NCBI GenBank assembly: GCA_945872355.1
Contig: CAMBZU010000001.1
Coordinates: 16,676-80,675, forward strand
From: Chitinophaga pinensis
GTDB lineage: Bacteria > Bacteroidota > Bacteroidia > UBA4408
Length of the DNA: 64,000 nucleotides
Direction: 5' to 3'
Part shown: piece by piece, positions 1-64,000 of the stretch
How positions within the stretch are numbered: position 1 is the first letter of the stretch
Layout: each line of letters begins with the position of its first letter
Notes under the pieces: model-generated
Told to the model about the DNA's origin: nothing
What the model saw: the letters and a program-made list of their open reading frames with translations, nothing else
Databases searched by the model: none
Program-made: the position numbers and the translations under genes

Positions 1-483
1 ATTAAATTATCAGTTACAATTTTACCTCTGTTTAGTTTAATTTTTTCACGAATGTCATCTGCATCACTTTTTTTTACTCCTTTAAAACTAAATTTAGTCA
101 ATCGGGGGCGCTCTTCAACATTGATACTCAAAAATATTGACTTTCCAGTAACTTTTTCGGCACTAATTGAGATATCGCTGAAAAGATTTAAATCCCAAAG
201 GTTTTTAATTGCTTTGGTAATTGATTCACCAGGCACAAATATTTTATCACCAACAGTTAATCCACTTGAAAGAATGATAACGTTTTTATCTAAGTAATCT
301 GTTCCAAACACAACAATACCGCCTATTTCGTATTCTACTTGCACACTGGTATTTAATTCAATCTCCTGCTGGCCAAGTACCTTTTCTTGCGCAAAAACAC
401 TGTTGAGTTTTAAAGTTAGCAGTATTAAAATAGCTAAAAGTTTGGTGTTGAAACCTGTATTTTTTATGAATGCCATATTTGAT

Positions 484-1227
484 TTAAGAAATAAGCTGTT
501 CGCTGGTTTTTCCAAATCTGCGTTCGCGCGTTTGGTAATCCACAATAGCTTCGAAAAAAGCCGTCCTATCGAAGTCGGGCCAAAGGGTTTCTGTAAAATA
601 TAATTCTGCATATGCAATTTGCCATAGCAGGAAATTACTTATGCGGTGCTCACCACTGGTTCTGATTAATAATTCAGGATGCGGTATTTCCTTTGTTGTA
701 AGATGTTGTTCTATAGTAAGGTCATTTATTTGGTCGGTAGTTAAATTCCCATCCTTTACTTCTTGAGCTATGTTTTTAACAGCCTCAACAATTTCCCATT
801 TTGAACTGTAACTTAAAGCTAAAACGAGCGTTAATCCTGAATTTTGAGCAGTTTCAGCCATTGCTTCTTGCAGCTGCTCATAACATTTTCCTGGGAGTGA
901 TTTTAAATTGCCAATAGCAAGTAATCTTACATTGTTTTTATTTAAGGTTGGAGTTTCGGCCAATATGGTATGAACCAATAATTCCATTAAAGCATCAACT
1001 TCTTCTTTTGGTCTTGACCAATTTTCGGTACTAAATGCATATAAAGTTAAAAATTTAATACCAAGTTCGGCTGCCGCTTCGGTGCAATCTCTTACACTTT
1101 TTACGCCATGTTGATGTCCAAACATTCGGTGTTCGCCTTTGTTTTTAGCCCAACGCCCATTGCCATCCATAATAATGGCAACATGCTTTGGCAATTTAGC
1201 CAAGTCAATACGTTTATCTTCAATCAT
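484..1227 (-). CDS. uppS: Isoprenyl transferase (undecaprenyl-diphosphate synthase)
   Basis: N-terminal IIMDGNGRWA motif and RTSGEHRISNFLLWQ motif typical of cis-prenyltransferases; 247 aa. Confidence 0.9.
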   Translation of the reverse strand: MIEDKRIDLAKLPKHVAIIMDGNGRWAKNKGEHRMFGHQHGVKSVRDCTEAAAELGIKFLTLYAFSTENWSRPKEEVDALMELLVHTILAETPTLNKNNVRLLAIGNLKSLPGKCYEQLQEAMAETAQNSGLTLVLALSYSSKWEIVEAVKNIAQEVKDGNLTTDQINDLTIEQHLTTKEIPHPELLIRTSGEHRISNFLLWQIAYAELYFTETLWPDFDRTAFFEAIVDYQTRERRFGKTSEQLIS

Positions 1228-1486
1228 GTTGCAAATGTAATTTATTCATTTTTAAATGAAAGCACTTAATTAATTTTAACGCAAATGAGCAAATTTTATT
1301 AAGAAATGCCGCAAGAAATTGAAAATTGCCCTAAATAATTAAATATTAAAGCACTTTATTTTCAAAATTACCTGTATGTGCTCATGAAAAATGAAAAACG
1401 TGATCGGTTAATTATACAAATCGAATCTATTTTGACATTTCGTGCTAAGCTTGCTAATTTTTCAATTAAATAGCCACTTCTATTGA

Positions 1487-4045
1487 TTATTCCTTAATGA
1501 AATTTGCATGGTATTGTTTGTTACCATTATAAACTTTAAGTCTATAAACCCCTCTGCTTAAACCTGAAACATTTAATTGCTGTGTGTTTGATGTCTTCAT
1601 TACGAGTTGGCCAATTGAATTGTAAATTTCTATTTCGTTTTTTTGATTGGTCGAAAAATTTGAAAAATTCAATTCATTGATTGCAGGATTTGGAAATACA
1701 TGAACGATACAATTATTAACCAATGATATATTATTAGTAAGCACTTGAGTAATTTCAATTGTGTGGTTGCCATTTGGCAGAGTTAATGAAGTTTGCAAAA
1801 TGCCATTAAGGTCTGTGTTTATTGTTGCTATTGTTATGCCATCTACTTTTACAAAATAAGCACCTGTTGTTAAATCTGCAGCAAAAATATTGATTGCTCT
1901 ACCGCCATTGATTTGATTAAAAACATGATAAACTATACCAGTGTCACCATTCGCTGAAAAATAAAACAAAGTATCATTCCAATCGGCACCAACAGAAGTA
2001 TTGTTGCTTAGAGCAATTCCCCCAGCAACCGCAAAATTGCTGTTTTCACCAACGTTTATGGTGTGTAAATAAACTACCGAGTCTGTATGTATTGTAGGTC
2101 TTATTTCAATCCTCCAACTGCCTGGTGTATAAGCATTAGTATCTGGTGTTACTAAAGGAGGATAATTTACGCCATCTACCCAATATTCATAACCAGCTCC
2201 GCCAATTAGTGTGGTATTTGTGGCGCTGGGCAAAAGCGTTCTGATTGAAATATTTCCATTGCCATTTGTTGAAGAACAATCTTTTCCATTGTAAGTTTCA
2301 ATATGCCCTGCAACATTGGAGTTTACAATACTTCCGCTTATTGTTGGTTGATTTGCAAAATGTGCAATCCATTTGATGTCTCTTTGATTGGCAGTACTAT
2401 TTTTTAGGTGCACATGGTCTAGTACAATTACTTTATTTGGATTGAGATATAATAATCTTCTCCTAAAAAAGTCTAATTTGGCAGTATCGTATGATAATTG
2501 TGCATCTGAAATATGGTAAGAATAATTATTTCCAGTAGCGTATTTAATCCAATTCCCTCTCTGATTTTGAGGCAGAAAAATTTGATTGTAATTTTGCAAA
2601 GCATTAGATTCTATTTGACCTCCATCGTTTGATGCAGCATTTCCAAAGCAGTTGTATACATCGGTTGAATCATATACGCAAATAGTGTTATGTGCAATGG
2701 ATCTTTGGTAATAATTATTGTAATGTGAGCCGCCATAAGTATCATAGTAGCCTGCATCAATAAGTAATGGCTTGTTTTTAAATATTGTAAATGAATTATT
2801 GTCTCTATGTTCATGCGCAGCTCTTTTGCTTGGCGAATTAAAAAAGGTAACCATAGTGCTATTGCTATTCCAAGAAGAACGACTTACCGCCAATCCAACC
2901 TTATCTGACCACCAATTTAAAGGATTAAATGGCTGAGTAACTGTTGGCATCGTAAAATCCTTGTACAACAGTTTTGTGAATTTATCCATTGTATTTGGCG
3001 TAAATGCTGACTGCGAATAATATTGAGCCATCCATAAACTGCGCGGGTCGTTAAAAATTCGAGCATGTAAATACATTACTCTATCTGGAATAATTCTTGT
3101 TTCTCCATCACCAAGGTGTATGCTTTTTTCATTAGGTTGAATAAAATAGATGTATTGATTTATACTGTTTTGCACCCATGGTAAATCGGTATAAAAGTTT
3201 TTATCGGTGCCCACGCGCATGTTTTCAAACAATTGAAACTGATCGGTGAGTGACCACATGGAATAGGCTGCTCCCCAATTCCAACCCCCATCATCATCTC
3301 TATAATGTGTCCAACAAGGAATAAATCCGTTGATGTGTTTATCGTAAACATATTGATACCATTGCGTCACAGTATCTTGCTGCGATAAAGTTAAACCAGC
3401 TGACTGATGTAAAACCAATGCGTTTTGATTGCAATAAATATTATTCCAAGTATTATGACTTGAAACATAGCTCGTTCCTGCACTGGAATAGATATAAGTA
3501 TTCATAAATTCTCTATTCATGATATACAAGGATTGAGCTAATGAATCTCTTAGTGAAATTGGGAAGTCATTATAGCACCAATCAAGAAACAGATCGCCAC
3601 AGTTGCTCATTTTTCGCAATAGGTCTTCTTTTGGGAACCAAGCCATAGTGCTAAAATCGCTAGTGTTGATGGTATTTATTACCTGCCGCGCGATGAACCT
3701 ACAACGTTTTAACTCAAGTGTATCGTGGCTGAGTTTAAAAATAAGCAGCGACAATTGTGCTTGGTCATCGGCCCATTGTGAGTTCCAATTCCAAGTCCAT
3801 AATAAAGAGTCATTGCCAACTAAATACAATTGCGGATCATTGATCCACCAGCCATTGTAGGCAGTTACAATATTATTAAAAGTGGTTTGGCAATCGCCCG
3901 GAATAAGAATATTGTTTTGCAGCCAAGCAATTCTGTTAGCGTCGGAATAGATGCGCGGTCTGTTATTATTTATTATAGGATACTGCGCAGTTGCAAATTG
4001 CAAAGTCAACAAAAATAGAAGACTTAGTATTGTTTTTTTGCTCAT
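1487..4045 (-). CDS. Secreted heparinase II/III-like protein with T9SS C-terminal sorting domain
   Basis: 852 aa. N-terminal signal peptide (MSKKTILSLLFLLTLQFATAQ). Central region resembles alginate-lyase/heparinase II/III folds. C-terminal ~80 aa (YRLKVYNGNKQYHANFIKE) looks like a Por/T9SS CTD. Confidence 0.6.
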   Translation of the reverse strand: MSKKTILSLLFLLTLQFATAQYPIINNNRPRIYSDANRIAWLQNNILIPGDCQTTFNNIVTAYNGWWINDPQLYLVGNDSLLWTWNWNSQWADDQAQLSLLIFKLSHDTLELKRCRFIARQVINTINTSDFSTMAWFPKEDLLRKMSNCGDLFLDWCYNDFPISLRDSLAQSLYIMNREFMNTYIYSSAGTSYVSSHNTWNNIYCNQNALVLHQSAGLTLSQQDTVTQWYQYVYDKHINGFIPCWTHYRDDDGGWNWGAAYSMWSLTDQFQLFENMRVGTDKNFYTDLPWVQNSINQYIYFIQPNEKSIHLGDGETRIIPDRVMYLHARIFNDPRSLWMAQYYSQSAFTPNTMDKFTKLLYKDFTMPTVTQPFNPLNWWSDKVGLAVSRSSWNSNSTMVTFFNSPSKRAAHEHRDNNSFTIFKNKPLLIDAGYYDTYGGSHYNNYYQRSIAHNTICVYDSTDVYNCFGNAASNDGGQIESNALQNYNQIFLPQNQRGNWIKYATGNNYSYHISDAQLSYDTAKLDFFRRRLLYLNPNKVIVLDHVHLKNSTANQRDIKWIAHFANQPTISGSIVNSNVAGHIETYNGKDCSSTNGNGNISIRTLLPSATNTTLIGGAGYEYWVDGVNYPPLVTPDTNAYTPGSWRIEIRPTIHTDSVVYLHTINVGENSNFAVAGGIALSNNTSVGADWNDTLFYFSANGDTGIVYHVFNQINGGRAINIFAADLTTGAYFVKVDGITIATINTDLNGILQTSLTLPNGNHTIEITQVLTNNISLVNNCIVHVFPNPAINELNFSNFSTNQKNEIEIYNSIGQLVMKTSNTQQLNVSGLSRGVYRLKVYNGNKQYHANFIKE

Positions 4046-4204
4046 TTACCCTGTTTTAATGAGGTGAATATAGTGATTGTACAATTATCTTTTATTTTTT
4101 TATTCGCTTTCTTAATAATTATCAACCATTAAGGTGGTTTGAGTAAACCCTACTTATTTCACATCGGTATAAATTAAGAAAGTTTAAACTAGATAACTTC
4201 AATA

Positions 4205-4243
4205 AAAAAAAGCCCCAACAAATAAATGCTGAGGCTTTTTAAA
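4205..4243 (-). terminator. Probable rho-independent terminator downstream of atpC
   Basis: GC stem (agcctcagc...ggggct, allowing G-U) followed by a T-run on the minus strand. Confidence 0.5.
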
Positions 4244-4259
4244 TTTTAATATTTAACTT

Positions 4260-4493
4260 TTACTCAGCCAATACAATAACTTTATTTTTTAAAACTTCAA
4301 CCACACCACCTTTAATGGTAAAAGATTGTGTGCCAGCATTATCAGTTACCTTAACTTTACCTGCTTTTAAAGCACTAATCATTGGAGCATGGTTATTTAA
4401 AATACCTAATGAACCATCGCTACCTGGTAATGAAACTGACTTTATTTCGCCTTCAAACAACTTTTTATCAGGACTTATTATTTCTAAAAACAT
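4260..4493 (-). CDS. atpC: F0F1 ATP synthase epsilon subunit
   Basis: 77 aa beta-sandwich epsilon N-domain (LPGSDGSLGILNNHAPMISALKAGKVKV), immediately downstream of atpD. Confidence 0.85.
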   Translation of the reverse strand: MFLEIISPDKKLFEGEIKSVSLPGSDGSLGILNNHAPMISALKAGKVKVTDNAGTQSFTIKGGVVEVLKNKVIVLAE

Positions 4494-4520
4494 GCTTTCT
4501 AGTTTAGTGAATTAAGCTAA

Positions 4521-6029
<1,509 letters not shown>

Positions 6030-6212
6030 TTAATGTGATTTTATTCTGTATTTTGTTACAGTGATTATTTATTTTCGGGCGCAAAAGTACACTTTTTTTA
6101 AGAGAAATAGACATATCTTCAAAAAAATAATGACTGTTGTAAACTTATTGATAATCAAACAAATAATGTCTTAAGATAGTATCAACGCAGAAATCACAAT
6201 TAAAAAACGGGC

Positions 6213-6605
6213 TTAAAAATTATTTGGTTTTTGTTTTCGATGATGCCATTTAACCAGTTCGAACCAAATTACAGCAAAGAAGCCTAAGGCAAAGCTTATC
6301 CCTAATTCACTAAAATTTAACGCTTCGAATTCAAAAAAGCGCCTAAATAGTGGAATATAAATTAACAATGCTGTAAGTATTAAGGTAGTACTTATAATGA
6401 TTGATACCAGTTTGTTTTTGTATTTAAGCGTGGTTAAAATAGAATAATAAAAGGACCTGTTTACAAGGGTAAGGAAAATATTTGCTGCAATTAAAACAGT
6501 AAAAACAATAGTTCTGGTATGCGCTTCACCGCCTCCTTGTTTAAGGCTCCATCGGTAGGCAATTATACAGCCAATTGCAATGGCCAATCTTATAATAATG
6601 CTCAA
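6213..6605 (-). pseudogene. Stand-alone fragment resembling the C-terminal TM bundle (M7-M10) of a P-type cation ATPase
   Basis: 130 aa, 4 predicted TM helices; TRTIVFTVLIAANIF...SFALGFFAVIWFELVKW pattern resembles the Cation_ATPase_C domain. No N-terminal ATPase domains upstream (short intergenic, then the divergent PrsW gene). Confidence 0.45.
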
Positions 6606-6724
6606 GCGAGCATGGTATGTTGCTAAAGAAATGTATTTTATATTTCAAAGATATGATTTAAGCATTGTGAATTCTTTTTTTAATAAGTTTTAATTGATAC
6701 TTTGGTGCAAATAATATAATAACA

Positions 6725-7426
6725 ATGGACAAGAATTTATTGGCTTTAACCTTAGGTCCGGGTTTGGCAATAGCAATATACATTTACTGGTACGATAAAT
6801 TAGATCGAGAGCCCAAAAAGCTGCTCATACGTGCATTTATTTTGGGTTGTGTTAGTTTGATTCCAGCCATTCTTTTAAATATTATTTTGAAATCTATATT
6901 AAATGTAGAAAAAAGTGAATCCATTTTTGAAACATTTGTTTTTGCATTTTTTGTTGTAGGAGTTGCCGAAGAGTTCAGTAAATTTATATTTTTGAGATGG
7001 AATTTATTTGTAAGACCTGAATTTGATGAACCTTATGATGGAATTACCTATGCGGTTATGATAGGAATGGGCTTTGCCACACTCGAAAATATTTTATATG
7101 TTTACCAATCATCGAACGCCTACGGTGTGGCATGGATGCGCGCATTTACAGCCGTTCCTGCGCATGCTACTTTTGCAATAGCTATGGGCTACTATACCGG
7201 TTTGGCAAAGTTTAATCCATCAAAAAAAATAGTTTATTTAATTAAAGGGTTTGTATTAGCTGTTGTTATGCATGGTTTTTATGATTTTTTATTGATGCAA
7301 AAAAGCTATCCTAAAATAGCGATAGGTGCTTTTGTTTCCTTAGCTATATCTGTGTTTTTTTCTTTCAAAGCAATTAAGTTGCATAAGCAAATCCCGCCTT
7401 ATAATACAATGCTAAAAAAGGAATAG
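6725..7426 (+). CDS. PrsW-family intramembrane metalloprotease
   Basis: Multi-TM protein with EExxK (GVAEEFSKF) and HGFYDF motifs characteristic of PrsW/YpdC proteases. Confidence 0.7.
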   Translation: MDKNLLALTLGPGLAIAIYIYWYDKLDREPKKLLIRAFILGCVSLIPAILLNIILKSILNVEKSESIFETFVFAFFVVGVAEEFSKFIFLRWNLFVRPEFDEPYDGITYAVMIGMGFATLENILYVYQSSNAYGVAWMRAFTAVPAHATFAIAMGYYTGLAKFNPSKKIVYLIKGFVLAVVMHGFYDFLLMQKSYPKIAIGAFVSLAISVFFSFKAIKLHKQIPPYNTMLKKE

Positions 7427-7735
7427 CATTGTGTTTTTTTAACCGAAGCTTAATGTCATTGGTATTTATGCTTGAAACATATTGCGCTCTTTAAATTTGT
7501 GTTGGCTTGTGTTAAGGTATTTTACATCGGTATAACATTGCGCTCCTTTTAATGACATTAGTTTTAACAACCTTTTAATGTTTCGTAAAAATTTTGATTA
7601 CGGTGCCTGATAATAAGATATGTGATGCAGCTATTTGGTGAATTGTAATTATTATTACTTATAAAACTTAAGTTTAGCTATTAGAAAGGTATTTGTATAA
7701 ATTTGCAACTTTTATTGAAAAACATATAACCATAC

Positions 7736-8566
7736 TTGGCACTTTTTAAAAACAATAGCGAGAAGGCAGAAATGTCATTTTTAGAGCATCTTGAAGCTTT
7801 GAGATGGCATTTGATGCGGGCTGTAATAGCTATTATTACATTAGCCATAGTATTGTTTTTTTACAGAGAAATAGTATTTGATAATTTTCTTTTTGCGCCT
7901 AAGCATCCCGATTTTTGGACCTATCGCATGTTATGCCTTTTGAGCGATTATCTTGATATGGGCGATGCACTTTGTATTAAAGAGTTGCCATTTGAGTTGA
8001 TTAATACTGAATTATCGGGTCAATTTACCATGCATATTTGGGTTTCGTTTGTGGCAGGTTTTATTTTAGCCGCGCCCTATGTACTATGGGAAATATGGCG
8101 TTTTATAAAGCCAGCTTTGCATGAAAAAGAAAGAAAGTACTCTAAAGGTGTGGTGTTTTTTAGCACACTTTTATTTTTTGCAGGCGTGCTTTTTGGTTAT
8201 TATGTTATTGTTCCTCTATCCATTAACTTTCTTGGAAGTTATCAAGTAAGTGCCGATGTAAAAAATATGATTGCAATGGATTCATTTGTATCTACGGTAA
8301 CCACAATTACATTTGCATCTGGAATAGTGTTTGAGCTGCCTATAGTAATTTACTTTCTTACACAAATAGGATTAATGACCCCGCAATTTATGCGTACCTA
8401 TCGTAAGCATGCTACTGTAATTATATTAATTGTAGCTGCTATTATAACACCATCGCCTGATGTAACATCGCAATTACTTGTTGCCATTCCATTATACTTG
8501 CTGTATGAATTAAGTATTTTTGTGAGTATGTATGTGGTAAAAAAGGCAGAAAGAGAACTTCGTTAA
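7736..8566 (+). CDS. tatC: Twin-arginine translocase subunit TatC
   Basis: SFLEHLEALRWHL N-terminal signature and 6 TM segments; true start possibly at Met13 (about 7772). Confidence 0.9.
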   Translation: MALFKNNSEKAEMSFLEHLEALRWHLMRAVIAIITLAIVLFFYREIVFDNFLFAPKHPDFWTYRMLCLLSDYLDMGDALCIKELPFELINTELSGQFTMHIWVSFVAGFILAAPYVLWEIWRFIKPALHEKERKYSKGVVFFSTLLFFAGVLFGYYVIVPLSINFLGSYQVSADVKNMIAMDSFVSTVTTITFASGIVFELPIVIYFLTQIGLMTPQFMRTYRKHATVIILIVAAIITPSPDVTSQLLVAIPLYLLYELSIFVSMYVVKKAERELR

Positions 8567-8583
8567 TTATAAATTAATATCAA

Positions 8584-8946
8584 ATGTCGCAAAGCCCCGA
8601 AGAATTTAATGCCTACAGAAGCAAAATGAATGAACGTATTTTGGGGCAAAATAATAAGGTCATTAATCGCTTCTTTAATTTAGACACCAACACTTATGCC
8701 GAGGGCGCTTTGTCTGTAAAAACAAAAGAAATGTTGGGTTTAGTATCAAGCATGGTATTGCGTTGCGATGATTGCATTAAATACCATGTTGAAAAATGCT
8801 TTGAAGTTGGTGTAACTGAGGAAGAAATATTTGAAGTTTTTTCTATTGCTAATATAGTAGGAGGGAGCATTGTAATTCCCCATTTTAGAAGAGCAGTAGA
8901 ATATTGGGACTTGTTGAAAGAGAAAAAAGATGAAGTAATTATTTAA
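8584..8946 (+). CDS. Carboxymuconolactone decarboxylase (AhpD-like) family protein
   Basis: 120 aa with CDDCIKYH CxxC-type motif of the AhpD/CMD fold. Confidence 0.7.
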   Translation: MSQSPEEFNAYRSKMNERILGQNNKVINRFFNLDTNTYAEGALSVKTKEMLGLVSSMVLRCDDCIKYHVEKCFEVGVTEEEIFEVFSIANIVGGSIVIPHFRRAVEYWDLLKEKKDEVII

Positions 8947-8958
8947 TAAAAAAGAAAG

Positions 8959-9288
8959 ATGGAAGAGGCAAAAGCAAGATACGAAAAGCACCTATTTATT
9001 TGCACAAACCAAAGAGCCGAAGGGCAGAGAATTTGTTGTGGCGAAGCACATGGAATGGCATTAACCGCTGCATTTAAAGAAGCCATTAAAGAGAAAAAAT
9101 TACAAGTTAAAATGCGTGCTCAAAAGGCTGGATGTTTTGATATATGTGAATTTGGACCCAATGTTATTGTTTATCCAGAGGGCGTGTATTATGGTAAAGT
9201 TACGCTTGAAGATGTGAATGAAATTGTTGAAGAACACCTTGTAAACAATAGACCAGTAGCACGTTTACGACTTAATTTTGCAAGATAG
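8959..9288 (+). CDS. Thioredoxin-like [2Fe-2S] ferredoxin
   Basis: LFICTNQR...CCGEAHG...GCFDICEFGPNVIVYPEGVYYG pattern of 2Fe-2S thioredoxin-like ferredoxins. Its last 35 nt are repeated at 11675-11709, so the present stop arises inside the repeat. Confidence 0.8.
   Translation: MEEAKARYEKHLFICTNQRAEGQRICCGEAHGMALTAAFKEAIKEKKLQVKMRAQKAGCFDICEFGPNVIVYPEGVYYGKVTLEDVNEIVEEHLVNNRPVARLRLNFAR
9249..9283. repeat. Left copy of the 35-bp perfect direct repeat (tagaccagtagcacgtttacgacttaattttgcaa)
   Basis: Identical to 11675-11709; overlaps the ferredoxin 3' end. Confidence 0.9.
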
Positions 9289-9354
9289 CAAAACTATTAT
9301 GCTAAGCCCTTTTTAGTGGTTTTTAATGAATCAATTACTTAAGGAGAATTATAG

Positions 9355-10065
9355 TTACAATTTAATCGATAAAGCGCAATTAATGTTGTAGGACATAGAA
9401 TTGTTTATTACATAGTAACCTTTCATCGAGGTTAATTTCAGATTGTAAAAATTAAGGAAATGATAATCACTCCTTGCTATCAGGAAAATTCCTACTTTCT
9501 TTGTAATTAAATAACCCATTCCTAAAGACGTTGAAACAAAAATACTATTATTTGATACATCTGCTAAAGAAGTTCCAATAGCAATTCTATTATCTGATAT
9601 GTCTGCTTTTCTTTCTGAATTTAATCCACCAATACCTAACCCTATGGTTGGCTGAAGCTTTGTTTTCAGTATTTCCGCGAAATTATACTTAAATTGAATA
9701 TTCAAAGGGATATATCTTCTATTGGATTGTTGGTAGATTCTCTTTCGATTGCTGATAATACCAGTAGATATCAAAGTAGTATCAAAGTAAGCGCCAGTGC
9801 ACATTGAGATACTTGTTTTTTTATTAATCATGTAGTCAAATTCCAAATACAAACCCTTTGCTATTTTTTCATCAAATGGAATAGAAGTCATTTTATTGGA
9901 TAATTCGAAATTTGGGTTAAAGATGCCAAGACCAACTAAAACATTTGCTTTGGATGAATTTACATCTTTGCCTTTATCTTCAGTGATTTTCTCTGTGTTA
10001 ATATTCTGACTAAAGAGTATGATAGGATAGAATAATATTAAATTGATAATGTTAAACTTTTTCAT
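9355..10065 (-). CDS. Outer-membrane beta-barrel (porin-family) protein, hypothetical
   Basis: Signal peptide; alternating amphipathic beta strands; C-terminal ...LSIKL. Confidence 0.5.
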   Translation of the reverse strand: MKKFNIINLILFYPIILFSQNINTEKITEDKGKDVNSSKANVLVGLGIFNPNFELSNKMTSIPFDEKIAKGLYLEFDYMINKKTSISMCTGAYFDTTLISTGIISNRKRIYQQSNRRYIPLNIQFKYNFAEILKTKLQPTIGLGIGGLNSERKADISDNRIAIGTSLADVSNNSIFVSTSLGMGYLITKKVGIFLIARSDYHFLNFYNLKLTSMKGYYVINNSMSYNINCALSIKL

Positions 10066-10067
10066 AA

Positions 10068-10553
10068 TTATTTAATTTTAACTTTAGCTCCGTATCCAGC
10101 AACTGTTGCGGTTACCTTCTTAACAAATAAACTTTTTTGCACCTCAATAATGTACTTAGGGTTAACTAAAATATCATACGGGGTTCCCTTAAGTGCTTTG
10201 TAAGTAGCGGCCTTTTTTTCTAGCTCACCAATTCCACTATTGGAAGTTAAGGCATCACTGAAAAAATTGTCTTGTGACTTAAAAACTCCGAAATACACAC
10301 TTGTTGTCGAAGTTGCCTGAAGTGTCTTACTTTTATCAATCTCTACATCAATATCTATATTGTAATTCATAGTAATGGTTGGCTGAACAGATTGTCCGCT
10401 ATAGTTTGTCGTTTTACATGAAACAAGTGATGTTATAAGCAACAATAACAGTAGTAAGTTTTTTAAATAGTAATTTTTCAATGCGTTATCTCTGAACAAG
10501 ATTCTGATTTTATAAAAAGTGCAATAAACCAGATTGATTAGATTTTTTTTCAT
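10068..10553 (-). CDS. Hypothetical lipoprotein
   Basis: Leu-rich signal with lipobox (LVSC); C-terminal region resembles the lipoprotein at 11792-12259 (YDILVNPKYIIEV vs YDVVFYPTYEIKV). Confidence 0.5.
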   Translation of the reverse strand: MKKNLINLVYCTFYKIRILFRDNALKNYYLKNLLLLLLLITSLVSCKTTNYSGQSVQPTITMNYNIDIDVEIDKSKTLQATSTTSVYFGVFKSQDNFFSDALTSNSGIGELEKKAATYKALKGTPYDILVNPKYIIEVQKSLFVKKVTATVAGYGAKVKIK

Positions 10554-10622
10554 GTTTTTTGTTTTTGAATTGTAGTTGAATAAAGTTTCGATTATTTCTC
10601 GTTTGAATAATTTTTACAATTA

Positions 10623-11096
10623 CTATTTGCTAGAATTGTTATTTTTGCAAATAGATGATAGCTTTTTGCTCAAGGTCAAACCCATACGAGAAGTATTACT
10701 TGCATCCTCCAAAAATGAATTGATATCGATTGTTGACGTTTTTGGATAAGACTTACAAATTTGATGAATTGCAATACATCTCTTTTCCCAAAACTTTACA
10801 ATCTCAGATTTGGTTGGGTTAGGGATTAACTCTTCCAAATCTTTGAAACGAACAAAGTCCCCAACTGTAATTTTTGAAATGTCTTTTTTTGGCATTTTAC
10901 CTTTCATTACATAAATACTATAGAGTCTATCACATATTATTGATTCTTCAATTGCAATAGCCTCAAAGTAAAAGCCCTCTTTGATTGACTCTTTTATTCT
11001 ATTAAAAGCTTCAGAATAGGAATTGTGTTTCTCAATATTTCCTTTTTTTGCAAGCCCAATTTTTTTAGATGTGGTAAGATTTATTATTTCTGACAT
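10623..11096 (-). CDS. Hypothetical cytoplasmic protein (157 aa)
   Basis: ORF only; no recognisable motifs; divergent from the XRE regulator. Confidence 0.4.
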   Translation of the reverse strand: MSEIINLTTSKKIGLAKKGNIEKHNSYSEAFNRIKESIKEGFYFEAIAIEESIICDRLYSIYVMKGKMPKKDISKITVGDFVRFKDLEELIPNPTKSEIVKFWEKRCIAIHQICKSYPKTSTIDINSFLEDASNTSRMGLTLSKKLSSICKNNNSSK

Positions 11097-11279
11097 AAAT
11101 TAACTTGCTAAACAATTTTCAATAATTTATCCGTATCCAGAAAGAAGTATTCATGCAAGATTTTTTGCATAAATACAATTCGCAAAATATTTTTTACAAA
11201 TCTATACTATTAACAAAGTATTTTGTTGCACATGTGTTCTAAATTAGTACCTTTGAAATTGTATCATAGAACCTTAATA

Positions 11280-11672
11280 ATGGAAAAAAATTTTAAATCG
11301 GTCGCAGATCGCGTTAAAGAAATGAGGCTAAAAAAAAATTACTCGCAAGATTATATTGCAAAAAAATTAGGTATCAGCCAAAAGGCATACTCAAAAATTG
11401 AAAACAACGAAACGCGACTTAATGTTGAAGCATTACTTTCTATTTCTGAGATATTAGAAATACCAGTTAATAATTTTTTTGGCGATTCTAAAGCGCCAAT
11501 GCTTAACGACTTTAGTTCTGGCAGAGACGGTGATAATGTAATTTATAAGACGATAAATGACAATGCAAAAGAGGATTTATATCAGCAACTACTCAAAGCG
11601 AAAGAAGAAATTATACAATCAAAAAATACTGAAATTGAAACTTTAAAAAAGCAAATCGAAAAAGTAGTATAA
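11280..11672 (+). CDS. XRE-family HTH transcriptional regulator with C-terminal coiled coil
   Basis: YSQDYIAKKLGISQKAYSKIENNE is a classic Cro/C1-type HTH. Probable start at the internal Met (MEKNFKS); ORF track start 11223. Confidence 0.75.
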   Translation: MEKNFKSVADRVKEMRLKKNYSQDYIAKKLGISQKAYSKIENNETRLNVEALLSISEILEIPVNNFFGDSKAPMLNDFSSGRDGDNVIYKTINDNAKEDLYQQLLKAKEEIIQSKNTEIETLKKQIEKVV

Positions 11673-11674
11673 TT

Positions 11675-11709
11675 TAGACCAGTAGCACGTTTACGACTTA
11701 ATTTTGCAA
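11675..11709. repeat. Right copy of the 35-bp perfect direct repeat
   Basis: Identical to 9249-9283; in frame it would encode ferredoxin ...RLRLNFAKPV*. Confidence 0.9.
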
Positions 11710-11724
11710 AGCCTGTTTAAAAAT

Positions 11725-11760
11725 AAAACCGCCAAAACAATTTTTGCTTTGCGGTTTTAT
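11725..11760. terminator. Probable bidirectional rho-independent terminator
   Basis: aaaaccgc ... gcggtttt stem followed by tttat; sits between convergent genes. Confidence 0.5.
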
Positions 11761-11791
11761 TTACATTCATTGCAGCTAAAACTGCCAATTA

Positions 11792-12259
11792 CTATTTATT
11801 CAATTTTCCTAAGCGTGCTGTAGATTTTACGTGTGTTGTTTTAAGTATAAAACCAATACCTATAATTGGTTTCACAACTTTAATTTCATAAGTAGGATAA
11901 AAAACTACATCATAACCCGGGTTAGCATTCATCATTTCATATAATGAATAGTTTACTGTTTTATCCCCACTTACAAAACCTCCAACTACAGGTAAGCTAG
12001 CTAAATTGATTAAGCTAGAAAAGCTTCCTCCCGCTTCAATGTTTCCAGTTTTTTTGGTAAATATCCTGGCAAAGTCAATCCCAAAAACTCTTGTTGTATT
12101 TGCTTCAGCCGTCAACTGATCTGATAAAGTAAAATCACTTTTAGAAAATTGAACGCGATTGTTAGGCTCACGCATTGATTTGTTAATTGTTGTACAACTG
12201 CTAATTAATGTAGCCAATAATGCTACAAATGCCAATGCCTTAAAGTTCATTTTTTTCAT
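11792..12259 (-). CDS. Hypothetical lipoprotein (paralog-like of 10068-10553)
   Basis: Signal peptide with lipobox (LISSC); C-terminal similarity to the cassette lipoprotein. Confidence 0.5.
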   Translation of the reverse strand: MKKMNFKALAFVALLATLISSCTTINKSMREPNNRVQFSKSDFTLSDQLTAEANTTRVFGIDFARIFTKKTGNIEAGGSFSSLINLASLPVVGGFVSGDKTVNYSLYEMMNANPGYDVVFYPTYEIKVVKPIIGIGFILKTTHVKSTARLGKLNK

Positions 12260-12429
12260 TTTTTTAAATTATTTAATTACCCCTACTCTTATGGATTTTC
12301 GGTTACTCCTATTATCCCAAAAATATATTTGTAGCCAATAATTTTAGACGCTATAACTTAGAACTTATCCTTAATGAGGTGTTAATAATACCTTAAAGTG
12401 CCTTTTTATAGCGCATTGCAGCGTAAAAA

Positions 12430-12912
12430 TTATTTTAAAACGTAACGAAGTGTTAAAGCCCCATCAAACCAAAACTTAGTGTCTGCAGTGAAATTCAATT
12501 CAGGTTTAATATTAATACCTATATTAATAGGGCTTTCTTTAAAGGTATATTCCAAGCCCAAAATGCCATCAATACCTAAATTTATATGCCTTGAAAGGTC
12601 TTCATAAAATACGTTAGCTCTGCGTCCGTTTACAAGCTTAGCATGTGCTCCAAATCCGTAGTACCAATCAAATTTATCAATATCAAACGGATGCCTATGA
12701 TTGAATTCATAGAGTAGCGTAATGCCTGGGCCATAATTAAAGTTTGCAATGCCTTCAATCATATTTTTGGTGTTCAAATAATGTTTAAGTGTAATGCCAT
12801 AATTGTAGCCAGCATTAACACCAATAGCTGTATAGTAAAGTTGCGGTTGTGCTTTTGATGTATTTGCCGCAGCAATTAACAGCAACAAACAAATTGTAAT
12901 TTTCTTTATCAT
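12430..12912 (-). CDS. Small outer-membrane beta-barrel protein
   Basis: Signal peptide (AANTSKAQ), 160 aa, alternating beta-strand pattern, C-terminal aromatic (RYVLK). Confidence 0.55.
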   Translation of the reverse strand: MIKKITICLLLLIAAANTSKAQPQLYYTAIGVNAGYNYGITLKHYLNTKNMIEGIANFNYGPGITLLYEFNHRHPFDIDKFDWYYGFGAHAKLVNGRRANVFYEDLSRHINLGIDGILGLEYTFKESPINIGINIKPELNFTADTKFWFDGALTLRYVLK

Positions 12913-12915
12913 AAT

Positions 12916-14574
12916 TTAAATTGTATAATTTGCAACAATTGGCATTCTTCTACCCATGCCAAAAGCCTTAGGTGATATCCTAATTACAGGCGCAGCCTGC
13001 TTGCGTTTATATTCATTTTTGTTGACCATATTTAAAACTCTTTTTACCAATTTTTCATCATAGCCAAGCTCGCAAATTTCTTCTGCCGACATTTTATTTT
13101 CAATGTATTGAAACAAAATAGCATCTAACATATCGTATTCGGGCAATGAGTCTGAATCTTTTTGATTTGGCCTGAGTTCAGCAGATGGAGGCTTAGTAAG
13201 GGTGTTTATTGGGATAATTTCTTTTTCTTTATTGATATATTCACAAAGCGCATACACTTCTGTTTTATATACATCTCCAATAACAGCAAGGCCACCGCAC
13301 ATATCACCATAAAGAGTACCGTAGCCAACAGCCATTTCGCTTTTATTGCTTGTATTAAGTAAAATATAACCAAATTTATTGCTCAATCCCATTAATATTA
13401 CTCCTCTTAATCTAGCTTGAATGTTTTCTTCTGCTACACTAAATGCGGTGTCAGCAAAGCTTGGTGCTAATGTTTTTAATACCGATTGAAAACTATCTTC
13501 TATTGGAACTACTTGATGTTTGCATGCTAAGTTGTTTACTAAGGCTAAGGCATCATCAATACTATGTGCACTGCTAAAGGCTGATGGCAGCAAAACAGCC
13601 ATTACATTTTCTTTGCCCAGCGCAGCAACAGCAAGTACAAGTGTTAGCGCTGAATCAATACCACCGCTTAAACCTAAAATTGCTTGTTTAAAGTTTTGTT
13701 TGCTAAAATAGTCGCTGATGCCACAAATTAAGGCTTTATAAATTAATTCATTTTTAGATGGAAAAGCGTACTCAACTATGAGTTTTTCATCGCTTTGAAA
13801 AAGATTGAAGTGCTGATAATTCTCTTTAAAAAAAGGGGCAGTGGCAATAAGTTTTCCCTCTTTATTAAATGCACATGAACCGCCATCAAAAACTAATTCT
13901 GTTTGAGCGCCACAATGATTTACATAAATTAAAGGCAGTTGATATTTAATGGCATTTCTTTGAAGTACCTTTAGTCTAGTTTTATGTTGCACATAACTAA
14001 AGGGCGAGGCCGCAATATTAATGATGCAGTCGGGGTTTAATTTCATTAGCTCTTGCATAGGGCTAATGGTATACATTTTAGCATGATTTAATGGGGTAAA
14101 TGTTTCATCTTGTTGGTCCCATAAATCTTCACATATGGTAAGTGCAATTTTATGGTTATTAAATGCTATTATTTCAAAGTTGATATTTGGCTCAAAATAC
14201 CTGTACTCGTCAAATACATCATAATTTGGGAGCAATGTTTTTTTAATTATTTTTTCAATGCATTTATTGTTTAAAAAATAGGCGGCATTAAAAAGTCTTT
14301 TTCCGGTTTCATTATTATTTATGGCTGGTGCTCCAATAATTGCTGCTATTCCATCGCAATGCATGGCTATAAGTGCAATTGTTTTTGAACATTCTTCAAT
14401 AAAATGATTGGATTCTAAAAAATCTAGGGGAGGATAACCACAGAGCGATAATTCTGGAAAAACGATTAAATCAACCGAATCAACTTTAGCGATGTTGATT
14501 TGTTCAATTATTTTAGCGGCATTCGCATTAAAATTACCAATATGAAAGTTAAGTTGTGCCCAGGCAATTTTCAT
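12916..14574 (-). CDS. nadE: Glutamine-dependent NAD+ synthetase
   Basis: 552 aa; N-terminal CN-hydrolase domain plus C-terminal PP-loop SGGIDS. Confidence 0.9.
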   Translation of the reverse strand: MKIAWAQLNFHIGNFNANAAKIIEQINIAKVDSVDLIVFPELSLCGYPPLDFLESNHFIEECSKTIALIAMHCDGIAAIIGAPAINNNETGKRLFNAAYFLNNKCIEKIIKKTLLPNYDVFDEYRYFEPNINFEIIAFNNHKIALTICEDLWDQQDETFTPLNHAKMYTISPMQELMKLNPDCIINIAASPFSYVQHKTRLKVLQRNAIKYQLPLIYVNHCGAQTELVFDGGSCAFNKEGKLIATAPFFKENYQHFNLFQSDEKLIVEYAFPSKNELIYKALICGISDYFSKQNFKQAILGLSGGIDSALTLVLAVAALGKENVMAVLLPSAFSSAHSIDDALALVNNLACKHQVVPIEDSFQSVLKTLAPSFADTAFSVAEENIQARLRGVILMGLSNKFGYILLNTSNKSEMAVGYGTLYGDMCGGLAVIGDVYKTEVYALCEYINKEKEIIPINTLTKPPSAELRPNQKDSDSLPEYDMLDAILFQYIENKMSAEEICELGYDEKLVKRVLNMVNKNEYKRKQAAPVIRISPKAFGMGRRMPIVANYTI

Positions 14575-14636
14575 TTCTTTAGATATATAAAAGCCTTGCT
14601 ACTATTCAATAAAAAGACTTTAGTAGCTTAAAATTT

Positions 14637-15428
14637 CTAAAATAAAATTCCTATGTTTAATTGGAAGAAATTAGATTTAGCATTTTGCTGTAGGGCCTGA
14701 CCTTTTTTGGCAAGAGATTTAATTGTTTCTGATTCTTTCTTTAAAACATTTGTAAAGCCGTTTTGAAAATTCAAACTTGCAAAAAGAGCTGTTGTTCCTG
14801 CTATTCTATATTCAGCGCCAGCGCCAACATTTAAACCTGCTCTAAAAAAACTCATATCTTTGGTTACAATTAAATCTGGAATTTCATAATCGTTCACCAC
14901 AGTAATTATAGTGTCTTTATAGTTTACTAGTGTGCCAATATCATTGGCTTTTACTTTTCCTCTAATAGAAAGGTTTAATCCAAACATCCCAAAATAGGTA
15001 AAAGCGCCAACTTCTGGAGTTCTCATTTTTAGCAGAAGCGGAATATCAACGTAAGTAATTTTATAACTTCTTTGAGCAATAAGATATCTATCAAAGCTAC
15101 CTGTAACAGGCAATGTATATTCCGAAGGATCATAAAAAGCTGAATCGGCTGCATTGGCAAAATTTAGTCTTCCTCCAGTATAGTTAACTTCTAAACCGGT
15201 AGAAAAACTTGCAACTGAGGTTAATCTAAACTCAGCAACTAAGCCATATGCAAATTTTAGCAAGCTGCCATCGCTTAATAATTTTTTCTTATCATCTGGT
15301 TTCATCCAAGCAATAGATGGTGCCATTTTTAGCCCAAATCTAAATTTTTGCGCTTCAGCTTTGTCCTGCGCAATTAGTTTTCCAAAAATCATTGAAAAAC
15401 ATATAGTAAATAAGAAAAGCTTTTTCAT
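14637..15428 (-). CDS. Outer-membrane beta-barrel (porin-family) protein
   Basis: Signal peptide (MKKLFLFTICFSMIFGKLIAQ, probable start at the internal Met); beta-strand periodicity; C-terminal ...NIGILF. Confidence 0.55.
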   Translation of the reverse strand: MKKLFLFTICFSMIFGKLIAQDKAEAQKFRFGLKMAPSIAWMKPDDKKKLLSDGSLLKFAYGLVAEFRLTSVASFSTGLEVNYTGGRLNFANAADSAFYDPSEYTLPVTGSFDRYLIAQRSYKITYVDIPLLLKMRTPEVGAFTYFGMFGLNLSIRGKVKANDIGTLVNYKDTIITVVNDYEIPDLIVTKDMSFFRAGLNVGAGAEYRIAGTTALFASLNFQNGFTNVLKKESETIKSLAKKGQALQQNAKSNFFQLNIGILF

Positions 15429-15476
15429 ACTTTTGAACGTTTTTTTTATATAGTACAATATTAAGTATAATTTTTA

Positions 15477-16496
15477 ATGAAGCATACCACTAAGATTTTT
15501 TTGTTGTTAACAGTGCTTTGTTATATTTCATGCGATAACAAAACAAAGCATCAGGTGCCAGAGGAGGTTATTGAAAAAGCTTTTTCACTTAAAATAAATA
15601 GATTCGATAAAGATTTATTTGCATTGAAGTTAGATTCAGGTAAAATGAATGTTTCGGCTATGGCCCAGCAATATCCCGACTTTTTTTATTTATTTACCCA
15701 ACGGATTATTAATATTGGCGATTCATCAAACCAGCAACTGCCAAAACTTTTGCAAGGGTTTTTAAACGATCAATACATTAATGAAATGTATAATGAAGTT
15801 AATCATTCTTTCCCTGATTTAAATCAATATAACCAAGCACTAACACAAGCTTTTAAAGGATATCATTATTTTTTTCCTCAAGCTAAGGTGCCTGAAATTA
15901 CATACTTTGTATCGGGCTATAATTTTGCTAATGTAACCACAGCAAATACGCTGGGTATTGGTCTTGAAATGTATTTAGGTAGCGCTTATAAACCATATAC
16001 CTTGATGGAAATTCCTGTATATAAACAAAAGTTAATGAGCAAAGATTATTTAATTGCTGATGCAATGCAAGCCTGGATAGCAACAGAGTTTGAAAAGGAG
16101 GAAGATTATGCTACGCTTTTACATCAAATCTTGCATCGTGCAAAGGTTATATATACAATGGAAAGTTTAATGCCAACCCTGCCCGATACTATCATATTTG
16201 GGTACTCGGCGGCTCAATTAAAGTGGTGCCAAAACAACGAATCAAAAATATGGGCGCATTTTATTGAGAAAAAACTATTGTTTGCACAGTTAAAAGGGGA
16301 TAGTTATAAATACATAAATGAAGGTCCTTTTACTGCTGGGTTTCCAAGAGAATCTCCCGGAAAGCTAGGTGTTTGGCTGGGCTATCAAATTGTAAAAAAA
16401 TACATTGACCAACAGCCAAAAATTACATTAAAGCAATTGCTCGATAATCATAACGCACAACAAATATTAACCCAATCAAAATATAAACCTAAGTAA
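15477..16496 (+). CDS. gldB: Gliding motility lipoprotein GldB
   Basis: Lipoprotein signal (YISC), RFDKDLF, ESPGKLGVWLGYQIV and C-terminal SKYKPK match Flavobacterium GldB; followed by gldC as in F. johnsoniae. Confidence 0.75.
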   Translation: MKHTTKIFLLLTVLCYISCDNKTKHQVPEEVIEKAFSLKINRFDKDLFALKLDSGKMNVSAMAQQYPDFFYLFTQRIINIGDSSNQQLPKLLQGFLNDQYINEMYNEVNHSFPDLNQYNQALTQAFKGYHYFFPQAKVPEITYFVSGYNFANVTTANTLGIGLEMYLGSAYKPYTLMEIPVYKQKLMSKDYLIADAMQAWIATEFEKEEDYATLLHQILHRAKVIYTMESLMPTLPDTIIFGYSAAQLKWCQNNESKIWAHFIEKKLLFAQLKGDSYKYINEGPFTAGFPRESPGKLGVWLGYQIVKKYIDQQPKITLKQLLDNHNAQQILTQSKYKPK

Positions 16497-16505
16497 GTAA
16501 GTAAT

Positions 16506-16850
16506 ATGAAAACCTCTGAAATAAATATAAAAGTTGTAACTGATGTTAACCATTTGCCTGAGCATATTACTTGGCAAGCCACCGACTCAGGAATGGAAGG
16601 AGAAAATGAGTGCAAGGCAATAATGATGGCTATTTGGGATGCTGATAACCAAAATACATTGAAAATTGATTTGTGGACAAAAGATATGATGGTTGAAGAA
16701 ATGAAATTATTTTTTTATCAAACCATGTTAAGTATGTCGGCTACGCTTGAAAGGGCTACAGGTGATAGCTCATCGGCGGCAGATTTAAGAGAGTTCTGCA
16801 AACATCTAGGTCAAAAAATGGAAATAGAAACTACACCTCCTAAAAGTTAA
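16506..16850 (+). CDS. gldC: Gliding motility-associated protein GldC
   Basis: 114 aa, IKVVTDVNHLPEHITWQATDSG resembles the GldC N-terminus; operonic with gldB. Confidence 0.7.
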   Translation: MKTSEINIKVVTDVNHLPEHITWQATDSGMEGENECKAIMMAIWDADNQNTLKIDLWTKDMMVEEMKLFFYQTMLSMSATLERATGDSSSAADLREFCKHLGQKMEIETTPPKS

Positions 16851-16853
16851 TCA

Positions 16854-17816
16854 TTAGCTTCTTGTACAACACTTGATAATAGCTGCTGCCAATACTTGTG
16901 CTAGTTTTATGTTAGACTGATGTGACCATCCTGCAATATGCGGTGTAAGTATTACTTTTGGAGATGCAAAAAGTGCTTTTATAGTGGCGTTTTGATGCGA
17001 AGCATTTAAATGTTCAAAGGAGGTATCCTCATATTCTAGCACATCCAAACACATTCCTTTTATTTTGTTTTCCTCCATCAAGCGCATTGCATCTGCTGTA
17101 TTTAATATTTTGCCACGCGCAGTATTAATTAAATAGATGGGCAATTTAAAAGCTGATAGCCATTGGTAGTTAATCATACCATTGGTTTCATTTGTTAATG
17201 GGATATGAAAAGAAATAACATTGGCTTCATTTTGTATGCGTTCCAAAGTAGACTCTTCGATCCATTGAGAGGCACCAATGTAATTACTTTTGTATTTATC
17301 GTACACCAAAACTTTTACATCAAAACCTTGCAATCTCTTTGCAAATGCGCTCCCCATATTGCCATAACCAATAATGCCAACTGTTTTACCTGCCAATTCT
17401 TCACCTCTATTGGCTTCTCTATGCCATTGATATTGCTTTACTTCTGCGTCTGCTTTATTAATGTTGTTAAATAAATTAAGGAGCATGCCAATGGCGTGTT
17501 CAGCCACTGCATCCATATTTCCGGCAGCAGCATGTAAACATTGTATATTTTTACTTTCAGCATAGGCCACATCAATATTTTCCATGCCAGCACCATAGCG
17601 GGCAATAAACTTCAACTCTTTTGCAGCATCAATAATTTCTTTGTCAATTGTAATTCTGCTCCGTATAATTAATCCTTTATAATTAGGTAGCTCTTTGCTT
17701 ATTTTTTCTTTATCCCAATCGTAACCTTCAGTTAGTATAAAGCCTTGTTCAATAAGCAATTTATGAAGCAAAGGATGCACTGTGTCTATCACAAGAATGG
17801 GCCAGTTGTTATACAT
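16854..17816 (-). CDS. D-isomer-specific 2-hydroxyacid dehydrogenase (NAD-binding)
   Basis: GIIGYGNMGSAFAKRL Rossmann motif and catalytic His region; probable start at the internal Met (MYNNW). Confidence 0.8.
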   Translation of the reverse strand: MYNNWPILVIDTVHPLLHKLLIEQGFILTEGYDWDKEKISKELPNYKGLIIRSRITIDKEIIDAAKELKFIARYGAGMENIDVAYAESKNIQCLHAAAGNMDAVAEHAIGMLLNLFNNINKADAEVKQYQWHREANRGEELAGKTVGIIGYGNMGSAFAKRLQGFDVKVLVYDKYKSNYIGASQWIEESTLERIQNEANVISFHIPLTNETNGMINYQWLSAFKLPIYLINTARGKILNTADAMRLMEENKIKGMCLDVLEYEDTSFEHLNASHQNATIKALFASPKVILTPHIAGWSHQSNIKLAQVLAAAIIKCCTRS

Positions 17817-17820
17817 CTTT

Positions 17821-18303
17821 TTATTTTTTTTCGTAGGTAATGAAAGAAAAATTATAGGCATGATTATCATCAATAAAGTGATCTTCCCTGCCTGTTTCTA
17901 ACCAAATATTTGGGTCAATTGCCGGGAAAAAAGTATCTCCTTCAAAATCATGATGCACGCGAGTAATATATAACTTGTGAGTTAAATGCATGCTTTGGGC
18001 ATAAATATTTGCACCACCAACAATAAATACATCTTCTGAATCAGCATTGGCAATGGCTTCTTTAAGGTTTGTAACAAGCAAACAACCTGGGGCAAGGAAA
18101 TTAGCATTTGAACTAATTACAATATTTTTTCTTTTCGGCAAAGCTTTGCCAATACTTTCAAAGGTTTTACGACCCATGATAATAGTGGAATTCAGCGTTG
18201 TTTTTTTAAAAAATTGCAAATCGGCAGGTAAGTGCCAAATCAATTGGTTGTTTAGTCCAATGGCATTGTTTTGAGCAACGGCAGCTATAATAGATATTTT
18301 CAA
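17821..18303 (-). CDS. folA: Dihydrofolate reductase
   Basis: ISIIAAVAQNNAIGLNNQLIWHLPADLQFFKKTT..IMGRKTFESIG canonical DHFR N-terminus; 160 aa. Confidence 0.9.
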   Translation of the reverse strand: MKISIIAAVAQNNAIGLNNQLIWHLPADLQFFKKTTLNSTIIMGRKTFESIGKALPKRKNIVISSNANFLAPGCLLVTNLKEAIANADSEDVFIVGGANIYAQSMHLTHKLYITRVHHDFEGDTFFPAIDPNIWLETGREDHFIDDNHAYNFSFITYEKK

Positions 18304-18366
18304 GGGATGTTATTTTAGGCAAAGGTATTAGCCTATTTTAATAATTCAAATTTACTATTGTTTTAC

Positions 18367-19101
18367 TCAACGATAATCAGCATTTCCTGTGTAATCGTCA
18401 AAGCACCTACTTACTTTGTAATATAAATCATAATCATTGGCATAATTTACCATGTCTTCGGTAATTTTACAAAACATGATAAAGGCGCGCTCATCAAATT
18501 TTGATAAATCTATTTTTTTTGCACTAAAGAAATAAGCCAATCTCCTTTCTGCCTTTTCAAAAAACAATTCTCTTTTGTAAATTTCAATTAATTTTTGGCG
18601 TTCTCTACCTTCCTTACTGTATTCGTAGTACAAAGCACTAATAGGACTTGTAAGCGGTGGCGCTGGAACATTAATAAATCTTTCGTAAAAATTTTTCTGA
18701 TTTTGACTAAGCTCCTTGGGGCTTATCATTACGGTATTTAAGTTATAGGTTTTGGCAAAAAGGATGATGCCTTGATGAATTTTATAACTTGGCAATGCTA
18801 TAATGTCTTTAGTTGAAATTTTGCGTGCTATGTATCCAATACAACTAATTAAAATAGTATCGGTAGTACTTGCTTTTAATTCAAAATAACCTTTATCAGA
18901 AGTTACAGTGCCAACGCCACTTTTTTTATTTACAACATAGGCAAAGGGAATACTTGTACTGCTATCTTTTTCAGTAATATAACCTTTAATCATAATACTT
19001 TGAGCAATGCACTTATCTGATAAGACAAAGCAAAGGATAACTCCCAAAATAGAATGGATTGATAATAGTCTCAAGAATTTAAATCTAATTATTTGGTGCA
19101 A
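18367..19101 (-). CDS. Hypothetical secreted protein with carboxypeptidase-regulatory-like domain
   Basis: Signal peptide; IKGYITEKDSSTSIPFAYVV..GTVTSDKGYFEL resembles the CarboxypepD_reg fold. Confidence 0.45.
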   Translation of the reverse strand: MHQIIRFKFLRLLSIHSILGVILCFVLSDKCIAQSIMIKGYITEKDSSTSIPFAYVVNKKSGVGTVTSDKGYFELKASTTDTILISCIGYIARKISTKDIIALPSYKIHQGIILFAKTYNLNTVMISPKELSQNQKNFYERFINVPAPPLTSPISALYYEYSKEGRERQKLIEIYKRELFFEKAERRLAYFFSAKKIDLSKFDERAFIMFCKITEDMVNYANDYDLYYKVSRCFDDYTGNADYR

Positions 19102-19195
19102 GTTATATTAAAAGTTTTATACCTAAGACTTGTTATATTATTTTTGCATTTTTAAAGGTTTCAAAAGAGCTAAACAATATTAAATTAATCACAAA

Positions 19196-19990
19196 ATGTG
19201 TGGACGTTATGTCGTAGTTCAAAAATGGGAAGAGCTTGAGCTTGCTTTTCATCCCATTGCAATTAATGTAACTGATACTTTTGTTGCTAATTATAATACC
19301 GGTCCCGGAAGTTATGCTCCTGTAGTTGTTTTAAAAAATGGATTTACAGCTTTAGTTAATATGCAATTTGGACTCACCCCATTTTGGGCAAAGAAAAAAA
19401 TGTATCTGTTTAATGCGCGTGCAGAAGGTGATGGTAATGTTACTGATGATATAAACTACACAGGCGGAAAAGGAATCATTACTAAACCGGCCTTTAGAAA
19501 ACCAATTAGAGAGCAACGTTGTTTGGTTGTTGCAAATGCTTTTATGGAAGGTTCAAAGCTTGAAAAACTAGCTAAACCTTATTTATGTTATTTGCGAAAT
19601 AGAGAGCGCTTTTGCATGGCAGGTATTTATGATGTATTTATTGATAAAGACACAGGTGAAGAAACCCATTCCTTTGCAATTATTACCACTGTGGCAAATG
19701 AACTTATGCAAAAAATAGGGCATCATAGAAGTCCGGTTATATTGGAACAAGCAGACGAAATGAAATGGTTGCAATCAACAAATTTGTCGGAAATAACCGC
19801 TATGCTCAAGCCCTATCCAGCGCATTTAATGAATGCCTATCCTATAGATGCAGCCATTAAAAATCAAAAAAATAATGCACCTGAATTTTTAAAACCTGTT
19901 GGTGCAACATTATTGACAGAAACAGCACAAGTAATGGTTGCTGAAGATTATTACTGGAATAAAAGTAAACGAAATTTAAGAAAGGAGTAG
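19196..19990 (+). CDS. SOS-response-associated peptidase (SRAP/YedK family)
   Basis: Starts MCGRY (catalytic Cys2), 264 aa. Confidence 0.8.
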   Translation: MCGRYVVVQKWEELELAFHPIAINVTDTFVANYNTGPGSYAPVVVLKNGFTALVNMQFGLTPFWAKKKMYLFNARAEGDGNVTDDINYTGGKGIITKPAFRKPIREQRCLVVANAFMEGSKLEKLAKPYLCYLRNRERFCMAGIYDVFIDKDTGEETHSFAIITTVANELMQKIGHHRSPVILEQADEMKWLQSTNLSEITAMLKPYPAHLMNAYPIDAAIKNQKNNAPEFLKPVGATLLTETAQVMVAEDYYWNKSKRNLRKE

Positions 19991-20154
19991 TTTTATTTCC
20001 GACAAAAAAAACAAAAATGCTGCATCAGCAATAATTAATTAACATAGCAGCTTCAATTCAATAACCTGAGCCACATGGATAGTTAGAGATCAAATGAACT
20101 GTGCAATTAAACTTGGCCATTTTATTTTAATTTTAATTTTTTTTGGGACTAAAA

Positions 20155-20170
20155 TTTAGACAAGTCTAAA
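20155..20170. promoter_or_regulatory. Candidate operator palindrome TTTAGAC-AA-GTCTAAA upstream of the DtxR/MntR-family gene
   Basis: Perfect 7-2-7 inverted repeat about 30 bp upstream of the start codon at 20201. Confidence 0.4.
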
Positions 20171-20200
20171 AATATATTTATATTTGTATAAATAATTAAA

Positions 20201-20860
20201 ATGTCATCTCAAACTCAAGAAAATTATTTAAAGTGTATTTATAAAATATCCGAAAAGTATGCGGAGGGTGCTTCTACAAATGCTATTGCCGAAGGATTGG
20301 AAACAAAGCCCGCTACAGTGACAGATATGCTTAAGAAGTTAGCAGCGCAAAAGTTGATTAATTACCAAAAATACCAAGCTGTTACGCTTACGCCTAAAGG
20401 AAGAAAAGCAGCTTTAAATATTGTTAGAAATCATCGTTTGTGGGAAGTTTTTTTAGTTGATAAACTTAAATTTAGCTGGAATGAAGTACATGATGTTGCT
20501 GAGCAATTAGAGCATATTAAATCTGAGGAACTAATTAATCGTTTAGATGTTTTTTTAGGGACACCCAAATTTGATCCACATGGTGATCCCATTCCTAACA
20601 AGGCAGGAAAAATTATAAATAACAAAGCAACTCCACTTAATGAATCAAAAGTTGGATTAAAGTTAATTGTAGCAGGTGTTTCGGAGCATAGCACTGATTT
20701 TTTGGCTTACCTTAATGAAGTTAATTTAACCTTAGGCCAAAAGGTTGTTGTTAAAAAAGTAGTCGCATTTGATCAATCGATGCAACTCATCATCAATAAA
20801 AAGGATATATTGTTTATTAGCCATCAAGTGGCAAAAAATATTTTAGTGGTATGTCAGTAA
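20201..20860 (+). CDS. DtxR/MntR-family metal-dependent transcriptional repressor with C-terminal FeoA-like domain
   Basis: N-terminal wHTH (ENYLKCIY..STNAIAEGLETKPATVTDMLKKL) and metal-binding helix; overlaps the start of the Nramp gene by 10 nt. Confidence 0.8.
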   Translation: MSSQTQENYLKCIYKISEKYAEGASTNAIAEGLETKPATVTDMLKKLAAQKLINYQKYQAVTLTPKGRKAALNIVRNHRLWEVFLVDKLKFSWNEVHDVAEQLEHIKSEELINRLDVFLGTPKFDPHGDPIPNKAGKIINNKATPLNESKVGLKLIVAGVSEHSTDFLAYLNEVNLTLGQKVVVKKVVAFDQSMQLIINKKDILFISHQVAKNILVVCQ

Positions 20861-22743
20861 ATAGAGCTAAATCTACTGAATCATTATCAGAAGTACACGC
20901 AAGTGTTGATATCAGTCAAAAAAAAGGTGTTTGGAAAAAGTTTTTTGCCTTTTTAGGTCCGGCCTATTTAATAAGTGTTGGCTATATGGATCCTGGAAAT
21001 TGGGCAACTGACCTGGCCGGTGGAAGTAAATATGGCTATCAATTAATTTGGGTTTTATTAATGAGTAATTTGATTGCGCTTTTACTACAAAGTTTGAGTG
21101 CAAGATTAGGTATTGTAAGAGGTCGCGATTTGGCGCAAGCATCAAGAGAAACCTATCCTAGATTTATTAATTTATATTTATACACTTTAGCCGAAATAGC
21201 CATTGCGGCCTGTGATTTAGCTGAGGTGTTAGGAATGGCAATTGGTTTACAACTGCTTTTTAATTTACCTTTAATGATTGGTGTAATCATAAGTGTATTA
21301 GATACTTTTATTTTATTGTTTTTAATTAATTATGGTATCCGAAAAATGGAAGCATTTATTATTGCTTTGGTTGCCATGGTTGGATTTTCATTTTTTGCAG
21401 AAATGCTTTTTGCCCAGCCTCAAATAGGTGAAGTAGTAAAAGGATTTATTCCATCACTCCCTGATAATGATGCTTTATACATTGCTATTGGAATTATAGG
21501 AGCCACCGTAATGCCTCATAATCTTTACTTACATTCTGCTTTGGTGCAAACACGTAAAATTGGACATTTGCCTTCTGATATTAAGCGTGCCATAAGATTT
21601 AACTTTATTGATTCGGCCATTGCACTCAATCTTGCTTTTTTTGTGAATGCCGCTATTTTAATATTAGCGGCCACTGCTTTTTATAAAAATGGACTATTTG
21701 AAATTGCCGAAATTCAAGATGCACATCGCTTATTAGCGCCCATGCTAGGTTCAAAATGGGCGCCAATTTTATTTGCTGTTGCACTAATTGCTGCAGGACA
21801 AAGTAGCACCATTACTGGAACCTTGGCAGGGCAAATTATTATGGAAGGTTATTTAAATTTAAGAATTCAACCTTGGGTGCGCAGAATTATTACACGTGCC
21901 ATGGCAGTGCTGCCATGCTTATTGGCCATTTACTATATGGGCGAGTCTGCCACTGGAAAGTTACTTATTTTAAGTCAAGTTATTTTGAGTATGCAATTGG
22001 GCTTTGCCATTATTCCATTGATTCACTTTGTTAGCGATAAACAAAAGATGGGCGCTTTTGTAATAGGTTTTAAGGTAAAAGCGCTCGCGTGGATAAGTGC
22101 TGCAATTATAGTTTCGCTTAATATTAAATTAGTTTTTGAAGAGGTTTTAACGTTACTTCAAAATTTTCCAAATCATCAATACCTCATTTTACTGACTATA
22201 ATTCCTATTGTTTTACTTTCTATAGGGGTGCTTTGCTATGTTACCTTTTTGCCACTCATTTCAAAAATAAAGCATCAGCAATCTGCCACACCACATGGTT
22301 TACATAAATTGGAACCTGTTATTTCAAGAAAAAAATATGAGCGAATTGCTATTACAGTTGACTTCTCCGACTCTGATAATGCTGCACTTTCTCAAGCCGT
22401 ATTGCAAGCACAAAAACATACAACACTTTTACTAATTCACATTGTTGAAACAGCCGGTGCATTATTATTAGGAGATGAAATTAAGGACCACGAAAGCACC
22501 ACAGATATTAAACAGTTGGAGCAGTATAAATTGTATTTGGTTGACAAAGGTTACAACGTTGAAACTGCTTTGGGTTATGGCAATCCAAAAAATCAAATTC
22601 CTATTATTGTGAATAAGAATAAAGCAGATTTATTGATTATGGCCACCCACGGACACAAAGGCTTGAAAGATTTTATTTTTGGCACCACACTCAATAAAGT
22701 TCGACATAGTGTTAAAATACCTGTGCTCATTGTAGGAGTTTAA
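20851..22743 (+). CDS. mntH: Nramp-family divalent metal (Mn2+/Fe2+) transporter fused to a C-terminal universal stress protein (UspA) domain
   Basis: GPAYLISVGYMDPGNWATDLAGGS Nramp signature; about 11 TM; last ~150 aa form a USP domain (HGHKGLKDFIFGTTLNKV..VLIVG). Confidence 0.85.
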   Translation: MSVNRAKSTESLSEVHASVDISQKKGVWKKFFAFLGPAYLISVGYMDPGNWATDLAGGSKYGYQLIWVLLMSNLIALLLQSLSARLGIVRGRDLAQASRETYPRFINLYLYTLAEIAIAACDLAEVLGMAIGLQLLFNLPLMIGVIISVLDTFILLFLINYGIRKMEAFIIALVAMVGFSFFAEMLFAQPQIGEVVKGFIPSLPDNDALYIAIGIIGATVMPHNLYLHSALVQTRKIGHLPSDIKRAIRFNFIDSAIALNLAFFVNAAILILAATAFYKNGLFEIAEIQDAHRLLAPMLGSKWAPILFAVALIAAGQSSTITGTLAGQIIMEGYLNLRIQPWVRRIITRAMAVLPCLLAIYYMGESATGKLLILSQVILSMQLGFAIIPLIHFVSDKQKMGAFVIGFKVKALAWISAAIIVSLNIKLVFEEVLTLLQNFPNHQYLILLTIIPIVLLSIGVLCYVTFLPLISKIKHQQSATPHGLHKLEPVISRKKYERIAITVDFSDSDNAALSQAVLQAQKHTTLLLIHIVETAGALLLGDEIKDHESTTDIKQLEQYKLYLVDKGYNVETALGYGNPKNQIPIIVNKNKADLLIMATHGHKGLKDFIFGTTLNKVRHSVKIPVLIVGV

Positions 22744-22764
22744 ACACTTGAATTATTTGCGTTA

Positions 22765-22789
22765 AGGATTGGAGCGGAAATCCTTTTTG
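22765..22789 (+). terminator. Rho-independent terminator after mntH-usp
   Basis: aggatt-ggagcgga-aatcct hairpin plus ttttt. Confidence 0.6.
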
Positions 22790-23034
22790 GCATTTATGAC
22801 AAAGAGATTGCAGCAAAAAGCCTGACCCAAAGGGAACGCCCATTAAATTATTACTATGCTTAAGGTTAAATTGTTTTACAAGTTGCTTAAAATCAAATAA
22901 TGATGAGCAATTAAAGAAACGCATATACACTAATAAACGTAGTGTAGGGTAAAAGTTGATTCGGTTTGTATTGTGTAATTTGGGTTAAAAAACAAATCGC
23001 TTAACTTCGCATTTTAAATCACCAAATTTAATTT

Positions 23035-23862
23035 ATGAAACTCTCGCTTGCCTTTTCTCCTTGCCCTAACGATACCTTTATTTTTGATGCATTGATACAT
23101 AAACGCATTGATACTTTAGGTTATGATTTTGAAGTGGTGTTGGCCGATGTGGAGCAACTGAATAAAAAGGCTTTTAAACAGGAAGTTGATATCACGAAAT
23201 TGAGTTTTCATGCTTTAGCTTATGTTACAAAAAACTATCAATTGTTACATGCAGGGAGTGCTTTGGGGAGCGGCTGTGGCCCGCTTTTAATTACAACCAA
23301 AGCGCATTTGCATGCCGTTGTGGATACATTAAAGACTGCTATACCTGGCAAATATACCACTGCTAATTTTCTGTTGAGTCTGGCCTATCCAGCTTTGGCA
23401 ACAAAGGAAGAACGTATTTTTTGTGATATTGAAGATGCTGTGCTTTCGGGTGAATTTGATGCTGGATTGATTATTCATGAAAATAGATTTACCTATCAAG
23501 AGAAAGGCTTAAAACTCATTAAAGACTTAGGGGCCTTTTGGGAAGAGTTTTCAGGTGCACCAATACCTTTAGGTGCAATTGCTATCAGAAGAAATTTGAA
23601 TGATAAGGTAAAAAAGGAGGTGAATGATTTAATTAGAAAAAGTGTGGAGTATGCTTTTGCTCATCCAGAAGCATCAATGCCTTACACCAAGCAACATGCG
23701 CAAAATATGGATGAAAATGTGATGAGGCAGCACATTGCATTGTATGTAAATAAATATAGTGTTGATTTAGGAGAAGAAGGCAAACGGGCTGTTCGCCTTC
23801 TTCTTGATACAGCTAGCAAAAAAGAATTAATTCCTGCCATTACCGAACCATTATTAATTTAA
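23035..23862 (+). CDS. mqnD: 1,4-dihydroxy-6-naphthoate synthase (futalosine pathway) or close MqnA/MqnD-family homolog
   Basis: N-terminal LSLAFSPCPNDTFIFDALIH signature of the MqnA/MqnD family; 275 aa. Confidence 0.65.
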   Translation: MKLSLAFSPCPNDTFIFDALIHKRIDTLGYDFEVVLADVEQLNKKAFKQEVDITKLSFHALAYVTKNYQLLHAGSALGSGCGPLLITTKAHLHAVVDTLKTAIPGKYTTANFLLSLAYPALATKEERIFCDIEDAVLSGEFDAGLIIHENRFTYQEKGLKLIKDLGAFWEEFSGAPIPLGAIAIRRNLNDKVKKEVNDLIRKSVEYAFAHPEASMPYTKQHAQNMDENVMRQHIALYVNKYSVDLGEEGKRAVRLLLDTASKKELIPAITEPLLI

Positions 23863-23863
23863 T

Positions 23864-24229
23864 TTAAAATGGTAAATCGTCTGGTTCACTTGGTGCTAAA
23901 GGTTCAGTAATTACTGGCGGTTGACCAACTTGAGGACCATTGTTTGCCTGTTTGTTACTTTCAATTTTCCAAGCCTCTAAAGAGTTGAAATATTTAATTT
24001 CGTTTTGAGGGCTTGTCCACTCGCGTCCTCTTAAATTAAAATGCACTTTTATTTCGTCGCCAACATTTACGCTTTCTATTAAAGAGCAGCGATCTTGTGT
24101 AAGCTGAAATGAAAGCATTTGAGGGTATTGTGAACTGTTTTCAGTAATCACAAACTCGCGTTTGCGAAACTTATCCGACACTTGTTGTTCGGTTTGTTTT
24201 GATTTTAGGGTACCTGTAATTTGAAACAT
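23864..24229 (-). CDS. DUF3127-like small protein
   Basis: 121 aa; pattern conserved in Bacteroidota DUF3127 proteins; low-complexity Pro-rich tail. Confidence 0.4.
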   Translation of the reverse strand: MFQITGTLKSKQTEQQVSDKFRKREFVITENSSQYPQMLSFQLTQDRCSLIESVNVGDEIKVHFNLRGREWTSPQNEIKYFNSLEAWKIESNKQANNGPQVGQPPVITEPLAPSEPDDLPF

Positions 24230-24242
24230 GATATATTTAGTA

Positions 24243-25136
24243 TTAATTTTTTTCTGATAATAGTATTTTCCAAGCCGTAGTGCTATCGTTTTTTACTAGA
24301 AAATGCTTTGCTGCTTGGTGTTTGGCATTTTCGCCATTTTGTTTAAACTTAAATTCTTCGCTCACCAAAATAAATTCGGATGATTGTGTGTATGATGTTA
24401 TTTCATTGGCAGAAGGCATTTGATCAACATTGCCTAATTTACCTAAATCATTGCCTGTTAAAATAGTGCTGTTTCTAATATTTTTAGGAATAGCATCAAC
24501 TCCAATTCCTAGAGTAGTTATTGGTTTTGGAACCTCAAAGAGTGCATTTCCAGAATTTCTACTGTACCAATCGCTACCTAAACGAGACACAAGATCAATT
24601 TTATGTTGGTCTATTCGGCCTTGATCATCTAAAATACTCTCTTGAATATGTACCAATAAAATTTCGCAAACTATTAAATTTCCTGCTCCGCCTTTATCGC
24701 CAAGGGCAATCACTTCATTTACTTTACATTCCAATTGAACCGGACTTTCCTTCACCCTAAAAGGTTTTACAAGTTCTGAGGCCACAGGTGTAAATCCAGC
24801 TTTTTCAAACTCATTTACACCAAAAGGATATTCGGAACTTGACAAAGACATTTGCTGTACCATATCATAATTTACAGCATTAAGCACCACTTCGGGATGA
24901 TGCAATACATTATCAAGTGTGTGTTTTGTTGTATTGTCTCTTACCCTCCGAGCAGGAGAAAATATGGCAATAGGCGGATTACTGCTGAATACATTATAAA
25001 AACTAAATGGACTTAAATTAGGAGTTCCATCTTGATTCAATGTGCTTGCAAAGGCTATTGGACGGGGTGCTATAGCCGATAATAAGTAGGCGTGCAGTTT
25101 ACCAGTAGCAATATCTTTGGGGTGTATAGTTAGCAT
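24243..25136 (-). CDS. Flavin reductase-like (FMN-binding split barrel) family protein
   Basis: LSAIAPRPIAFASTLNQDGTPNLSPFSFYNVFSSNPP typical of flavin reductase domain proteins. Confidence 0.7.
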   Translation of the reverse strand: MLTIHPKDIATGKLHAYLLSAIAPRPIAFASTLNQDGTPNLSPFSFYNVFSSNPPIAIFSPARRVRDNTTKHTLDNVLHHPEVVLNAVNYDMVQQMSLSSSEYPFGVNEFEKAGFTPVASELVKPFRVKESPVQLECKVNEVIALGDKGGAGNLIVCEILLVHIQESILDDQGRIDQHKIDLVSRLGSDWYSRNSGNALFEVPKPITTLGIGVDAIPKNIRNSTILTGNDLGKLGNVDQMPSANEITSYTQSSEFILVSEEFKFKQNGENAKHQAAKHFLVKNDSTTAWKILLSEKN

Positions 25137-25313
25137 ATTTCGTAACGCAAAAATAGCAAAATATTATTCATTTTTTATTACATTATACAATTAGAAAACT
25201 CTTTTTTTTGTTAAGAAGTGCAATAATTTTGAGTGTTATCATTTGTTTGGAATTATTTATTGTGATTTAATGTTTTGTGAATAGTTTTACACTGTTTTAT
25301 CAATGACTGCTGG

Positions 25314-26561
25314 ATGCGTTTGCTTTATACCCTTTTTATTCAAATTTACACCTTTTCGATTACATGCTATGCAGCTGTAAACGATAAGGCAAATTTGTGG
25401 ATTAACGGTCGAAAAGATTGGAAAAAAAAGTTGCAAAGCTTTAATTTTAAAGGACATGATATATACTGGTTTCATTGTGCTTCATTAGGAGAGTTTGAGC
25501 AGGGTAGGCCACTTATGGAAACAATTAAAGCAGATGAAAAAAATAAAATCCTACTTACTTTTTTTTCACCTAGTGGTTATGAATTACGCAAGAATTATAA
25601 AATGGCCGATTGGGTTTTATACCTTCCCGCGGATCTTCCAAAAAATGCAGAATTTTTTATTAATGCTGTTAATCCTAAGGCTGTATTTTTTATAAAGTAT
25701 GAATTTTGGTTCAACTATTTATTTGAACTCAAAAAAAGAGCTATTCCCGTTTTTTTAGTGTCGGGCATTTTTAGAGAAAGTCAATATTTTTTTCATTGGT
25801 ATGGCGCCTGGGCACGAAAGCAATTAGGAGCATTTTCTTGTTTTTTTCTGCAGAACCAAAAGAGTTTAGAACTTTTGAATAATGTTGGATTTAAAAATGC
25901 AATAGTAACTGGCGATACTAGATTTGATAGGGTTTTGCAAATTATGAAAGAACGCAAAAGGATGGAGCTACTTGATGTGTTTGTAAAAAATACAATGGTT
26001 ACTGTTGCTGGAAGCACCTATGTTGAAGATGAAAAATTGCTTAAAAAGGCCAACAACTTTTTGGAAAAATCACATTTAAAGGTCAAATTTATTATTGCAC
26101 CACATGTTGTAACACAAAATAGAATAAGGGAAATAGAAGGAATTTTTGGCATTGATCAATGTGTTAGATTTTCAATAATGAAGGCCGAGGACATGCACAA
26201 AAAGGTTTTAATCATTGATAATATTGGTATGCTATCATCTTTATATGGTCATGCAACTTTAGCCTATATAGGTGGTGGATTGGGCAAAGGCATTCATAAT
26301 ACTTTAGAAGCTGCGGTTTATGGTATTCCATTAATTTTTGGAAATAAATACCATAAATTTGATGAAGCAAAGGCACTGATAGAAACAGGTGCAGCATTTG
26401 TTGTTACCAATGAGGTAGCGTTAAATAATAAATTGCTTAGCTTGTTTTCTGATGAAAAATTAAGAAAAAGTATAGGCTTAAAAAGCAGTAATTATGTAAC
26501 TGAACAAAAGGGATCCTTGGCAAAAATTATAGATGAATTAAAAATGAGAAATATACTTTAA
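25314..26561 (+). CDS. waaA: 3-deoxy-D-manno-octulosonic acid (Kdo) transferase
   Basis: N-terminal membrane anchor, KANLWINGRKDWKKKL and FHCASLGEFEQGRPL motifs of KdtA/WaaA; 415 aa. Confidence 0.85.
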   Translation: MRLLYTLFIQIYTFSITCYAAVNDKANLWINGRKDWKKKLQSFNFKGHDIYWFHCASLGEFEQGRPLMETIKADEKNKILLTFFSPSGYELRKNYKMADWVLYLPADLPKNAEFFINAVNPKAVFFIKYEFWFNYLFELKKRAIPVFLVSGIFRESQYFFHWYGAWARKQLGAFSCFFLQNQKSLELLNNVGFKNAIVTGDTRFDRVLQIMKERKRMELLDVFVKNTMVTVAGSTYVEDEKLLKKANNFLEKSHLKVKFIIAPHVVTQNRIREIEGIFGIDQCVRFSIMKAEDMHKKVLIIDNIGMLSSLYGHATLAYIGGGLGKGIHNTLEAAVYGIPLIFGNKYHKFDEAKALIETGAAFVVTNEVALNNKLLSLFSDEKLRKSIGLKSSNYVTEQKGSLAKIIDELKMRNIL

Positions 26562-26613
26562 ATACGATGGGCCCGATTTTTGAAAATAGAATTTATAAAT
26601 AATAATTATCCTT

Positions 26614-27048
26614 ATGAAAAGTATTCAATATCAAAATAGAATTTTACAGTTTGCCATCATTTTAATGATGGCATTTTTGGCTTCATGTGCTCCTGAACCT
26701 CAAGATGAAGTTGTTGTAGATTATACGGGCACATGGACTTGCAGTGAAACAACAAGCAATCCTGCAAGCACTTCAAGTTATTCGGTTAAACTTAAAAAAG
26801 TAGGTAGCAGCACTACTGAATATAAAATTGAAAACTTTTACAATTTAGGATTTAATTATGAAGCTGCTGTGAGCATTGGCGCGGCTGCCATTTCTATTTC
26901 ATCCCAAACTATTGGTGCTGGCAATACTTCATTTACTGCTAGTGGAAGCGGAACAGTAAATGCTAGCACTAAACTTACAATGACCTATAAAATGGAGGAT
27001 GGAAGTGGTGCAGCAGATAACTGCAGCGCAACCTTTAATAAACAATAG
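26614..27048 (+). CDS. Hypothetical lipoprotein
   Basis: Signal peptide with lipobox (LASC), Ser/Thr-rich; 144 aa. Confidence 0.5.
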   Translation: MKSIQYQNRILQFAIILMMAFLASCAPEPQDEVVVDYTGTWTCSETTSNPASTSSYSVKLKKVGSSTTEYKIENFYNLGFNYEAAVSIGAAAISISSQTIGAGNTSFTASGSGTVNASTKLTMTYKMEDGSGAADNCSATFNKQ

Positions 27049-27056
27049 TTTATTTG

Positions 27057-27160
27057 TAATACCGATGTGAAATAAGTAGTGGCCCAAACTTTTTCCGATC
27101 GGCACTTACCAATGTAAGATTTAAAATTATTGGCATAATTTATAAATTACATTGGTATAA
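27057..27160. repeat. Mosaic intergenic repeat, copy A
   Basis: Shares taataccgatgtgaaataagtaRtggcccaaa and ttttccgatcggca modules with copy B, and the attattggcatRatttataaatYacattggtRtaa module with copy D. Confidence 0.7.
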
Positions 27161-27321
27161 GATACACCCAAAATGAAACTCGATATAAAACCCCTAAGTG
27201 AAAAAATTGATCATTTATTGGTTCATCAAAGTAAAAAATTATTGGAAATTCAAGATGTTTAAATCGATTATTTCAATTTCCTTTGCTTCGTAAACTAAAA
27301 GTTTTTATAAATTGGGTTAAA

Positions 27322-28110
27322 TTATAAACAACTTGTTCTGCCGCCATCTACAGGAACATTGATGCCATTGATGTAGGCAGCAGCAGGGCTTGCTAAAAAT
27401 GCAACTGCAGCAGCAATTTCTTCAGCTTCAGCGAACCTTCCTGCAGGTATCTCATTCATCATTTCCTGCGAAATTTTATCAATAGGTTCATTGTTTTTAA
27501 CAGCTTTATTACTAATAATTCCTTGTAATCGGGCAGTTGAGGTAGCACCTGGCAATACATTGTTTACTGTAACTCCATCAGCTGCAACTTCCATCGAAAG
27601 TGTTTTAGCCCAATTAGCAACAGCTGCTCTAATGGTATTAGAAACTCCTAAGCCTTTTAATGGTTGCTTAACCGAAGTAGAAATGATATTAATAATTCTA
27701 CCAAATTTTTCTTCTTTCATAAAAGGTAAAACAGCTTCAGCTAAAATATGATTACATATTAAATGATTATTGAAAGCGCTTAAAAATTCATGTGTTTTAG
27801 CATCTGAAATTTTGCCTGCTGGCGGACCACCTGTATTGTTTACTAAAATATGCGCCGCCCCATTTTTATCAATATACTTTGCCAATGTTGCTCTTAGTTG
27901 TGCTGGATCGGAAAAATCTACAACGATGTAGTCATTTTCTAAATTATTGATGGCATTTATTTCTGATACCACATTTTTTAACGAAGCCTCATTCCTAGCT
28001 ATTAAAACTATTTTAGCTCCTAATATTGCTAATTCTACTGCACTTGCTTTGCCTATGCCTTGTGTACTGCCACATACAAAGGCTGTTTTGTTTTTTAAGT
28101 TTAAATTCAT
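27322..28110 (-). CDS. SDR-family NAD(P)-dependent oxidoreductase
   Basis: N-terminal AFVCGSTQGIGKASA (TGxxxGIG) motif, 262 aa. Confidence 0.85.
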   Translation of the reverse strand: MNLNLKNKTAFVCGSTQGIGKASAVELAILGAKIVLIARNEASLKNVVSEINAINNLENDYIVVDFSDPAQLRATLAKYIDKNGAAHILVNNTGGPPAGKISDAKTHEFLSAFNNHLICNHILAEAVLPFMKEEKFGRIINIISTSVKQPLKGLGVSNTIRAAVANWAKTLSMEVAADGVTVNNVLPGATSTARLQGIISNKAVKNNEPIDKISQEMMNEIPAGRFAEAEEIAAAVAFLASPAAAYINGINVPVDGGRTSCL

Positions 28111-28335
28111 GTTGCTAAAGTAATGGATTGCTGCGTGCTTATAAAATATTTTTTGCCGAATTGGTCAATACCTCATTCGATAATTTTTATCCCAAATGTA
28201 AAACCAGATTCCCTAGTAGGAATCGTTAATCAACAAAATTTTACAATAATACCAATTGCTCACGGTCCTTAAGATTTCCAAATTGGTGCCTTGATGCTAA
28301 GCCTATCTTTATACTAAATTACATTAGCAGATATG

Positions 28336-29400
28336 CTAGTGTAAAATCTTAAACACCATTTCACGCATGAGCTCGCTTTTTTCCATTTGAATACCGTCAA
28401 TACCCTTGCTGCGCATATCGTATTCGTGCAGATAACCAATTATCCTAACCAATTTATCAAGGGAGTAATTTCTGCCTGCAGTTTCCAAATCTTTAAGTTG
28501 GTTGGAATAAACCCTCATTTGCGACATAACTGCCCCCGAAGATTTATCGGGCAAGGTTTGATAATAAAGTAACTTTGAAAAATAGGTATAAAGCACTGCC
28601 AAATTCATTTCGAAAGGATGCTCCTTGGGGTTTTTGGAAAAATAATCTATAATTTTATTAGCTTTAAATACATCTTTAGAAGCAATGGCATTTTGCAATT
28701 CAAAAATATTAAAATCTTTACTAATGCCAATAAATTGCTGCACATCATCAGGTGTAATTTCATCGTTGTTTTTTTTGTTGATGGCTAACTTGTTCAGCTC
28801 ATTTACAATTCTACTCAAATCATTCCCTAAATGATCGGCCAACATTTGCACGGCCTTGGCATTTATTTTTATTTTGTGGTCAGTGGTGTACTTTGCAATC
28901 CATTCTGCAAGTTTGTAATCTTTTACCTTTTCAGAGGAAAACATTACAGCATTTTTGTCCATCGATTTTGCTAAAGCAGTGCGCTTGTCCAAAGTTTTGT
29001 ATTTGTAACAAATAACCAAAACCGTGGTATTTAAGGGCTTTAATGCATAATCTTCGAGCGGACTTACTTCTGATTCTTTTTTGGCGCTTTTTGATTTTAT
29101 TTTAACGCTCACAGTTTCTGTGAGGTTCTTTATTTCTTGAGCTTCGCGTACAATAATAACTTGTCTCTCCGCCATCATTGGAAAGCGTTTAGCAGCACTA
29201 ATTAAACTAATTAAATCAGTGTCTTTGCCATACATTACTGTTTGATTAAATTCCTTATCAGCTGCATCTAAAATATTGTTTTCAATAAAATCGGCAATTT
29301 GATCAATATAATAGGGCTCTTCTCCTTCTAAAAAATAGACAGGAGCATACTTCTTAGCTTTTAAAGAGGCAATGATATTTTCAAAACTTTCCTTTGGCAA
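28336..29400 (-). CDS. holA: DNA polymerase III delta subunit
   Basis: 354 aa; N-terminal KKYAPVYFLEGEEPYYIDQIADFIE pattern of HolA. Confidence 0.8.
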   Translation of the reverse strand: MPKESFENIIASLKAKKYAPVYFLEGEEPYYIDQIADFIENNILDAADKEFNQTVMYGKDTDLISLISAAKRFPMMAERQVIIVREAQEIKNLTETVSVKIKSKSAKKESEVSPLEDYALKPLNTTVLVICYKYKTLDKRTALAKSMDKNAVMFSSEKVKDYKLAEWIAKYTTDHKIKINAKAVQMLADHLGNDLSRIVNELNKLAINKKNNDEITPDDVQQFIGISKDFNIFELQNAIASKDVFKANKIIDYFSKNPKEHPFEMNLAVLYTYFSKLLYYQTLPDKSSGAVMSQMRVYSNQLKDLETAGRNYSLDKLVRIIGYLHEYDMRSKGIDGIQMEKSELMREMVFKILH

Positions 29401-29444
29401 TGTGGGTATAATTTGTTGTTTAAAACTTGCTCAATGATAAAGAA

Positions 29445-30221
29445 TTATTCTTCAAATCTTAAATGTTTCACTGTGTTTTTGTTATTGATTAACTGATTTA
29501 ATGATTCAATACCAATCTTTAAATGCATATCAACAAAGTTCTCAGTTACTTTTTTGTCGCTTTCGCTTGTTTTAACACCAGTAGAAATCATGGGTTGATC
29601 ACTTACCAAAAGCAATGCGCCAGTGGGGATTTCATTGTAAAAACCAGTGCTAAAAATAGTAGCAGTTTCCATATCTATACCCATTACTCTTAACTTTCGT
29701 AAATATTCTTTAAACTCATTGTCATGTTCCCAAACTCTTCTATTGGTGGTGTATACTGTACCTGTCCAATAATCGCGGTCAAACTCGCGAATTGTTGTAC
29801 TCACTGCTTTCTGTAAACTAAATGCAGGTAGCGCGGGCACTTCTGCTGGGAAATAGTCATTTGATGTTCCTTCTCCTCTTATTGCAGCAATTGGCAAAAT
29901 CAAATCTCCTAGTTCATTTTTTTTCTTTAAACCACCGCATTTTCCTAAAAACAAGCATGCTTTTGGTTTAGATGCAGTTAGTAAATCCATAATGGTGGCG
30001 GCATTTGCACTTCCCATTCCAAAGTTAATGATGGTAATGTCGTTCGCAGTGGCATTGGGCATAATTCTATCTGTACCTTCTACCTCCACATTGTTCCACT
30101 CTGCAAACATTTTTACATAATTGTGAAAGTTGGTCAACAAAATGTAATTTCCAATTTTATCAAGACTTAGACCAGTATAGCGTGGTAACCAATTGGAAAC
30201 AATATCTTCTTTGCTTTTCAT
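29445..30221 (-). CDS. AMP nucleosidase / PNP-UDP-family nucleoside phosphorylase-like protein
   Basis: 258 aa with phosphorylase-family-1 fold motifs (FGMGSANAATIMDLL, FLGKCGGL). Confidence 0.6.
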   Translation of the reverse strand: MKSKEDIVSNWLPRYTGLSLDKIGNYILLTNFHNYVKMFAEWNNVEVEGTDRIMPNATANDITIINFGMGSANAATIMDLLTASKPKACLFLGKCGGLKKKNELGDLILPIAAIRGEGTSNDYFPAEVPALPAFSLQKAVSTTIREFDRDYWTGTVYTTNRRVWEHDNEFKEYLRKLRVMGIDMETATIFSTGFYNEIPTGALLLVSDQPMISTGVKTSESDKKVTENFVDMHLKIGIESLNQLINNKNTVKHLRFEE

Positions 30222-30403
30222 TTGCGTTGTTTTGAAGTAAATTTCTTTTCGTTAATATATATGATATGATATTAATTCGATTCTCAAAAGTAAGTAAATG
30301 TTTCATAATTTAAACTATGCTTTTGTTTAACTGTAAGTTTAGTATTAGTTTTGAATTTTAAAGCATACAAATAACTGTTAATTTCACCTTTACTTAAATC
30401 TCC

Positions 30404-30877
30404 TTGAAAACCTTTGAAAGGCTTAATTTACCTGATGTTGAATTGAAAATTAAAGAGGAAAATCAAAACACATTTGTGTTTGACTTTATTCGAAAAAAAT
30501 GGTTGGTACTCACTCCCGAAGAATGGGTTCGACAGCATTTAGTTAACTATTTAATCATACACAAACATTTTCCAGCATCTTTAATAAGCTTAGAAGCAGG
30601 ATTAAAGTATAATTCTTTGCATAAGAGGACAGACATTTTAATATACAATAAGTTAGGTAAGCCTTTGCTAATTATTGAATGCAAAGCACCTGATGTTCCT
30701 ATCTCTCAAAAAGTACTCACGCAAGTAAGCATTTATAATAAAACCATTAAAGCCCATTTTCTTTGTGTTACAAATGGAATGAAGCATTATTGTTGGACTT
30801 TTGATCCACTAACAAACAAATTTGATTTTCAAAAGCAAATCCCTGATTTTACTGATATTGATGAGTTAAAAGTATAA
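30404..30877 (+). CDS. Type I restriction enzyme HsdR N-terminal domain (PD-(D/E)xK nuclease-like) protein
   Basis: 157 aa; TDILIY...LLIIECKAP resembles a D-x(n)-E-x-K nuclease core. Confidence 0.6.
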   Translation: MKTFERLNLPDVELKIKEENQNTFVFDFIRKKWLVLTPEEWVRQHLVNYLIIHKHFPASLISLEAGLKYNSLHKRTDILIYNKLGKPLLIIECKAPDVPISQKVLTQVSIYNKTIKAHFLCVTNGMKHYCWTFDPLTNKFDFQKQIPDFTDIDELKV

Positions 30878-31058
30878 AAAAGCGCAATATTTTAAACTCA
30901 ACATTTCATCAATTAATTAATACTCATTGCAGTAATTGTCAAAATTGAAAATTAAATGTTGGTCAATTCACAGAAAAAATTTACTTTTGCACTACTTTAT
31001 TATAACAAAATACAAACATTGTTGTTATACAAATAATATTCACATTAAAAACAAATAA

Positions 31059-32378
31059 ATGAGCAACACAAAAACATCTCCAGCTGAAAAGTTTAAGGTA
31101 AAAGATCTTTCTTTATCTGATTGGGGAAGAAAAGAGATTAAATTGGCTGAGGTTGAAATGCCGGGCTTAATGTCAATTCGTGCCGAGTTTGGCGATAGTC
31201 AACCATTAAAAGGTGCACGTATTGCTGGTTGTTTACATATGACCATTCAAACTGCTGTTTTAATTGAAACATTAACGCATTTGGGCGCGCAGGTTTCTTG
31301 GTCTTCTTGTAATATTTTCTCAACGCAAGATCATGCTGCTGCTGCAATAGCTGCTGCTGGTATTCCTGTTTATGCTTGGAAAGGGATGAATGAAGAAGAA
31401 TTTGATTGGTGTATTGAACAAACATTGTTTGCATTTGAAGATGGCCAACCATTAAATATGATTTTAGATGATGGTGGTGATTTAACCAATATGGTTTTTG
31501 ATCGTTATCCAGAGTTAATGAAAGATATTAAAGGTCTTTCTGAAGAAACTACTACTGGTGTTCATCGTTTATATGAGCGTATGAAAAATGGTACTTTGCA
31601 TATGCCAGCTATCAATGTTAACGACTCAGTTACAAAATCTAAGTTCGATAACAAGTATGGTTGCCGCGAATCTTTAGTTGATGCTATACGTAGAGCTACG
31701 GATATTATGCTTGCAGGTAAAGTAGCAGTTGTTGCTGGTTATGGTGATGTAGGAAAAGGTTCAGCACTATCTTTAAGCAGCCAAGGTGTGCGTGTTATTG
31801 TTACTGAAATCGACCCAATTTGTGCATTGCAAGCTGCAATGGATGGGTACCAAGTTATGAAAATGGACAATGCAGTTAAAATTGCTGACATCGTTGTTAC
31901 TGCAACTGGTAATAAAAGCATTATTGTAGATCGTCATTTCAAAAATATGAAACACAATGCTATTGTTTGTAACATTGGTCATTTCGATAATGAAATTGAT
32001 ATGGCTTGGTTAAACCAAAACCATGGTGCTTCTAAAGATATAATCAAACCACAAGTTGATAAATATACTGTTGATGGTAAAGATATTTTAGTTTTAGCCG
32101 AAGGTCGTTTAGTTAACTTAGGTTGTGCAACAGGGCATCCATCATTTGTAATGAGTAATTCATTTACCAATCAAACGCTTGCGCAATTAGAACTATGGGA
32201 AAATTCAGCTAACTACGAAAATAAAGTTTACACTTTGCCAAAGCATTTAGATGAAAAAGTTGCTTTTTTACATTTAGCTAAAATTGGTTGTGAATTAGAA
32301 ACCTTATCAACTGAACAAGCCGATTATATTGGAGTTACAGTTCAAGGTCCATTCAAATCAGAAATGTACAGGTATTAA
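31059..32378 (+). CDS. ahcY: Adenosylhomocysteinase
   Basis: 439 aa, highly conserved SAHH sequence including NAD-binding GYGDVGKG. Confidence 0.95.
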
Positions 32379-32398
32379 TTTTTTGATATTACCTTATA

Positions 32399-32440
32399 CA
32401 ATCCCTGTTTTGTTATGCAAGGCAGGGATTTTTTTTCATA
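32399..32440 (+). terminator. Rho-independent terminator after ahcY
   Basis: atccctg-ttttgttatgcaagg-cagggat hairpin followed by tttttttt. Confidence 0.65.
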
Positions 32441-32461
32441 TTAACATTAAGTAATACTATT

Positions 32462-33499
32462 TTGCAAAATACAATTCCATTAAAAAATGATTTAATTGTT
32501 CGCGCTGCGAAAGGCGAAAAAACAGAAAGAACACCCGTATGGTTAATGCGCCAAGCGGGTAGAATTTTACCCGAATATAGGGCTGTTCGTGAAAAAATGG
32601 GTGGCTTTAAAGAATTAGTTAAAAATCCTGAATTTGCTTGCGAAGTTACCATACAGCCTGTAGACATTTTAGGTGTAGATGCAGCCATTATTTTCTCCGA
32701 TATTTTAGTGATTCCTGAAGCCATGGGTCTAAATTACCAAATGATAGAAGCTAAAGGTCCTTGGTTTGAAAAAACAATTCAAAGCAAAGCAGATATTGAT
32801 GCTTTAACGATTGCCCAAGCTGATGATTTAAGCTATGTTACCGAAGCCATTAAGCTTACTAAAAAGGAATTGAATGGAAGAGTTCCTCTGATTGGTTTTG
32901 CTGGTGCACCTTGGACTATTTTTGCATACATGATAGAAGGGAAAGGGTCTAAAACCTTTTCTTTAGCGAAAAAGTTTTTGTACACCAATCCTGTAGATTC
33001 TCATTTGCTATTAGAAAAGATTACACAAAGCACCATTAATTACTTGAAAGCACAAGTGGCTGCAGGCGCTGATATCATTCAAATATTTGACAGTTGGGCA
33101 GGCATACTTTCTCCTGAACAATACGCAACATTTTCATTAAAATACATTGATGCTATTTGTAATGCTATAACAGAAGTTCCAGTGACCGTATTTGCTAAAG
33201 GTGCTTTTTTTGCAAGAAAAGAAATGGGTGCATTAAATTGTGCCACCATTGGCTTAGATTGGAACATGGAAATTGCTGAAAGCAGAGCTTTGATAGGCCC
33301 AAATAAAACCTTGCAAGGCAATTTGGATCCTTGTTTGCTGTATGCTGATTTTAAAACCATTAAAAAGGAAACTGAAAAAATGTTGAGGCTTTTTGGAAGT
33401 CACAGACATATTGCGAACCTTGGACATGGCGTGTATCCCGATATTGATAAAGATAAGGTAAAATGTTTTGTTGATACAGTAAAGGAATTTCGCTTTTAA
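32462..33499 (+). CDS. hemE: Uroporphyrinogen decarboxylase
   Basis: [15 protein letters not shown] signature; 345 aa. Confidence 0.9.
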
Positions 33500-33512
33500 T
33501 AAATATATAAGT

Positions 33513-34526
33513 TTGAAGGCCAAAACAGATTTTGAGGAATTAATTAGTTTCGTGCAATACAGCAAGGGCCAGTGCTACGTGCTTTGCGATGAAAACACTT
33601 TTAAGCATTGCTACGAGGTTTTTTGTCAGCTGATTGCCCTTAAAGTTCAACCTATTGTAATAAAAGCAGGAGAGGCGCAAAAAAACATTGCTACTTGTGA
33701 ATTTATTTGGCAAAAGTTAATAGATAACAAAGCTGATAAAAATGCTTGTATTATTAATTTGGGTGGTGGTGTTGTGAGCGATATTGGAGGTTTTGTTGCT
33801 GCTACTTATAAAAGAGGTATAAAATATATAAATGTACCAACTTCGTTATTGGCGATGGTAGATGCAGCCACAGGTGGAAAAACGGGAATTAATTTAGGTC
33901 ATTTTAAAAATATGATTGGCTTAATACAACAACCAGAAATGGTTGTATTGCATGCTCCTTTTTTAAACACATTGCCAAAAAAACACCTTAAAAATGGCTT
34001 TGCAGAAATGTTGAAGCACGCCATTTTAAATGGGAAAGATGCCCTCAACGAACTAACATTGAATAAAGATATTACTCCTCAATTGAACGAAAAAGTAATA
34101 TTAAAAAGTTTAGCTATTAAAGAGGACATAGTAGCGCAAGACCCACAAGAAAAAGGACATCGTAAAATATTGAATTTTGGACATACTATTGGACATGCTA
34201 TTGAATATGCTGCCCAAGAAAATGGCTGTGAAATTTTGCATGGAGAAGCAGTTGCCATTGGAATGATTGCCGCTTTGAAATTATCAGTTTTAAAGTTGGA
34301 ATTTGATTGTAATGAAGCAGATTTAGTGATCAACTTTATACGTTCTCATTTTTCAAAGCCAGCTTGGATAAGTGCCAATCATAATAAAATAATAAACGCG
34401 ATTTTACAAGATAAAAAAAATAGTAATCAAGAAATTAATATGGTTTTGCTTGCCGATTATGGCAAGCCTGTTTTTGATGTTGTTTGTACATTGGATGAAA
34501 TAGCAAAAATCTTGTTGGAGCTTTGA
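33513..34526 (+). CDS. aroB: 3-dehydroquinate synthase
   Basis: GGGVVSDIGGFVAATYKRGIKYINVPTSLLAMVDAATGGKTGIN Gly-rich NAD-binding motif of DHQ synthases. Confidence 0.8.
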   Translation: MKAKTDFEELISFVQYSKGQCYVLCDENTFKHCYEVFCQLIALKVQPIVIKAGEAQKNIATCEFIWQKLIDNKADKNACIINLGGGVVSDIGGFVAATYKRGIKYINVPTSLLAMVDAATGGKTGINLGHFKNMIGLIQQPEMVVLHAPFLNTLPKKHLKNGFAEMLKHAILNGKDALNELTLNKDITPQLNEKVILKSLAIKEDIVAQDPQEKGHRKILNFGHTIGHAIEYAAQENGCEILHGEAVAIGMIAALKLSVLKLEFDCNEADLVINFIRSHFSKPAWISANHNKIINAILQDKKNSNQEINMVLLADYGKPVFDVVCTLDEIAKILLEL

Positions 34527-34600
34527 AAATAAGATAGAATTTTTAACTTTTAATATACTCCAGACCTCCCTGCGGGCATGATCCGCAATTATACAACTTG

Positions 34601-35527
34601 CTAATAAAAAGTAAAATTGAAGTTGAAAATTTCAATAAGACTGTCGTTGTTTGATTTACTTAAGATACTCTCTAAAATCATGTTTTCTTTGTTGTAAAAA
34701 TAAAAACGGTGGTTTTTTAATGATGTATTTCTAAAATATTTTTCTTCAGTTAAATTGTCAGCCTCATAGCTAAATTTTGTATTTTCTTTTAAATCACCTG
34801 CCGCATTGCTTGAATAAAAAGATTCTAGCGTACGGCCCTTATCATCAAAATTAGTATTGTAATTTACGCGCACACCCGTGGTTGTAAACGTGTAATCTTG
34901 TGCTTTCAATAATTTATTTTTTCCTTCAAAGTATAAGATGCCTTCTTTGTAAATCAAGTTATTATCGTTGAGGAACTTCTTACGTGTTTGATTTTCATTG
35001 ATAATTTCATAACTATAACTTTCACTTTGCATTAATGTTTGTTGACCTAATTTAAAAAACCTAAAGTCGTCGCTCAAATTGGTTTCGTTACAAACAATAT
35101 GCTTGGTTACTTGATTGTACTCATTTGATGTTTCATAAATAGCAGTATAACGTCCTTTATTGAAAGTTCTGGCAATGTGTGTTCTTGTTTCTTTGTTATA
35201 GTAATGAAATGTAAAAATACTATCATAGTTATATTCTTGCCTTGTTACTTCAACAAATGATGCTAAATCACCTTGCAGATTGTAGGTAAAAATATATTTT
35301 TTACCTGTTTTTTCAATCCGCGCATTTTCACGTTTAATACCAACTTCAACTTCTATGGTTTGTATTTTTTTATCGACATGTATTTTGCTTGGATAAAGGC
35401 GCTCGATGGAGTTGTTTATCCATTCTTGCTGTTGGTTAATTTGTGCGTTTGTATTTAATGCTATAAAGCACATCAATATCACCAATCTAAGCATAATATA
35501 ATGGATGGATCTAATTTTAAGAATCAC
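34601..35527 (-). CDS. Hypothetical secreted protein (308 aa)
   Basis: Signal peptide (MLRLVILMCFIALNTNAQ); Tyr/Asn-rich; no known motifs. Confidence 0.4.
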   Translation of the reverse strand: MILKIRSIHYIMLRLVILMCFIALNTNAQINQQQEWINNSIERLYPSKIHVDKKIQTIEVEVGIKRENARIEKTGKKYIFTYNLQGDLASFVEVTRQEYNYDSIFTFHYYNKETRTHIARTFNKGRYTAIYETSNEYNQVTKHIVCNETNLSDDFRFFKLGQQTLMQSESYSYEIINENQTRKKFLNDNNLIYKEGILYFEGKNKLLKAQDYTFTTTGVRVNYNTNFDDKGRTLESFYSSNAAGDLKENTKFSYEADNLTEEKYFRNTSLKNHRFYFYNKENMILESILSKSNNDSLIEIFNFNFTFY

Positions 35528-35575
35528 TCAGAAAAAGGTTTAAAAATTCAAATATCTAACAAAATAATTTATGGA

Positions 35576-37582
35576 TTACCATGCTGCTAAAGCAGTTATT
35601 AACTCGTTTTGGTTATTAAGTGGCAACCCGCATACTTTATCGGCACATAAATAAAAACTTTCCTTGCTTTTTTTGTCTTTAACAAAAGGCAATGTAACTT
35701 TACTATTGGTGCTGTATGGAAACAAATTAATCTTATTTGAATGATTTATTTTAACAACTGTTTTTAGAAATTCATTTTCAGGAATGGAAAATTGAAACAC
35801 TGGTGTCTTGAAACGAAGTAACAATAATGCCCAATTTGCATAGGCGCTGGCATATTTTTCAATTTCATCATAAAAATGTGCACACATTTTTTTCGACATC
35901 AACACATAATCTTCTTGTTCAAAGTAAATTCCAATTTGAAATAATACATGTGCCATAATTGAGTTGGAAGCAGGTATTACATTGTCTTGCACTTCTTTTT
36001 GACGTGCTATTAAAGGTGCATCTTTTTTGCTATTGAAATAAAAAAGCCCATCTGTTTCATCATAAAAAATATCAATTGCGCATTCAGTAAGTATTTTAGC
36101 TGTGTAGAGCCACTTTTCATTACCTGTGGCTGCGTAAAGTGCTATAAAACTCTCGGCAACTAAAGCATAATCTTCTAAAAAACCATTGATGCTTGATTGT
36201 TTGTTTTTATAGGAATGATAAAGATACTTCCCTTCATATATTTGGTGACTTAAAATAAATTGTGCGCTCTCAATAGCCTGATTTAAATAGGTTTCTTCCT
36301 CTAAAGCTAAAAAGGCATCAATATATCCTTTAATCATCATTGCATTCCAAGAGCTTAGTGTTTTGTCATCTAAGCCAGGGGCTATTCTTTTGCTTCGGTA
36401 TGGCAGTAAAATTTGTTGCCATTTTTTAAGTAGTAATTGCAAGTTTATTTCATTCAACTCATTTTCTTTGCAGAAAATTTCATCGCTTTGTGTCCGCATC
36501 AAAATATAATTACCATGCTCCCAATAGCCTGTTTCATTTATATTGTAATACTTGCTAAAAATATCAAAGTCGTGGCTTAAAAGATTTTGCAATTCGTCTA
36601 ATTGCCAAACATAAAATTTGCCTTCTTCGCCCTCACTATCGGCATCTAGCGCTGAATAAAATGCTCCTTGCTCACCTTTGAGTTCATTGCTAACAAAACC
36701 AAGTGTTTTTTCAATAACTGTTTTGTAGTTTTTATTGCCACTTATTTGATAGGCTTTACTGTATAGTGAAACAAGTTGAGCATTGTCATAAAGCATTTTT
36801 TCAAAATGTGGTACTTTCCAAATACCATCGGTACTGTAGCGCGCAAAACCACCTCCAATTTGATCAAATAAACCTCCATAGCTCATTTTGTCTAAGGTAA
36901 CAAAAACATGCGCAAGTATTTCTTTATTTTGATAAATACTACCAAAATGCATCAGAAATAAGTAATTACAAGGCATGGGAAATTTAGGCACGCGCTGCGT
37001 TCCGCCATCAATTAAATCGAAGTGTTTTTGCCAGTGTGTGGTACATTGAAATAGTAGTGCACTAATATCAATTTCAGTAGGTTCAGGTGCAGTATAAATT
37101 TGTGTTTGTTGAATACCTTTCAAAAGCCGCTCAGCATATTCTTCCATAGCTGTAAGGTTTGTTTCAAAAAGGTTTTGAAGGTTTTCGAGCACTGCCATCC
37201 ATTTTTCAAGAGGAAAATAGGTGCCTCCATAAACAGGTTTTCCATTAGGTAATGTAAAGCAATTTAAAGGCCAGCCGCCTTGCCCACTTATTAATTGGAG
37301 GGCCTGCATATAAACTGAATCAATATCGGGGCGTTCCTCACGATCAACCTTTACACAAATAAAATATTTATTCATAATGCGCGCTGCTTCTTCATTTTCG
37401 AAGCATTGTTTTTCCATTACATGGCACCAATGGCAAGCACTGTAGCCAATACTAATGAGCATTAATTTATTTTGTGATTTTGCTAAAGCAAGCGTTTCAT
37501 CATTCCATGCGCGCCAATTAACTGGGTTGTGAGCATGTTGCAACAAGTAAGGGCTAGATTCGTGCAAGAGCAGATTGGCCAT
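35576..37582 (-). CDS. Thioredoxin-domain protein of the YyaL/DUF255 family (thioredoxin plus six-hairpin glycosidase-like domain)
   Basis: N-terminal SPYLLQHAHNPVNWRAW..GYSACHWCHVM thioredoxin-like motif; 668 aa. Confidence 0.8.
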   Translation of the reverse strand: MANLLLHESSPYLLQHAHNPVNWRAWNDETLALAKSQNKLMLISIGYSACHWCHVMEKQCFENEEAARIMNKYFICVKVDREERPDIDSVYMQALQLISGQGGWPLNCFTLPNGKPVYGGTYFPLEKWMAVLENLQNLFETNLTAMEEYAERLLKGIQQTQIYTAPEPTEIDISALLFQCTTHWQKHFDLIDGGTQRVPKFPMPCNYLFLMHFGSIYQNKEILAHVFVTLDKMSYGGLFDQIGGGFARYSTDGIWKVPHFEKMLYDNAQLVSLYSKAYQISGNKNYKTVIEKTLGFVSNELKGEQGAFYSALDADSEGEEGKFYVWQLDELQNLLSHDFDIFSKYYNINETGYWEHGNYILMRTQSDEIFCKENELNEINLQLLLKKWQQILLPYRSKRIAPGLDDKTLSSWNAMMIKGYIDAFLALEEETYLNQAIESAQFILSHQIYEGKYLYHSYKNKQSSINGFLEDYALVAESFIALYAATGNEKWLYTAKILTECAIDIFYDETDGLFYFNSKKDAPLIARQKEVQDNVIPASNSIMAHVLFQIGIYFEQEDYVLMSKKMCAHFYDEIEKYASAYANWALLLLRFKTPVFQFSIPENEFLKTVVKINHSNKINLFPYSTNSKVTLPFVKDKKSKESFYLCADKVCGLPLNNQNELITALAAW

Positions 37583-37647
37583 AGTGTATAGGAATTAATT
37601 CACTAAAAGATACAACATTGGTTTCTGCCAACGCTTTAAAAAAGAAA

Positions 37648-38736
37648 CTAGATAAACTTATCGCCTTTGGCCATTTTTACATCATTCACAAATTGACGAA
37701 TATGCTGTTCATTTTCTTTTTTACAAATGAGTAAAACGTCTTTGGTATCAACAATAATATAGTCATCAAGACCTTCAATTACTAATAGTTTTTGCTTCGG
37801 CGCGCTAATAATACAGTTTTCTGAATCATACATTAATGCATTCTTATTGATCACCGCATTTTGCTTGTCATCTTTTGGAATGTGCGTATATAGAGAGCCA
37901 TAGGTGCCCAAGTCGCTCCAGCCAATAATAGATGAACGCACGTATACATTTGATGCTTTTTCCATCACACCGTAATCAATGGAAATGTTTTTACATACGC
38001 TGTAAACACCTTTAATAAATTCATTTTCTTTACTCGTATTGTATAGGTCTTCGCCTTCTTTAAAAATTAAAGCAGTTTCGGGCATATGCATTTCAAATGC
38101 TCTTAAAATGCTTTTAGCTGTCCAAATAAAAATCCCAGAATTCCATAAAAAGTCACCACTTTGCATGAAGAATTTAGCCATTTCAAAGTCTGGCTTTTCT
38201 GTAAAAGTTTTTACCTTTTTAATACGCTTGTCTGTTTCAGCAACATCACTTTCTTTAAATTGAATGTAGCCATAACCTGTATCAGGTCTTGAAGGTTTAA
38301 TTCCAAGAGTTACAAGGCAATCTTCTGATACTGCTTTGCGGTAACAAGAGTTGATTGCTTTTACAAAGGTTTCTTCTTTTAAAATAAGGTGATCTGCCGG
38401 AGAAACAACAATTTTTGCATTTGGATTTTGCGCATGTATTTTATAACAAGCATAAGCAATGCAAGGAGCAGTATTCCTGCGCGCAGGCTCCAGTAAAATT
38501 TGATTGTCGGACAATTTGGGTAATTGCTCTTTTACAAGGTCTTTATAGATATCGTTTGTAACAACAACAATATTTTCGGCAGGACATAGTTTTAAAAACC
38601 TTTTATAGGTTAATTGCAACAAGGTGTCACCTAATCCAAGTATATCGATAAATTGTTTTGGGTAGTTAGTTCTGCTCATTGGCCAAAAGCGACTACCAAT
38701 GCCCCCGGCCATAATTACACAGTAATTATTTTTCAT
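37648..38736 (-). CDS. manC: Mannose-1-phosphate guanylyltransferase
   Basis: YCVIMAGGIGSRFWPMSR nucleotidyltransferase motif; probable start at the internal Met (MKNNYCV). Confidence 0.8.
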   Translation of the reverse strand: MKNNYCVIMAGGIGSRFWPMSRTNYPKQFIDILGLGDTLLQLTYKRFLKLCPAENIVVVTNDIYKDLVKEQLPKLSDNQILLEPARRNTAPCIAYACYKIHAQNPNAKIVVSPADHLILKEETFVKAINSCYRKAVSEDCLVTLGIKPSRPDTGYGYIQFKESDVAETDKRIKKVKTFTEKPDFEMAKFFMQSGDFLWNSGIFIWTAKSILRAFEMHMPETALIFKEGEDLYNTSKENEFIKGVYSVCKNISIDYGVMEKASNVYVRSSIIGWSDLGTYGSLYTHIPKDDKQNAVINKNALMYDSENCIISAPKQKLLVIEGLDDYIIVDTKDVLLICKKENEQHIRQFVNDVKMAKGDKFI

Positions 38737-38970
38737 CTTTTTTTTAACAAGTCGCAAAGATAAATTTTAAACGATAACTTTAATAGAACTAATTTTATTT
38801 TAGCATAAACCTTATTGCAAATGTACTAATGTGAAATCAACATAACAAGCTGTAATTTAATTCATCAGATGAAGCCGGTAGGGGAAGTTGAGTAGATTTC
38901 TAATACGAAATTTGGGTTTATACTGATTGCACTTTCAATTTAGTCCAATTGCGGCATTCCCTTATTGTAC

Positions 38971-39113
38971 TAATACCGATGTGAAATAAGTAATGGCCCA
39001 AATTTGTTTCACGGCATTTGTCCCAAACTTTTTTCCGATCGGCATTAATCGTTGCATATTTATTTTTTAGTTGTACTAAAAAATAAATGCAATTGGCATA
39101 AGAAATCTATAAC
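38971..39113. repeat. Mosaic intergenic repeat, copy B (longest copy)
   Basis: Contains all modules: ataccgatgtgaaataagtaatggcccaaa; internally duplicated tttgtttcacggcatttgtcccaaa; ttttccgatcggcattaatcgttgcatatttatttttt..gtactaaaaaataaatgca; attggcataa. Confidence 0.7.
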
Positions 39114-39170
39114 CTGAGAACTGTTATTAATTTAAAATGCAATATTTATGATGGGAGTTAAAATAAAAAA

Positions 39171-39200
39171 AGGCTGTTTCCTTTGGAAACAGCCTTTTTT
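39171..39200 (-). terminator. Rho-independent (bidirectional) terminator downstream of the Omp28-like gene
   Basis: aggctgtttcc-tttg-gaaacagcct perfect hairpin flanked by A-run and T-run. Confidence 0.75.
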
Positions 39201-39219
39201 ATAAAGGTAAAAACCTTAA

Positions 39220-41100
39220 TTATTTGATTACATTAATTTTCTTAGTGATTGAACCACCTTCAGAAGAATTGATATTGATAAAATAGATACCAGCATTCCA
39301 AGAAGAAGCATCAATTGATTGACGATATAAACCATTTACAACTCCTAAATTTTGAGTCATCACTTTATTACCTAACATATCAACAACATCAAAAGAAATT
39401 CTTTCAGATTTAGTAGTATTGATATTTAAAGTAGTTTGATTTTGGAAAGGGTTAGGGTAAACTTCAAAACTGCTGATAGAATTAATTTCTTTAATGCTTG
39501 CAGGATTAGATGCGCCAGCGTGAAGGTTAACTTCATCAATGTAGAGGTTGTTACCATAAGCACTAGTAGCAACAAACTTAACTAAAACATTAGTTTGATT
39601 AATGTAAGGCGTCATGTTTACACTTTCAGCTCTCCATTGTGTTGCACTCGGCGTAAAAGCAGCAGTTGAATTTGCGGCTGTTGCAAGTGTAGTGCCTGCT
39701 TCGTTGTAAGGGGTTGCCCAAGTAGCGCCACAGTCAGTAGAAACTTTCACTTCTAACTTATCTGCTTCTCCTGCATAAGATGCATAAGCAACGTAGAAAT
39801 CTAAAGTAGCTTGCGTAGCAGTCATTGTCATGTTAGCATTTGGCATAAAAAACTCATCTACTTGCCCAGCCGAACTATTGTAAAAATCCATTTTAGCAGA
39901 AGTAGTTGTAGTGCTAGCACCAGCAGTAGTTATACGCGTCCAAGTTGGACCTAAATCTGGGTTATCTATAACCCAACCTGTTGGAGGGAAAGAAGTAGCA
40001 CTGTAATTTTGAACAATTGGAGAAACAGAACCAACATTTGTAAAAATGCTGAAATTAATATTTGTTGACTCAAACAAGGTATTAAAATTCGCATTCCCAT
40101 TAGGGTTTGTTATATACGATTTGAAATTATGACTACCTACAGTAGTAGTAAGACTTGGTAAAACTTGCGTTGCAGTTGCACCAGCAGCGATAGATCCAGT
40201 CCAAGGTAAAGTTGAAACTGTTCCGCCATCAACTTGGTAGTTAATTGTACCAGAAGTTAAAGTAGCAGTACCAGTATTTTTAATAGTGATTGTAGGTGTA
40301 AAAGTTGTAGCGCATTGCACCACAGGAACACCAGAAATAGCCGTAACAGCTACATTTTCATTAATTGTTTGAGGATAGCTATAAGCCGCCTGTGGAACAC
40401 TTTTGTTTCCATTGTCCTGCATCCAACCAACAAAAGCTATTTGGCTTTCATCATAAATATAAGTTGGTGTATTTACATTTAATGTAATTGTTTGTGTTTG
40501 ACCTACAGTCCAAGTACCCGCTAATGCAGTTCCATTTTGGTTAGGCAACATTTTTCTCATTACACTATAAAAATCTTTTTCACCATTACTACCTGGAGCA
40601 TTTGCAAAATTAATTTCCTGTTCAACTAAACCAACTTGCAATACCATTGCACCACTAGCGGTAAAAGCTTGTGTAGCAGTAATTACAGCTGTTACAGTAG
40701 CTGCTGAATGGTCAGCGTTAAAAACATGACTTAAATCAATAGTAAATGGTGATGAAATTGGATATCTACCTCTTATAGTAGTAGCATCAACTGTTGTGTT
40801 GGTACCATCTAAAATTCTATCAGGAACACCAGTGATACCGTAATAAGAAACACGAGCAGCAACTTCAGCAGCATTTTGTGCATTCATAGGGTCGATACCT
40901 GGCCAGCTGGTTTGGTATTTAATTGATACAACTGTATCATGCGTTGCAGCAGTTAGAGCAGCATTTAAAGCTGGATTTTGAGCTGCACAAGGCCCGCATG
41001 ATGCTTGAGAGAAACCCTCAACTAATACCAATCTTTGAGATTGTGCAAAAGCTAAACTTCCTGCTAACATCATACTTAAAATCGTAAATGTTTTTTTCAT
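39220..41100 (-). CDS. Omp28-related thioredoxin-like outer membrane protein with T9SS C-terminal sorting domain
   Basis: Signal peptide; LVLVEGFSQASCGPCAAQNP resembles the Omp28-family thioredoxin-like N-terminus; Thr/Ala-rich middle; C-terminal about 80 aa (VYPNPFQN...GIYFININ..KINVIK) typical of a Por secretion CTD. Confidence 0.6.
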   Translation of the reverse strand: MKKTFTILSMMLAGSLAFAQSQRLVLVEGFSQASCGPCAAQNPALNAALTAATHDTVVSIKYQTSWPGIDPMNAQNAAEVAARVSYYGITGVPDRILDGTNTTVDATTIRGRYPISSPFTIDLSHVFNADHSAATVTAVITATQAFTASGAMVLQVGLVEQEINFANAPGSNGEKDFYSVMRKMLPNQNGTALAGTWTVGQTQTITLNVNTPTYIYDESQIAFVGWMQDNGNKSVPQAAYSYPQTINENVAVTAISGVPVVQCATTFTPTITIKNTGTATLTSGTINYQVDGGTVSTLPWTGSIAAGATATQVLPSLTTTVGSHNFKSYITNPNGNANFNTLFESTNINFSIFTNVGSVSPIVQNYSATSFPPTGWVIDNPDLGPTWTRITTAGASTTTTSAKMDFYNSSAGQVDEFFMPNANMTMTATQATLDFYVAYASYAGEADKLEVKVSTDCGATWATPYNEAGTTLATAANSTAAFTPSATQWRAESVNMTPYINQTNVLVKFVATSAYGNNLYIDEVNLHAGASNPASIKEINSISSFEVYPNPFQNQTTLNINTTKSERISFDVVDMLGNKVMTQNLGVVNGLYRQSIDASSWNAGIYFININSSEGGSITKKINVIK

Positions 41101-41169
41101 TTTTGTAAATTTATTATGTTTAGAATTAATGAACGAAAATAGTTTTATTTTAATCTACCCCCAAAAAAA

Positions 41170-41580
41170 TTAACTTTTATTTTTTAAGTCTTTGTAAATC
41201 AATTTTTTAGTTATTAGTTTATTTTTACCCGATAGATATGCCCAAGCCAAGCAACAGCCTAAGGTATTTGCCAAAAAGTCGAATATGTCGGCAGTTCTTT
41301 CTGTAAAAAATTCTTGTTGCATGATCTCAAGCATTGCACCATAAGGGATGCTAAAACACAAGGCATAAAGAATAGCGTTTTTTTTATTTGGTGTTTTTTT
41401 TACGGCAAGTTGAATAAGTAAAACTAAAACAAAAAAGATAAATGCATGAACTAATTTATCAAAACTGAGGAGCTCTAAAAAAGAAATATGCGGAATATCC
41501 CTTCCAGGTAAACCGCATAAAATTGCAATTAACAGCGCCCAAAGGATGGGCGGAGCAAATATCTTAAGTTTGTTATTCAA
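41170..41580 (-). CDS. VanZ-family membrane protein
   Basis: 136 aa, 4 TM, LSFDKLVHAFIFFVL motif. Confidence 0.6.
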   Translation of the reverse strand: MNNKLKIFAPPILWALLIAILCGLPGRDIPHISFLELLSFDKLVHAFIFFVLVLLIQLAVKKTPNKKNAILYALCFSIPYGAMLEIMQQEFFTERTADIFDFLANTLGCCLAWAYLSGKNKLITKKLIYKDLKNKS

Positions 41581-41604
41581 ACCAAGGTCTGAATTTTTAA
41601 ATAA

Positions 41605-41985
41605 TTAATAACCAATAAGTGCTTTGTACTGGGTTGCAGTTAACAATTCATCAAGCTCGGCTGTATTGCCAATACTCATTTTTATCATCCACCCATTTCC
41701 GTAAGGATCAGTATTAACACTTTCAGGGTTGCCATCTAAACCCTTGTTAACCTCTAAAATTTGGCCGCTTATTGGTAAAAATAAATCTGAAACTGTTTTC
41801 ACAGCTTCTACAGTGCCAAAAACAACCTCTTTTTCTAATGTTAATCCTTCTGTGCTGATATCTACATATACTATATCACCCAACTCTCCTTGAGCAAATT
41901 CGGTAATGCCAACAAAGGCCTCATTGCCTTCTATTCTGATCCATTCGTGATCTTTTGTGTACTTTAAATTTTCAGGGAAATTCAT
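41605..41985 (-). CDS. gcvH: Glycine cleavage system H protein
   Basis: [35 protein letters not shown] with lipoyl-Lys context ([10 protein letters not shown]); start at the internal Met (MNFPENL). Confidence 0.9.
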
Positions 41986-42199
41986 AATTATAGGTTTTAA
42001 AGTTACAAACGTAAAAAAAAAATCAATAAAAATGAATCTTGCCAAATTTTATTCATTGCATTCAAGCCTCATGCATTTTTTAATTTATGCTTAGCGAGCA
42101 CCTTAAGTGCTTAATTTAGCTTATTGTGTACTTATTGTATTAACTGAAGTAAAATTCTTTTTTAAATTTATTTAGCTTTGTGGGCCTTAAAAAACAAAT

Positions 42200-43165
42200 A
42201 TGATAGTAATTACTGGTGCCGCTGGATTTATTGCGAGTTGTTTAGTTTCTAAGTTAAACGAACAAGGGTTTACCGATTTAGTGTTGGTTGACGATTTTGC
42301 AATGGCATCAAAACATGGCAACTGGGCATTAAAAAAATATAGAACATTAGTTCAAAGAAATGTTTTTTTTGATTGGCTTAAAGATAATCAGCAACAAGTA
42401 CAATTTATTTTTCATTTAGGTGCTAGAACTGATACTACCGAATTTAATCAGCATATTTTTGATGAATTGAATTTAAATTACAGTAAAAATATTTGGCATG
42501 CCTGTGTAAATTATAATATTCCGCTTGTATATGCATCTTCAGCTGCTACTTATGGAGCGGGTGAAATTGGCTATGATGATAATGAAACAAAAATTCAACT
42601 TTTGAAACCTTTAAATCCCTATGGAAATTCGAAAAATGATTTCGACAATTGGGCATTGATGCAAGAAAAAAAGCCATTGTTTTGGGCTGGTTTAAAGTTT
42701 TTCAATGTGTATGGTCCGAATGAATATCATAAAGGCAGAATGGCCTCGGTTATTTTTCATGCCTATCATCAAATTGCAGCTACAAGCGCTATGAAGCTTT
42801 TTAAAAGTCATAAAAGCGAGTGTGAGAATGGTGAACAATTACGAGATTTTATTTATGTGAAAGATGTTATAGAAGTTTGTTATTTTTTAATGCATTTGCG
42901 CAGGCACAGTGGTATATATAATTTAGGAACCGGAGTTGCCAGAACTTTTAAAGCTTTGGCACAGCAAACTTTTAAATCGATGGGCAAGGTTGAGCAAATT
43001 GAATACATTGATATCCCAAGCGACATAAGAGCTACTTATCAATATTTTACCGAGGCCAACATGCACAAATTGCAAAATATAGGATACAATAAAAATTTTT
43101 ATAACCTGGAAGATGGGATAGATGATTACGTGCAAAATTATCTTCATCAAAAACAGTATTTTTAA
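42200..43165 (+). CDS. hldD: ADP-L-glycero-D-manno-heptose 6-epimerase
   Basis: MIVITGAAGFIASCLVSKL Rossmann motif, YASSAATYG and YGNSK catalytic motifs. Confidence 0.8.
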   Translation: MIVITGAAGFIASCLVSKLNEQGFTDLVLVDDFAMASKHGNWALKKYRTLVQRNVFFDWLKDNQQQVQFIFHLGARTDTTEFNQHIFDELNLNYSKNIWHACVNYNIPLVYASSAATYGAGEIGYDDNETKIQLLKPLNPYGNSKNDFDNWALMQEKKPLFWAGLKFFNVYGPNEYHKGRMASVIFHAYHQIAATSAMKLFKSHKSECENGEQLRDFIYVKDVIEVCYFLMHLRRHSGIYNLGTGVARTFKALAQQTFKSMGKVEQIEYIDIPSDIRATYQYFTEANMHKLQNIGYNKNFYNLEDGIDDYVQNYLHQKQYF

Positions 43166-43173
43166 TTTTTGAG

Positions 43174-43704
43174 ATGAAAAGATTCACTGCCTATAAAACA
43201 GACAAACTAAACCCAAAGCAAACCATAGCTTTGATTGCTCAATTTAAACTTTTTAATTTGAATTGGTGGTTGCAAGTGATTGATAGTTTATGGCAACAGC
43301 GTGTAGTAAGATATTTTTTTGCAGCCGCTACGGCCACGGTTGTGGATGTTTTGGTATTTTGGTTTGTATTCAATAAAATACTTCACCAGCATAATCATAA
43401 TTTGTTGGGGATGATAGTTTTAAAAGCGCCAACTTTATCATTGATTTGTGGCTTTGGTTGTGGGCTAGTTACTAACTTTTTAATTACCAAATTTTTTGTT
43501 TTTAATCAATCAGATGCAAAAACAAGGTGGCAATTGATTAGGTTTATTTTAGTAGCTATTGTAGTGCTTATTTGTAATTATTATTTTATGTGGTTTTTAA
43601 CAGCTCAATTAAATTGGTATGCAACTGTTTCAAGAGCTGTTTCTGCTGTTACAATTGGGGTATTTAGTTTTACGGCACATAAGTTTTTTTCATTCAAATT
43701 ATAA
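43174..43704 (+). CDS. GtrA-family membrane protein
   Basis: 176 aa, 4 TM helices, RYFFAAATATVVDVLVFW N-terminal pattern. Confidence 0.55.
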   Translation: MKRFTAYKTDKLNPKQTIALIAQFKLFNLNWWLQVIDSLWQQRVVRYFFAAATATVVDVLVFWFVFNKILHQHNHNLLGMIVLKAPTLSLICGFGCGLVTNFLITKFFVFNQSDAKTRWQLIRFILVAIVVLICNYYFMWFLTAQLNWYATVSRAVSAVTIGVFSFTAHKFFSFKL

Positions 43705-43712
43705 AGTTGTAA

Positions 43713-45083
43713 ATGCTAGCTACTTCCGAAATAAAAGCCTTATTGGATTTGAAGAATAAAAGAGGATTGAAAGATTTTCTTTCTGATTATGGTGCTGAAG
43801 AAGTAGCTGATTTATTAAATCATCTTGAAGAAGAAGATTTGGTCTTAGTATTTAAAGCGATTGATCGCGATACAGCTTTTGCAGCCTATGAACTTTTAGA
43901 CATTAACTTTCAAATTGCCTTGCTCGATTTGTTGCCAAATAAGTTGGTAACACTCATCATTAATGATATGAGTCCTGATAAAAGAACTGCTTTATTTCAG
44001 GAGTTAGACAATGAAATGTTGAACAAGCATTTGAAATTACTAACATTGAGTGAAAGAACAGTGGCGCTTAATTTATTAGGCTATCCAGAAAATTCTATAG
44101 GACGATTGATGACGCCAGATTATATTGCCGTGAATGCAAGCTGGACAATTGATGATGTGCTGAGTTACATTAGAAAATACGGTGAAAATTCTGAATCTTT
44201 AAACGTAATTTATATCATTGACGAAAAGGGCATTTTAATAGATGATATAAAAGTAAGAGAAATATTAATTGCCAAACCTGAAACAAAGCTGCAAGAAATT
44301 ATTGATGGCAGATTCACCGCATTGTCAGTGCTAGATGATGAAGAGGTGGCGATTAATGTATTTAGTAAAACTAACAGAATGGCTTTGCCTGTAATTGACA
44401 AAAATGGATTATTACTGGGTATTGTTACAATGGATGATGTGTTGAGGTTATCAAAACAAGAAGATACAGAAGACATTCAAAAACTGGGTGGTGTTGAGGC
44501 CTTGCAAGAGCCCTACATGGATGTGCCTATTCCATTAATGATAAGAAAAAGGGCAGTATGGTTAATTGTGTTGTTTTTTGGAGAATTATTGACTGCTTCT
44601 GCAATGGCCTATTTTGAAGATGAAATTTCTAAAGCGGTTGTATTGGCTCTTTTTGTGCCGTTGATTGTAAGCAGTGGAGGGAATTCTGGCTCGCAGGCAG
44701 CAACACTTATTATCAGGGCAATGGCCTTAGGTGAAATAACAATTAATGACTGGTGGCGTGTATTAAAGAGAGAAATAGTTTCTGGTTTTGCACTTGGGCT
44801 AATACTAGCTGTGATAGGATTTATTAGAATTGGTATGTGGAATTATTTTACCCATGTTTATGGCATACATTGGATGGGAATTGCCGCCACTGTTAGTTTC
44901 TCTTTATTGGGTATTGTAATGTGGGGTACATTAATGGGAAGTATGTTGCCTATTGCACTTAAAAGATTAGGAGCTGATCCTGCTACTTCTTCAGCTCCAT
45001 TTGTGGCAACTTTGGTTGATGTAACGGGGCTAATCATTTATTTTACTTTTGCTTTGTTATTTCTTAAAGGAACTTTATTATAA
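43713..45083 (+). CDS. mgtE: Magnesium transporter MgtE
   Basis: N-terminal MgtE_N, two CBS domains, C-terminal TM domain with GGNSGSQAATLIIRAMALG. Confidence 0.9.
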   Translation: MLATSEIKALLDLKNKRGLKDFLSDYGAEEVADLLNHLEEEDLVLVFKAIDRDTAFAAYELLDINFQIALLDLLPNKLVTLIINDMSPDKRTALFQELDNEMLNKHLKLLTLSERTVALNLLGYPENSIGRLMTPDYIAVNASWTIDDVLSYIRKYGENSESLNVIYIIDEKGILIDDIKVREILIAKPETKLQEIIDGRFTALSVLDDEEVAINVFSKTNRMALPVIDKNGLLLGIVTMDDVLRLSKQEDTEDIQKLGGVEALQEPYMDVPIPLMIRKRAVWLIVLFFGELLTASAMAYFEDEISKAVVLALFVPLIVSSGGNSGSQAATLIIRAMALGEITINDWWRVLKREIVSGFALGLILAVIGFIRIGMWNYFTHVYGIHWMGIAATVSFSLLGIVMWGTLMGSMLPIALKRLGADPATSSAPFVATLVDVTGLIIYFTFALLFLKGTLL

Positions 45084-45152
45084 AAAAAATGTTTGTTTAT
45101 TTTACAATAATTAAAATCAAATTCACTTTTAATCAAATTAATATTTAAGCAC

Positions 45153-45689
45153 ATGTTATCTAAAAAAATTGAATCAGCAATAAATAAACAAATAGAATTA
45201 GAAGCAGCGTCTTCTCAATTGTATTTATCAATGGCCTCCTGGGCCGAAACAAAAAGTTTTAATGGAGTAGCGGCTTTTTTATTTAAGCATGCTGATGAAG
45301 AACGTTTTCATATGATTAAATTATTGAAGTTTGTTAACGAAAGAGGCGGTCATGCTTTGGTTCCAGCACTGAAACAACCTGATAAAGAATTTAAAACCTT
45401 AAGTGTAGTTTTTGAACAAATATTGAAACATGAAATTTATGTATCAAATGAAATAAACAAGTTAGTTGATATTTGTTTACAAGAAAAGGATTATACAACA
45501 CACAACTTTATACAATGGTATGTTTCTGAGCAAATAGAAGAGGAGTCGTTAGCGCGTAATGTGCTTGATAAGTTGAAACTCATTGGAGGTGATAAAGGCG
45601 GCATTTATTTCTTTGATCGTGATCTTGGTGCAATGGCTGCTATGAGTGCCCAAAACGAACAAGGTGGAGGGAAAGAAGGCAAAGCCTAA
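45153..45689 (+). CDS. ftnA: Non-heme ferritin
   Basis: INKQIELEAASSQLYLSMASWAE..ADEERFHMIKLLKF ferroxidase-centre residues. Confidence 0.9.
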   Translation: MLSKKIESAINKQIELEAASSQLYLSMASWAETKSFNGVAAFLFKHADEERFHMIKLLKFVNERGGHALVPALKQPDKEFKTLSVVFEQILKHEIYVSNEINKLVDICLQEKDYTTHNFIQWYVSEQIEEESLARNVLDKLKLIGGDKGGIYFFDRDLGAMAAMSAQNEQGGGKEGKA

Positions 45690-45709
45690 ATTTTATTTAA
45701 ATTCTTTGA

Positions 45710-45746
45710 AGGTCTTGGTTGTATTATGATCAAGACCTTTTTTATG
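45710..45746 (+). terminator. Rho-independent terminator after ferritin
   Basis: ggtcttg-gttgtattatgat-caagacc hairpin plus tttttt. Confidence 0.65.
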
Positions 45747-45803
45747 CATTTACCAATATAATATTTTGAATTATTGGCATGATTTATAAATCACATTGGT
45801 GTA
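45746..45803. repeat. Mosaic intergenic repeat, copy D (partial)
   Basis: About 80% identical over about 60 nt to the right module of copy A (gcaYttaccaat..attattggcatRatttataaatYacattggtRtaa). Confidence 0.65.
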
Positions 45804-45885
45804 ACTTGTGATGTTTCTAAAAAATAATTTGCAAATAATAAAAGGTTTAATTATTTTGACCAAAAATTAAACAAAATAACAATCT

Positions 45886-46809
45886 TTGCGTTATAGTTTA
45901 GCAACAATAATCAAAAACCAAAACTCAATTAAAGTGTCTTCATATTCAATTAAAGATTTAGAACGTATTTCTGGGATTAAAGCGCATACTTTAAGAATTT
46001 GGGAACAACGATATAATATAATAAGTCCAAAAAGATCTGAAACAAACATTAGGAACTACAATGACGAAGATCTAAAAACGATACTTAACATTGGTATTTT
46101 AAATAACTCAGGATATAAAATTTCTAAAATTGCTGAAATGCCGAAAGCAGCAATAACGGCTTCGGTGCTCGAAATTACATGTAGTAATTTTGATGCAAAT
46201 GTTCAAGTTGATAATTTAATTATTTCAATGACTGAAATGGATGAAGAACGCTTTGAAAAGTTTTTGTCAGCCAATATTATTCGTTTAGGTTTTGAAAAAA
46301 CATTTTTAGAGATTTTACATCCATTTATGGTGAAGGTTTCAATTTTATGGATTACAAATTCTATTAATCCTGCACAAGAGCATTTTATCTCTAATTTGGT
46401 GCGTCAAAAATTGATAGCTGCAATTGATGGTGTTTCAATAGACATAAAATCTAATGCAAGCAAGTGTTTGTTATACTTGCCCGAAAACGAGCTACATGAA
46501 ATTAATTTATTGTTTGCCAATTTAGTATTGAAAAGGCAAGGGTATAAAACTATTTATTTAGGGCAATCAGTTCCATATAGTGATATTAAAATGGTTTGTG
46601 AATTACATAAGCCCAAGTACATCATTTCAGTTATTACGTGTACTATGGCCGATATTAGTGTTGAGCAATATACAGAGCAGCTTTGTAATGATTTCCCAAA
46701 ACAAAAAATATTGCTTTCTGGTTACCAGTTTTTAAATAACTTCGCTAAAGTACCTGCCACGGCAAAGGTATTTAAAACGCCAACAGAATTGTTGGCTTTG
46801 GTAGCTTAA
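45886..46809 (+). CDS. MerR-family transcriptional regulator with C-terminal B12-binding-like domain (CarH/LitR-like)
   Basis: N-terminal MerR HTH (YSIKDLERISGIKAHTLRIWEQRYNII). C-terminal Rossmann-like region with degenerate E-x-H-x-x motif (ENELHEINL) instead of DxHxxG. Sits directly upstream of an ECF sigma and crtI-crtB. Confidence 0.55.
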   Translation: MRYSLATIIKNQNSIKVSSYSIKDLERISGIKAHTLRIWEQRYNIISPKRSETNIRNYNDEDLKTILNIGILNNSGYKISKIAEMPKAAITASVLEITCSNFDANVQVDNLIISMTEMDEERFEKFLSANIIRLGFEKTFLEILHPFMVKVSILWITNSINPAQEHFISNLVRQKLIAAIDGVSIDIKSNASKCLLYLPENELHEINLLFANLVLKRQGYKTIYLGQSVPYSDIKMVCELHKPKYIISVITCTMADISVEQYTEQLCNDFPKQKILLSGYQFLNNFAKVPATAKVFKTPTELLALVA

Positions 46810-46820
46810 TTTCAAGAAGT

Positions 46821-46880
46821 ATCGGCATTAACCATTGCATATTTATTTTTTTTGGACTAAAAAATAAAAGCATTTGTTAT
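46821..46880. repeat. Mosaic intergenic repeat, copy C (partial)
   Basis: atcggcattaaccattgcatatttattttttttggactaaaaaataaaagca matches the central/right module of copy B. Confidence 0.65.
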
Positions 46881-47317
46881 TACTTATTGTAAAATCAACT
46901 GGGATGTAATTTTTTTAGACCCATTGATTGGGACGCATTGCTTCATTGTAAAAAAATATTTGCTCTATCGAGTTTTATACTATTGTTCTCAAACAACATA
47001 AAAAGTATCCGCTTGGGTAATAAAAATGCCTCCTAAATCATCATATGCATTTTTGAATCCTATTTCTTATTGTGTTAATTTTGTTTTAAACACGCAGCAG
47101 AAGCCTATGCTTATTGATATTCTGTTATTAATTGATGTCTACAATCAATACAGTTAGTATCCGATAAATATATAAACAACAGCAATCGCTTAATTATAAA
47201 AAGTTTGATAGTGTTTAAAAAAAGAAGCAAAAAGATAAACAAAAATACAATTAATGTTAAACAAATTTGATTATTGTTTAATAAAAGAGTACATTTGTTC
47301 AACAAAAAATAAAGGTC

Positions 47318-47821
47318 ATGTCAACAATTGAATTCAACAATCAAGTATTAAACTTTAAATCTGCATTGAGCTATTTTGCATTAAGCCTCACTTGTAACTC
47401 AGAAGATGCAAAAGATTTACTTCAAGATACATTGGTAAAAGCTATCGTTTATAAGGATAAATTTGCCGATACTACAAATTTAAAAGCATGGTTATATACC
47501 ATTATGAAGAATACCTTCATAAACAACTATAGAAAATCAGTCAAAGTAAATAAAATAGTTGATAATACTAAAGATTTGTACTTTATGAATATCCCACAAA
47601 ACAGTGGTGTATCATCTCCGGTTGCTCAAATCTCAATTAAGGATATTAACTATGCAATTGATGGTCTTGGTGAAGATTTGAAAGTGCCCTTTAAATTATT
47701 TTTTGAGGGTTATAAGTATAAGGAAATTGCCGACCAATTTGATTTACCTATCGGAACTGTAAAGAGTAGAATTTATTTAGCTCGAAAACAATTAATGTTG
47801 GAGCTAAAAGATTTTAGATAA
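47318..47821 (+). CDS. ECF-type RNA polymerase sigma-70 factor
   Basis: Region 2 (LLQDTLVKAIVYKDKF..WLYTIMKNTFINNYRK) and region 4 (YKEIADQFDLPIGTVKSRIYLARKQL); 167 aa. Confidence 0.8.
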   Translation: MSTIEFNNQVLNFKSALSYFALSLTCNSEDAKDLLQDTLVKAIVYKDKFADTTNLKAWLYTIMKNTFINNYRKSVKVNKIVDNTKDLYFMNIPQNSGVSSPVAQISIKDINYAIDGLGEDLKVPFKLFFEGYKYKEIADQFDLPIGTVKSRIYLARKQLMLELKDFR

Positions 47822-47858
47822 TTATTTGCTTAATTTTACAAGCATTTAATTTTTATTT

Positions 47859-49340
47859 ATGGGAAAGAAAAAAGTTATAGTAATAGGTTCAGGTTTTGCA
47901 GGTTTATCTGCAGCTTGTTTTATGGCTAAAGAAGGTTATTTTGTAACTTTATTAGAGAAAAATAACAGTGCAGGTGGAAGGGCAAGAAAATTTGAAGCAG
48001 CAGGCTTTCTATTTGACATGGGGCCAAGTTGGTATTGGATGCCAGATGTGTTTGACAGATTTTTTGAACAATTTGATAAAAAAGCTGCAGATTATTATGA
48101 TTTGGTTAGATTGAATCCCTCTTATCAGGTGGTTTACAGTGCACATGAAAAGTGGAATATACCCAAGGATGTAGAAGATTTGGCGACTATGCTGGAGCAA
48201 ATTGAGGTTGGAGCAGCAAATAAGCTTAAATTATTTTTAGCTGAAGCTTCAATAAAATATGAAGTAGGCATGAAGGATTTGGTATTTAAGCCAGGCAGAA
48301 GTTTAAGGGAGTTTATGAGTATTGATTTCTTTAAAGGCTTATTTAAATTAGACTTATTTACTTCACATAGTCAGCATGTTAGAAAGTATTTTACAAATCC
48401 TAAAATCATTAGTTTGTTGGAGTTTCCGGTGCTGTTTTTGGGTGCAAAGCCGCAAGATACACCAGCTTTATATAGTTTAATGAATTATGCAGATATACAA
48501 TTAGGTACTTGGTATCCAATGGGAGGAATGCATAAAATTGTAGGAGGAATGGTTGAATTAGCTACTTCACTTGGTGTTGAAATAAAGTACAATCAAGCAG
48601 TAACTGGTTTTAATACAAAAAATGGTAAGGTTGAGGCAGTTAAAACTACTGATGTTAATTACGATTGCGATATTGTAATAGCAGGAGCTGATTATCATCA
48701 TATAGATCAAGAAGTTTTATCATTGCCAAATAGAAATTACACAGCAGCATATTGGGATAAGCGCACAATGGCTCCTTCCTCTTTGCTTTTTTATATTGGA
48801 ATAGATAAGAAAATTGATGGATTGCAACATCACAATTTATTTTTTGATGAAGACTTTGGAAAACATGCCATTGAGATTTATGATCATCCGCAATGGCCAT
48901 CAAAACCATTGTTTTATGTAAGTTGTCCTTCTGTTACTGATCCTTCGGTGGCTCCAGCTGGGAAAGAAAATTTATTTATTTTAATACCTGTTGCTCCTGG
49001 TATTGAAGATAACGATCAAATTAGAGAAAAGTACTTCAACATTGTGATGGATCGTTTAGAAACCTTAATAGGGCAATCAATAAGGCCTCACATTGTTTAC
49101 AAGAGAAGTTACGCGCATAAAAATTTTATAGAGGATTATAATTCTTTTAAGGGCAATGCCTATGGCTTGGCAAACACGCTGAAACAAACAGCTATTTTGA
49201 AGCCAGGTATAAAAAGTAAAAAATTAAATAATTTGTATTTTACCGGACAACTCACTGTGCCTGGGCCAGGGGTACCACCATCATTAATTTCAGGTGAGGT
49301 TGTGGCTAAAGAAATTATTAAAAATTTAGCACGAAATTAA
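47859..49340 (+). CDS. crtI: Phytoene desaturase
   Basis: KKVIVIGSGFAGLSAACFMAKEGYFVTLLEKNNSAGGRA FAD-binding motif; 493 aa CrtI-family. Confidence 0.85.
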   Translation: MGKKKVIVIGSGFAGLSAACFMAKEGYFVTLLEKNNSAGGRARKFEAAGFLFDMGPSWYWMPDVFDRFFEQFDKKAADYYDLVRLNPSYQVVYSAHEKWNIPKDVEDLATMLEQIEVGAANKLKLFLAEASIKYEVGMKDLVFKPGRSLREFMSIDFFKGLFKLDLFTSHSQHVRKYFTNPKIISLLEFPVLFLGAKPQDTPALYSLMNYADIQLGTWYPMGGMHKIVGGMVELATSLGVEIKYNQAVTGFNTKNGKVEAVKTTDVNYDCDIVIAGADYHHIDQEVLSLPNRNYTAAYWDKRTMAPSSLLFYIGIDKKIDGLQHHNLFFDEDFGKHAIEIYDHPQWPSKPLFYVSCPSVTDPSVAPAGKENLFILIPVAPGIEDNDQIREKYFNIVMDRLETLIGQSIRPHIVYKRSYAHKNFIEDYNSFKGNAYGLANTLKQTAILKPGIKSKKLNNLYFTGQLTVPGPGVPPSLISGEVVAKEIIKNLARN

Positions 49341-49341
49341 A

Positions 49342-50184
49342 ATGGACCAAATTTCTTTGTACAATAAAAATAGTTTCAAGTGCAGTAAACTTACTACACA
49401 AAACTATAGTACTTCATTTTCGTTAGGAATATTGTCTCTTAATAAAAAATTTCGTGATCCTATCTATGCCATCTATGGTTTTGTAAGGTTTGCAGATGAA
49501 ATTGTAGATACTTTTCATGATTATAATAAGCATGATTTAATTGAACGATTTGAAAAAGACACCTATCTCGCTATTCACGAAAAAATAAGTTTAAATCCAA
49601 TTTTACATAGCTTTCAATTGGTAGTAAACAATTACGGAATAGAAAGAGATTTGATTGATTTGTTTTTAAAAAGTATGAAAATGGATCTTCAGCAAAAAGA
49701 TTATGAGCAACAAAGTTTTGAGCGTTATATTTTGGGTTCTGCAGAGGTTGTTGGTTTAATGTGTTTGCGCGTATTTACCGTGGGCGATGATCATTATTAT
49801 CAAAAATTGAAACCGCAGGCAATGAAGCTTGGTGCTGCTTTTCAAAAAATTAATTTTTTACGTGATTTAAAGGCCGATTATTTTGCATTGGGTCGTGCTT
49901 ATTTTCCGGGTTTTGAATTGGATGAATTTAATGAGGAGAAAAAGAAACAAATAGAGTTTGATATTGAGCATGATTTTAAAGCCGGACTCGAAGGCATTAA
50001 GCAATTGCCTTATGGTGCTAGATTTGGCGTATATGTAGCTTATGTTTATTACTATTCTCTTTTTACAAAAATACAATCACTATCTGCAAATAAAATACTT
50101 ACGGAGCGCATTAGAATACCTGACTTCAGAAAATATATTTTAATTGTTAGGTGTTATTTTAAGCATACATTTAATAGCATTTAG
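49342..50184 (+). CDS. crtB: Phytoene synthase
   Basis: Squalene/phytoene synthase family (YGFVRFADEIVDT; Asp-rich region); adjacent to and co-oriented with crtI. Confidence 0.8.
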   Translation: MDQISLYNKNSFKCSKLTTQNYSTSFSLGILSLNKKFRDPIYAIYGFVRFADEIVDTFHDYNKHDLIERFEKDTYLAIHEKISLNPILHSFQLVVNNYGIERDLIDLFLKSMKMDLQQKDYEQQSFERYILGSAEVVGLMCLRVFTVGDDHYYQKLKPQAMKLGAAFQKINFLRDLKADYFALGRAYFPGFELDEFNEEKKKQIEFDIEHDFKAGLEGIKQLPYGARFGVYVAYVYYYSLFTKIQSLSANKILTERIRIPDFRKYILIVRCYFKHTFNSI

Positions 50185-50744
50185 TGATGAAAATTATTTT
50201 GAAATATTTTTTAATTATGCTTGGGCTATTAAGCAATGTTTCGGCAGAAAATGTTAGTGATATTCAGCATTTAAGAAATGAATTTAACATTGCCATTACA
50301 AATAAGGAAAATGCAAATAAGTTATACTTTCAACTATCAGCCTTAAAGCCCGCTAAAAATACTTTACAATATGCCTATTTGGGAGCAACTGAAGCACTTT
50401 TAGCAAAGCATGCAATTAACCCATTCTCTAAATTAAGCTATGTTAATAGCGCTATGCGAAAATTGAATATGGCGGTTGAATTAAATAAGAACGATATAGA
50501 AATAAGATATATGCGTTTTTCTGTTGAGTCCAATATGCCTGCTTACTTGGGTTATAATGAGCATATTGAAGTGGATAAAAATATACTTATCACAGGACTT
50601 TCGAATATTTATATTGATAAATTTAATTGCAAAATGTATCAAGTTTTTGCAACAGGATTGTTGAATAGTAATTATTGCAACCTTCATGAGAAAAGTTTGT
50701 TATATGTTATTATATCAAGATGTCAAAAAGCACAATTAAATTAA
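50184..50744 (+). CDS. Hypothetical secreted protein in the carotenoid operon
   Basis: ATGA start overlap with crtB; signal peptide (LLSNVSAEN); 186 aa; no crtZ/crtY motifs. Confidence 0.4.
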   Translation: MMKIILKYFLIMLGLLSNVSAENVSDIQHLRNEFNIAITNKENANKLYFQLSALKPAKNTLQYAYLGATEALLAKHAINPFSKLSYVNSAMRKLNMAVELNKNDIEIRYMRFSVESNMPAYLGYNEHIEVDKNILITGLSNIYIDKFNCKMYQVFATGLLNSNYCNLHEKSLLYVIISRCQKAQLN

Positions 50745-50754
50745 AATTAAGACC

Positions 50755-51600
50755 ATGCTCAACCTCAACCTCACTATAGATAGCCACTCAGGATTTTGCT
50801 TTGGTGTGGTTTACGCCATAGAAATGGCCGAAGAAATATTAGATGCACAAGGTTATCTTTATTGTTTAGGCGATATTGTTCATAATGATGAAGAGGTGAA
50901 CAGGCTTAAACAACTTGGTTTAATTACGATTGATCATGCTAAATTAGCTGAAATAAAAGATGAATATGTGCTTATTCGTGCGCATGGTGAGCCGCCATCG
51001 ACCTATCAAACAGCTATTGAAAATAACATTACACTTATTGATGCCACTTGCCCTGTAGTGCTTAAATTGCAGAATCGAATAAAGAAATCTTTTGACAATA
51101 AAGAGAAAATATTTTTGTTTGGAAAGCAAGGCCATGCTGAAGTTGAAGGTCTAATGGGTCAGATTCAAAATGAAGGGGTTGTTTTTGCTGATATTACTGA
51201 TTTAGATCAATCAGTAGTACCCGATGAAATTACCATTTACACGCAAACAACAAAAAGTAAACAACGTTTTCATGAAATAACTAATATTCTTCGTGACCGC
51301 GGAATAAAGGTGAATTCGCATGATACCATTTGCACACAAGTAGCCTATAGAGATAACGAGCTTAGAAAGTTTGCCGCAAATTTTGATAAAATAATATTTG
51401 TAGCAGGCACTAAATCGAGCAATGGTAAGGTATTGTATAATGTTTGCAAAGAGGTAAATGAACAAACTTACTTTGTTTCAAATGAAGAAGAAGTAAAATT
51501 AGAATGGTTTAAAAATGGTGATAAAGTTGGTATTTGTGGTGCTACAAGCACGCCAATGTGGTTAATGGAGCAAATTCAAAGTTTTTTAGCGAAGGCCTAA
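50755..51600 (+). CDS. ispH: 4-hydroxy-3-methylbut-2-enyl diphosphate reductase
   Basis: DSHSGFCFGVVYAIEMAEE N-terminus and conserved Cys ligands (CPVV, ICTQV); 281 aa. Confidence 0.85.
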   Translation: MLNLNLTIDSHSGFCFGVVYAIEMAEEILDAQGYLYCLGDIVHNDEEVNRLKQLGLITIDHAKLAEIKDEYVLIRAHGEPPSTYQTAIENNITLIDATCPVVLKLQNRIKKSFDNKEKIFLFGKQGHAEVEGLMGQIQNEGVVFADITDLDQSVVPDEITIYTQTTKSKQRFHEITNILRDRGIKVNSHDTICTQVAYRDNELRKFAANFDKIIFVAGTKSSNGKVLYNVCKEVNEQTYFVSNEEEVKLEWFKNGDKVGICGATSTPMWLMEQIQSFLAKA

Positions 51601-51602
51601 TT

Positions 51603-52085
51603 TTACAATTTATTTTCAGCTTTTAAAACCTTCCAAATCAAGTCGCTTTCATATCCTTTTGATTGTGCGAATAATGCTAGTTTTTTTAGTTTTAATGGCG
51701 TGAGTTTTCCTACGATACTTGCTCTTTTTTTTTCAATAATTTGGATTAACTTATTTTCATAATCATTGTCAGGTATTTGCTGCAGCGCTTTTTTAATACA
51801 ATACGGTGTAATTTTATGCATTTTTAATGCTTGTGTAATTTTTACTTTTCCCCAGTGTTTTATTCTGAATTTGCCACCTGCTAAAATAATTGCAAAGCGT
51901 TCTTCATTTATAAAATCTGCGCTTACAAGTTCTGAAATACCCGCCTCAACTTCTTCACTGTGCAAGCCCCATTCGTATAGTTTATTTCTAATTTCTTGTT
52001 GAGATCGCTCTTGATAAGCACAGTATTTTTGTGCTTTTAAAAGGGCTGTTTTGTAATCAAATATCTCTTTCTTTTTTTCCATCAT
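51603..52085 (-). CDS. recX: Recombination regulator RecX
   Basis: ALLKAQKYCAYQERSQQEIRNKLYEWG three-helix repeat pattern; 160 aa. Confidence 0.75.
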   Translation of the reverse strand: MMEKKKEIFDYKTALLKAQKYCAYQERSQQEIRNKLYEWGLHSEEVEAGISELVSADFINEERFAIILAGGKFRIKHWGKVKITQALKMHKITPYCIKKALQQIPDNDYENKLIQIIEKKRASIVGKLTPLKLKKLALFAQSKGYESDLIWKVLKAENKL

Positions 52086-53953
52086 TAGTAGTCAAGATAT
52101 TCTTGAAAAAGCACTTGCAGATAAGCTTTGCCAATTTCATTTAAGCTATCAGTAGAAGCCTGGTTTTTACAAGTATTCCAATCGTTATTATTGTTTTGAT
52201 AATTATATACGAGGAATTGACCGGGTGTTGCCCATCCGAAACCACTGGTTAATGCGCAATAGGCATATGCTTGTGCGTATGGGTTCATTAAATTTTTACT
52301 CCACTCGAATTCAGCTGCATCTTGATTTAGTTGCTTAAGTAAAGTGCAAACCAAATCATTTTGAGCGCCCATCATGTGGTTAGTTTTACCTTTAAATGAT
52401 GTATTTAAAACATCGCCAAAAAAGAGCAAGGGGATATGTCTATTTTTTGGTTCAAAATAATTTCTATCATAATGTGTATGTTTACTGTGATCAGCAATTA
52501 AAACAAACAATGTATTTTTGTACCATGCTTGTTTTTTGCATTCCGAAATATAGGCTCCTATGCAACTATCGCTGTACCAAGCAGCATTTAAAAAGTCTCT
52601 TTCATCGCCACCTTTATTGATTTTCCACTTCATTGGTATATCGTATGGGCTATGCGTACTCACAGTAAATAATCCTGAAAAGAAAGGAGCAGCTTTTTGA
52701 TTGAGTTCATTTATGTGATCTGTTAAAGTATATTGATCGTGAATGCCCAATTTGCCGCGTGGAATATTACTATCATAATCATCAATATCTTTTATTTTAT
52801 GAAATTGATTGAAATACATGTAACTTTTAATATTGGCATAGGTAAGCTGTCCTCCATAGTAAAACGAAGTGTTGTAGCCAAGTTTTATGAGTCTTTTATT
52901 TAGCGAAGGCAGTTTGCTAAACTTTGCCTGTTCTTTAATAATAGAAGTGCTTGGTTGGGCAGGAAATCCACTAAAAATAGAAGCTATGCCTTGATGCGAT
53001 AATGTGCCACTTGAGTAAATATTGTCAAATAAGTAACCTTCTGAAATTAATTTTTCTATTTGCGGTGTGAGGCCAGTATCACCGCCACAGCTTTGAATTA
53101 AATCTGCTGAAAAGCTTTCTAATATTAAAAAAACTATATTGGGTTTATGGTTAGTTAAAAAATGAATAGTAGTGTCTTTCTCAACTTTCAGTAATAAATT
53201 TACTTTGCTTTTGGCACTGTCCATAGCCATTGTGATGTAGGCATTTTTGTTGAGTGTTTCAGCGTTTTGATAAATACTGCCCAATAAATTCCAAAGCGAA
53301 TTAACGCTTGCTAAATTTATTGCATTGTTGTTAGAATAATATGCCCAACTTTGATTTATAGGAATTTGCTGAATACCCCCTCTTATGCCTATTGTAATTA
53401 GCAGTCCTCCAAAAACTAACCATACAGTTGACTTTACTGCTTTTGGGATCAATGTGGCTTCGTGGAATTCAACTTTAGAAAAAACAGCATAATTGTAATA
53501 CTTAATGAAAAGTATCATTGTAACAATGATATAAACAAAGAAAAGTAAAGTTTGAGCGTAGGTAGCTGTTTGAAAAACTTCTGAAGGTTGATTTAAATAA
53601 ACAATTGCTCGATAGTCTATCTTTGTGAGCCATTCGGCATAAAGGTTAATTTCTGCAGCAGTAATTAAAAGATAAATAGCGGCAATAATAAAGGAGTAAA
53701 TTTTTATTGTTAAGATAGCGAATGGCTTTGCAATAAAATGCTGAATTACAAATAACAATAAAGGCAAAGCAATAATATAGCTGATCATACTTATATCAAG
53801 CATAAAGGCATGAAAAGGCATTGAGAGTATGCTTAAGAACGACTCCTCAATAAAGCTACTTGAATAATAAACTATAAAAAGTATTCTGGTAAAATTAAAC
53901 AGTACCAACCAAAATAAAATGTACCGTAAAAAATATTTAATTTTGAGATTCAA
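52085..53953 (-). CDS. LTA-synthase / sulfatase-family membrane phosphotransferase
   Basis: N-terminal 5 TM segments plus extracytoplasmic alkaline-phosphatase-like domain (LILESFSAD..SGTLSHQG); 622 aa. Confidence 0.7.
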   Translation of the reverse strand: MNLKIKYFLRYILFWLVLFNFTRILFIVYYSSSFIEESFLSILSMPFHAFMLDISMISYIIALPLLLFVIQHFIAKPFAILTIKIYSFIIAAIYLLITAAEINLYAEWLTKIDYRAIVYLNQPSEVFQTATYAQTLLFFVYIIVTMILFIKYYNYAVFSKVEFHEATLIPKAVKSTVWLVFGGLLITIGIRGGIQQIPINQSWAYYSNNNAINLASVNSLWNLLGSIYQNAETLNKNAYITMAMDSAKSKVNLLLKVEKDTTIHFLTNHKPNIVFLILESFSADLIQSCGGDTGLTPQIEKLISEGYLFDNIYSSGTLSHQGIASIFSGFPAQPSTSIIKEQAKFSKLPSLNKRLIKLGYNTSFYYGGQLTYANIKSYMYFNQFHKIKDIDDYDSNIPRGKLGIHDQYTLTDHINELNQKAAPFFSGLFTVSTHSPYDIPMKWKINKGGDERDFLNAAWYSDSCIGAYISECKKQAWYKNTLFVLIADHSKHTHYDRNYFEPKNRHIPLLFFGDVLNTSFKGKTNHMMGAQNDLVCTLLKQLNQDAAEFEWSKNLMNPYAQAYAYCALTSGFGWATPGQFLVYNYQNNNNDWNTCKNQASTDSLNEIGKAYLQVLFQEYLDY

Positions 53954-53990
53954 AAATAAATTGTGTTAGTACTATGACTAAAATGGTTCA

Positions 53991-54869
53991 TTAAAGATTA
54001 GCAATTGCTAATTCTATTTGTGCATATATTTTTTCATTTACATTTACCAAAGGCAGGCGCACAGCATCATTGCATACTTCTAGGATTTTTAATGCTGCTT
54101 TTACACCACCAGGATTTCCATCTGCAAAAAACAAATCGGTAATTCCTGTTAATTTATAATGCAAGGCGCGAGCATCTTCAAAATTGCCAAGCAAACATAA
54201 ATTTACCATTTTGCAATAGTCAAAAGTAAAGGCATTTGCAGTAACAGAAATTACACCATTGCCGCCGGCAGCAATTATTGGTAGGGTAAGATTATCATCG
54301 CCCGAAATCACTAAAAAATTGTCAGGTTTGTTTTTTATAATTTGCATTATTTGCTCCATATTTCCTGAAGCTTCTTTAATTCCGCATATATTAGGCACTT
54401 CATGCGCTAAGTGCAAGGTGGTATGAGCGGTTAAATTTGAACCAGTTCGTCCGGGTACATTGTAAAGAATTAATGGCAGTGCAGAAGCTTTCGCTAACAT
54501 GGTATAATGTTGAATAATGCCATTTTGAGATGGTTTATTGTAGTAAGGTGAAACAGATAGCACTGCTGAAAATCCGGTGTAATCAAATTGTTCTAATTGA
54601 TTTACTAACTCATAAGTGTTATTGCCTCCAATGCCAATTACGAGTGGCACGCGACCTGCATTTTTATTTTTTATAGATTCAATAACAGCTTGTTTTTCAT
54701 GAGAAGTTAATGTAGCAGTTTCACCTGTAGTGCCAAGCACAACAATGTAATTAATGCCTTGTGCAATGAGCCTTTCAACCAAGTTTTCAAGACCATTAAA
54801 ATCAACATTTCCATTTGGTAAAAATGGTGTAATAATGGCCACACCTGTTCCTGTTAGTTCTTTTTTCAT
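53991..54869 (-). CDS. dapA: 4-hydroxy-tetrahydrodipicolinate synthase
   Basis: GTGVAIITPF...VVLGTTGE; catalytic Lys region (ICGIKEASG); 292 aa. Confidence 0.9.
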   Translation of the reverse strand: MKKELTGTGVAIITPFLPNGNVDFNGLENLVERLIAQGINYIVVLGTTGETATLTSHEKQAVIESIKNKNAGRVPLVIGIGGNNTYELVNQLEQFDYTGFSAVLSVSPYYNKPSQNGIIQHYTMLAKASALPLILYNVPGRTGSNLTAHTTLHLAHEVPNICGIKEASGNMEQIMQIIKNKPDNFLVISGDDNLTLPIIAAGGNGVISVTANAFTFDYCKMVNLCLLGNFEDARALHYKLTGITDLFFADGNPGGVKAALKILEVCNDAVRLPLVNVNEKIYAQIELAIANL

Positions 54870-54870
54870 T

Positions 54871-55422
54871 TTATTTTTTTGGATGAATCATGTTCAAATA
54901 TTTTTCTGCTATGGTGATAAACGTTTGCAATGGAACTGAATCATCAACATTTAACATTAAGTCATAATAGGGCGCATATTTTGGATGTTGTTTTCCTATT
55001 TTAAACTTGGCCCTCGAAAGTGCTGTTACATATAGCAATGGTGTTTTATACTTTAAGCTTAAATTAATTAATAAATCAAAAGGTTCAAGTATAAAATTCT
55101 CAACAATTGGGTCGCTTGGTTTTAAATACCATTTTAATTGTTTTCTCGAAAAAAAATCATATTCTAGTTTCGAACTCATCAAAGTGGGCTCTTCTTTGCC
55201 ATCATAAAAGCCAATTGCTCTTACTTTGCGCTTATTATCTTTAAGTTTTTTAATGTACTTTTTTACAATTTCGAATTCTTCTTTATCGGTAGCGTCAAAA
55301 ATAAGCGCAATAGTTTCTGCTTCAGCAAAATTAACCACTGAAGTTTGTCTAACAATTGCAGCAAATTCTTTTTTTAAGAAATATTCGCCTACTTTTTTCT
55401 GTGTTTTCTTTACTATGCTCAA
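54871..55422 (-). CDS. Hypothetical protein (183 aa)
   Basis: ORF directly upstream of dapA, no recognised motif. Confidence 0.4.
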   Translation of the reverse strand: MSIVKKTQKKVGEYFLKKEFAAIVRQTSVVNFAEAETIALIFDATDKEEFEIVKKYIKKLKDNKRKVRAIGFYDGKEEPTLMSSKLEYDFFSRKQLKWYLKPSDPIVENFILEPFDLLINLSLKYKTPLLYVTALSRAKFKIGKQHPKYAPYYDLMLNVDDSVPLQTFITIAEKYLNMIHPKK

Positions 55423-55473
55423 AGTTTAACTGATATTTATTACAAAAGAAAGGTTTTAAATGAGATTTACCTA

Positions 55474-56292
55474 TTACAGCTCAATATCTTTTAACAAAGC
55501 TTTTCTTTCTGTATCTGACCATTTATCTTCAAATTTAATAATGTTAGCGGCATCGGCAAAAGGAATGGGTTTACTTCTAACTGTAAGCCTTATGTAATGA
55601 TGATTGTAAATATTTAATGCAATGTGGCAAGGTTTAATATCGCCAAAAGCTATATTTCGTTTTTTAGAACGCATGTAAATATCAAAATCAGCAGCTTGTA
55701 GTTTTTCATCCCAAGGGCCAATTAAATCAAGTGCTCTGCGGGTACAAAAAACGCTATGCCCTACAAATCCTTCTTTTACTTGGTTGTGAAATTTTTGATC
55801 TCTTGATGTGCAGAATTTCGCCCAATTGCCATACATGAGTTTGTGCATAAGCCTTAATGAATTTTGCGATGTTGGAAATAAGTTTACAAAGTTTTTTGCG
55901 TAGTTCCATTTTCGGCGAAGTAAAATAGTGGCTTGTTTATTTTCTACTTGTTCAATGCCACATGAAGTAACTATATCAAGCTTGTTGGCTTGCATTGTTT
56001 CCAACAATAGTTTATCCCAATTAGGGCAAACAATAATATCATTATTTAAAAAGGCAAAAACATTTCCTGTTGCAATTTTAATTCCTTGGTTTTGTGTGTA
56101 TGGATAAGAGAAGTTTTGTGTATTTCGAATTACTTTTGCTCCTACAGACGCAAAGAAATCAGCACTTCCATCGGTACTTGCATTGTCAATAATAATCAAT
56201 TCAAAAGGCATTGTGCTGTATTTACTTAAACTATGGGCAAATAGTTTATTCATTGCCAGTTGGTTGTGAACTGCGGTAATTATGCTAATCAT
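55474..56292 (-). CDS. Family 2 glycosyltransferase
   Basis: ISIITAVHNQ...IIIDNASTDGS GT-A fold motifs. Confidence 0.8.
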   Translation of the reverse strand: MISIITAVHNQLAMNKLFAHSLSKYSTMPFELIIIDNASTDGSADFFASVGAKVIRNTQNFSYPYTQNQGIKIATGNVFAFLNNDIIVCPNWDKLLLETMQANKLDIVTSCGIEQVENKQATILLRRKWNYAKNFVNLFPTSQNSLRLMHKLMYGNWAKFCTSRDQKFHNQVKEGFVGHSVFCTRRALDLIGPWDEKLQAADFDIYMRSKKRNIAFGDIKPCHIALNIYNHHYIRLTVRSKPIPFADAANIIKFEDKWSDTERKALLKDIEL

Positions 56293-56534
56293 ATTTTATT
56301 GGTTGCTAAGTTGCAAAAGTATTTGTTTAGGTTGATTTCTTTTAAAATTAAGTGTTACACGCTAATTTTTATGTCAAATGGAGGTCAATAAACACCTTTA
56401 ACTATTTGATAAGTAATGGTTTAAAAAATATTATAGTTGAAAAACAATGTTTTTTTTTGTAAATAATATTTAAGCACTATATTTGCAATCCCAAAATAGA
56501 TAGGTACTACTTGTTTATAGAAGGAAATTTTAAG

Positions 56535-56613
56535 AGGGAGATTAGCTCAGCTGGTTCAGAGCATCTGCCTTACAAGCAGAGGGTCACTGGTTCGAACCCA
56601 GTATCTCCCACCA
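56535..56613 (+). tRNA. tRNA-Val (anticodon TAC)
   Basis: Cloverleaf: acceptor GGGAGAT/ATCTCCC, D-arm GCTC..GAGC, anticodon stem TCTGC/GCAGA with loop CTTACAA, T-arm with GGTTCGAAC, 3' CCA encoded. Confidence 0.8.
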
Positions 56614-56621
56614 ATGATAGA

Positions 56622-56656
56622 AAGCCTTTCAAGCAATTGAGAGGCTTTTTTTTTAG
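56622..56656 (+). terminator. Terminator hairpin after tRNA-Val
   Basis: agcctttc..gagaggct stem followed by a T9 run. Confidence 0.55.
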
Positions 56657-56734
56657 GTTGGTTTAAACATTGTATCAATTTTGTTTTTCTTGATTTTATT
56701 GTAAAAATTGGTTTTTTAGCGCCAATTTATAGGA

Positions 56735-58282
56735 CTACATTAATATCAACTTCCATACAAAAAGGACTATCAATACTACAGCTAAACCCAAACCAAAAGC
56801 CAAAGCAAATTGTTTTCCCAATGTTTTTTTATCAGGAATAATCTCCTTCATTCTTTCAATAATTTCTACATCATCTTTTTTTGTTAAAAAAGTGACTATA
56901 AGCCATGTTAAAGTTGTCAGAAGCGTAACAATTATTAATCGTGCTTCCTCAAAAGCAAAGCCATAAACAACACTATTTTTATGATATAAATAGGGAAAAA
57001 GTAATGTATAAACACCCGACGAAATCATAGCACTTAATTGCGACCAAGCATTAATGCGATACCAAAACCATCGTAAAATATAGACAGGTGCAACGCCCGC
57101 AGCAATGCTAAATACTACCTTTAACAGCGATTGCAAACTATTTAAATTAAAAGCTATTACAACGCCGCATACAGATAAGAGCAGCATAGAAAAAAAAGAA
57201 ATGATTTGAAAATGTTTCTCACTTTGCTTTGGATTTAAGTACTTTTTATATAAGTCAACAGTTAAAAATGCCCCTCCCCAACTTAACTGAGATTCGGCAG
57301 TTGTTATAAACATTCCAAAAAATCCTATTAAACAAAAGATCTTAAAAAATTCGGGCACACAATTAAATATCGTGTAGATAAATTGAGATTCTCCTAAATT
57401 AGTTTGCTGTTGTGATAAAACTAAAATAGCCATAATTACAATAAAAAAGGATAAAAAGGCATAAAGTAAAATAGGAAACAAGGCAGTTAAAATAGCGTTG
57501 CGCTTGCCTTTTACAGCTGTAAATCTTGCCATTTCTGGCCCACCGCCATCAAATAGCTGAGCACTCCACCATTGTATAAAAACAAATGCAAACCAAGATG
57601 TCCAAGCAAGTTTAACTTCAGATGGTGGAAATAAATTTAATTTAAATGGACCTGAATTTTTAAAATTTACGATGGCAACTTTTAAGCCTCCACTTGTAGT
57701 GTACAAATAATAAAATGCCGTAAACAACACTATAAAATAAATAAACGAATGAAAGAAATCTGTTTTTAATTTAATTTGGAAACTATTTTTTAAAGCAAAT
57801 ACTATTAAAATTAACCCTGTTATGAAAATTGAAGAAAATTTATCAATATGAAAATAAATTTCAATCACTCGCGAAAAAGCCAATATATGATAACTTAAAA
57901 GGATGGCAACAACAAGCCCGCCAACATAAAAAGCACGAAATGCATGTAACACTTTGGCACTAAGACCTGAATAGCGAAATAATAAAAATTGATTATCTGT
58001 TATAAAATCAAGCTTTGACCACAAGGGGGCAAAAACAAATGGCACTATAAATGCGCCTAACAAACTCGACCAAAAAATCCAAAGGCCCCACATGCCTTGA
58101 GCGGCTAAAATGCCAGTAATAACTTGCCCCTGCTCAACAGTAACATAGTACATAAATAAGGAAATGCCCGAAATAAACCACGTAGTTTTTTTACTTGTTT
58201 TAAAAACGCCTTTTAATAATTCCCTTTTTTCAAAGTAAGTAATTAAAAGTATAACAACAATATAAATAAAAAGAACAACCAT
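56735..58282 (-). CDS. Sodium:solute symporter-family transporter
   Basis: 515 aa, about 13 TM segments, SSF-like N-terminal pattern (FISGISLFMYYV..GMWGLWIFW). Confidence 0.65.
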   Translation of the reverse strand: MVVLFIYIVVILLITYFEKRELLKGVFKTSKKTTWFISGISLFMYYVTVEQGQVITGILAAQGMWGLWIFWSSLLGAFIVPFVFAPLWSKLDFITDNQFLLFRYSGLSAKVLHAFRAFYVGGLVVAILLSYHILAFSRVIEIYFHIDKFSSIFITGLILIVFALKNSFQIKLKTDFFHSFIYFIVLFTAFYYLYTTSGGLKVAIVNFKNSGPFKLNLFPPSEVKLAWTSWFAFVFIQWWSAQLFDGGGPEMARFTAVKGKRNAILTALFPILLYAFLSFFIVIMAILVLSQQQTNLGESQFIYTIFNCVPEFFKIFCLIGFFGMFITTAESQLSWGGAFLTVDLYKKYLNPKQSEKHFQIISFFSMLLLSVCGVVIAFNLNSLQSLLKVVFSIAAGVAPVYILRWFWYRINAWSQLSAMISSGVYTLLFPYLYHKNSVVYGFAFEEARLIIVTLLTTLTWLIVTFLTKKDDVEIIERMKEIIPDKKTLGKQFALAFGLGLAVVLIVLFVWKLILM

Positions 58283-58358
58283 TTATTTTTACAAAAAATT
58301 TAAGCTAATATATGAGTGTAATTGTAAACTACTTAATTAAAAACTTACTAAATAGAAC

Positions 58359-58652
58359 TTAAGCTGCATTATTCATTTTTTCTTCCCAAGCCATTTTTAA
58401 TTCTCCTTCATTTTTATACATATAAGATTTCTTCTTAGCATCCCATTTTATTGGGGCATTTAGCTCATTCCGCATAAACCTTAAATAATGATGAGTTGCT
58501 CGCTCGCTTGCAGCTAAGTAAGTGCTGAGTGTTTTTGGCGTAACTGTGCGCTCAGATTTTATGAGATTATTTATTCTTATGATTTTTCTAATATCCAAAA
58601 TGTAAAATAAATTTTTAATTATTGGTAAAAAAGTTTGCTGCTGTTTCTGCAT
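58359..58652 (-). CDS. Stand-alone winged-HTH protein resembling the N-terminal HTH_11 domain of WYL/DeoR-type regulators (possibly truncated)
   Basis: 97 aa. RTVTPKTLSTYLAASERATHHYLRFMRNELNAPIKWDAKKKSYMY resembles the wHTH of WYL-domain regulators; no WYL domain follows. Confidence 0.45.
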   Translation of the reverse strand: MQKQQQTFLPIIKNLFYILDIRKIIRINNLIKSERTVTPKTLSTYLAASERATHHYLRFMRNELNAPIKWDAKKKSYMYKNEGELKMAWEEKMNNAA

Positions 58653-58714
58653 TACTAATTAATAAAACATATTTTTTAAAAAACGTGAGTTTAAAGTATA
58701 ATTTCAAGTTCATC

Positions 58715-58728
58715 TTAGTTCAAGTAGT
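58715..58728. promoter_or_regulatory. Shared promoter-region motif TTAGTTCAAGTA (copy 1)
   Basis: 12-14-nt motif about 63 nt upstream of the wHTH gene start; identical core at 58907-58920 and as reverse complement at 60258-60271. Confidence 0.5.
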
Positions 58729-58906
58729 ATTTATTTGTAAAATAGTTTGTCGCTAAATATTTACAATAATATTTAAATACTGCAATTACAAGTTCTACTG
58801 AGCTAAAATTAGTGCTAGAGCTATAATTAAATTCCATTTTAAATGAATATATAATATTAGAACCGATTTACCTCTTTTTTAAATTACTGCACAATTATTA
58901 GTTCAT

Positions 58907-58920
58907 GTTAGTTCAAGTAT
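58907..58920. promoter_or_regulatory. Shared promoter-region motif GTTAGTTCAAGTAT (copy 2)
   Basis: 47 nt upstream of the start at 58967; perfect 14-nt inverted match to 60258-60271. Confidence 0.5.
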
Positions 58921-58966
58921 AAATATTTAGATTCTATGTTTATTATTTATTTAATTTTATAAAATT

Positions 58967-60067
58967 GTGCCCAAACCTAAATACATATTATCGCCGTACT
59001 TAAAACAAGGCTTGTTTTGGAAAGTAATTGAAACCATTGCATTTCCTATTTACACAAAGGCTGATTGCCGGAAGGTGTGTGAACTTTTTGAGCTAAAAGG
59101 ATTGCCTGTGATATCAGAAAGTACATTGTACCGACTTTTTTTATTGGAGGGAAGTGATAACATTCCCTATTTGCAAACATTAGATATTTTAGCTAAATTT
59201 TGTAATTACAAAGATTGGTACAGTTTAGAAAAACATTTAAACGAACTATCAACATTTGAATTGTCCTTTGGAAAAGTACATGTCAAAAATAGGAGTACAT
59301 TAAGTTTACTAACCTCTTGCATACATCATAACGAATTGAAATCAGTTTATGATTTTTCAGAACAATTTGATGGAAGCCTTGAATTACAAAAAAAAGGAGC
59401 GCTCGGCGAAGAATTTTATAAAGCACTAAAAACAAATCCAAACAAAAACGACTTATTCTTTAAAAATTTTTCCAAATTACCAATAGTTAGAGAAGCATTT
59501 TTTGAATATATGGCTGATCCAACTTTTATAATACCTAGTTACGAAATTGGCTTGAAATATTATCTACTTGGAATAAAACCAGAACAGTCATCAAAATCAT
59601 TACAAGACTTTGTTTTTGGAAATTGTCTATTGTTTAGGTATTATTTTTTAGATAACGATAAATCAGAGTCAAAGAAATTAGGCATAAAATTATATGAAAC
59701 GTATAATTTTTCGTCTAAGGATTTAGCGTCAATACATATCTTTCCAAAAATTCGTTTTTTGGCTTATAAAATATTTTATTTAAATATAAATGGCACAATA
59801 CAAGAAATACAAAAATATGAAATTTGGTTATTAAATTATGTTTCAAAAATTACACAAAAACTTACTTTAGAAGAAAAAAGAATTGTGCTCTTTACAATAG
59901 CAGATGTGTTTGTAAATAATACGAGCACTAAAGTTGATATGCATAATCAATTAAAGCTAATTTTTGGCGACGTATTAAATACATTGCCATCCTTTGTAAG
60001 TGCAACCTCACTGAAGGATGCGCTGCCTTACTTGAACAGAAATGCCGCTAAAATCTGGAAAATATAG
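58967..60067 (+). CDS. Hypothetical protein with N-terminal HTH-like segment (366 aa)
   Basis: LKGLPVISESTLYRLF resembles an HTH recognition helix; the remaining about 300 aa have no recognised motif. Confidence 0.4.
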   Translation: MPKPKYILSPYLKQGLFWKVIETIAFPIYTKADCRKVCELFELKGLPVISESTLYRLFLLEGSDNIPYLQTLDILAKFCNYKDWYSLEKHLNELSTFELSFGKVHVKNRSTLSLLTSCIHHNELKSVYDFSEQFDGSLELQKKGALGEEFYKALKTNPNKNDLFFKNFSKLPIVREAFFEYMADPTFIIPSYEIGLKYYLLGIKPEQSSKSLQDFVFGNCLLFRYYFLDNDKSESKKLGIKLYETYNFSSKDLASIHIFPKIRFLAYKIFYLNINGTIQEIQKYEIWLLNYVSKITQKLTLEEKRIVLFTIADVFVNNTSTKVDMHNQLKLIFGDVLNTLPSFVSATSLKDALPYLNRNAAKIWKI

Positions 60068-60257
60068 CTTAATAAATTATACCAATTACAACAAGCTATT
60101 GTGTCAAAAAGTGTGTTATACTTTTTAATGTTTTACGTACTAAAAAATAAGTACTATAATATATGATGCGCGATACGATATGCATCTTTTATAAAACATA
60201 ATTCGTTCATAAAAAAAACGAGGAATCAAAATTTAAGATTATTCCAATTATAGAGCA

Positions 60258-60271
60258 ATACTTGAACTAAC
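60258..60271. promoter_or_regulatory. Shared promoter-region motif ATACTTGAACTAAC (copy 3, inverted)
   Basis: 61 nt upstream of the start at 60332. Confidence 0.5.
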
Positions 60272-60331
60272 TTAAACTAAAATAAAAAATATCAAAAATA
60301 TATATTTGGTAAACATTTAAAAACTAAAATC

Positions 60332-60712
60332 ATGTCAGAAATCAGCGTTTCAGGAAGAACAAAAGTAAAATCATTTTATCAAGCTTTTTTAAAAGCTTAT
60401 CCTTATTTACATGCAGGCTTACAATATCCTGATGGAAAACCAGTAGATGCTGAATCTACCGTAGCAAATGCGCGAAGCAAATCTATAGGTGGCGATTATA
60501 CTCCAACTGGTGACTCAGAACTTTCAGTAAGAGGCAATTTAAATATTGGAACATTTGAAAAGCGTTTTAAAGAAATATTTTCAATTACATGCCAAGTGCA
60601 TTTTAAAAAGAATGGAAAATGGGTTGTAACGGGGCAGAAATATGATGCTATGACATTAAACGACGCAAACACCTTAATAAAGAATGAAGGTGCAGATTTA
60701 ATAGAATTGTAA
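60332..60712 (+). CDS. Hypothetical protein, tandem paralog A (126 aa)
   Basis: Shares the FY..F...YPYL N-terminal motif and the STVANARSKS / STLANARGRS block with the downstream ORF. Confidence 0.45.
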   Translation: MSEISVSGRTKVKSFYQAFLKAYPYLHAGLQYPDGKPVDAESTVANARSKSIGGDYTPTGDSELSVRGNLNIGTFEKRFKEIFSITCQVHFKKNGKWVVTGQKYDAMTLNDANTLIKNEGADLIEL

Positions 60713-60715
60713 GAA

Positions 60716-61189
60716 ATGGCGGAATTAAAAATAAACGGAAGATTAATAGTTGATAATTTTTATAAAAAATTTGAAGCCATATATCCCTATTTAAATCCAG
60801 CATTATTTTATCCCAAAGAAATAGGAGGAGGTGAAGTTGACACCTCCTCTACTCTTGCCAATGCAAGAGGAAGGTCTTTGAGGCAAGATATTAATGGCTA
60901 TACATCAACTGGTCAAGCAGAAATAAATGTAATAGGCGAAATGAAGATCAAAGATTTTCAAACCGAATTTGAAAATCTTTTCAAAGTAAAGTGTGCTATC
61001 AATTGCAGAATGCCAAATAAAAAGTTTTTTGGATTAGGTAAAACGGAATTTAAATGGGCCGCAGTTGTAAATACCGAATTCGGAAAACTGAATTTACATG
61101 AAGCAAATGCTGCACTCGAAAATCATGGTGCGCAAAAAGTAACTGAGGTTAGAACAAAAGGAAATAATTTGGGGGATAAATTCTTATAA
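60716..61189 (+). CDS. Hypothetical protein, tandem paralog B (157 aa)
   Basis: Paralog of 60332-60712; 3-nt spacing between genes suggests co-translation. Confidence 0.45.
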   Translation: MAELKINGRLIVDNFYKKFEAIYPYLNPALFYPKEIGGGEVDTSSTLANARGRSLRQDINGYTSTGQAEINVIGEMKIKDFQTEFENLFKVKCAINCRMPNKKFFGLGKTEFKWAAVVNTEFGKLNLHEANAALENHGAQKVTEVRTKGNNLGDKFL

Positions 61190-61269
61190 CATCTCAACTT
61201 CGAAATCTTAATTTTTAAAATAAAAACAAAATCAACAAAAAAAATGAAACTAACAAAAAATTAAATATT

Positions 61270-61479
61270 ATGGCAAGAACAATGAAAGACGGGAAATTTG
61301 GCGCAGAAGGTAAAGCATATGCGTTTGCTTCAGACAAAATACCCTGTGAAAACTGCAGAAAAATCTTAATTTATAACAAAAGCAAGGCTATACACACATA
61401 TAGTTCAATTGGTATTCTTGGAAAGAAAGACCATAAACAATTTTGCAGTTGGAAATGTGCAGAGCAGTATCATGGTTAA
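61270..61479 (+). CDS. Small zf-FCS/TRASH-like Cys4 zinc-ribbon protein (69 aa)
   Basis: CENC ...(about 30 aa)... FCSWKC arrangement (CxxC..FCSxxC). Confidence 0.45.
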   Translation: MARTMKDGKFGAEGKAYAFASDKIPCENCRKILIYNKSKAIHTYSSIGILGKKDHKQFCSWKCAEQYHG

Positions 61480-61588
61480 AATCTTACAACAATATTTTTT
61501 TGAAAAATTAAAGTAGAGACCAGAACCCACTAAAAAACGGGGCGTAATCCGAAAAGTCAAAAGAGTACGGCTAAAAAAAATCTTACAT

Positions 61589-63349
61589 ATGCATTCAAAT
61601 ATAATTGATAAACCAAGAAAAGAAGGCGCCGATGATTTACTTGGCGTAGATAAATATACAGATGCCTTAATACAATTTATTGAGTCGTGCCAAATGCCTA
61701 CAACATTGGCTATTCAAGGGGAATGGGGAAGTGGAAAAACTTCTTTGTTAAATCAAATTCGCCACAGGCTTTGTGAATCAGTTTTAAATTCAAATGAAAT
61801 TAATAACCAAAAACCTTATTATGGTATTTGGGTAAATACTTGGCAATATTCTTTAATGAAAAGTAAAGATGAGGCCCTGATTGCAATTATTGGTGGACTT
61901 ACCAATGAAATATTAAACATCATAAAAAGCAAACACGAAACCAAAGCAACTGCAACAATAAATAAAGTAAAAGGTTTATTTGGTAAACTTGCAAAGGCAG
62001 GTGCAAAAGCTGCTATCAGTACAGTTGGGATTGAATCAGATATTGTTGATTCACTAACTGAAAGTGATGAAGGTGAAGTAAGTTTGATGCAATTTAAAAA
62101 AGCATTACAAGATGCCATTGAACAATGCTTAACGGAGGATAGAAAATCAGGAAATAATAATCGTGGTTTTATTTTTTTTATTGATGATTTAGATAGAATT
62201 GATCCGCCGGTTGCGGTTGAAATATTAGAATTAATAAAAAATATTTTTGAAGTTGAAAACTGCATTTTTATTTTGGCAATCGATTACGAAGTTGTTGTAA
62301 AAGGGTTGGTACCAAAATTTGGCCCACTTACAGAAAAGAATGAAAGAGAATTCCGTTCTTTTTTTGATAAAATAATTCAGTTACCTTTTTCAATGCCTAT
62401 TGCAAATTATGATGTTGCAAAATTCCTTATTCACTCATTAAAAGATATAGGATATATTGATGATAGATTTGAAAAAGACGAATCCCTTAAAGAAAAATTA
62501 ACTGATTTAACCTTATTATCCGTTGGTACTAATCCAAGATCATTAAAACGACTTATAAATACATTATCACTTTTAAATATCATTGGAAAAATTGAAGAAG
62601 ATGCTGAAAAACAAATTCATGAATTATTTATTAATTATGCATTAGTCTGCATACAGATTGCATATCCAAAAATATATGAATTATTAACGCAGGAACCTTC
62701 CTATAGAGAATGGACGGAGCAAACAGCAAAAAAATTAAGGTTACCCGAGTTAAATGAATCTCAATTAGTAGTTTTAAATAGCACCAATGAATTTGATGAA
62801 GAATGGGAAAAAGTGCTATTCAGAAAATGCCAACAAGATCCTTATATGGCATCTAGAGCATTTCAAATTTCGCAACTATTAAATTATATTATAGAATTGG
62901 TTCCGGAAAACTTAAATTTTACAGAAGAAATAACACGCATCATAGGATTTAGCTCAGTAACAAGTGTTAATCTTGATCCTACTCCAAAGACAATAATAAA
63001 AGGGAATAAAGTTAGATTTGAAGGCTTTGCATCCTTAGAAGAAATGCTGAAATTAAATAAACATTCAGCAGAATATATTTCTAATCTTAAAACAATTCAC
63101 GATAAAATAAAAGATGAATTTAAAGATTTAATCCAAATTAACTACACACCAAATTTTGTAACATTTATATGTGTTTTTCCAAAAGGAAGGAGTAAAACAT
63201 TTTTATTTATCAGATTCAAAAAAAGCAATGTCATGTTTGAATTTGCTGGACAAACAATCCTAATAAATCAATCATCTGATTTTACAACTGAAGTTATGGG
63301 TAAATTAAAGTTAGCTTTTAACAATTTATCATCAAAGGAATTAAATTAG
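61589..63349 (+). CDS. KAP-family P-loop NTPase
   Basis: Walker A GEWGSGKTS in the KAP context (LGVDKYTDALIQFIES...LAIQGEWGSGKTSLLNQI), Walker B FIFFIDDLDRIDP; 586 aa. Confidence 0.75.
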   Translation: MHSNIIDKPRKEGADDLLGVDKYTDALIQFIESCQMPTTLAIQGEWGSGKTSLLNQIRHRLCESVLNSNEINNQKPYYGIWVNTWQYSLMKSKDEALIAIIGGLTNEILNIIKSKHETKATATINKVKGLFGKLAKAGAKAAISTVGIESDIVDSLTESDEGEVSLMQFKKALQDAIEQCLTEDRKSGNNNRGFIFFIDDLDRIDPPVAVEILELIKNIFEVENCIFILAIDYEVVVKGLVPKFGPLTEKNEREFRSFFDKIIQLPFSMPIANYDVAKFLIHSLKDIGYIDDRFEKDESLKEKLTDLTLLSVGTNPRSLKRLINTLSLLNIIGKIEEDAEKQIHELFINYALVCIQIAYPKIYELLTQEPSYREWTEQTAKKLRLPELNESQLVVLNSTNEFDEEWEKVLFRKCQQDPYMASRAFQISQLLNYIIELVPENLNFTEEITRIIGFSSVTSVNLDPTPKTIIKGNKVRFEGFASLEEMLKLNKHSAEYISNLKTIHDKIKDEFKDLIQINYTPNFVTFICVFPKGRSKTFLFIRFKKSNVMFEFAGQTILINQSSDFTTEVMGKLKLAFNNLSSKELN

Positions 63350-63534
63350 TAATACTGATGTTTTATAATGTTTGGATTTAAAGGAAAATATGGCTTTTCA
63401 TTTTCTTGGAAAAGATTGTTGGGAATTAGTGGGATGCGCAATAGTGTTGCAAATAAAACTGGTATACCAACAACAAGAGGCGGTGTTGAAAGGAAAATAG
63501 GCAGGCTGTTATTAAATTTAATATTTGGCAAAAA

Positions 63535-63867
63535 ATGAAAAATAATCCTGCAGAATTAAATTCTAATTTTTCTATTAAATTAATGCTATTTTATCTTTTA
63601 TCTTCTTTTTTTGGCGGCTTGTTGTTTAGCATATTATCCTATAGGTCAAGAAAGAAAGGTAACACCGGGTTTGGTTGGATTATCTTATCAATAGTATTCA
63701 TTGTTATTTTTAGCTACATATCATTTGCATTATATAAAACATCGAGTGCAAATCACGATGCGTTTTGGTATTATTTAAGTTTAAGCACAATTGTAGCAAA
63801 TAGCATTGCCCTTTTCATTTTATTAATGTCATTTTTTTTAAATAGAAGTAATGGGATTAGTTCGTGA
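63535..63867 (+). CDS. Small membrane protein (110 aa, 3 TM)
   Basis: Hydrophobic segments; no motif. Confidence 0.4.
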   Translation: MKNNPAELNSNFSIKLMLFYLLSSFFGGLLFSILSYRSRKKGNTGFGWIILSIVFIVIFSYISFALYKTSSANHDAFWYYLSLSTIVANSIALFILLMSFFLNRSNGISS

Positions 63868-64000
63868 ACTTTTTGATGAGGTCATTCCTCTGCCAAATGC
63901 GATGCAATCAAAAATCATTGGTAAAAATGAAATGAGTGCGGTATATAACCTTAGCTATGCGTTTTTAAATACTATATTTCAAATAATAGATTGCATTATA

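Follow-up and report, generated by a model that had tools for sequence, protein, structure and literature searches.

The window, i.e., the whole stretch of DNA that was analysed (64,000 nucleotides), contains a 2.4-kb cassette at the 3' end of a ferredoxin gene (fdx). The features of the locus are as follows:

8959-9288, plus strand: 2Fe-2S ferredoxin gene (109 aa; ORF), Suc_Fer-like, the target gene, in the syntenic order tatC-CMD-fdx.
9249-9283, plus strand: left copy of the repeat (attL-like), encoding RPVARLRLNFA and mapping on a single copy at 7292-7327 of the empty site L078.
9284-9354, no strand: left end of the insert, giving GA-TAG (R-stop) plus 64 nt of non-coding DNA.
9355-10065, minus strand: cargo gene c1 (236 aa), by eye with a signal-peptide-like N terminus and the look of an outer-membrane beta-barrel.
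10068-10553, minus strand: cargo gene c2 (161 aa), predicted lipoprotein with an LVSC lipobox by eye.
10623-11096, minus strand: cargo gene c3 (157 aa), HEPN-like predicted ribonuclease, divergent from the XRE gene.
11097-11234, no strand: cassette-specific intergenic region, presumed cargo promoter, with a palindrome of 12-bp stem at 11147-11176.
11235-11279, plus strand: constant XRE promoter/operator region, with GTTCTAAATTAGTAC-type palindromes beside TACCTTTG.
11280-11672, plus strand: XRE-family HTH regulator (130 aa; HTH_3), the constant anchor and right end of the cassette.
11675-11709, plus strand: right copy of the repeat (attR-like), beginning 2 nt past the XRE stop codon.
11710-11763, plus strand: native ferredoxin tail (AG CCT GTT TAA) and terminator hairpin (11725-11758, plus a T-run).
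11792-12259, minus strand: flanking lipoprotein (155 aa) outside the cassette, with a weak DUF6567 match (E = 0.0012).

The product of the target gene matched the Pfam family Suc_Fer-like (E = 1.3e-8) and the NCBIfam 2Fe-2S ferredoxin models (E = 2.7e-23, with 82.5 bits, under the model's 150-bit cut-off). Loci used for comparison carry L numbers; the relatives compared at the fdx site are uncultured, mostly lake-water Bacteroidia, and the gene order tatC-CMD-fdx was kept in L001 to L006 and L078 to L084.

The initial annotation had proposed that perfect 35-bp direct repeats bracket four genes, and exact copies of TAGACCAGTAGCACGTTTACGACTTAATTTTGCAA were indeed located at both positions, with the four ORFs between them. 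Nor did the 35-mer behave as a dispersed repeat: the window contained exactly these two copies, no third one was found in it when up to 3 mismatches were allowed, and even two matches were reached in none of 100 shuffles. The identity breaks off at both edges of the 35 nt. A 52-nt version of the repeat was rejected, its extra 17 nt matching at only 9 of 17 positions in AT-rich DNA.

The left copy codes for (N)RPVARLRLNFA of the ferredoxin, after which the gene ends in AGA TAG (R-stop), two final codons that derive partly from inserted DNA. Read in the ferredoxin frame, the right copy runs on as AAG CCT GTT TAA (KPV-stop, ending at 11720) and is followed by the hairpin AAAACCGC...GCGGTTTT, then ATTT. 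RNAfold gave -20 kcal/mol for 11701-11775; a simple terminator scan with a loop limit of 3 to 8 nt did not report the hairpin, probably owing to a loop above that limit. That the right copy holds the native tail and terminator bears out the proposed insertion at the 3' end of the ferredoxin gene. The proposed reconstitution of the ORF comes down to a swap of KPV-stop for R-stop.

A search for empty sites in related genomes had been suggested, and such sites were found in L002, in L006 (with the order fdx-lipoprotein-omp160-nadE) and in L078 to L082, where fdx ends in NFARP-stop and is followed after 147 bp by omp160. The relatives do not, then, all carry the four genes. Both repeat copies of the window map on one site of the empty locus L078, and both flanks of the cassette-bearing loci L001 and L084 are 98.1 to 99.2% identical to those of L078. 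The cassette is a true insertion polymorphism, present or absent within populations, and it offers a clean, sequence-resolved case of gene gain and loss in one natural lake population, in which the flanks are 98 to 99% identical, the boundaries of the cassette are precise and the cargo differs between strains. For this exact strain or population, an empty site is suggested by a single protein, P0172 of the protein collection, which consists of residues 1 to 107 of the window ferredoxin (107/107 identical) plus KPV, exactly the restored form.

The flanking lipoprotein gene was missing from the closest relatives (L002, L078, L001 and L073) and was detected in the more distant L006, the sole tblastn match. 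This pattern could reflect either an earlier accretion at this site or repeated loss. Its supposed paralogy with the cargo lipoprotein c2 proved marginal only (23% identity, pairwise E = 0.002).

The same cassette was found at the same fdx site of another host lineage (L073 to L077). Its repeat in L073 measures 77 bp, with 91% identity, and a single 76-bp stretch of L078 corresponds to both copies. The c1 protein was 88.7% identical to its orthologue in these loci. Third-codon-position identity between the window and L073 was 89% for c1, 90% for c3 and 86% for the XRE gene, compared with 75% for tatC, 64% for CMD, 71% for fdx, 50% for omp160 and 61% for nadE in the flanks. With 73%, c2 was no less diverged than tatC, CMD and fdx on the left (64 to 75%), so that it is c1, c3 and the XRE gene that carry the transfer signal. 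Since the third positions of the cassette are closer than those of most flanking core genes, they point to horizontal transfer, and they indicate a more recent ancestry for the cassette than for its flanks.

The sharp ends of the insert and the host sequence duplicated directly beside it would also agree with a transposition that leaves a very long target-site duplication, or with an artefact of metagenome assembly in which strain variants were joined at a short repeat; the window is apparently a metagenome assembly itself, its ferredoxin being on record on a 137-kb contig, and the closest relatives are metagenome-assembled genomes. Both explanations are extremely improbable. Independent assemblies from at least five samples (L073 to L077) show this architecture, as do those from further samples for other cargo sets, and a 35-bp repeat is shorter than typical assembly k-mers. 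Neither a transposase nor terminal inverted repeats were seen, and the duplication is at least 35 bp long and variable; we know of no transposase family that produces variable duplications of 35 to 170 bp. The two explanations are in effect already refuted.

Other cargo was found behind the same XRE gene at the fdx site, one set in L001 and L084 and another in L051 to L056. When window DNA was compared with these loci, the shared stretch ended just past the fdx stop codon and resumed approximately 45 bp upstream of the XRE start codon (about 11226-11235), in such a way that 11235-11279 forms the left edge of the DNA common to the window, L001 and L054. The fdx site has accommodated at least three interchangeable cargo sets, all divergent from the XRE gene. 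The four genes had been taken for one inserted unit; they are bracketed together, but only the XRE gene, its promoter and the repeat are constant, the other three genes being swappable. The same pattern was observed at a different site, where L057 and L058 share identical XRE genes and flanks and carry unrelated cargo. The locus is a hypervariable cassette site in an uncultured, mostly lake-water lineage of Bacteroidia, and the window presents one of its alleles.

The XRE protein gave the only confident family match among the four ORFs (HTH_3, PF01381; E = 2e-14, 53.8 bits against a Pfam gathering cut-off of 23). Its C-terminal region resembles a coiled coil by eye, and it weakly matches antitoxin and repressor models (HipB, RstR and CapH-like). 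It lies at the right edge every time, with amino acid identities of 97.7 to 98.5% in L001, L037 and L073 and of 86% in L051 to L056. Nearly all of its 119 homologues are unnamed metagenomic sequences, both named ones belonging to Bacteroidota species, and no record matches the window's protein exactly (130 aa, read from the ATG at 11280). Of the remaining products, c1 showed only a weak match to DUF2715 (E = 0.0024, below the cut-off), and c2 had no family match in Pfam, NCBIfam or PHROGs.

Upstream of the start codon, two copies of GT(A/T)CTA-n-TAGTAC were present in all XRE family members examined, and in the window these lie beside TACCTTTG, which we take to be a Bacteroidota -7 box (TAnnTTTG). 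The arrangement suggests that the XRE gene may regulate itself via these operator-like palindromes. The palindrome at 11147-11176, farther from the XRE start than the conserved motif, was discarded as an operator candidate, since comparison by eye with the orthologous cassette of L037 and L073 showed no conservation.

Five loci share the left boundary of the repeat and the junction on the XRE side. The right junction (XRE stop codon, 2 to 3 nt, then (T/A)AGA...) recurs in L073, L037, L001 and L084. The AG(A/G)-TAG left junction is also present in L001, L084, L054 and L004, while the 64 non-coding nucleotides that follow it in the window had no homologue in any other locus fetched. The length of the repeat was not constant: 35 bp in the window, 77 bp in L073 (the same cassette) and about 110 to 170 bp in L054, with an identity of 100% in the window and about 91% elsewhere. 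Such variation in length and identity would be hard to reconcile with one att core of fixed extent, and because the repeat length varies, movement at present by homology-dependent recombination would be at least as likely as movement by a dedicated integrase. For the two copies in the window to be perfectly identical (35/35), either a recent event or gene conversion is required.

No integrase, transposase or relaxase was detected in the four cassette ORFs with Pfam, PADLOC, NCBIfam or PHROGs, in agreement with what had been read from the letters alone. The Pfam tables of the occupied loci contained no recombinase domain, and neither integrase nor conjugation genes were present at the fdx site in L001 to L006, L037, L051 to L056 or L073 to L087. 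The search for a trans-acting recombinase covered the 64 kb of this genome that make up the window: Pfam, applied to 20 of its mid-sized ORFs, detected no recombinase, only housekeeping genes and two ORFs without a match, and a six-frame scan for tyrosine- and serine-recombinase motifs, a weak test, gave no match. IMG/VR scans with the XRE protein, c3 and a recombinase fragment from L039 returned no matches, and the PHROGs matches were generic repressors only; there is no evidence of a phage origin. The cassette does not resemble an integron cassette array or CALIN either, whose single-gene units each end in an imperfect inverted repeat (attC), given that the gaps of 2 bp between c1 and c2 and 69 bp between c2 and c3 leave little room for attC and that no recurring inverted repeat was found between the cassette genes.

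A second target gene was found in L063, where a distant XRE gene is followed after 26 nt by a 37-bp remnant (92%) of the ogt 3' end. By eye, this remnant holds the original tail and hairpin, and the live ogt gene has a new 2-codon tail. The locus also contains a 1586-bp duplication (99.6%) and shows a tandem, accretion-like array. Since the XRE protein at the ogt site is only 32 to 35% identical to other members, it is a loose statement to call these genes one family. Nothing significant in the way of repeats was found around the XRE homologues of L039, L057 to L059, L064, L066, L068, L070 and L071; many members of the family (L057, L059, L066, L068 and L070) occupy chromosomal sites that lack a detectable repeat, and thus not every such XRE gene marks an insertion.

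The parallel between fdx and ogt bears on the possibility that the cassette is an active, non-autonomous integrative element whose repeats are functional attL and attR sites, excised and integrated in trans by a tyrosine or large serine recombinase from elsewhere in the genome or from a co-resident element. In function, it would then be comparable to a CIME or to a ccr-less SCC element. Two unrelated genes are targeted at their 3' ends, the repeats begin in the last 40 to 50 nt (approximately) of the ORF, and in both cases the ORF receives a short new tail from the element, the native one lying with the hairpin at the right copy. The unchanged junction between the XRE stop codon and the repeat in the window, L073, L037, L001 and L084 would be in accordance with such an element, as would the resemblance of the L073 copies to B-O-P' / P-O-B' hybrids around AATTTTGC and the array in L063, and the 35/35 identity together with the unoccupied-type ferredoxin in the same population fits a recent precise integration or excision. 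On the other hand, no such enzyme was detected beside the fdx-site cassettes, in flanks of 7 to 10 kb or in the 64-kb window, the repeat length differs among loci (35, 77 and 110-170 bp), and different target genes would demand different trans-acting specificities. In L039, a partial large serine recombinase was found 5 kb from a relative of the XRE gene, at the other end of the cargo, yet that enzyme is cut by the contig end and lies beside an IS30 transposase, with no demonstrated link to a cassette. We consider this explanation possible but rather unlikely.

The variable length of the duplicated stretch (35 bp; 77 bp with the terminator; about 110 to 170 bp with intergenic DNA; 1586 bp in L063) would agree with a Campbell-type insertion-duplication through a single homologous crossover, in which the repeat is the homology carried by a circle and a dedicated recombinase never took part. 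The lack of a recombinase anywhere near these cassettes agrees with it, and so do their patchwork left ends; the L001/L084 cassette, for instance, opens with 130 bp copied, at 92% identity, from an intergenic segment lying 7 kb upstream. However, 35 bp is close to the lower limit for RecA-dependent recombination, the explanation gives no account of how a circle acquired two different gene 3' ends, each adjoining an XRE gene, and a single founding event is suggested by the right junction, which stays the same in diverged cassettes. Insertion of this kind is quite unlikely.

For these loci we favour, as probable, a history in which a strain-variable, XRE-anchored 2.4-kb cassette was founded by att-type insertion into the fdx end and was subsequently gained and lost passively, with swapping of its cargo. 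The founder would have been a circular element with a copy of the ferredoxin 3' end beside the XRE gene, and its integration by att-type recombination would have duplicated the gene end, so that the right copy kept the native tail and terminator. Later gains could have occurred by passive acquisition from related strains via flanking or duplicated homology, and losses by recombination between the direct repeats, while cargo would be exchanged in the stretch that the ferredoxin end and the XRE promoter anchor on either side; a recombinase might also be supplied in trans. We infer the mechanism of movement from the anatomy of the loci; what founded the cassette, which enzyme acted and whether this strain gained or lost it are to be read in the same way. 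An unlikely but broader proposal is that of an undescribed cassette-capture system of Bacteroidota, in which XRE-anchored docking modules would enter the 3' ends of housekeeping genes (fdx and ogt) and then load cargo operons. Movement would be driven by a recombinase of a kind that current profiles do not recognise, or by a host factor brought in through the XRE module with its palindromes; functionally, the system would parallel integrons or SCC while lacking a recognisable integrase.

Among known systems, the closest analogues are CIMEs and ccr-less SCC elements. CIMEs, as defined in section 2.3 of PMC5704250, lack integration and transfer genes and lie between direct repeats in which the target gene's 3' end is contained. 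The cassette resembles these products of ICE/IME decay (e.g., the ICESt1-related ones of Streptococcus thermophilus) in having repeats with the fdx 3' end and no integrase, excisionase or transfer genes, and in a site where elements accumulate or replace one another, with tandem accretion in L063. In contrast to CIMEs, no related integrase-bearing ICE or IME was present at the same att site in the fdx-site genomes and contigs examined, the repeat length is not constant between loci, and an XRE regulator, rather than the remains of a recombination module, abuts attR.

SCCmec and pseudo-SCC elements of staphylococci insert into the 3' end of a housekeeping gene, preserve its ORF and have direct repeats (about 15 to 18 bp), variable cargo and tandem composites; the Ccr enzymes are large serine recombinases, on whose supply in trans ccr-less versions depend. 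The cassette shares with them the 3'-end target, the kept ORF, the end repeats, the variable cargo, the tandem composites and, with ccr-less SCC, the absence of a recombinase of its own. It differs in its longer repeats, in that no recombinase was identified, in phylum and target gene, and in its XRE anchor, which is not an SCC-defining feature.

Replacement-type flexible genomic islands of aquatic bacteria are classically large glycosylation or O-antigen clusters without target duplication. They and the cassette site are alike in the different gene sets at one locus of closely related, co-occurring strains, in the conserved sequence that bounds them and could act as homology arms (L057/L058; window/L001/L054) and in cargo rich in surface and secreted proteins. 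Unlike such islands, the cassette site is small (2 to 5 kb) and marked by a duplicated gene end, and one of its anchors, the XRE gene, itself arrived by insertion. Recombinase-less cassettes of this kind are, in our assessment, probably overlooked by integrase-based island finding. If the XRE-anchored layout were general, it would mark exchange hotspots of Bacteroidota for surface-protein and toxin-like or defence-like genes, and an XRE gene abutting a duplicated gene end would serve as a simple search key for more cassettes.

The c3 protein belongs to a rare orphan family, and its predicted fold is a HEPN-like four-helix up-and-down arrangement. It contains an R-x4-H motif (the HEPN catalytic motif being R-x4-6-H), and R105 and H110 were invariant in all seven homologues, down to 35% identity. 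None of the seven family members matched Pfam, a c3 profile gave no match at E < 0.8 against PDB sequences, and c3 had no match in PADLOC, NCBIfam or PHROGs. Fold and motif would place c3 with the HEPN superfamily, as a predicted member lacking a sequence-level match. From gene adjacency and the fold prediction, c3 and the XRE protein probably form a toxin/regulator-type pair. In predicted fold, motif and head-to-head arrangement with a small XRE protein, c3 resembles HEPN-toxin modules with a regulator or antitoxin, including HEPN abortive-infection proteins. It departs from them in that their usual partner is an MNT nucleotidyltransferase and not an XRE protein, that c3 matches no HEPN family at the sequence level, that the c3 and XRE genes are divergent and not co-transcribed, and that the same XRE gene has unrelated partners in other cassettes. 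The HEPN-like orphan and its regulator are a candidate for a new toxin or defence module. The exact c3 sequence is on record on only two short extra contigs.

The repeat described in the initial annotation at the end of the ferredoxin gene (fdx) was confirmed, with exactly two 35-nt copies in the 64-kb window and a sharp end of identity at both sides. No further copy with three or fewer mismatches was found in the 64 kb, and none is expected by chance. A longer "52-nt" repeat family was rejected, since the extra length consisted of chance matches in AT-rich DNA. The features of the locus are as follows.

8959-9288, plus strand: fdx, 2Fe-2S ferredoxin gene, 109 aa
9249-9283: left copy of the 35-nt repeat
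9355-10065, minus strand: c1, 236 aa, OMP-like protein
10068-10553, minus strand: c2, 161 aa, predicted lipoprotein
10623-11096, minus strand: c3, 157 aa, HEPN-like predicted RNase
11280-11672, plus strand: XRE-type HTH protein, 130 aa, its stop codon 2 nt from the right repeat
11675-11709: right copy of the 35-nt repeat
11718-11720: stop codon of the ferredoxin frame continued from the right copy
11725-11758: hairpin
11792-12259, minus strand: flanking lipoprotein, 155 aa, outside the cassette

Translated, the left copy gives RPVARLRLNFA, close to the C-terminus of the ferredoxin, which then ends R-stop. At the right copy, the same frame continues KPV-stop and is followed by the hairpin (-20 kcal/mol for 11701-11775, RNAfold), in agreement with the proposal that the native ferredoxin tail lies there. 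The four ORFs between the copies, three on the minus strand and one on the plus strand, contained no integrase, transposase or relaxase domain (Pfam, PADLOC, NCBIfam and PHROGs), as had been claimed.

The ferredoxin was scanned against one genome per species. The neighbourhood tatC, CMD-family gene, fdx ... 160-aa OMP gene (omp160), nadE was common to a number of uncultured Bacteroidia, many from lakes, and the expected empty sites were borne out. In L002 fdx leads directly into the OMP gene, in L006 it is followed by its terminator and then a homologue of the flanking lipoprotein, and in five contigs (L078-L082) the site is empty, with fdx ending NFARP-stop 147 bp from the OMP gene. L001 and L084 carry a cassette, and both of their flanks are 98.1-99.2% identical to empty L078; therefore, presence and absence segregate within one population. 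For the window's own strain, the ferredoxin of an unoccupied site was written out (residues 1-107 plus KPV) and looked up by exact sequence. It was on record (P0172), on a 21,961-bp Logan contig, and two control variants were absent from the same protein collection. As this specific prediction held, we infer from the protein an empty site in the window's strain, in which the order would be fdx, a single 35-mer, AGCCTGTTTAA, the hairpin and the 155-aa lipoprotein.

The flanking lipoprotein (weak DUF6567 match) is missing in the closest relatives (L002, L078, L001 and L073) and present in the more distant L006. In L066 the divergent partner of the XRE homologue is a DUF6567 lipoprotein, and the flanking gene may be what remains of an older cassette. 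Two other loci (L003 10338-12432 and L004 10610-11505) have no XRE gene, and the space from fdx to the OMP gene is taken up by small lipoprotein genes, two to four in number and all minus-strand. The fdx tail of L004 (NFAR-stop) plus about 100 bp beyond it is the sequence duplicated in L054, and the L004 site may therefore be a decayed earlier cassette.

Another host lineage (L073-L077 and L037) carries all four cassette genes at this site. Its direct repeat is 77 bp long with 91% identity and comprises the final 42 nt of fdx together with the fdx terminator; the two copies map to a single 76-bp stretch of empty L078.

Third-codon-position identity between the window and L073
c1, cassette: 89%
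c3, cassette: 90%
XRE, cassette: 86%
c2, cassette: 73%
tatC, core: 75%
CMD, core: 64%
fdx, core: 71%
omp160, core: 50%
nadE, core: 61%

To judge from these values, three of the four cassette genes (c1, c3 and XRE) share a common ancestor more recent than that of the carrier genomes. The exception is c2, whose third-position identity is indistinct from that of the left-flank core genes. Over the same 35 nt, the repeat copies are identical at 35 of 35 positions in the window versus about 83% in L073, which suggests that the window's strain underwent gene conversion or some other recent event.

The inserted block of four genes proposed initially is a real insertion but not one unit, since the same site and the same XRE gene (86-98% amino acid identity) are accompanied by unrelated cargo in L001, L084 and L051-L056. 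The L001 cargo comprises 412-, 216-, 86-, 410- and 181-aa genes, L084 carries a shortened version of this set, and L051-L056 contain 126-, 157-, 276-, 56- and 105-aa genes. In every case at the fdx site, cargo and XRE gene lie on opposite strands. When the window is compared with L001 or L054, DNA homology ends directly past the fdx stop codon and restarts some 45-55 bp before the start codon of the XRE gene. Similarly, at another chromosomal site, L057 and L058 encode an identical XRE protein and have right and left flanks 98% and 94.5% identical, with wholly different cargo. Within the L001 cargo (12687-14309), the 86-aa fragment matches the GldN N-terminus and the 410-aa lipoprotein matches the third and fourth domains of GldM; by these matches, the two GldN- and GldM-like genes are partial paralogues of gliding/T9SS core genes within a mobile cassette.

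The constant stretch upstream of the XRE gene (window 11235-11279) contains two palindromes, GT(A/T)CTA-n3-4-TAGTAC, next to TACCTTTG, which we take to be a Bacteroidota -7 box. Two palindrome copies lay directly upstream of the start codon in every family member inspected (window, L001, L037-L040, L054, L057-L059, L063, L064, L066, L068, L070 and L073), which suggests that they are a likely autoregulatory operator and the XRE protein an autoregulated repressor. At an identity of at least 38%, the XRE family is large, with 119 clusters, almost all of them metagenomic sequences without a name. A further palindrome, with a 12-bp stem (GTATTTATGCAA...TTGCATGAATAC, window 11147-11176), lies in the cargo-side intergenic region; by eye, the orthologous L037/L073 cassette does not conserve it.

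In L063, a distantly related XRE gene, encoding HTH_3 and a C-terminal helix, lies 26 nt ahead of a 37-bp copy (92%) of the ogt (DNA_binding_1) 3' end; the ogt gene itself sits upstream of the cargo. The remnant continues ELKVD-stop and, by eye, a hairpin, and the live ogt has ELAI-stop and another hairpin. Judged by this layout, ogt is a second target gene, with the same logic as at fdx. L063, a 326-kb metagenome contig, holds two XRE-anchored cassettes in tandem, between which lies a 1586-bp, 99.6% identical duplication (2647-4232 / 10925-12510) that takes in the greater part of trmB, the whole of ogt and the C-terminal (Por_Secre_tail) end of the cargo gene that comes next. Behind the second XRE gene lies an older ogt remnant of 37-46 bp (15052-15097). 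The array has the appearance of accretion, but an assembly join is possible. In a third lineage (L040 784-875, L041 1664-1755 and L068 10380-10471), the end of an XRE homologue with 56-59% identity and the 3' end of the SRP RNA gene (Rfam RF04183, 68-69 bits) lie no more than about 10 bp apart, and no flanking repeat was found at these three loci.

The initial annotation had read the fdx site as following att-site logic. The targeting of 3' ends, at two genes (fdx and ogt), and the right junction, constant on alignment on the XRE side (stop codon, 2-3 nt, then (T/A)AGA...), argue for an att-type event, as do the L073 copies, which look hybrid around AATTTTGC. The left junction, in contrast, is variable, and repeats of 35, 77 and about 110-170 bp occur. 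This range of repeat lengths and the position of the cargo breakpoints at conserved anchors favour homology-driven exchange, and so does the patchwork of the left ends: in L001/L084 the first 130 bp right after the fdx stop (10333-10461) are a 92% copy of the alaS-atpC intergenic region 7 kb upstream in the same genome (L084 2973-3102 / L078 1-102), a segment absent from the window. In our reading, one or a few founding att-type integrations would have created the fdx site, with the integrating element bringing the gene end that adjoins its XRE gene, and present-day cassettes would be gained, lost and reloaded passively via duplicated and flanking homology. An excised circle is predicted to have the junction XRE stop, 35-mer, GATAGCAAAAC...

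Movement of the cassette by a recombinase acting in trans is a live alternative. The cassette, the variant cassettes and 7-10 kb of flanks all proved free of recognisable recombinases, and none turned up in the 64-kb window among 20 mid-sized ORFs or in a six-frame motif scan. L039 is the only family member with recombinases seen nearby: an IS30-like transposase and a large serine recombinase, of which only the C-terminal half precedes the contig end, lie 5 kb from the XRE gene. They are a lead on cassette movement rather than a link to it.

The closest described systems are ccr-less SCC elements and replacement-type flexible islands, together with CIMEs. The latter are characterized as att-flanked remnants without integration or transfer genes (PMC5704250). 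The cassette departs from CIMEs in that no related integrase-bearing element was found at the same site, and from all three in its XRE anchor and its variable repeat length. It is a real, tidy case, informative about microdiversity; only if some unrecognised recombination system lay behind it would it be a new principle.

As for cargo function, the HEPN-like c3 lies head-to-head with the XRE repressor, an arrangement suggestive of a module of toxin or abortive-infection type, and this predicted module could also stabilise the cassette. The sole family match of c1 was a sub-threshold DUF2715. Lipoproteins, T9SS substrates and proteins of unknown function also abound in the cargo at other XRE-anchored sites. 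The cargo of a 67%-identical XRE gene (L039 12-4729) includes asparagine-synthase-like, weak transglutaminase-like and glycosyltransferase genes, possibly a lasso-peptide-type cluster, besides the IS30-like transposase and truncated serine recombinase named above. Elsewhere in the window, two ORFs (34601-35527, minus strand, 308 aa, and 58967-60067, plus strand, 366 aa) had no Pfam match at E <= 1e-4, and the remaining scanned ORFs were housekeeping genes.

Follow-up and report, generated by a model that had tools for sequence, protein, structure and literature searches.

TWA-flanked MITEs as the probable source of mosaic intergenic repeats in an uncultured freshwater Bacteroidota group

INTRODUCTION

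MITEs between genes are a well-known kind of selfish DNA. The Correia elements (NEMIS, Neisseria) and RUP (Streptococcus pneumoniae), for example, are intergenic MITEs of ~100–150 nt that form subfamilies by internal deletion, duplicate TA (2 bp) and sometimes affect the expression of neighbouring genes; the Correia elements also carry promoter and IHF sites. The single-strand mechanism of HUH/RAYT enzymes yields neither terminal inverted repeats nor target-site duplication. MITECca01 of Cardinium is derived from the IS982-family element ISCca4, with which it shares its inverted repeats (PMC9769881), and a large cMITE census holds 81,380 Bacteroidota entries (PMC11602168). REPs are imperfect palindromes of 20–40 nt, one end of which bears a conserved GTAG or CGTC tag (PMC3733652). 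Duplication of TWA (TAA/TTA) together with AT-rich targets is the hallmark of PIF/Harbinger elements (PMC4482050, PMC2213677), which are related through the DDE domain to bacterial IS5, whose target is ANT and not TWA (PMC4482050).

The window analysed here is a 64,000-nt stretch of contig CAMBZU010000001.1, in which a preliminary description had noted four intergenic sites (A–D) sharing recombined sequence modules. Very probably, these sites represent two related families of non-coding MITEs, ~125–130 bases long, as complete, shortened and fused copies. Like other bacterial MITEs, the elements are ~125 nt long, non-coding, multi-copy and mostly intergenic, have inverted termini and a short duplication, leave short-read assemblies broken, and would need a transposase in trans. 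With the Correia and RUP elements they share the character of small, abundant intergenic bacterial MITEs with internal-deletion subfamilies, but they duplicate TWA (3 bp) and have no sequence similarity to either. Unlike MITECca01, whose parent ISCca4 is known, they gave no match to a parent IS in 0.8 Mb of related DNA. Tourist-like MITEs/PHIS have the same 3-bp TWA duplication and preference for AT-rich targets, but those families are eukaryotic, whereas the present elements are bacterial, have TACC termini and gave no IS5-like transposase match in the same 0.8 Mb; the resemblance to PHIS lies in how the element works, and membership itself is putative. The family appears to be undescribed. 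Searches of plasmid and phage collections and of IMG/VR returned no similar sequence, and the termini are absent from the literature open to text search.

RESULTS

Copies in the window

The modules were present at the four sites as described, and far above chance: each has two occurrences in the window where 100 dinucleotide shuffles predict 0.00, and the CCGATCGG module has two exact matches, and four at ≤3 mismatches against 0.82 expected. The repeat search aligned A with C over 59 nt (86%), A with B over 38 nt (92%), and B with D over 31 nt (94%) and 38 nt (79%). The features are collected in Table 1.

Table 1. Repeat copies and neighbouring features, by position in the window
Feature	Position	Strand	Basis
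Fifth relic: family I left terminus alone (TACCGATGTGAAATAAGTAG), between genes, TTA before it	4151..4171	-	blastn
Left target-site duplication of copy A, TAA (recurs at 27158-27160)	27057..27059		read directly
Copy A: family Ia MITE, 98 nt, termini intact (TACCGATGTGA...TTACATTGGTA), 26-nt internal deletion	27060..27157	+	alignment; nhmmer
Right target-site duplication of copy A, TAA	27158..27160		read directly
Copy B, part 1: family II left arm (TACTGATTGCACTTTCAATTTAGTCCAATTGCGG...), TTA before it at 38918-38920	38921..38970	+	blastn, nhmmer
TAA target inside family II, site of the nested family I insertion	38971..38973		comparison with L009 and 11 uninterrupted family II copies
Copy B, part 2: family Ia left portion, 73 nt, terminus to ...TTCCGATCGGCATT	38974..39046	+	blastn, nhmmer
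Crossover point in copy B, ATCGGCATT, common to families I and II	39038-39046	+	sequence comparison
Copy B, part 3: family II right hairpin arm, then TAA 39099-39101	39038..39098	+	blastn, nhmmer
Intrinsic terminator of T9SS-tail gene 39220-41100(-), ~65 nt from copy B (context only)	39166..39200	-	scan: 16-bp stem and T-run
Hairpin and T-run after ferritin gene, directly 5' of copy C (context only)	45709..45743	+	read (AAGGTCTTG...CAAGACCTTTTTT)
Copy C: family I 3' remnant (consensus ~68-124, long right hairpin), then TAA 45802-45804	45746..45801	+	nhmmer
Copy D: family II 3' remnant (model 55-132), from the stop codon of the MerR/B12 gene, then TTA 46880-46882	46807..46879	+	nhmmer, blastn

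Copy A alone in the window is complete, with its two ends preserved and the same triplet on either side; it matches positions 1–123 of the family I model (nhmmer, E=9e-24) and is identical in five independent metagenome assemblies. Copy B is composite. Its first part matches module T3 (blastn, 87% over 55 nt) and family II positions 2–63 (nhmmer, E=8.9e-12), its second is 100% identical to consensus 1–76, the 3-nt duplication counted (nhmmer, E=1.3e-21), and its third matches T2 (blastn, 92% over 64 nt) and family II positions 68–132 (nhmmer). Copy C corresponds to positions 68–122 of family I (nhmmer, E=1.5e-10), and copy D to family II (nhmmer, E=4.6e-07; blastn against T2, 90% over 60 nt).

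Several details of the preliminary description change with these assignments. Copy B reaches ~50 nt further left, from 38921, its first part having been left out, and copy D begins at 46807, overlapping the stop codon of the MerR-like gene. Nor are the four copies the full set of the window, where the fifth relic lies between ORFs 1487–4045(-) and 4521–6029(-) (blastn, 100% over 20 nt). That the copies stand just downstream of stop codons or terminators holds approximately: A lies 9 nt past a stop codon, D abuts one, and C follows the hairpin and T-run of the ferritin gene, which the terminator scan missed because its loop exceeds 8 nt; B stands at some distance from the terminator listed beside it. 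The GGCCCAAA / GTCCCAAA duplication, noted in B, is the normal state of the element, found in 17 of 21 aligned family I copies, window copy A included, and the palindromic core CCGATCGG is true of subfamily Ia only, as subfamily Ib has CCAATCGG.

Element families and termini

Family I is ~124 nt long (TACCGATGTGA...TCACATTGGTA), with the layout 5'-TACCGATGTGAAAT...(CC[G/A]ATCGGCAT)...TACCAATGTAAG-long hairpin-AAATCACATTGGTA-3'. Family II, of ~130 nt, reads TACCGATTACAC...GTATCGGCATTAACCATTG-hairpin-CAATTGGTA, and a third family (III) has termini identical to those of the others. From TACC to GGTA, 72 of the 81 distinct copies measure 122–125 nt, the remaining nine being internal-deletion variants of 98–104 nt, and copies are 94.7–100% identical to the consensus. 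A conserved reading frame is absent from all the families; the sole ORF across subfamily Ia is frame-shifted by a 1-nt indel in Ib.

Terminal inverted repeats of 11 nt occur in all the families, TACCRATGTGA in family I and TACCGATT / TACCAATT in family II. In family I, TACCGATGTGA pairs with TACCAATGTGA (the right end, reverse complement) over 11 nt with one G/A difference, and positions 1–11 pair with 115–125 in 81 of 81 sequences, a count in which positions 2–11 of the termini were partly fixed by the search pattern. The flanking letters were unconstrained, and a T stands at -1 in 84/84 and an A at +1 in 83/84. The boundaries are sharp, as the flanks of 23 MAG copies diverge directly outside TWA-T ACCGATG...CATTGGT A-TWA.

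Target-site duplication and empty sites

Of 84 distinct family I sites, 65 carried the same 3-bp TWA on the left and the right. For TAA against TTA, the contingency table (31/3/5/33) gave a Fisher p of 1.4e-11, with one further site TGA/TGA, and after aggressive removal of possibly orthologous sites 34 of 46 were still identical (p=1e-5). In family II, the flanks were identical in all six copies with both sides readable. The empty sites found, all of them paralogous (one repeat inside another), confirm that the TWA duplication is exact. In L079 the sequence GGCAT-TTA-[element]-TTA-CATTAC stands where five uninterrupted family III copies have GGCATTTACATTAC. L009 is an intact nest of family I within family II (...TACTAA[TACC..GGTG]TAATTTCAG), and at its insertion point the eleven family II copies without an insert have ...TACTAGTTTCA or ...TGCTAATTTCA. 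Both sites are compatible solely with element ends T...A and a duplication of 3 bp. They have probably been mobile recently in this lineage.

These results bear on the suggestion that the repeats were REP/BIME-like or MITE-like, of which the second half is upheld by the terminal inverted repeats and the 3-bp duplication. Under the first, the repeats would be REP/BIME-like or IS200/IS605-derived hairpins (REPINs, PATEs) that a tyrosine transposase of the HUH class (RAYT/TnpA) mobilises in single-stranded form, and clusters would form as new copies inserted beside the hairpin foot of old ones. Long hairpins do make up the elements, the right 49 nt forming a 21-bp stem (DNA fold -24.2 kcal/mol, z=-5.6), and the mosaic organisation is reminiscent of BIMEs. 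Copies also abut head to tail, for example in L016, L021 and L025, where ...TTGGTATTA is directly followed by TACCGATG; this is explained by the sharing of one TWA as a common target. HUH transposition, however, gives no target-site duplication, and an element-encoded right end would not make the left and right flank variants co-vary as they do. REP/BIME/REPIN sequences (PMC3733652; PMC6006769) are likewise hairpin-rich, intergenic, clustered mosaics of recurring modules, but REPs are tagged 20–40-nt units linked to HUH enzymes, with neither inverted termini nor duplication, whereas the units here are 124–130 nt long, have TACC termini and both of these features, and contain no GTAG/CGTC-tagged palindrome. 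A tblastn search with IS200 TnpA gave no IS200/RAYT-like match in the 0.8 Mb of fetched DNA. We therefore regard an HUH origin as very improbable.

Proposed origin of the mosaic

For the MITE reading, we propose that a DDE transposase encoded elsewhere would cut and paste the elements in trans, inserting them into TAA or TTA of AT-rich intergenic DNA, other elements included. The preliminary description was correct in calling the modules recombined, and nested insertion followed by deletion between short common repeats can explain the pattern. The mosaic would be secondary, with slippage or recombination between short identical stretches deleting the DNA between them; the families would look like mosaics because they share such stretches (ATCGGCATT, GGCCCAAA/GTCCCAAA, ATTGGTATAA).

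Copy A would have arisen by internal deletion: its 26-nt gap lies between the direct repeats GGCCCAAA and GTCCCAAA, and L028 has a similar, independent deletion. Copy B would derive from a family I element nested in family II, with later collapse at the shared ATCGGCATT; relative to L009, it is missing the right hairpin of family I, the second TAA and ~14 nt of family II. Copies C and D would be cases in which only the 3' halves were left. At the site of copy C, the strain contig L008 has a full element, 125 nt longer, L003 and L005 have a further chimera, and the end points of the copy C deletion have GC in common. In strains L003 and L040, an unrelated segment of ~160 nt stands in place of copy D.

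Predicted structure and possible RNA function

It had also been suggested that the repeats encode small RNAs or act as terminators or attenuators. In general form, the repeats would be structured non-coding RNA genes or cis-regulatory elements (mRNA stabilisers included) with a fold under selection, and the stable predicted structure of the right arm would agree with this. Single copies also carry paired right-hairpin changes that keep the stem, as in L016 and L081 (GATTTGTAAATTAT...ATAATTTACAAATC) and in L011 and L056, where an inserted A faces the bulged T; DNA palindrome repair or template switching would, however, be expected to give such paired changes just as well. RNAalifold found pairing of the terminal repeats only (covariation term -0.59 kcal/mol), that is, no covariation beyond inverted termini that were themselves fixed by the search pattern, and the outer-stem mismatch of subfamily Ib (ACCACTGT vs ACATTGGT) is uncompensated.

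The Rfam gathering scan of the window returned only tRNA-Val, Flavo-1 and DUF805 RNA, none at the repeats, and the E-value scan of 26800–47200 nothing on them. None of copies A–D was called by the terminator scan; the hairpins are A+T-rich and followed by ATAA, with no T-run on their 3' side. With regard to flanking genes, sites in tandem arrangement (23) were divided between the same strand (11) and the opposite strand (12), and thus without bias of orientation. More sites lie downstream than upstream of genes (19 convergent, 8 divergent), but such an excess is expected for any transposon under purifying selection against promoter disruption. The presence or absence of elements among near-identical strains also speaks against a selected RNA, which we consider quite unlikely as the general explanation. 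Some copies might conceivably have been exapted as RNA or regulatory elements. Most likely, the elements are selfish DNA without a dedicated host function.

Distribution and genomic context

Uncultured freshwater Bacteroidota carry the elements in MAGs of two lakes, and contigs of ~20 JGI metagenome datasets contain further copies. Far from being the only copies genome-wide, the four of the window have relatives in the Loclat_bin-03925 MAG (at least 16 exact-pattern copies on 14 contigs), in a Lake Mendota MAG (5 copies) and at 82 further JGI metagenome loci, with 84 distinct sites overall. Where the context could be resolved, 50 of 53 sites were intergenic, with elements on both strands.

Copies C and D bracket the LitR/CarH-like gene 45934–46809, with MerR and B12-binding_2 domains, after which come a sigma-70 family ECF-type gene and a CrtI-like gene. 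This arrangement, along with the palindromes within the sequences, could be read as a light-responsive regulon in which the repeats are operator or promoter modules and the palindromes putative LitR/CarH-like binding sites. The same elements, however, stand beside unrelated genes in the window and at the 84 other sites (Kdo transferase, SDR, GDP-mannose pyrophosphorylase, T9SS protein, tRNA and others), and strains with 96–99% identical flanks have different modules, or none, at both positions. The ferritin–MerR spacer measures 245–246, 323 or 418 nt among near-identical strains, and its conserved part lies outside copy C, in the ~130 nt on the downstream side. An operator function is, for these reasons, extremely improbable.

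Search for a parent transposase

In 0.8 Mb of related DNA, no matching termini were found 0.5–4 kb apart with a plausible transposase between them, and no transposase-like multi-copy ORF family, with clusters judged by size and identity range only. Five transposase queries of approximate sequence gave nothing below E=0.2 by tblastn in the 0.8 Mb; the best match of the E. coli IS5 InsH query had E=0.83, at L051 5000–9500, and the translations of the ORFs there, when read, gave no sign of a transposase. Taken by itself, the TWA duplication suggests a putative IS5/PIF-Harbinger-like DDE enzyme. The element termini begin with TACC; the ends of the IS5 family are typically GG/GA, and IS30 and IS3 family enzymes likewise give 3-bp duplications.

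A wider reading, to which we give a small but not negligible chance, is that these repeats jointly form an unnamed MITE superfamily of at least three sister families, with TACCGAT...ATYGGTA termini and the internal ATCGGCAT box, a possibly non-resident transposase, and some copies perhaps co-opted. The transposase could then be bacterial and Harbinger-like with true TWA specificity, or borne by a phage or plasmid, and the strain-variable copies around the LitR/CarH-like regulator of the carotenoid cluster may be an example of co-option.

DISCUSSION

These MITEs are most likely ordinary selfish DNA, any effect of which on neighbouring genes is putative. Many contigs terminate within copies, and the repeats thereby explain assembly breaks in an abundant uncultured freshwater Bacteroidota group; they also mark recent rearrangement between near-identical strains. 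They offer a clean bacterial case of a MITE that duplicates TWA and enters related elements, and illustrate how nesting and short-repeat deletion can lead to BIME-like mosaics without REP/RAYT machinery. Discovery of the partner transposase might provide a link between bacterial IS5-type enzymes and the TWA specificity of eukaryotic PIF/Harbinger elements.

Mosaic repeats of the window belong to dispersed families

A repeat search run without bias across the entire window recovered exactly the repeat pairs that the preliminary description had reported at four intergenic mosaic sites (copies A, B, C, and D). Copies A and C share a stretch of 59 nt (86% identity), A and B one of 38 nt (92%), and B and D two, of 31 nt (94%) and 38 nt (79%). 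The long modules occur twice each per 64 kb, against 0.00 expected from dinucleotide-preserving shuffles, and the short CCGATCGG module is likewise enriched in the window, so the sharing of modules is real. The genes around the repeats encode a Kdo transferase, an unknown 144-aa protein, an SDR, a GDP-mannose pyrophosphorylase, a T9SS-tail protein, a ferritin, a MerR/B12-binding regulator, an ECF sigma factor, and a CrtI-like enzyme, and their functions are mutually unrelated. A Flavo-1 RNA, a DUF805 RNA, and a tRNA-Val in the window point to a Flavobacteriia-like source organism.

Relatives were sought in a set of genomes, one for each GTDB species, with a search pattern that ran across modules i and ii, two of the shared sequence blocks; 22 real stretches were recovered. 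At least 16 copies of the element designated family I were found in the MAG Loclat_bin-03925, spread over 14 contigs, so that the family extends beyond the four window copies; a Lake Mendota MAG held 5 copies and three other MAG contigs held single ones. A further stretch, in Paraburkholderia (L022), lies in G+C-rich coding DNA and was discarded as a match by chance. In every real copy, the similarity begins and ends at identical bases, and the canonical family I element (~124 nt) is T-ACCGATGTGAAATAAGTAATGGCCCAAATTTGTTTCACGGCATTTGTCCCAAACTTTTTTCCGATCGGCATTTACCAATGTAAGATTTTAAATTATTGGCATAATTTATAAATCACATTGGT-A. Family II (~130 nt; TACCGATTACACTTTCAATTTAGTCCAATTGCGGCCAAGCCTTATTGTACTAGTTTCAAGTTGTATCGGCATTAACCATTGTAAATTTATTAAACAGCTTTGGGCTATTTAATAAATACAATTGGTA) was found at the same loci; the block formerly called module iii is its right hairpin, and its left arm, previously missed, lies directly left of copy B. 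Copies are 94.7–100% identical to the consensus. When 81 distinct copies of family I were aligned, two subfamilies emerged: Ia, the window type, and Ib, in which CCAATCGG replaces the palindrome and a 1-nt indel is also present. A metagenome scan with full-length family I added 82 loci and a third family, III, whose termini and ATCGGCAT box are the same as in the other families. Family III hosts nested Ib insertions and was seen in JGI metagenome loci only.

The terminal motif occurs four times per element (1–11, plus; ~60–70, minus, degenerate; 74–84, plus; 114–124, minus), and the predicted fold consists of two hairpin domains, an organization that might, speculatively, point to an origin as a dimer or to multiple binding sites for the transposase. 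A 31-codon ORF across subfamily Ia was rejected as a small protein gene, since it is not conserved in Ib.

Target site duplication and empty sites

At the 84 distinct sites of family I, T always precedes ACC (84 of 84), and A follows GGT at 83. Beyond these T/A ends stand three bases, TAA or TTA (TWA), that are identical on both sides at 65 of the 84 sites. The left/right table of TAA and TTA reads 31/3/5/33 (Fisher p=1.4e-11), with one further site flanked by TGA/TGA; when possibly orthologous sites were harshly removed, the flanks were identical at 34 of 46 (p=1e-5).

Uninterrupted copies of repeats that elsewhere hold a nested family I element served as empty sites. The filled site of the related locus L079 reads GGCAT-TTA-[TACC...GGTA]-TTA-CATTAC, and its empty form, seen in five copies of family III, is GGCATTTACATTAC; the filled site of L009 reads TACTAA-[TACC...GGTG]-TAATTTCAG, and the empty form is TACTAGTTTCA or TGCTAATTTCA in eleven family II copies. 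Of the possible duplication lengths and boundaries, only 3 bp with T...A as the element ends agrees with the empty sites; duplications of 2, 4, or 5 bp, or ends ACC...GGT, misfit both them and the flanks. The TACCGATGTGA and TACCAATGTGA termini are inverted repeats. Fifty of the 53 sites with resolvable context are intergenic, between convergent (19), divergent (8), or tandem genes (23, with the element in the orientation of the genes in 11 cases and against it in 12), and many contigs end within copies (L001, L012, L021, L023, L025, L026, L032, and L036).

Taken together, the duplication, empty sites, inverted termini, location, similarity, and assembly breaks are the properties that define MITEs. 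Of the two affinities first suggested, MITE-like and REP/BIME-like, these results, with the dispersal of the copies, uphold the former. The duplication, the correlated left and right flanks, and the inverted termini all contradict a REP/BIME/RAYT or IS200-type origin, and the elements contain no GTAG/CGTC-tagged short palindrome of the REP/BIME kind (PMC3733652). The boundaries, inverted termini, TWA duplication, multi-copy dispersal, nesting, strain polymorphism, and non-coding nature of these MITEs are established. One family I insertion, with nearly identical flanks, is common to L015:6809-6900 and L024:1243-1330 and adjoins what appears, judged by eye, to be the 3' end of a tRNA gene; because the two MAGs (Mendota and Loclat) represent different species, at least some insertions are old or shared.

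The proposal that the repeats encode small RNAs or act as terminators lacks support. No Rfam family matched on the repeats at gathering or E-value thresholds, no T-run or strand bias is present, and covariation is confined to the termini. The hairpin formerly drawn at the left end (CCGATGTGAAA/TTTCACGG) shows no covariation, as the variants TTTTACTG, TTTCACTT, and ATTACATGG affect one arm and leave the other invariant, and a stem mismatch in subfamily Ib is uncompensated. In two family I copies (L016:3630-3684 and L081:2937-3061), the top of the right hairpin is altered, with a G-C pair replacing a bulged T, and L016 additionally has its loop inverted (ACCA vs. TGGT/TGGC elsewhere), as expected from palindrome template switching. 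Such an inverted loop and the few paired stem changes are normal behavior of DNA palindromes.

Probable nesting and deletion in copies A–D

The pieces of the window copies were placed with nhmmer profiles of the families (table below). In copy A, a stretch of 26 nt is missing from between GGCCCAAA and GTCCCAAA, which are direct repeats, and L028 has a similar, independent deletion; the internal duplication once considered peculiar to copy B thus has to be read in reverse, B being the normal state and A the deleted form. The intact precursor form of B is found in L009, where a full family I element is nested in family II, and the segment lost from B is everything between two ATCGGCATT boxes, one per family. 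As L008 carries modules i and ii directly ahead of copy C, the latter is a 3' portion of some larger unit, and GC stands at both end points of its deletion relative to L008. Contigs L003 and L005 hold a chimera of the left part of family I, the family II hairpin, and the family I hairpin. Identical copies in independent assemblies show that the forms of A, C, and D are not assembly artefacts.

Elements of these families would insert into TWA sites of AT-rich elements, thereby becoming nested, and would then lose DNA through deletion or recombination where the families have short stretches in common. The recombined modules of the preliminary description are borne out and would be explained by such nesting and deletion.

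Elsewhere in the window, 11-nt terminus-like matches lie in coding (3185, 13477, 41023) and intergenic DNA (7526, 28247, 60077), all undetected by the nhmmer profiles at E<0.05; the intergenic stretches may be very degraded relatives.

Features of the window and of related loci
Feature	Position	Strand	Description
Copy A	27060-27157		Family Ia, complete ends, between TAA duplications
Copy B, part 1	38921-38970		Family II left arm, then TAA
Copy B, part 2	38974-39046		Left 73 nt of family I
Copy B, part 3	39038-39098		Family II right hairpin
Copy C	45746-45801		Family I right hairpin
Copy D	46807-46879		Right 75 nt of family II; abuts MerR stop codon
Fifth relic	4151-4171	-	Solo left end of family I
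Terminus-like intergenic starts	7500-7540 (-), 28247-28300 (+), 60077-60160 (+)		TTATACCGATGTAAAATA, TAATACCAATTGC or TTATACCAATTACAAC
MerR + B12-binding regulator to CrtI-like desaturase	45934-49340	+	Whole cluster; regulator LitR/CarH-like
ECF sigma factor	47318-47821	+
CrtI-like desaturase	47859-49340	+
Flavo-1 RNA (RF01705)	22754-22831	+	53.3 bits vs. gathering score 42
DUF805 RNA motif (RF03081)	61508-61576	+	65.3 bits vs. gathering score 51.1
tRNA-Val(TAC)	56536-56613
Family III	L064:3794-3926, L062:2855-2981, L120:2772-2901, L077:1-119, others		TACCGATACGGTATCTGTATTAGTCC...ATATCGGCATTTACATTAC...AGTAATGGTA

Directly 3' of copy A lies a 29-codon ORF (MKLDIKPLSEKIDHLLVHQSKKLLEIQDV; 27174-27263, plus strand), which is a gene call in one metagenome assembly (L033 3236-3325) and whose conservation is uninformative because it is identical in all strain contigs. 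A 52-nt direct repeat (85% identity; 9232-9283 and 11658-11709, plus strand), unrelated to the MITEs, has its final 33 nt identical (TAGACCAGTAGCACGTTTACGACTTAATTTTGCAA) and covers the 3' ends of the ORFs 8959-9288 and 11223-11672.

Strain variation around the MerR-like regulator

Strains were compared through metagenome contigs encoding identical ferritin. The ferritin–MerR spacer, whose flanks are 96–99% identical, comes in three length classes: 245–246 nt (window type), 323 nt (L008), and 418 nt (L003 and L005). At site D (window 46810-46880), an unrelated segment of ~160 nt is present instead in L003:2269-2440 and L040:991-1160, past which similarity to the window returns at ATTACTTATTG. 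Exact-protein look-ups gave no match for the GDP-mannose pyrophosphorylase gene or for either of two start codons of the MerR-like gene.

The MerR/B12–ECF–CrtI region looks like a light-regulated carotenoid cluster, which in related contigs extends to phytoene synthase and LytB, and both spacers around its LitR/CarH-like regulator are strain-variable owing to MITE fragments. A function of the repeats as a LitR/CarH operator is rejected, as the same elements adjoin unrelated genes and the copies vary between strains.

Partner transposase and relation to known MITEs

The elements would be moved in trans by a DDE transposase. Duplication of TWA is the hallmark of PIF/Harbinger, which is related to bacterial IS5 (PMC4482050, PMC2213677). 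For this reason, an IS5/Harbinger-like enzyme is favored, with moderate confidence, as the most likely partner. IS30-like and IS3-like enzymes also yield 3-bp duplications and are the alternatives. In 0.8 Mb of related DNA, matching termini 0.5–4 kb apart with equal flanks were chance pairs only, and tblastn with IS5, IS30, IS3, IS200, and IS1 proteins found nothing; a weak match in L051 was dismissed, as its ORF translations, read by eye, showed no transposase sign. When 587 ORFs of 150 aa or more were clustered all against all, no cluster suggested a transposase, the only criteria being the size of the clusters and their identity range. The consensus had no blastn match in PLSDB plasmids or INPHARED phages, nor had the 23-mer left end any in IMG/VR.

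MITEs are common in Bacteroidota: a census has 81,380 distinct MITEs from 46,051 genomes (PMC11602168), and an IS982-family element is the source of a MITE described from Cardinium (PMC9769881). The kind of element reported here is entirely familiar; for the family itself, neither a named description nor a sequence match was found in the searchable literature, and a terminal-sequence search gave unrelated hits only. The most interesting points are the missing transposase and, in a bacterium, a TWA specificity like that of Harbinger.

What the first reader, a model, noticed from the sequence alone, without database searches (positions are those of the whole stretch)
58359..63867. Accessory locus with KAP-family NTPase, tandem small paralogs, Cys4 mini-protein and HTH regulators: candidate uncharacterised defense/abortive-infection system
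The last about 5.5 kb of the window departs from the surrounding housekeeping genes. It is AT-rich, with long promoter-like intergenic stretches. It holds a truncated wHTH regulator of the kind that flanks defense islands (BrxR/CapW-like HTH_11), a 366-aa HTH-containing unknown and two tandem paralogous unknowns separated by 3 nt. These are followed by a 69-aa zf-FCS/TRASH-like protein, a 586-aa KAP P-loop NTPase and a small membrane protein. KAP NTPases include PifA, the phage T7 exclusion protein of the F plasmid, and commonly sit in defense islands. The particular gene combination here is not one I recognise as a described system. A tRNA-Val lies 1.7 kb upstream, though no integrase is present.
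Basis: partly seen in the sequence, partly recalled or inferred. Interest (0 to 1): 0.8.

Follow-up and report, generated by a model that had tools for sequence, protein, structure and literature searches.

The report
KAP NTPase cassette in a variable island
The end of the window holds the first two thirds of a swappable ten-gene cassette, built around a KAP ATPase of a kind recently shown to block phages, that a resident regulator appears to control and that close relatives have lost or replaced.

Summary
The genes are real and sit where stated. The region is AT-rich: 29.3% GC against 33.3% elsewhere, the second lowest of 234 windows of 5.5 kb.

The operon runs past the window end as C0a, C0b, Cys4, DUF805 RNA leader, KAP NTPase, a missed 56-aa basic peptide, three small membrane proteins, a UDG-superfamily protein and an outer-membrane barrel.

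The 366-aa protein is conserved at the island's left edge. Its fold resembles RRNPP regulators. A tandem-decamer site lies upstream of it, of the small wHTH-like gene and of every alternative cargo.

Close relatives keep the flanks but carry other cargo. Two retain a stub of the C0a start. One 98%-identical contig swaps KAP for other genes exactly at the RNA leader.

The same gene set recurs in shuffled order in 25 independent contigs. KAP matches the PADLOC models PDC-S20 and PifA. KAP proteins with variable C-termini were shown to be antiphage in 2026.

A defence or conflict role is likely but unproven. The BrxR/CapW "truncated regulator" reading is not supported. Verdict: a new variant of a known kind.

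The parts
56536..56613 (+). tRNA-Val(TAC). With the SSF transporter gene (56735-58282, -) it forms the conserved left flank of the variable island.
   Evidence: ARAGORN and Rfam tRNA 71.8 bits. The SSF flank is shared at 84-85% nt identity with L017, L018, L020 and L024.
58359..58652 (-). Small wHTH-like protein. The ORF is 97 aa; the conserved core is about 79 aa starting at the LDIRK motif. It is divergent from the 366-aa gene.
   Evidence: Conserved at 79-94% identity in L026, L005, L018 and L024. Family hits are weak only: HTH_11 E 0.11 and Mga HTH E 0.56.
58704..58726 (+). Tandem-decamer site 1 (AGTTCATC-TTAGTTCAAGTA). Read on the minus strand it lies 63 nt upstream of, and in the same orientation as, the small wHTH-like gene.
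   Evidence: The exact 12-mer occurs 3 times in 64 kb, all in this locus, against 0.73 expected with up to 1 mismatch. It is conserved in 20 of 27 loci at equivalent positions.
58898..58920 (+). Tandem-decamer site 2 (TTAGTTCATG-TTAGTTCAAG-TAT), 47 nt upstream of the 366-aa gene. It forms a 23-nt inverted repeat with site 3.
   Evidence: the repeat finder I10, 91% complementary. Conserved in L004, L005, L017, L018, L020, L024 and L026.
58967..60067 (+). C3: 366-aa all-helical protein, the putative island regulator. It has an N-terminal five-helix HTH-like domain and a TPR-like domain.
60258..60280 (-). Tandem-decamer site 3, 52 nt upstream of the C0a start codon. It is followed by a Bacteroidetes-type -7 box, TATATTTG, at 60301-60308.
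   Evidence: The roughly 110-nt upstream region is conserved in front of five different cargo genes (alignment A7). The decamer sequence co-varies in distant lineages.
60332..60712 (+). C0a: 126-aa cytoplasmic protein made of two tandem units of about 50 aa. It is the first gene of the operon.
   Evidence: Paralog of C0b. The orthologue is 82% identical in L028 and 41% in L034. The C0 superfamily is present in 22 of 25 loci.
60716..61189 (+). C0b: 157-aa paralog, separated from C0a by 3 nt.
61270..61479 (+). 69-aa Cys4 zinc-ribbon-like protein. It is a lineage-specific insert, absent from L004.
   Evidence: Hits below cut-off only: zf-FCS E 0.0037 at 17.5 bits (cut-off 22.4) and YdaE E 0.0058. 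A homologue elsewhere in the L020 island is also preceded by a DUF805 RNA.
61508..61576 (+). DUF805 RNA motif (Rfam RF03081), a 5' leader ending 12 nt before the KAP start codon.
   Evidence: 65.3 bits against a gathering score of 51.1, full length 1-68. The same motif, or DUF805b, lies directly upstream of C0a/C0-like, Cys4, 74/75-aa and 605-aa genes in sister loci; in L020 and L086 the gene it precedes was not established. Homology with L002 ends inside it.
61589..63349 (+). KAP-family P-loop NTPase, 586 aa. Walker A is GEWGSGKTS and Walker B is FIFFIDDLDR. No TM segment is predicted. The C-terminal domain (aa 469-585, nt 62993-63343) is shared with a TerB protein of sister loci.
   Evidence: Pfam KAP_NTPase 2.8e-38. 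PADLOC PDC-S20 2.1e-32, PifA 7.4e-31, QatA 2.1e-18. Motifs are invariant in A10. The C-terminal homology to TerB259 has E 9e-22. No TM.
63368..63538 (+). It starts 18 nt after KAP and overlaps the next gene by 4 nt.
   Evidence: 73-96% identical across loci in which the neighbouring gene is 34-35% identical. 331 relatives in metagenome contigs. Relatives also sit in a TerD/TerY-P/TerC cluster.
63535..63867 (+). C6: 110-aa membrane protein with three predicted TM segments, weakly DUF805-like.
   Evidence: TM prediction. Best DUF805 E-value among family members is 0.0035. It follows C7 directly in 26 of 67 loci that have downstream sequence.
63851..64000 (+). First 50 codons of C12, a 134-aa protein with two predicted TM segments. 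It overlaps C6 by 17 nt and is cut by the window end.
   Evidence: Clustering. The full gene is present in L026, which is 95.4% nt identical to the window over 7.4 kb, followed by a 64-aa one-TM protein and the start of the UDG-like gene.

Best explanation
The finding is the left part of an accessory cassette of about 9.5 kb. It sits in a hypervariable island next to tRNA-Val and an SSF transporter gene, in a freshwater Flavobacteriia-like genome.

Two parts should be kept apart.

(1) A resident regulatory module. It comprises the small wHTH-like gene, the 366-aa protein C3 (HTH-like N-terminus plus a TPR-like sensor domain resembling RRNPP receptors) and three tandem-decamer operator-like sites. 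One site lies in front of each of the two regulator genes and one in front of whatever cargo follows.

(2) The cargo in this strain, a single tightly packed operon: C0a, C0b, Cys4, DUF805 RNA leader, KAP NTPase, 56-aa basic peptide C7, three small membrane proteins (3, 2 and 1 TM), a UDG-superfamily protein and an outer-membrane beta-barrel.

I propose that the cargo is a multi-component conflict system, most likely antiphage. The proposed mechanism is as follows. The KAP NTPase is the NTP-driven switch. Its C-terminal domain, shared with a TerB protein that occupies the same neighbourhood in sister loci, docks it to a common partner at the inner membrane (C7 and the small membrane proteins). 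Output is membrane permeabilisation, as described for PifA, and/or attack on modified phage DNA by the UDG-like enzyme.

Shown here: gene content, operon packing, conservation of the neighbourhood, variable presence, operator conservation, the RNA motif and the domain sharing.

Inferred: regulation by C3, physical association of the proteins, and the defence function itself.
For: KAP identity and intact catalytic motifs. A 2026 study showed that four KAP P-loop NTPases with diverse C-terminal regions protect E. faecalis from phage, and that both Walker B and the C-terminal region are needed (PMC13552941).

Operon packing. Gaps are 3 nt between C0a and C0b and 18 nt between KAP and C7. Overlaps are 4, 17, 14 and 8 nt between later genes. 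No plus-strand terminator is predicted inside the operon.

Conserved neighbourhood in shuffled order. In 25 non-redundant contigs of at least 6 kb the counts are C0 22, C7 23, C3 19, UDG-like 19, KAP 16, C6 16, C9 16. KAP occurs with C0 in 15 of 16.

Variable presence. Relatives with 84-90% nt identity in the flanks carry other cargo after C3. L018 and L024 keep the first 16-60 nt of C0a as a stub. L002, 98% identical across C0a to the RNA, has other genes in place of KAP. The KAP segment is more similar to L004 (95%) and L017 (92%) than the flanks are (84-90%).

Defence-type company. PDC-S01 ATPase (7e-99), a TerB protein with a PDC-S30 hit, T5orf172, HSDR_N and caspase-WD40 occur in sister islands. 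C7 relatives sit inside a TerD/TerY-P/TerC cluster, next to what look like type I R-M genes (read from N-terminal sequence only) and next to AAA_14-type ATPases.

The C8 protein belongs to the UDG superfamily. Pfam gives 25.0 bits against a cut-off of 24.3. 27 of 28 PDB profile hits are family-4 UDG, UdgX or SPO1-type. The motifs CAMDSLPP, YITDIYK and PHISGAANG are present. UDG-like glycosylases have antiphage precedents (PMC11078745; bioRxiv 10.1101/2025.10.29.685425).

Operator conservation and co-variation. C3 fold.
Against: No experiment supports the function. Only KAP matches any defence HMM; C0a, C0b, Cys4, C7, C6, C12, C9, C8, C21 and C3 match none.

The modules also occur apart. Seven C0-bearing loci lack KAP. 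KAP stands without C7 in L016. C7 occurs alone in many distant contigs. A single obligate complex is therefore not established.

Alternative cargo at the same regulated site includes T9SS-secreted surface proteins (L018, L020). The island is thus not purely a defence island.

KAP orthologues at 64-66% identity are very numerous. That also fits a stable accessory function.

The locus sets were ascertained using C0, C3, KAP and C7 as baits, which inflates the co-occurrence counts.

No relatives of KAP or C0 were found in viral contigs. This neither supports nor opposes a defence role.
Confidence: 0.5

Rival explanations
1. The genes form a mosaic of independent single-gene or two-gene defence modules that merely share a recombination-prone island and a common promoter or leader architecture. 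The KAP NTPase would act alone, like the PDC-S20 or EF_KAP type, using its own C-terminal domain. The C0 pair, the C7 membrane module and the UDG-like protein would each be separate systems.
For: PADLOC models PDC-S20 as a single-gene candidate. Experimentally tested KAP proteins worked as single ORFs. The modules recombine freely. KAP is absent from L010, L011, L015, L044, L045, L058 and L069. KAP occurs without C7 in L016. The element preceding C7 varies between KAP, UDG, C0, TerB259 and OMP. Swaps occur exactly at shared leaders.
Against: KAP, C7, C6, C12, C9, UDG and OMP overlap or nearly abut in the window lineage, which suggests translational coupling. The same rare families keep re-associating in different orders and at different chromosomal sites (L028, L034, L086). 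KAP and a TerB protein share a dedicated C-terminal domain, which suggests a common partner.
Confidence: 0.27
2. The cassette is a Ter-like envelope or metal stress-response module, that is membrane homeostasis rather than an immune system. It would be regulated by C3 in response to an environmental signal.
For: TerB-domain proteins (409 aa and 259 aa), an OmpA/MotB-like protein and an OM barrel belong to the neighbourhood in sister loci. A C7 relative lies inside a canonical TerD-TerY-PP2C-kinase-TerC cluster. Four of the operon products are small membrane proteins or envelope proteins. KAP orthologues are numerous and well conserved.
Against: The window's own cassette has no TerB, TerC or TerD gene. 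Presence and absence among close relatives, together with the defence-type neighbours, fits conflict systems better. The classical ter operon itself confers phage inhibition, and TerY-P is listed as a defence system (both from my own knowledge), so this rival is not cleanly separable from the best explanation.
Confidence: 0.15
3. The region is a degraded prophage or integrative-element remnant at a tRNA gene, with no current cellular function.
For: It lies 1.7 kb from tRNA-Val. It is AT-rich. The small Cys4 protein has weak hits to prophage YdaE and to PHROG families. KAP matches phrog_8614.
Against: There is no integrase, no structural or replication genes and no direct repeats of the tRNA end. 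No relatives were found in IMG/VR. All ORFs are intact and highly conserved across many contigs, with C7 at 73-96% identity.
Confidence: 0.03

Closest known systems
KAP-family P-loop NTPase antiphage proteins (F-plasmid PifA; PADLOC candidate PDC-S20; EF_KAP and metagenomic KAPs of PMC13552941)
   Same: KAP_NTPase domain with intact Walker A and B. The best defence-HMM hits are PDC-S20 and PifA. As in the 2026 study, a conserved NTPase core is followed by a C-terminal region that differs between subtypes.
   Different: No transmembrane helix is predicted. The match to PifA covers only the N-terminal 315 of 720 profile positions. The gene is embedded in a tightly packed multi-gene operon rather than standing alone. 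Its C-terminal domain is shared with a TerB protein. It has not been tested experimentally.
QatABCD
   Same: QatA is also a KAP ATPase, and a weak HMM match exists (PADLOC 2e-18; NCBIfam 77 bits).
   Different: The NCBIfam equivalog cut-off is 600 bits. No QatB, QueC-like QatC or TatD-like QatD is present.
Ter / TerY-P / TerB-containing defence and stress systems (ter operon, TerY-P, Shango)
   Same: Sister loci carry TerB-domain proteins. The C7 peptide family also occurs inside a TerD-TerY-PP2C-kinase-TerC cluster. The predicted organisation is membrane-linked.
   Different: The window cassette itself has no Ter-domain gene. There is no vWA/kinase/phosphatase triad and no helicase.
Defence DNA glycosylases of the UDG superfamily (Brig1; integron UDG-like proteins)
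   Same: The downstream C8 protein is a UDG-superfamily member that retains motif A-like and motif B-like sequences.
   Different: C8 lies beyond the window end. It carries an N-terminal extension of about 75-140 aa. It is co-operonic with KAP and membrane proteins rather than acting as a single gene. It has no detectable sequence similarity to any PADLOC model.
RRNPP-type regulators (NprR, Rgg, Rap, PlcR, AimR)
DUF805 / DUF805b RNA motifs (Rfam RF03081, RF02914)
   Same: A full-length match above the gathering score, lying upstream of a gene, in Bacteroidota, in an operon that includes a weakly DUF805-like membrane protein.
   Different: Here it precedes a KAP NTPase gene and lies inside an operon. 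In sister loci it precedes many unrelated genes and coincides with recombination break points. Its function is not known.
BrxR / CapW (wHTH-WYL-WCX defence-island regulators)
   Same: A small wHTH-like protein encoded divergently at the edge of a variable island.
   Different: The conserved protein is only about 79 aa, with no WYL or WCX domain. The HTH_11 hit is not significant. It is conserved at this size in relatives, so it is not a truncation.

Membership tests
KAP family P-loop NTPase (Pfam PF07693) | Match to the KAP_NTPase profile above the curated cut-off | tested here: met
   132.3 bits against a cut-off of 20, residues 21-329.
KAP family P-loop NTPase (Pfam PF07693) | Intact Walker A (GxxGxGKT/S) and Walker B (hhhhDDLDR) | tested here: met
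   GEWGSGKTS and FIFFIDDLDR are present and invariant in six diverged homologues.
KAP family P-loop NTPase (Pfam PF07693) | Transmembrane helices inserted in or near the NTPase domain (described for many members by Aravind et al. 2004, cited in PMC13552941) | tested here: not met
   No 19-residue window reaches Kyte-Doolittle 1.6. This is a crude predictor. The feature is not universal in the family, so membership stands.
PADLOC PDC-S20 (single-gene phage-defence candidate) | Match to a PDC-S20 HMM over most of the profile | tested here: met
   PDLC04959 at 2.1e-32, profile positions 17-382 of 464. Three further PDC-S20 models also match. No curated cut-off is available.
PADLOC PDC-S20 (single-gene phage-defence candidate) | Stand-alone gene architecture | tested here: not met
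   The gene is followed after 18 nt by C7 and by overlapping genes. It is preceded by C0a, C0b and Cys4 in the same orientation.
PifA | Full-length similarity to PifA | tested here: not met
   The match covers only profile positions 6-315 of 720, which is the NTPase part.
QatABCD | QatA equivalog score, plus QatB, QatC (QueC-like) and QatD (TatD) neighbours | tested here: not met
   NCBIfam QatA scores 77 bits against a cut-off of 600. No such neighbours are present.
BrxR/CapW-type regulator | wHTH (HTH_11) plus WYL plus WCX domains, about 300 aa | tested here: not met
   HTH_11 E 0.11 at 12.9 bits against a cut-off of 25. The protein is 97 aa with a conserved core of 75-79 aa.
RRNPP regulators | HTH domain followed by a TPR-like peptide-binding domain | tested here: inconclusive
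RRNPP regulators | Adjacent small secreted propeptide gene | tested here: not met
   Only unconserved ORFs of 21-29 aa lie in the 264-nt gap downstream of C3. Upstream genes differ between relatives.
DUF805 RNA (Rfam RF03081) | Covariance-model score at or above the gathering threshold, full length | tested here: met
   65.3 bits against 51.1, model positions 1-68 of 68.
UDG superfamily (for the downstream C8 gene, outside the window) | Pfam UDG above cut-off and conserved active-site motifs | tested here: met
   25.0 bits against 24.3. 27 of 28 PDB profile hits are UDG family 4, UdgX or SPO1-type, each individually weak at E 0.04-0.24. Motifs are visible in A6. Glycosylase activity was not tested.
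zf-FCS / YdaE small zinc-binding proteins (69-aa protein) | Profile match above cut-off; four Cys ligands | tested here: inconclusive
   The CxxC...FCSxxC pattern is present. zf-FCS scores 17.5 bits against 22.4 and YdaE 16.7 against 35.
Ter / TerY-P systems | TerB, TerD, TerC or vWA-kinase-phosphatase genes in the locus | tested here: not met
   None in the window. TerB proteins occur only in sister loci.
tRNA-integrated mobile element / prophage | Integrase, att repeats, phage genes | tested here: not met
   No integrase ORF. No repeat of the tRNA 3' end. No viral-contig relatives.

The most novel reading that the evidence does not exclude
The cassette may be one form of a widespread, undescribed, envelope-associated immune system of Bacteroidota. 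Its proposed components are the tandem beta-grasp-like C0 proteins, a KAP or TerB switch sharing one docking domain, the ultra-conserved C7 peptide with three small membrane proteins, a UDG-like glycosylase and an OM barrel.

The system would be carried in an expression site whose resident RRNPP-like regulator and tandem-decamer operator drive whichever cargo is plugged in. The orphan DUF805 RNA would be the shared leader at which modules are exchanged. That would give the DUF805 RNA its first functional context. It would also describe a cassette-swapping island that needs no integrase.
Probability: 0.3. Interest if true: 0.78.

Novelty: new variant of a known kind. Interest (0 to 1): 0.6.

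Why it matters
KAP NTPases have only recently been shown to be antiphage proteins, and how they work is unknown. This locus offers a natural multi-gene context that recurs across many Bacteroidota: a basic peptide, small membrane proteins, a UDG-like enzyme and a TerB protein that shares the KAP C-terminal domain. That context points to concrete partners and outputs that can be tested.

Independently of function, the locus shows a tidy architecture for accessory-gene turnover. A conserved regulator and operator stay in place while cargo is replaced, with break points at the promoter and at the DUF805 RNA leader. The DUF805 RNA is an orphan motif for which I found no published function.

Bacteroidota are poorly covered by defence-system catalogues. 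A validated system and regulator from this phylum would therefore be useful.

Tried and rejected
- PADLOC, NCBIfam, Pfam and PHROG scans of every window protein and 30 neighbours. Only KAP, and in sister loci PDC-S01, TerB, OmpA/ZorB-like and T5orf172, gave meaningful hits.
- An exhaustive profile search for C0 found only 17 representatives and no link to a known family.
- Profile searches of C3 and of the shared KAP/TerB C-terminal domain against PDB and Pfam gave nothing significant. A Tad2/DUF2829 resemblance at E 0.55 is noted but not relied on.
- Prophage or viral origin: no relatives of KAP or C0 in IMG/VR.
- Invertible-segment reading of the 23-nt inverted repeat flanking C3. I set it aside because the same element precedes several co-oriented cargo operons in tandem (L004), no recombinase is nearby and the site co-varies like an operator. 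It is not formally excluded.
- The idea that the 97-aa protein is a fragment of the 238-aa gene found in relatives was rejected: the two show no similarity.
- The idea that L002 carries a broken KAP was rejected: its 122-aa and 139-aa products are unrelated to KAP.
- Literature searches for the DUF805 motif, PDC-S20 and a KAP+TerB+OmpA combination found nothing. The supplement of the DUF805 discovery paper is not held.

Full report
OBSERVATION

The 126-aa and 157-aa proteins are true paralogs (34% identity, E 2e-26) and lie 3 nt apart. The 586-aa protein is a KAP-family P-loop NTPase (Pfam 132 bits against a cut-off of 20). The 69-aa protein has a CxxC...FCSxxC pattern but only sub-threshold zf-FCS and YdaE hits. 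The 110-aa protein has three predicted TM segments. tRNA-Val lies at 56536-56613.

The region has 29.3% GC against 33.3% for the rest of the window. It is the second lowest of 234 windows of 5.5 kb, mostly because of three intergenic stretches at 16-22% GC.

One is a 56-aa ORF at 63368-63538. Another is a DUF805 RNA motif at 61508-61576. A third is three copies of a conserved repeat. The last is that the operon continues beyond 63867: a further gene starts at 63851 and is cut by the window end.

FULL EXTENT OF THE UNIT

Contig L026 is 95.4% identical to window 56582-64000. It continues with a 134-aa two-TM protein, a 64-aa one-TM protein and the start of a further gene.

In L004/L014 (a Bacteroidia MAG) the operon is complete: 126, 157, KAP 586, 56, 110, 134, 64, 296 and 273 aa. 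From KAP onward, all junctions are 18 nt or less, or overlaps.

The 296-aa protein (C8) belongs to the uracil-DNA-glycosylase superfamily. Pfam gives 25.0 bits against a cut-off of 24.3. 27 of 28 PDB profile hits are family-4 UDG, UdgX or SPO1-type. The motifs CAMDSLPP, YITDIYK and PHISGAANG correspond to UDG motifs.

The 273-aa protein has a signal-peptide-like N-terminus and a weak DUF481 (outer-membrane barrel) hit.

A VARIABLE ISLAND WITH A RESIDENT REGULATORY MODULE

The 366-aa protein (C3) belongs to a family of 71 clusters, all about 365 aa.

Contigs whose C3 is 93%, 88% and 77% identical (L018; L020-L023, which are NCBI MAGs; L024) keep the SSF transporter gene and C3 in place. They are 84-90% nt identical there. 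After C3 they carry quite different genes: T9SS-secreted proteins, a 1417-aa T9SS protein, or a UDG-like protein plus a DUF4116 protein.

A conserved 424-aa gene marks the right-hand edge in L004, L017, L018 and L024.

About 110 nt upstream of the first cargo gene is conserved whatever the cargo. It contains the element TAATACTTGAACTAACTTAAACTAAAAT, then a Bacteroidetes-type -7 box TATATTTG (window 60301-60308), then ATG TCA. In L018 and L024 the first 16-60 nt of the C0a reading frame survive as a stub in front of unrelated genes. This shows directly that the C0/KAP cassette was lost or replaced there.

The KAP segment of the window is 95% identical to L004 and 92% to L017, while the flanks are 84-90% identical. 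That pattern suggests exchange of the cassette between lineages.

THE REPEATED SITE

The 12-mer TTAGTTCAAGTA occurs exactly three times in the 64-kb window, all in this locus. Only 0.73 matches are expected even when one mismatch is allowed.

Each copy is part of a tandem decamer (TTAGTTCAxG TTAGTTCAAG). Two copies lie upstream of C3. One of these, read on the other strand, is 63 nt upstream of the small divergent gene. The third lies 52 nt upstream of C0a in inverted orientation.

The arrangement is conserved in 20 of 27 loci. L004 has an extra copy in front of a TerB gene, and L024 has one in front of a UDG-like gene.

In distant lineages the architecture persists with a changed sequence: TTGAACCAAG-TTGAACCAA in L034, CATGAACCAA-CATAAACCAA in L011 and CTCGGACAAA-CTCGGACAGG in the GC-rich L010. 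This is the behaviour of a protein-binding operator.

The 97-aa protein is a second candidate. It is not a truncated BrxR/CapW. Its HTH_11 hit is E 0.11, and a core of 75-79 aa is conserved intact at 79-94% identity in four other contigs.

THE CASSETTE PROTEINS

C0a and C0b belong to a narrow family. There are 29 clusters among 5.8 billion proteins and 17 representatives among 1.84 billion. Forms of 102, 121, 132, 135 and 156 aa in other loci extend the family.

KAP has invariant Walker A, Walker B, NEREFRSFFDKIIQxPFSMP and NPRxLKR motifs. Its C-terminal 120 aa or so differs between subtypes. In the window's subtype, residues 469-585 are homologous to the C-terminal half of a 259-aa TerB protein found in sister loci (E 9e-22 and 2e-23). 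That domain has no significant Pfam or PDB match. The Tad2 hit at E 0.55 is not evidence.

C7, the 56-aa peptide (pI 11.9), is 73-96% identical across loci in which the adjacent membrane protein is only 34-35% identical.

CONSERVATION OF THE NEIGHBOURHOOD

KAP orthologues at 64-66% identity over the full length are very numerous. Two of them, at different chromosomal sites, sit in the same gene company.
- L028-L033: C0a, OmpA-like, UDG-like, TerB409, KAP, 346 aa, C7, C6, C12, C9, OM barrel.
- L034/L035 (Flavobacterium sp.): C3, 348 aa, C0-like, 89 aa, OmpA-like, KAP, C7, OM barrel, C6, C9, UDG-like.

A metagenome scan with the C7 profile found 331 relatives. In 25 non-redundant contigs of at least 6 kb the counts were C0 22, C7 23, C3 19, UDG-like 19, KAP 16, C6 16, C9 16, C12 12, OM barrel 10, OmpA-like 10 and TerB 7. 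The order was shuffled. KAP occurred with C0 in 15 of 16.

The loci were fetched using these same proteins as baits, so the counts are biased upward. Even so, re-association of rare families in different orders and at different sites is the usual signature of functional linkage.

The modules are separable all the same. Seven C0 loci lack KAP. KAP in L016 has no C7. More distant C7 relatives lie in other contexts. One is inside a canonical TerD-TerY(vWA)-PP2C-kinase-TerC cluster in L104 (confirmed by Pfam). One, in L115, is next to large ORFs and a recombinase-like ORF whose N-termini look like type I restriction-modification genes and a serine recombinase; this was read by eye and not scanned. 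Others are next to AAA_14-type ATPases in L094 and L113.

THE DUF805 RNA

The Rfam DUF805 motif (65.3 bits against a gathering score of 51.1) fills the gap between the Cys4 gene and KAP. It ends 12 nt before the KAP start codon.

The same motif, or the related DUF805b, lies directly upstream of C0a and a 74-aa gene in L028, a C0-like gene in L017 and L051, Cys4 in L020, a 605-aa gene in L018 and a 75-aa gene in L024. Further copies in L020 (9618-9686) and L086 (4052-4085) were not tied to a particular downstream gene.

Contig L002 is 98.0% identical to window 60319-61582 but diverges inside the 3' end of the motif. After it L002 encodes two unrelated proteins instead of KAP. The leader is therefore both a recurrent 5' element of island genes and a break point for module exchange.

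I found no published function for this motif. The discovery paper's main text does not mention it, and its supplement is not held.

WHAT IT MOST LIKELY IS

The KAP protein matches PADLOC's single-gene candidate PDC-S20 (2e-32) and the NTPase part of PifA (7e-31). A 2026 study showed experimentally that KAP NTPases with diverse C-terminal regions protect against phage, and that both Walker B and the C-terminal region are required (PMC13552941). UDG-like glycosylases also have antiphage precedents (PMC11078745; bioRxiv 10.1101/2025.10.29.685425).

Sister islands hold a PDC-S01 ATPase (7e-99), T5orf172, HSDR_N and a caspase-WD40 protein.

Taking these points together with the presence/absence polymorphism, the best reading is an accessory conflict cassette, most likely antiphage. 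In the proposed mechanism KAP is the NTP-dependent switch, the C7 peptide and small membrane proteins form its membrane platform or effector, and the UDG-like enzyme is a DNA-directed effector. The whole would be expressed from a regulator-controlled site. I put this at about 0.5.

The main rival (0.27) is that these are independent small systems sharing a recombination-prone, commonly regulated island. A Ter-like envelope-stress role (0.15) cannot be separated cleanly from defence. A prophage remnant is unlikely (0.03): there is no integrase, there are no phage genes and there are no IMG/VR relatives.

Evidence against a pure defence-island reading: the same regulated site carries T9SS surface proteins in L018 and L020, and nine of the ten cassette proteins match no defence model.

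NOVELTY AND SCORE

The KAP component is a new member of a kind that is now known. Three things are not described in anything I could find: the conserved multi-gene company, the docking-type domain shared by KAP and TerB proteins, and the resident regulator and operator together with the DUF805 leader as exchange points. I rate the finding a new variant of a known kind, with interest 0.6.

Noticed in passing
window 61508-61576 (+): Rfam DUF805 RNA motif (65.3 bits, gathering score 51.1) directly upstream of the KAP gene. The same motif or DUF805b precedes many different genes in sister islands. The 98%-identical contig L002 diverges exactly inside its 3' end.
   Followed up: partly
window 22754-22831 (+): Flavo-1 sRNA motif (Rfam RF01705, 53.3 bits against 42). 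It is consistent with a Flavobacteriia-type genome.
   Followed up: no
window 58704-58726, 58898-58920 (+) and 60258-60280 (-): Tandem-decamer operator-like sites (TTAGTTCAxG TTAGTTCAAG). They are conserved upstream of C3, of the small wHTH-like gene and of every alternative cargo. The sequence co-varies in distant lineages.
   Followed up: yes
L018 about 11430-11470 and L024 about 12965-12990: A stub of the first 16-60 nt of the C0a ORF (ATGTCAGAAATAAGCG...) remains in front of unrelated cargo genes in relatives that lack the C0/KAP cassette.
   Followed up: yes
window 62993-63343 (KAP aa 469-585); L017 10997-11347; L010 6069-6410: The KAP C-terminal domain is homologous to the C-terminal half of a 257-259-aa TerB protein (E 9e-22 and 2e-23). 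The domain has no Pfam or PDB assignment. The only resemblance, to anti-Thoeris Tad2, is not significant (E 0.55).
   Followed up: partly
L104 7837-16096: A 52-aa relative of the C7 peptide lies between vWA genes inside a canonical TerD x2, TerY(vWA) x3, PP2C, kinase, TerC cluster.
   Followed up: partly
L004 1339-3366: A PDC-S01-type AAA_14/DUF4143 ATPase gene (PADLOC 7e-99) lies between C3 and the cargo. It is flanked by direct repeats of about 200-300 nt, seen as duplicated spurious ORFs, which suggests an insertion that duplicated the intergenic region.
   Followed up: no
window 58775-58800; alignment A8 columns about 315-337: A second conserved tandem repeat (TTGCAAGTTGTTGCAAGTT in relatives) lies between the two upstream decamer sites in the divergent promoter region.
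   Followed up: no
L004 14228-15502; L017 17666-18940; L018 14961-16235: The conserved 424-aa gene at the right edge of the island shows weak similarity to C3 (E 1e-4 over 169 aa). The island may therefore be bracketed by two related helical proteins.
   Followed up: no
L034 3691-3960; L017 2721-2984 (-); L051 14478-14741; L064, L057, L068: An 89-aa basic protein that looks coiled-coil-like from its sequence (structure not predicted) recurs next to KAP genes in several lineages (56-96% identity). It is absent from the window.
   Followed up: no
L028 2216-2295: The related cluster in L028 also lies next to a tRNA gene, and a 23S_rRNA_IVP four-helix-bundle gene sits beside it.
   Followed up: no
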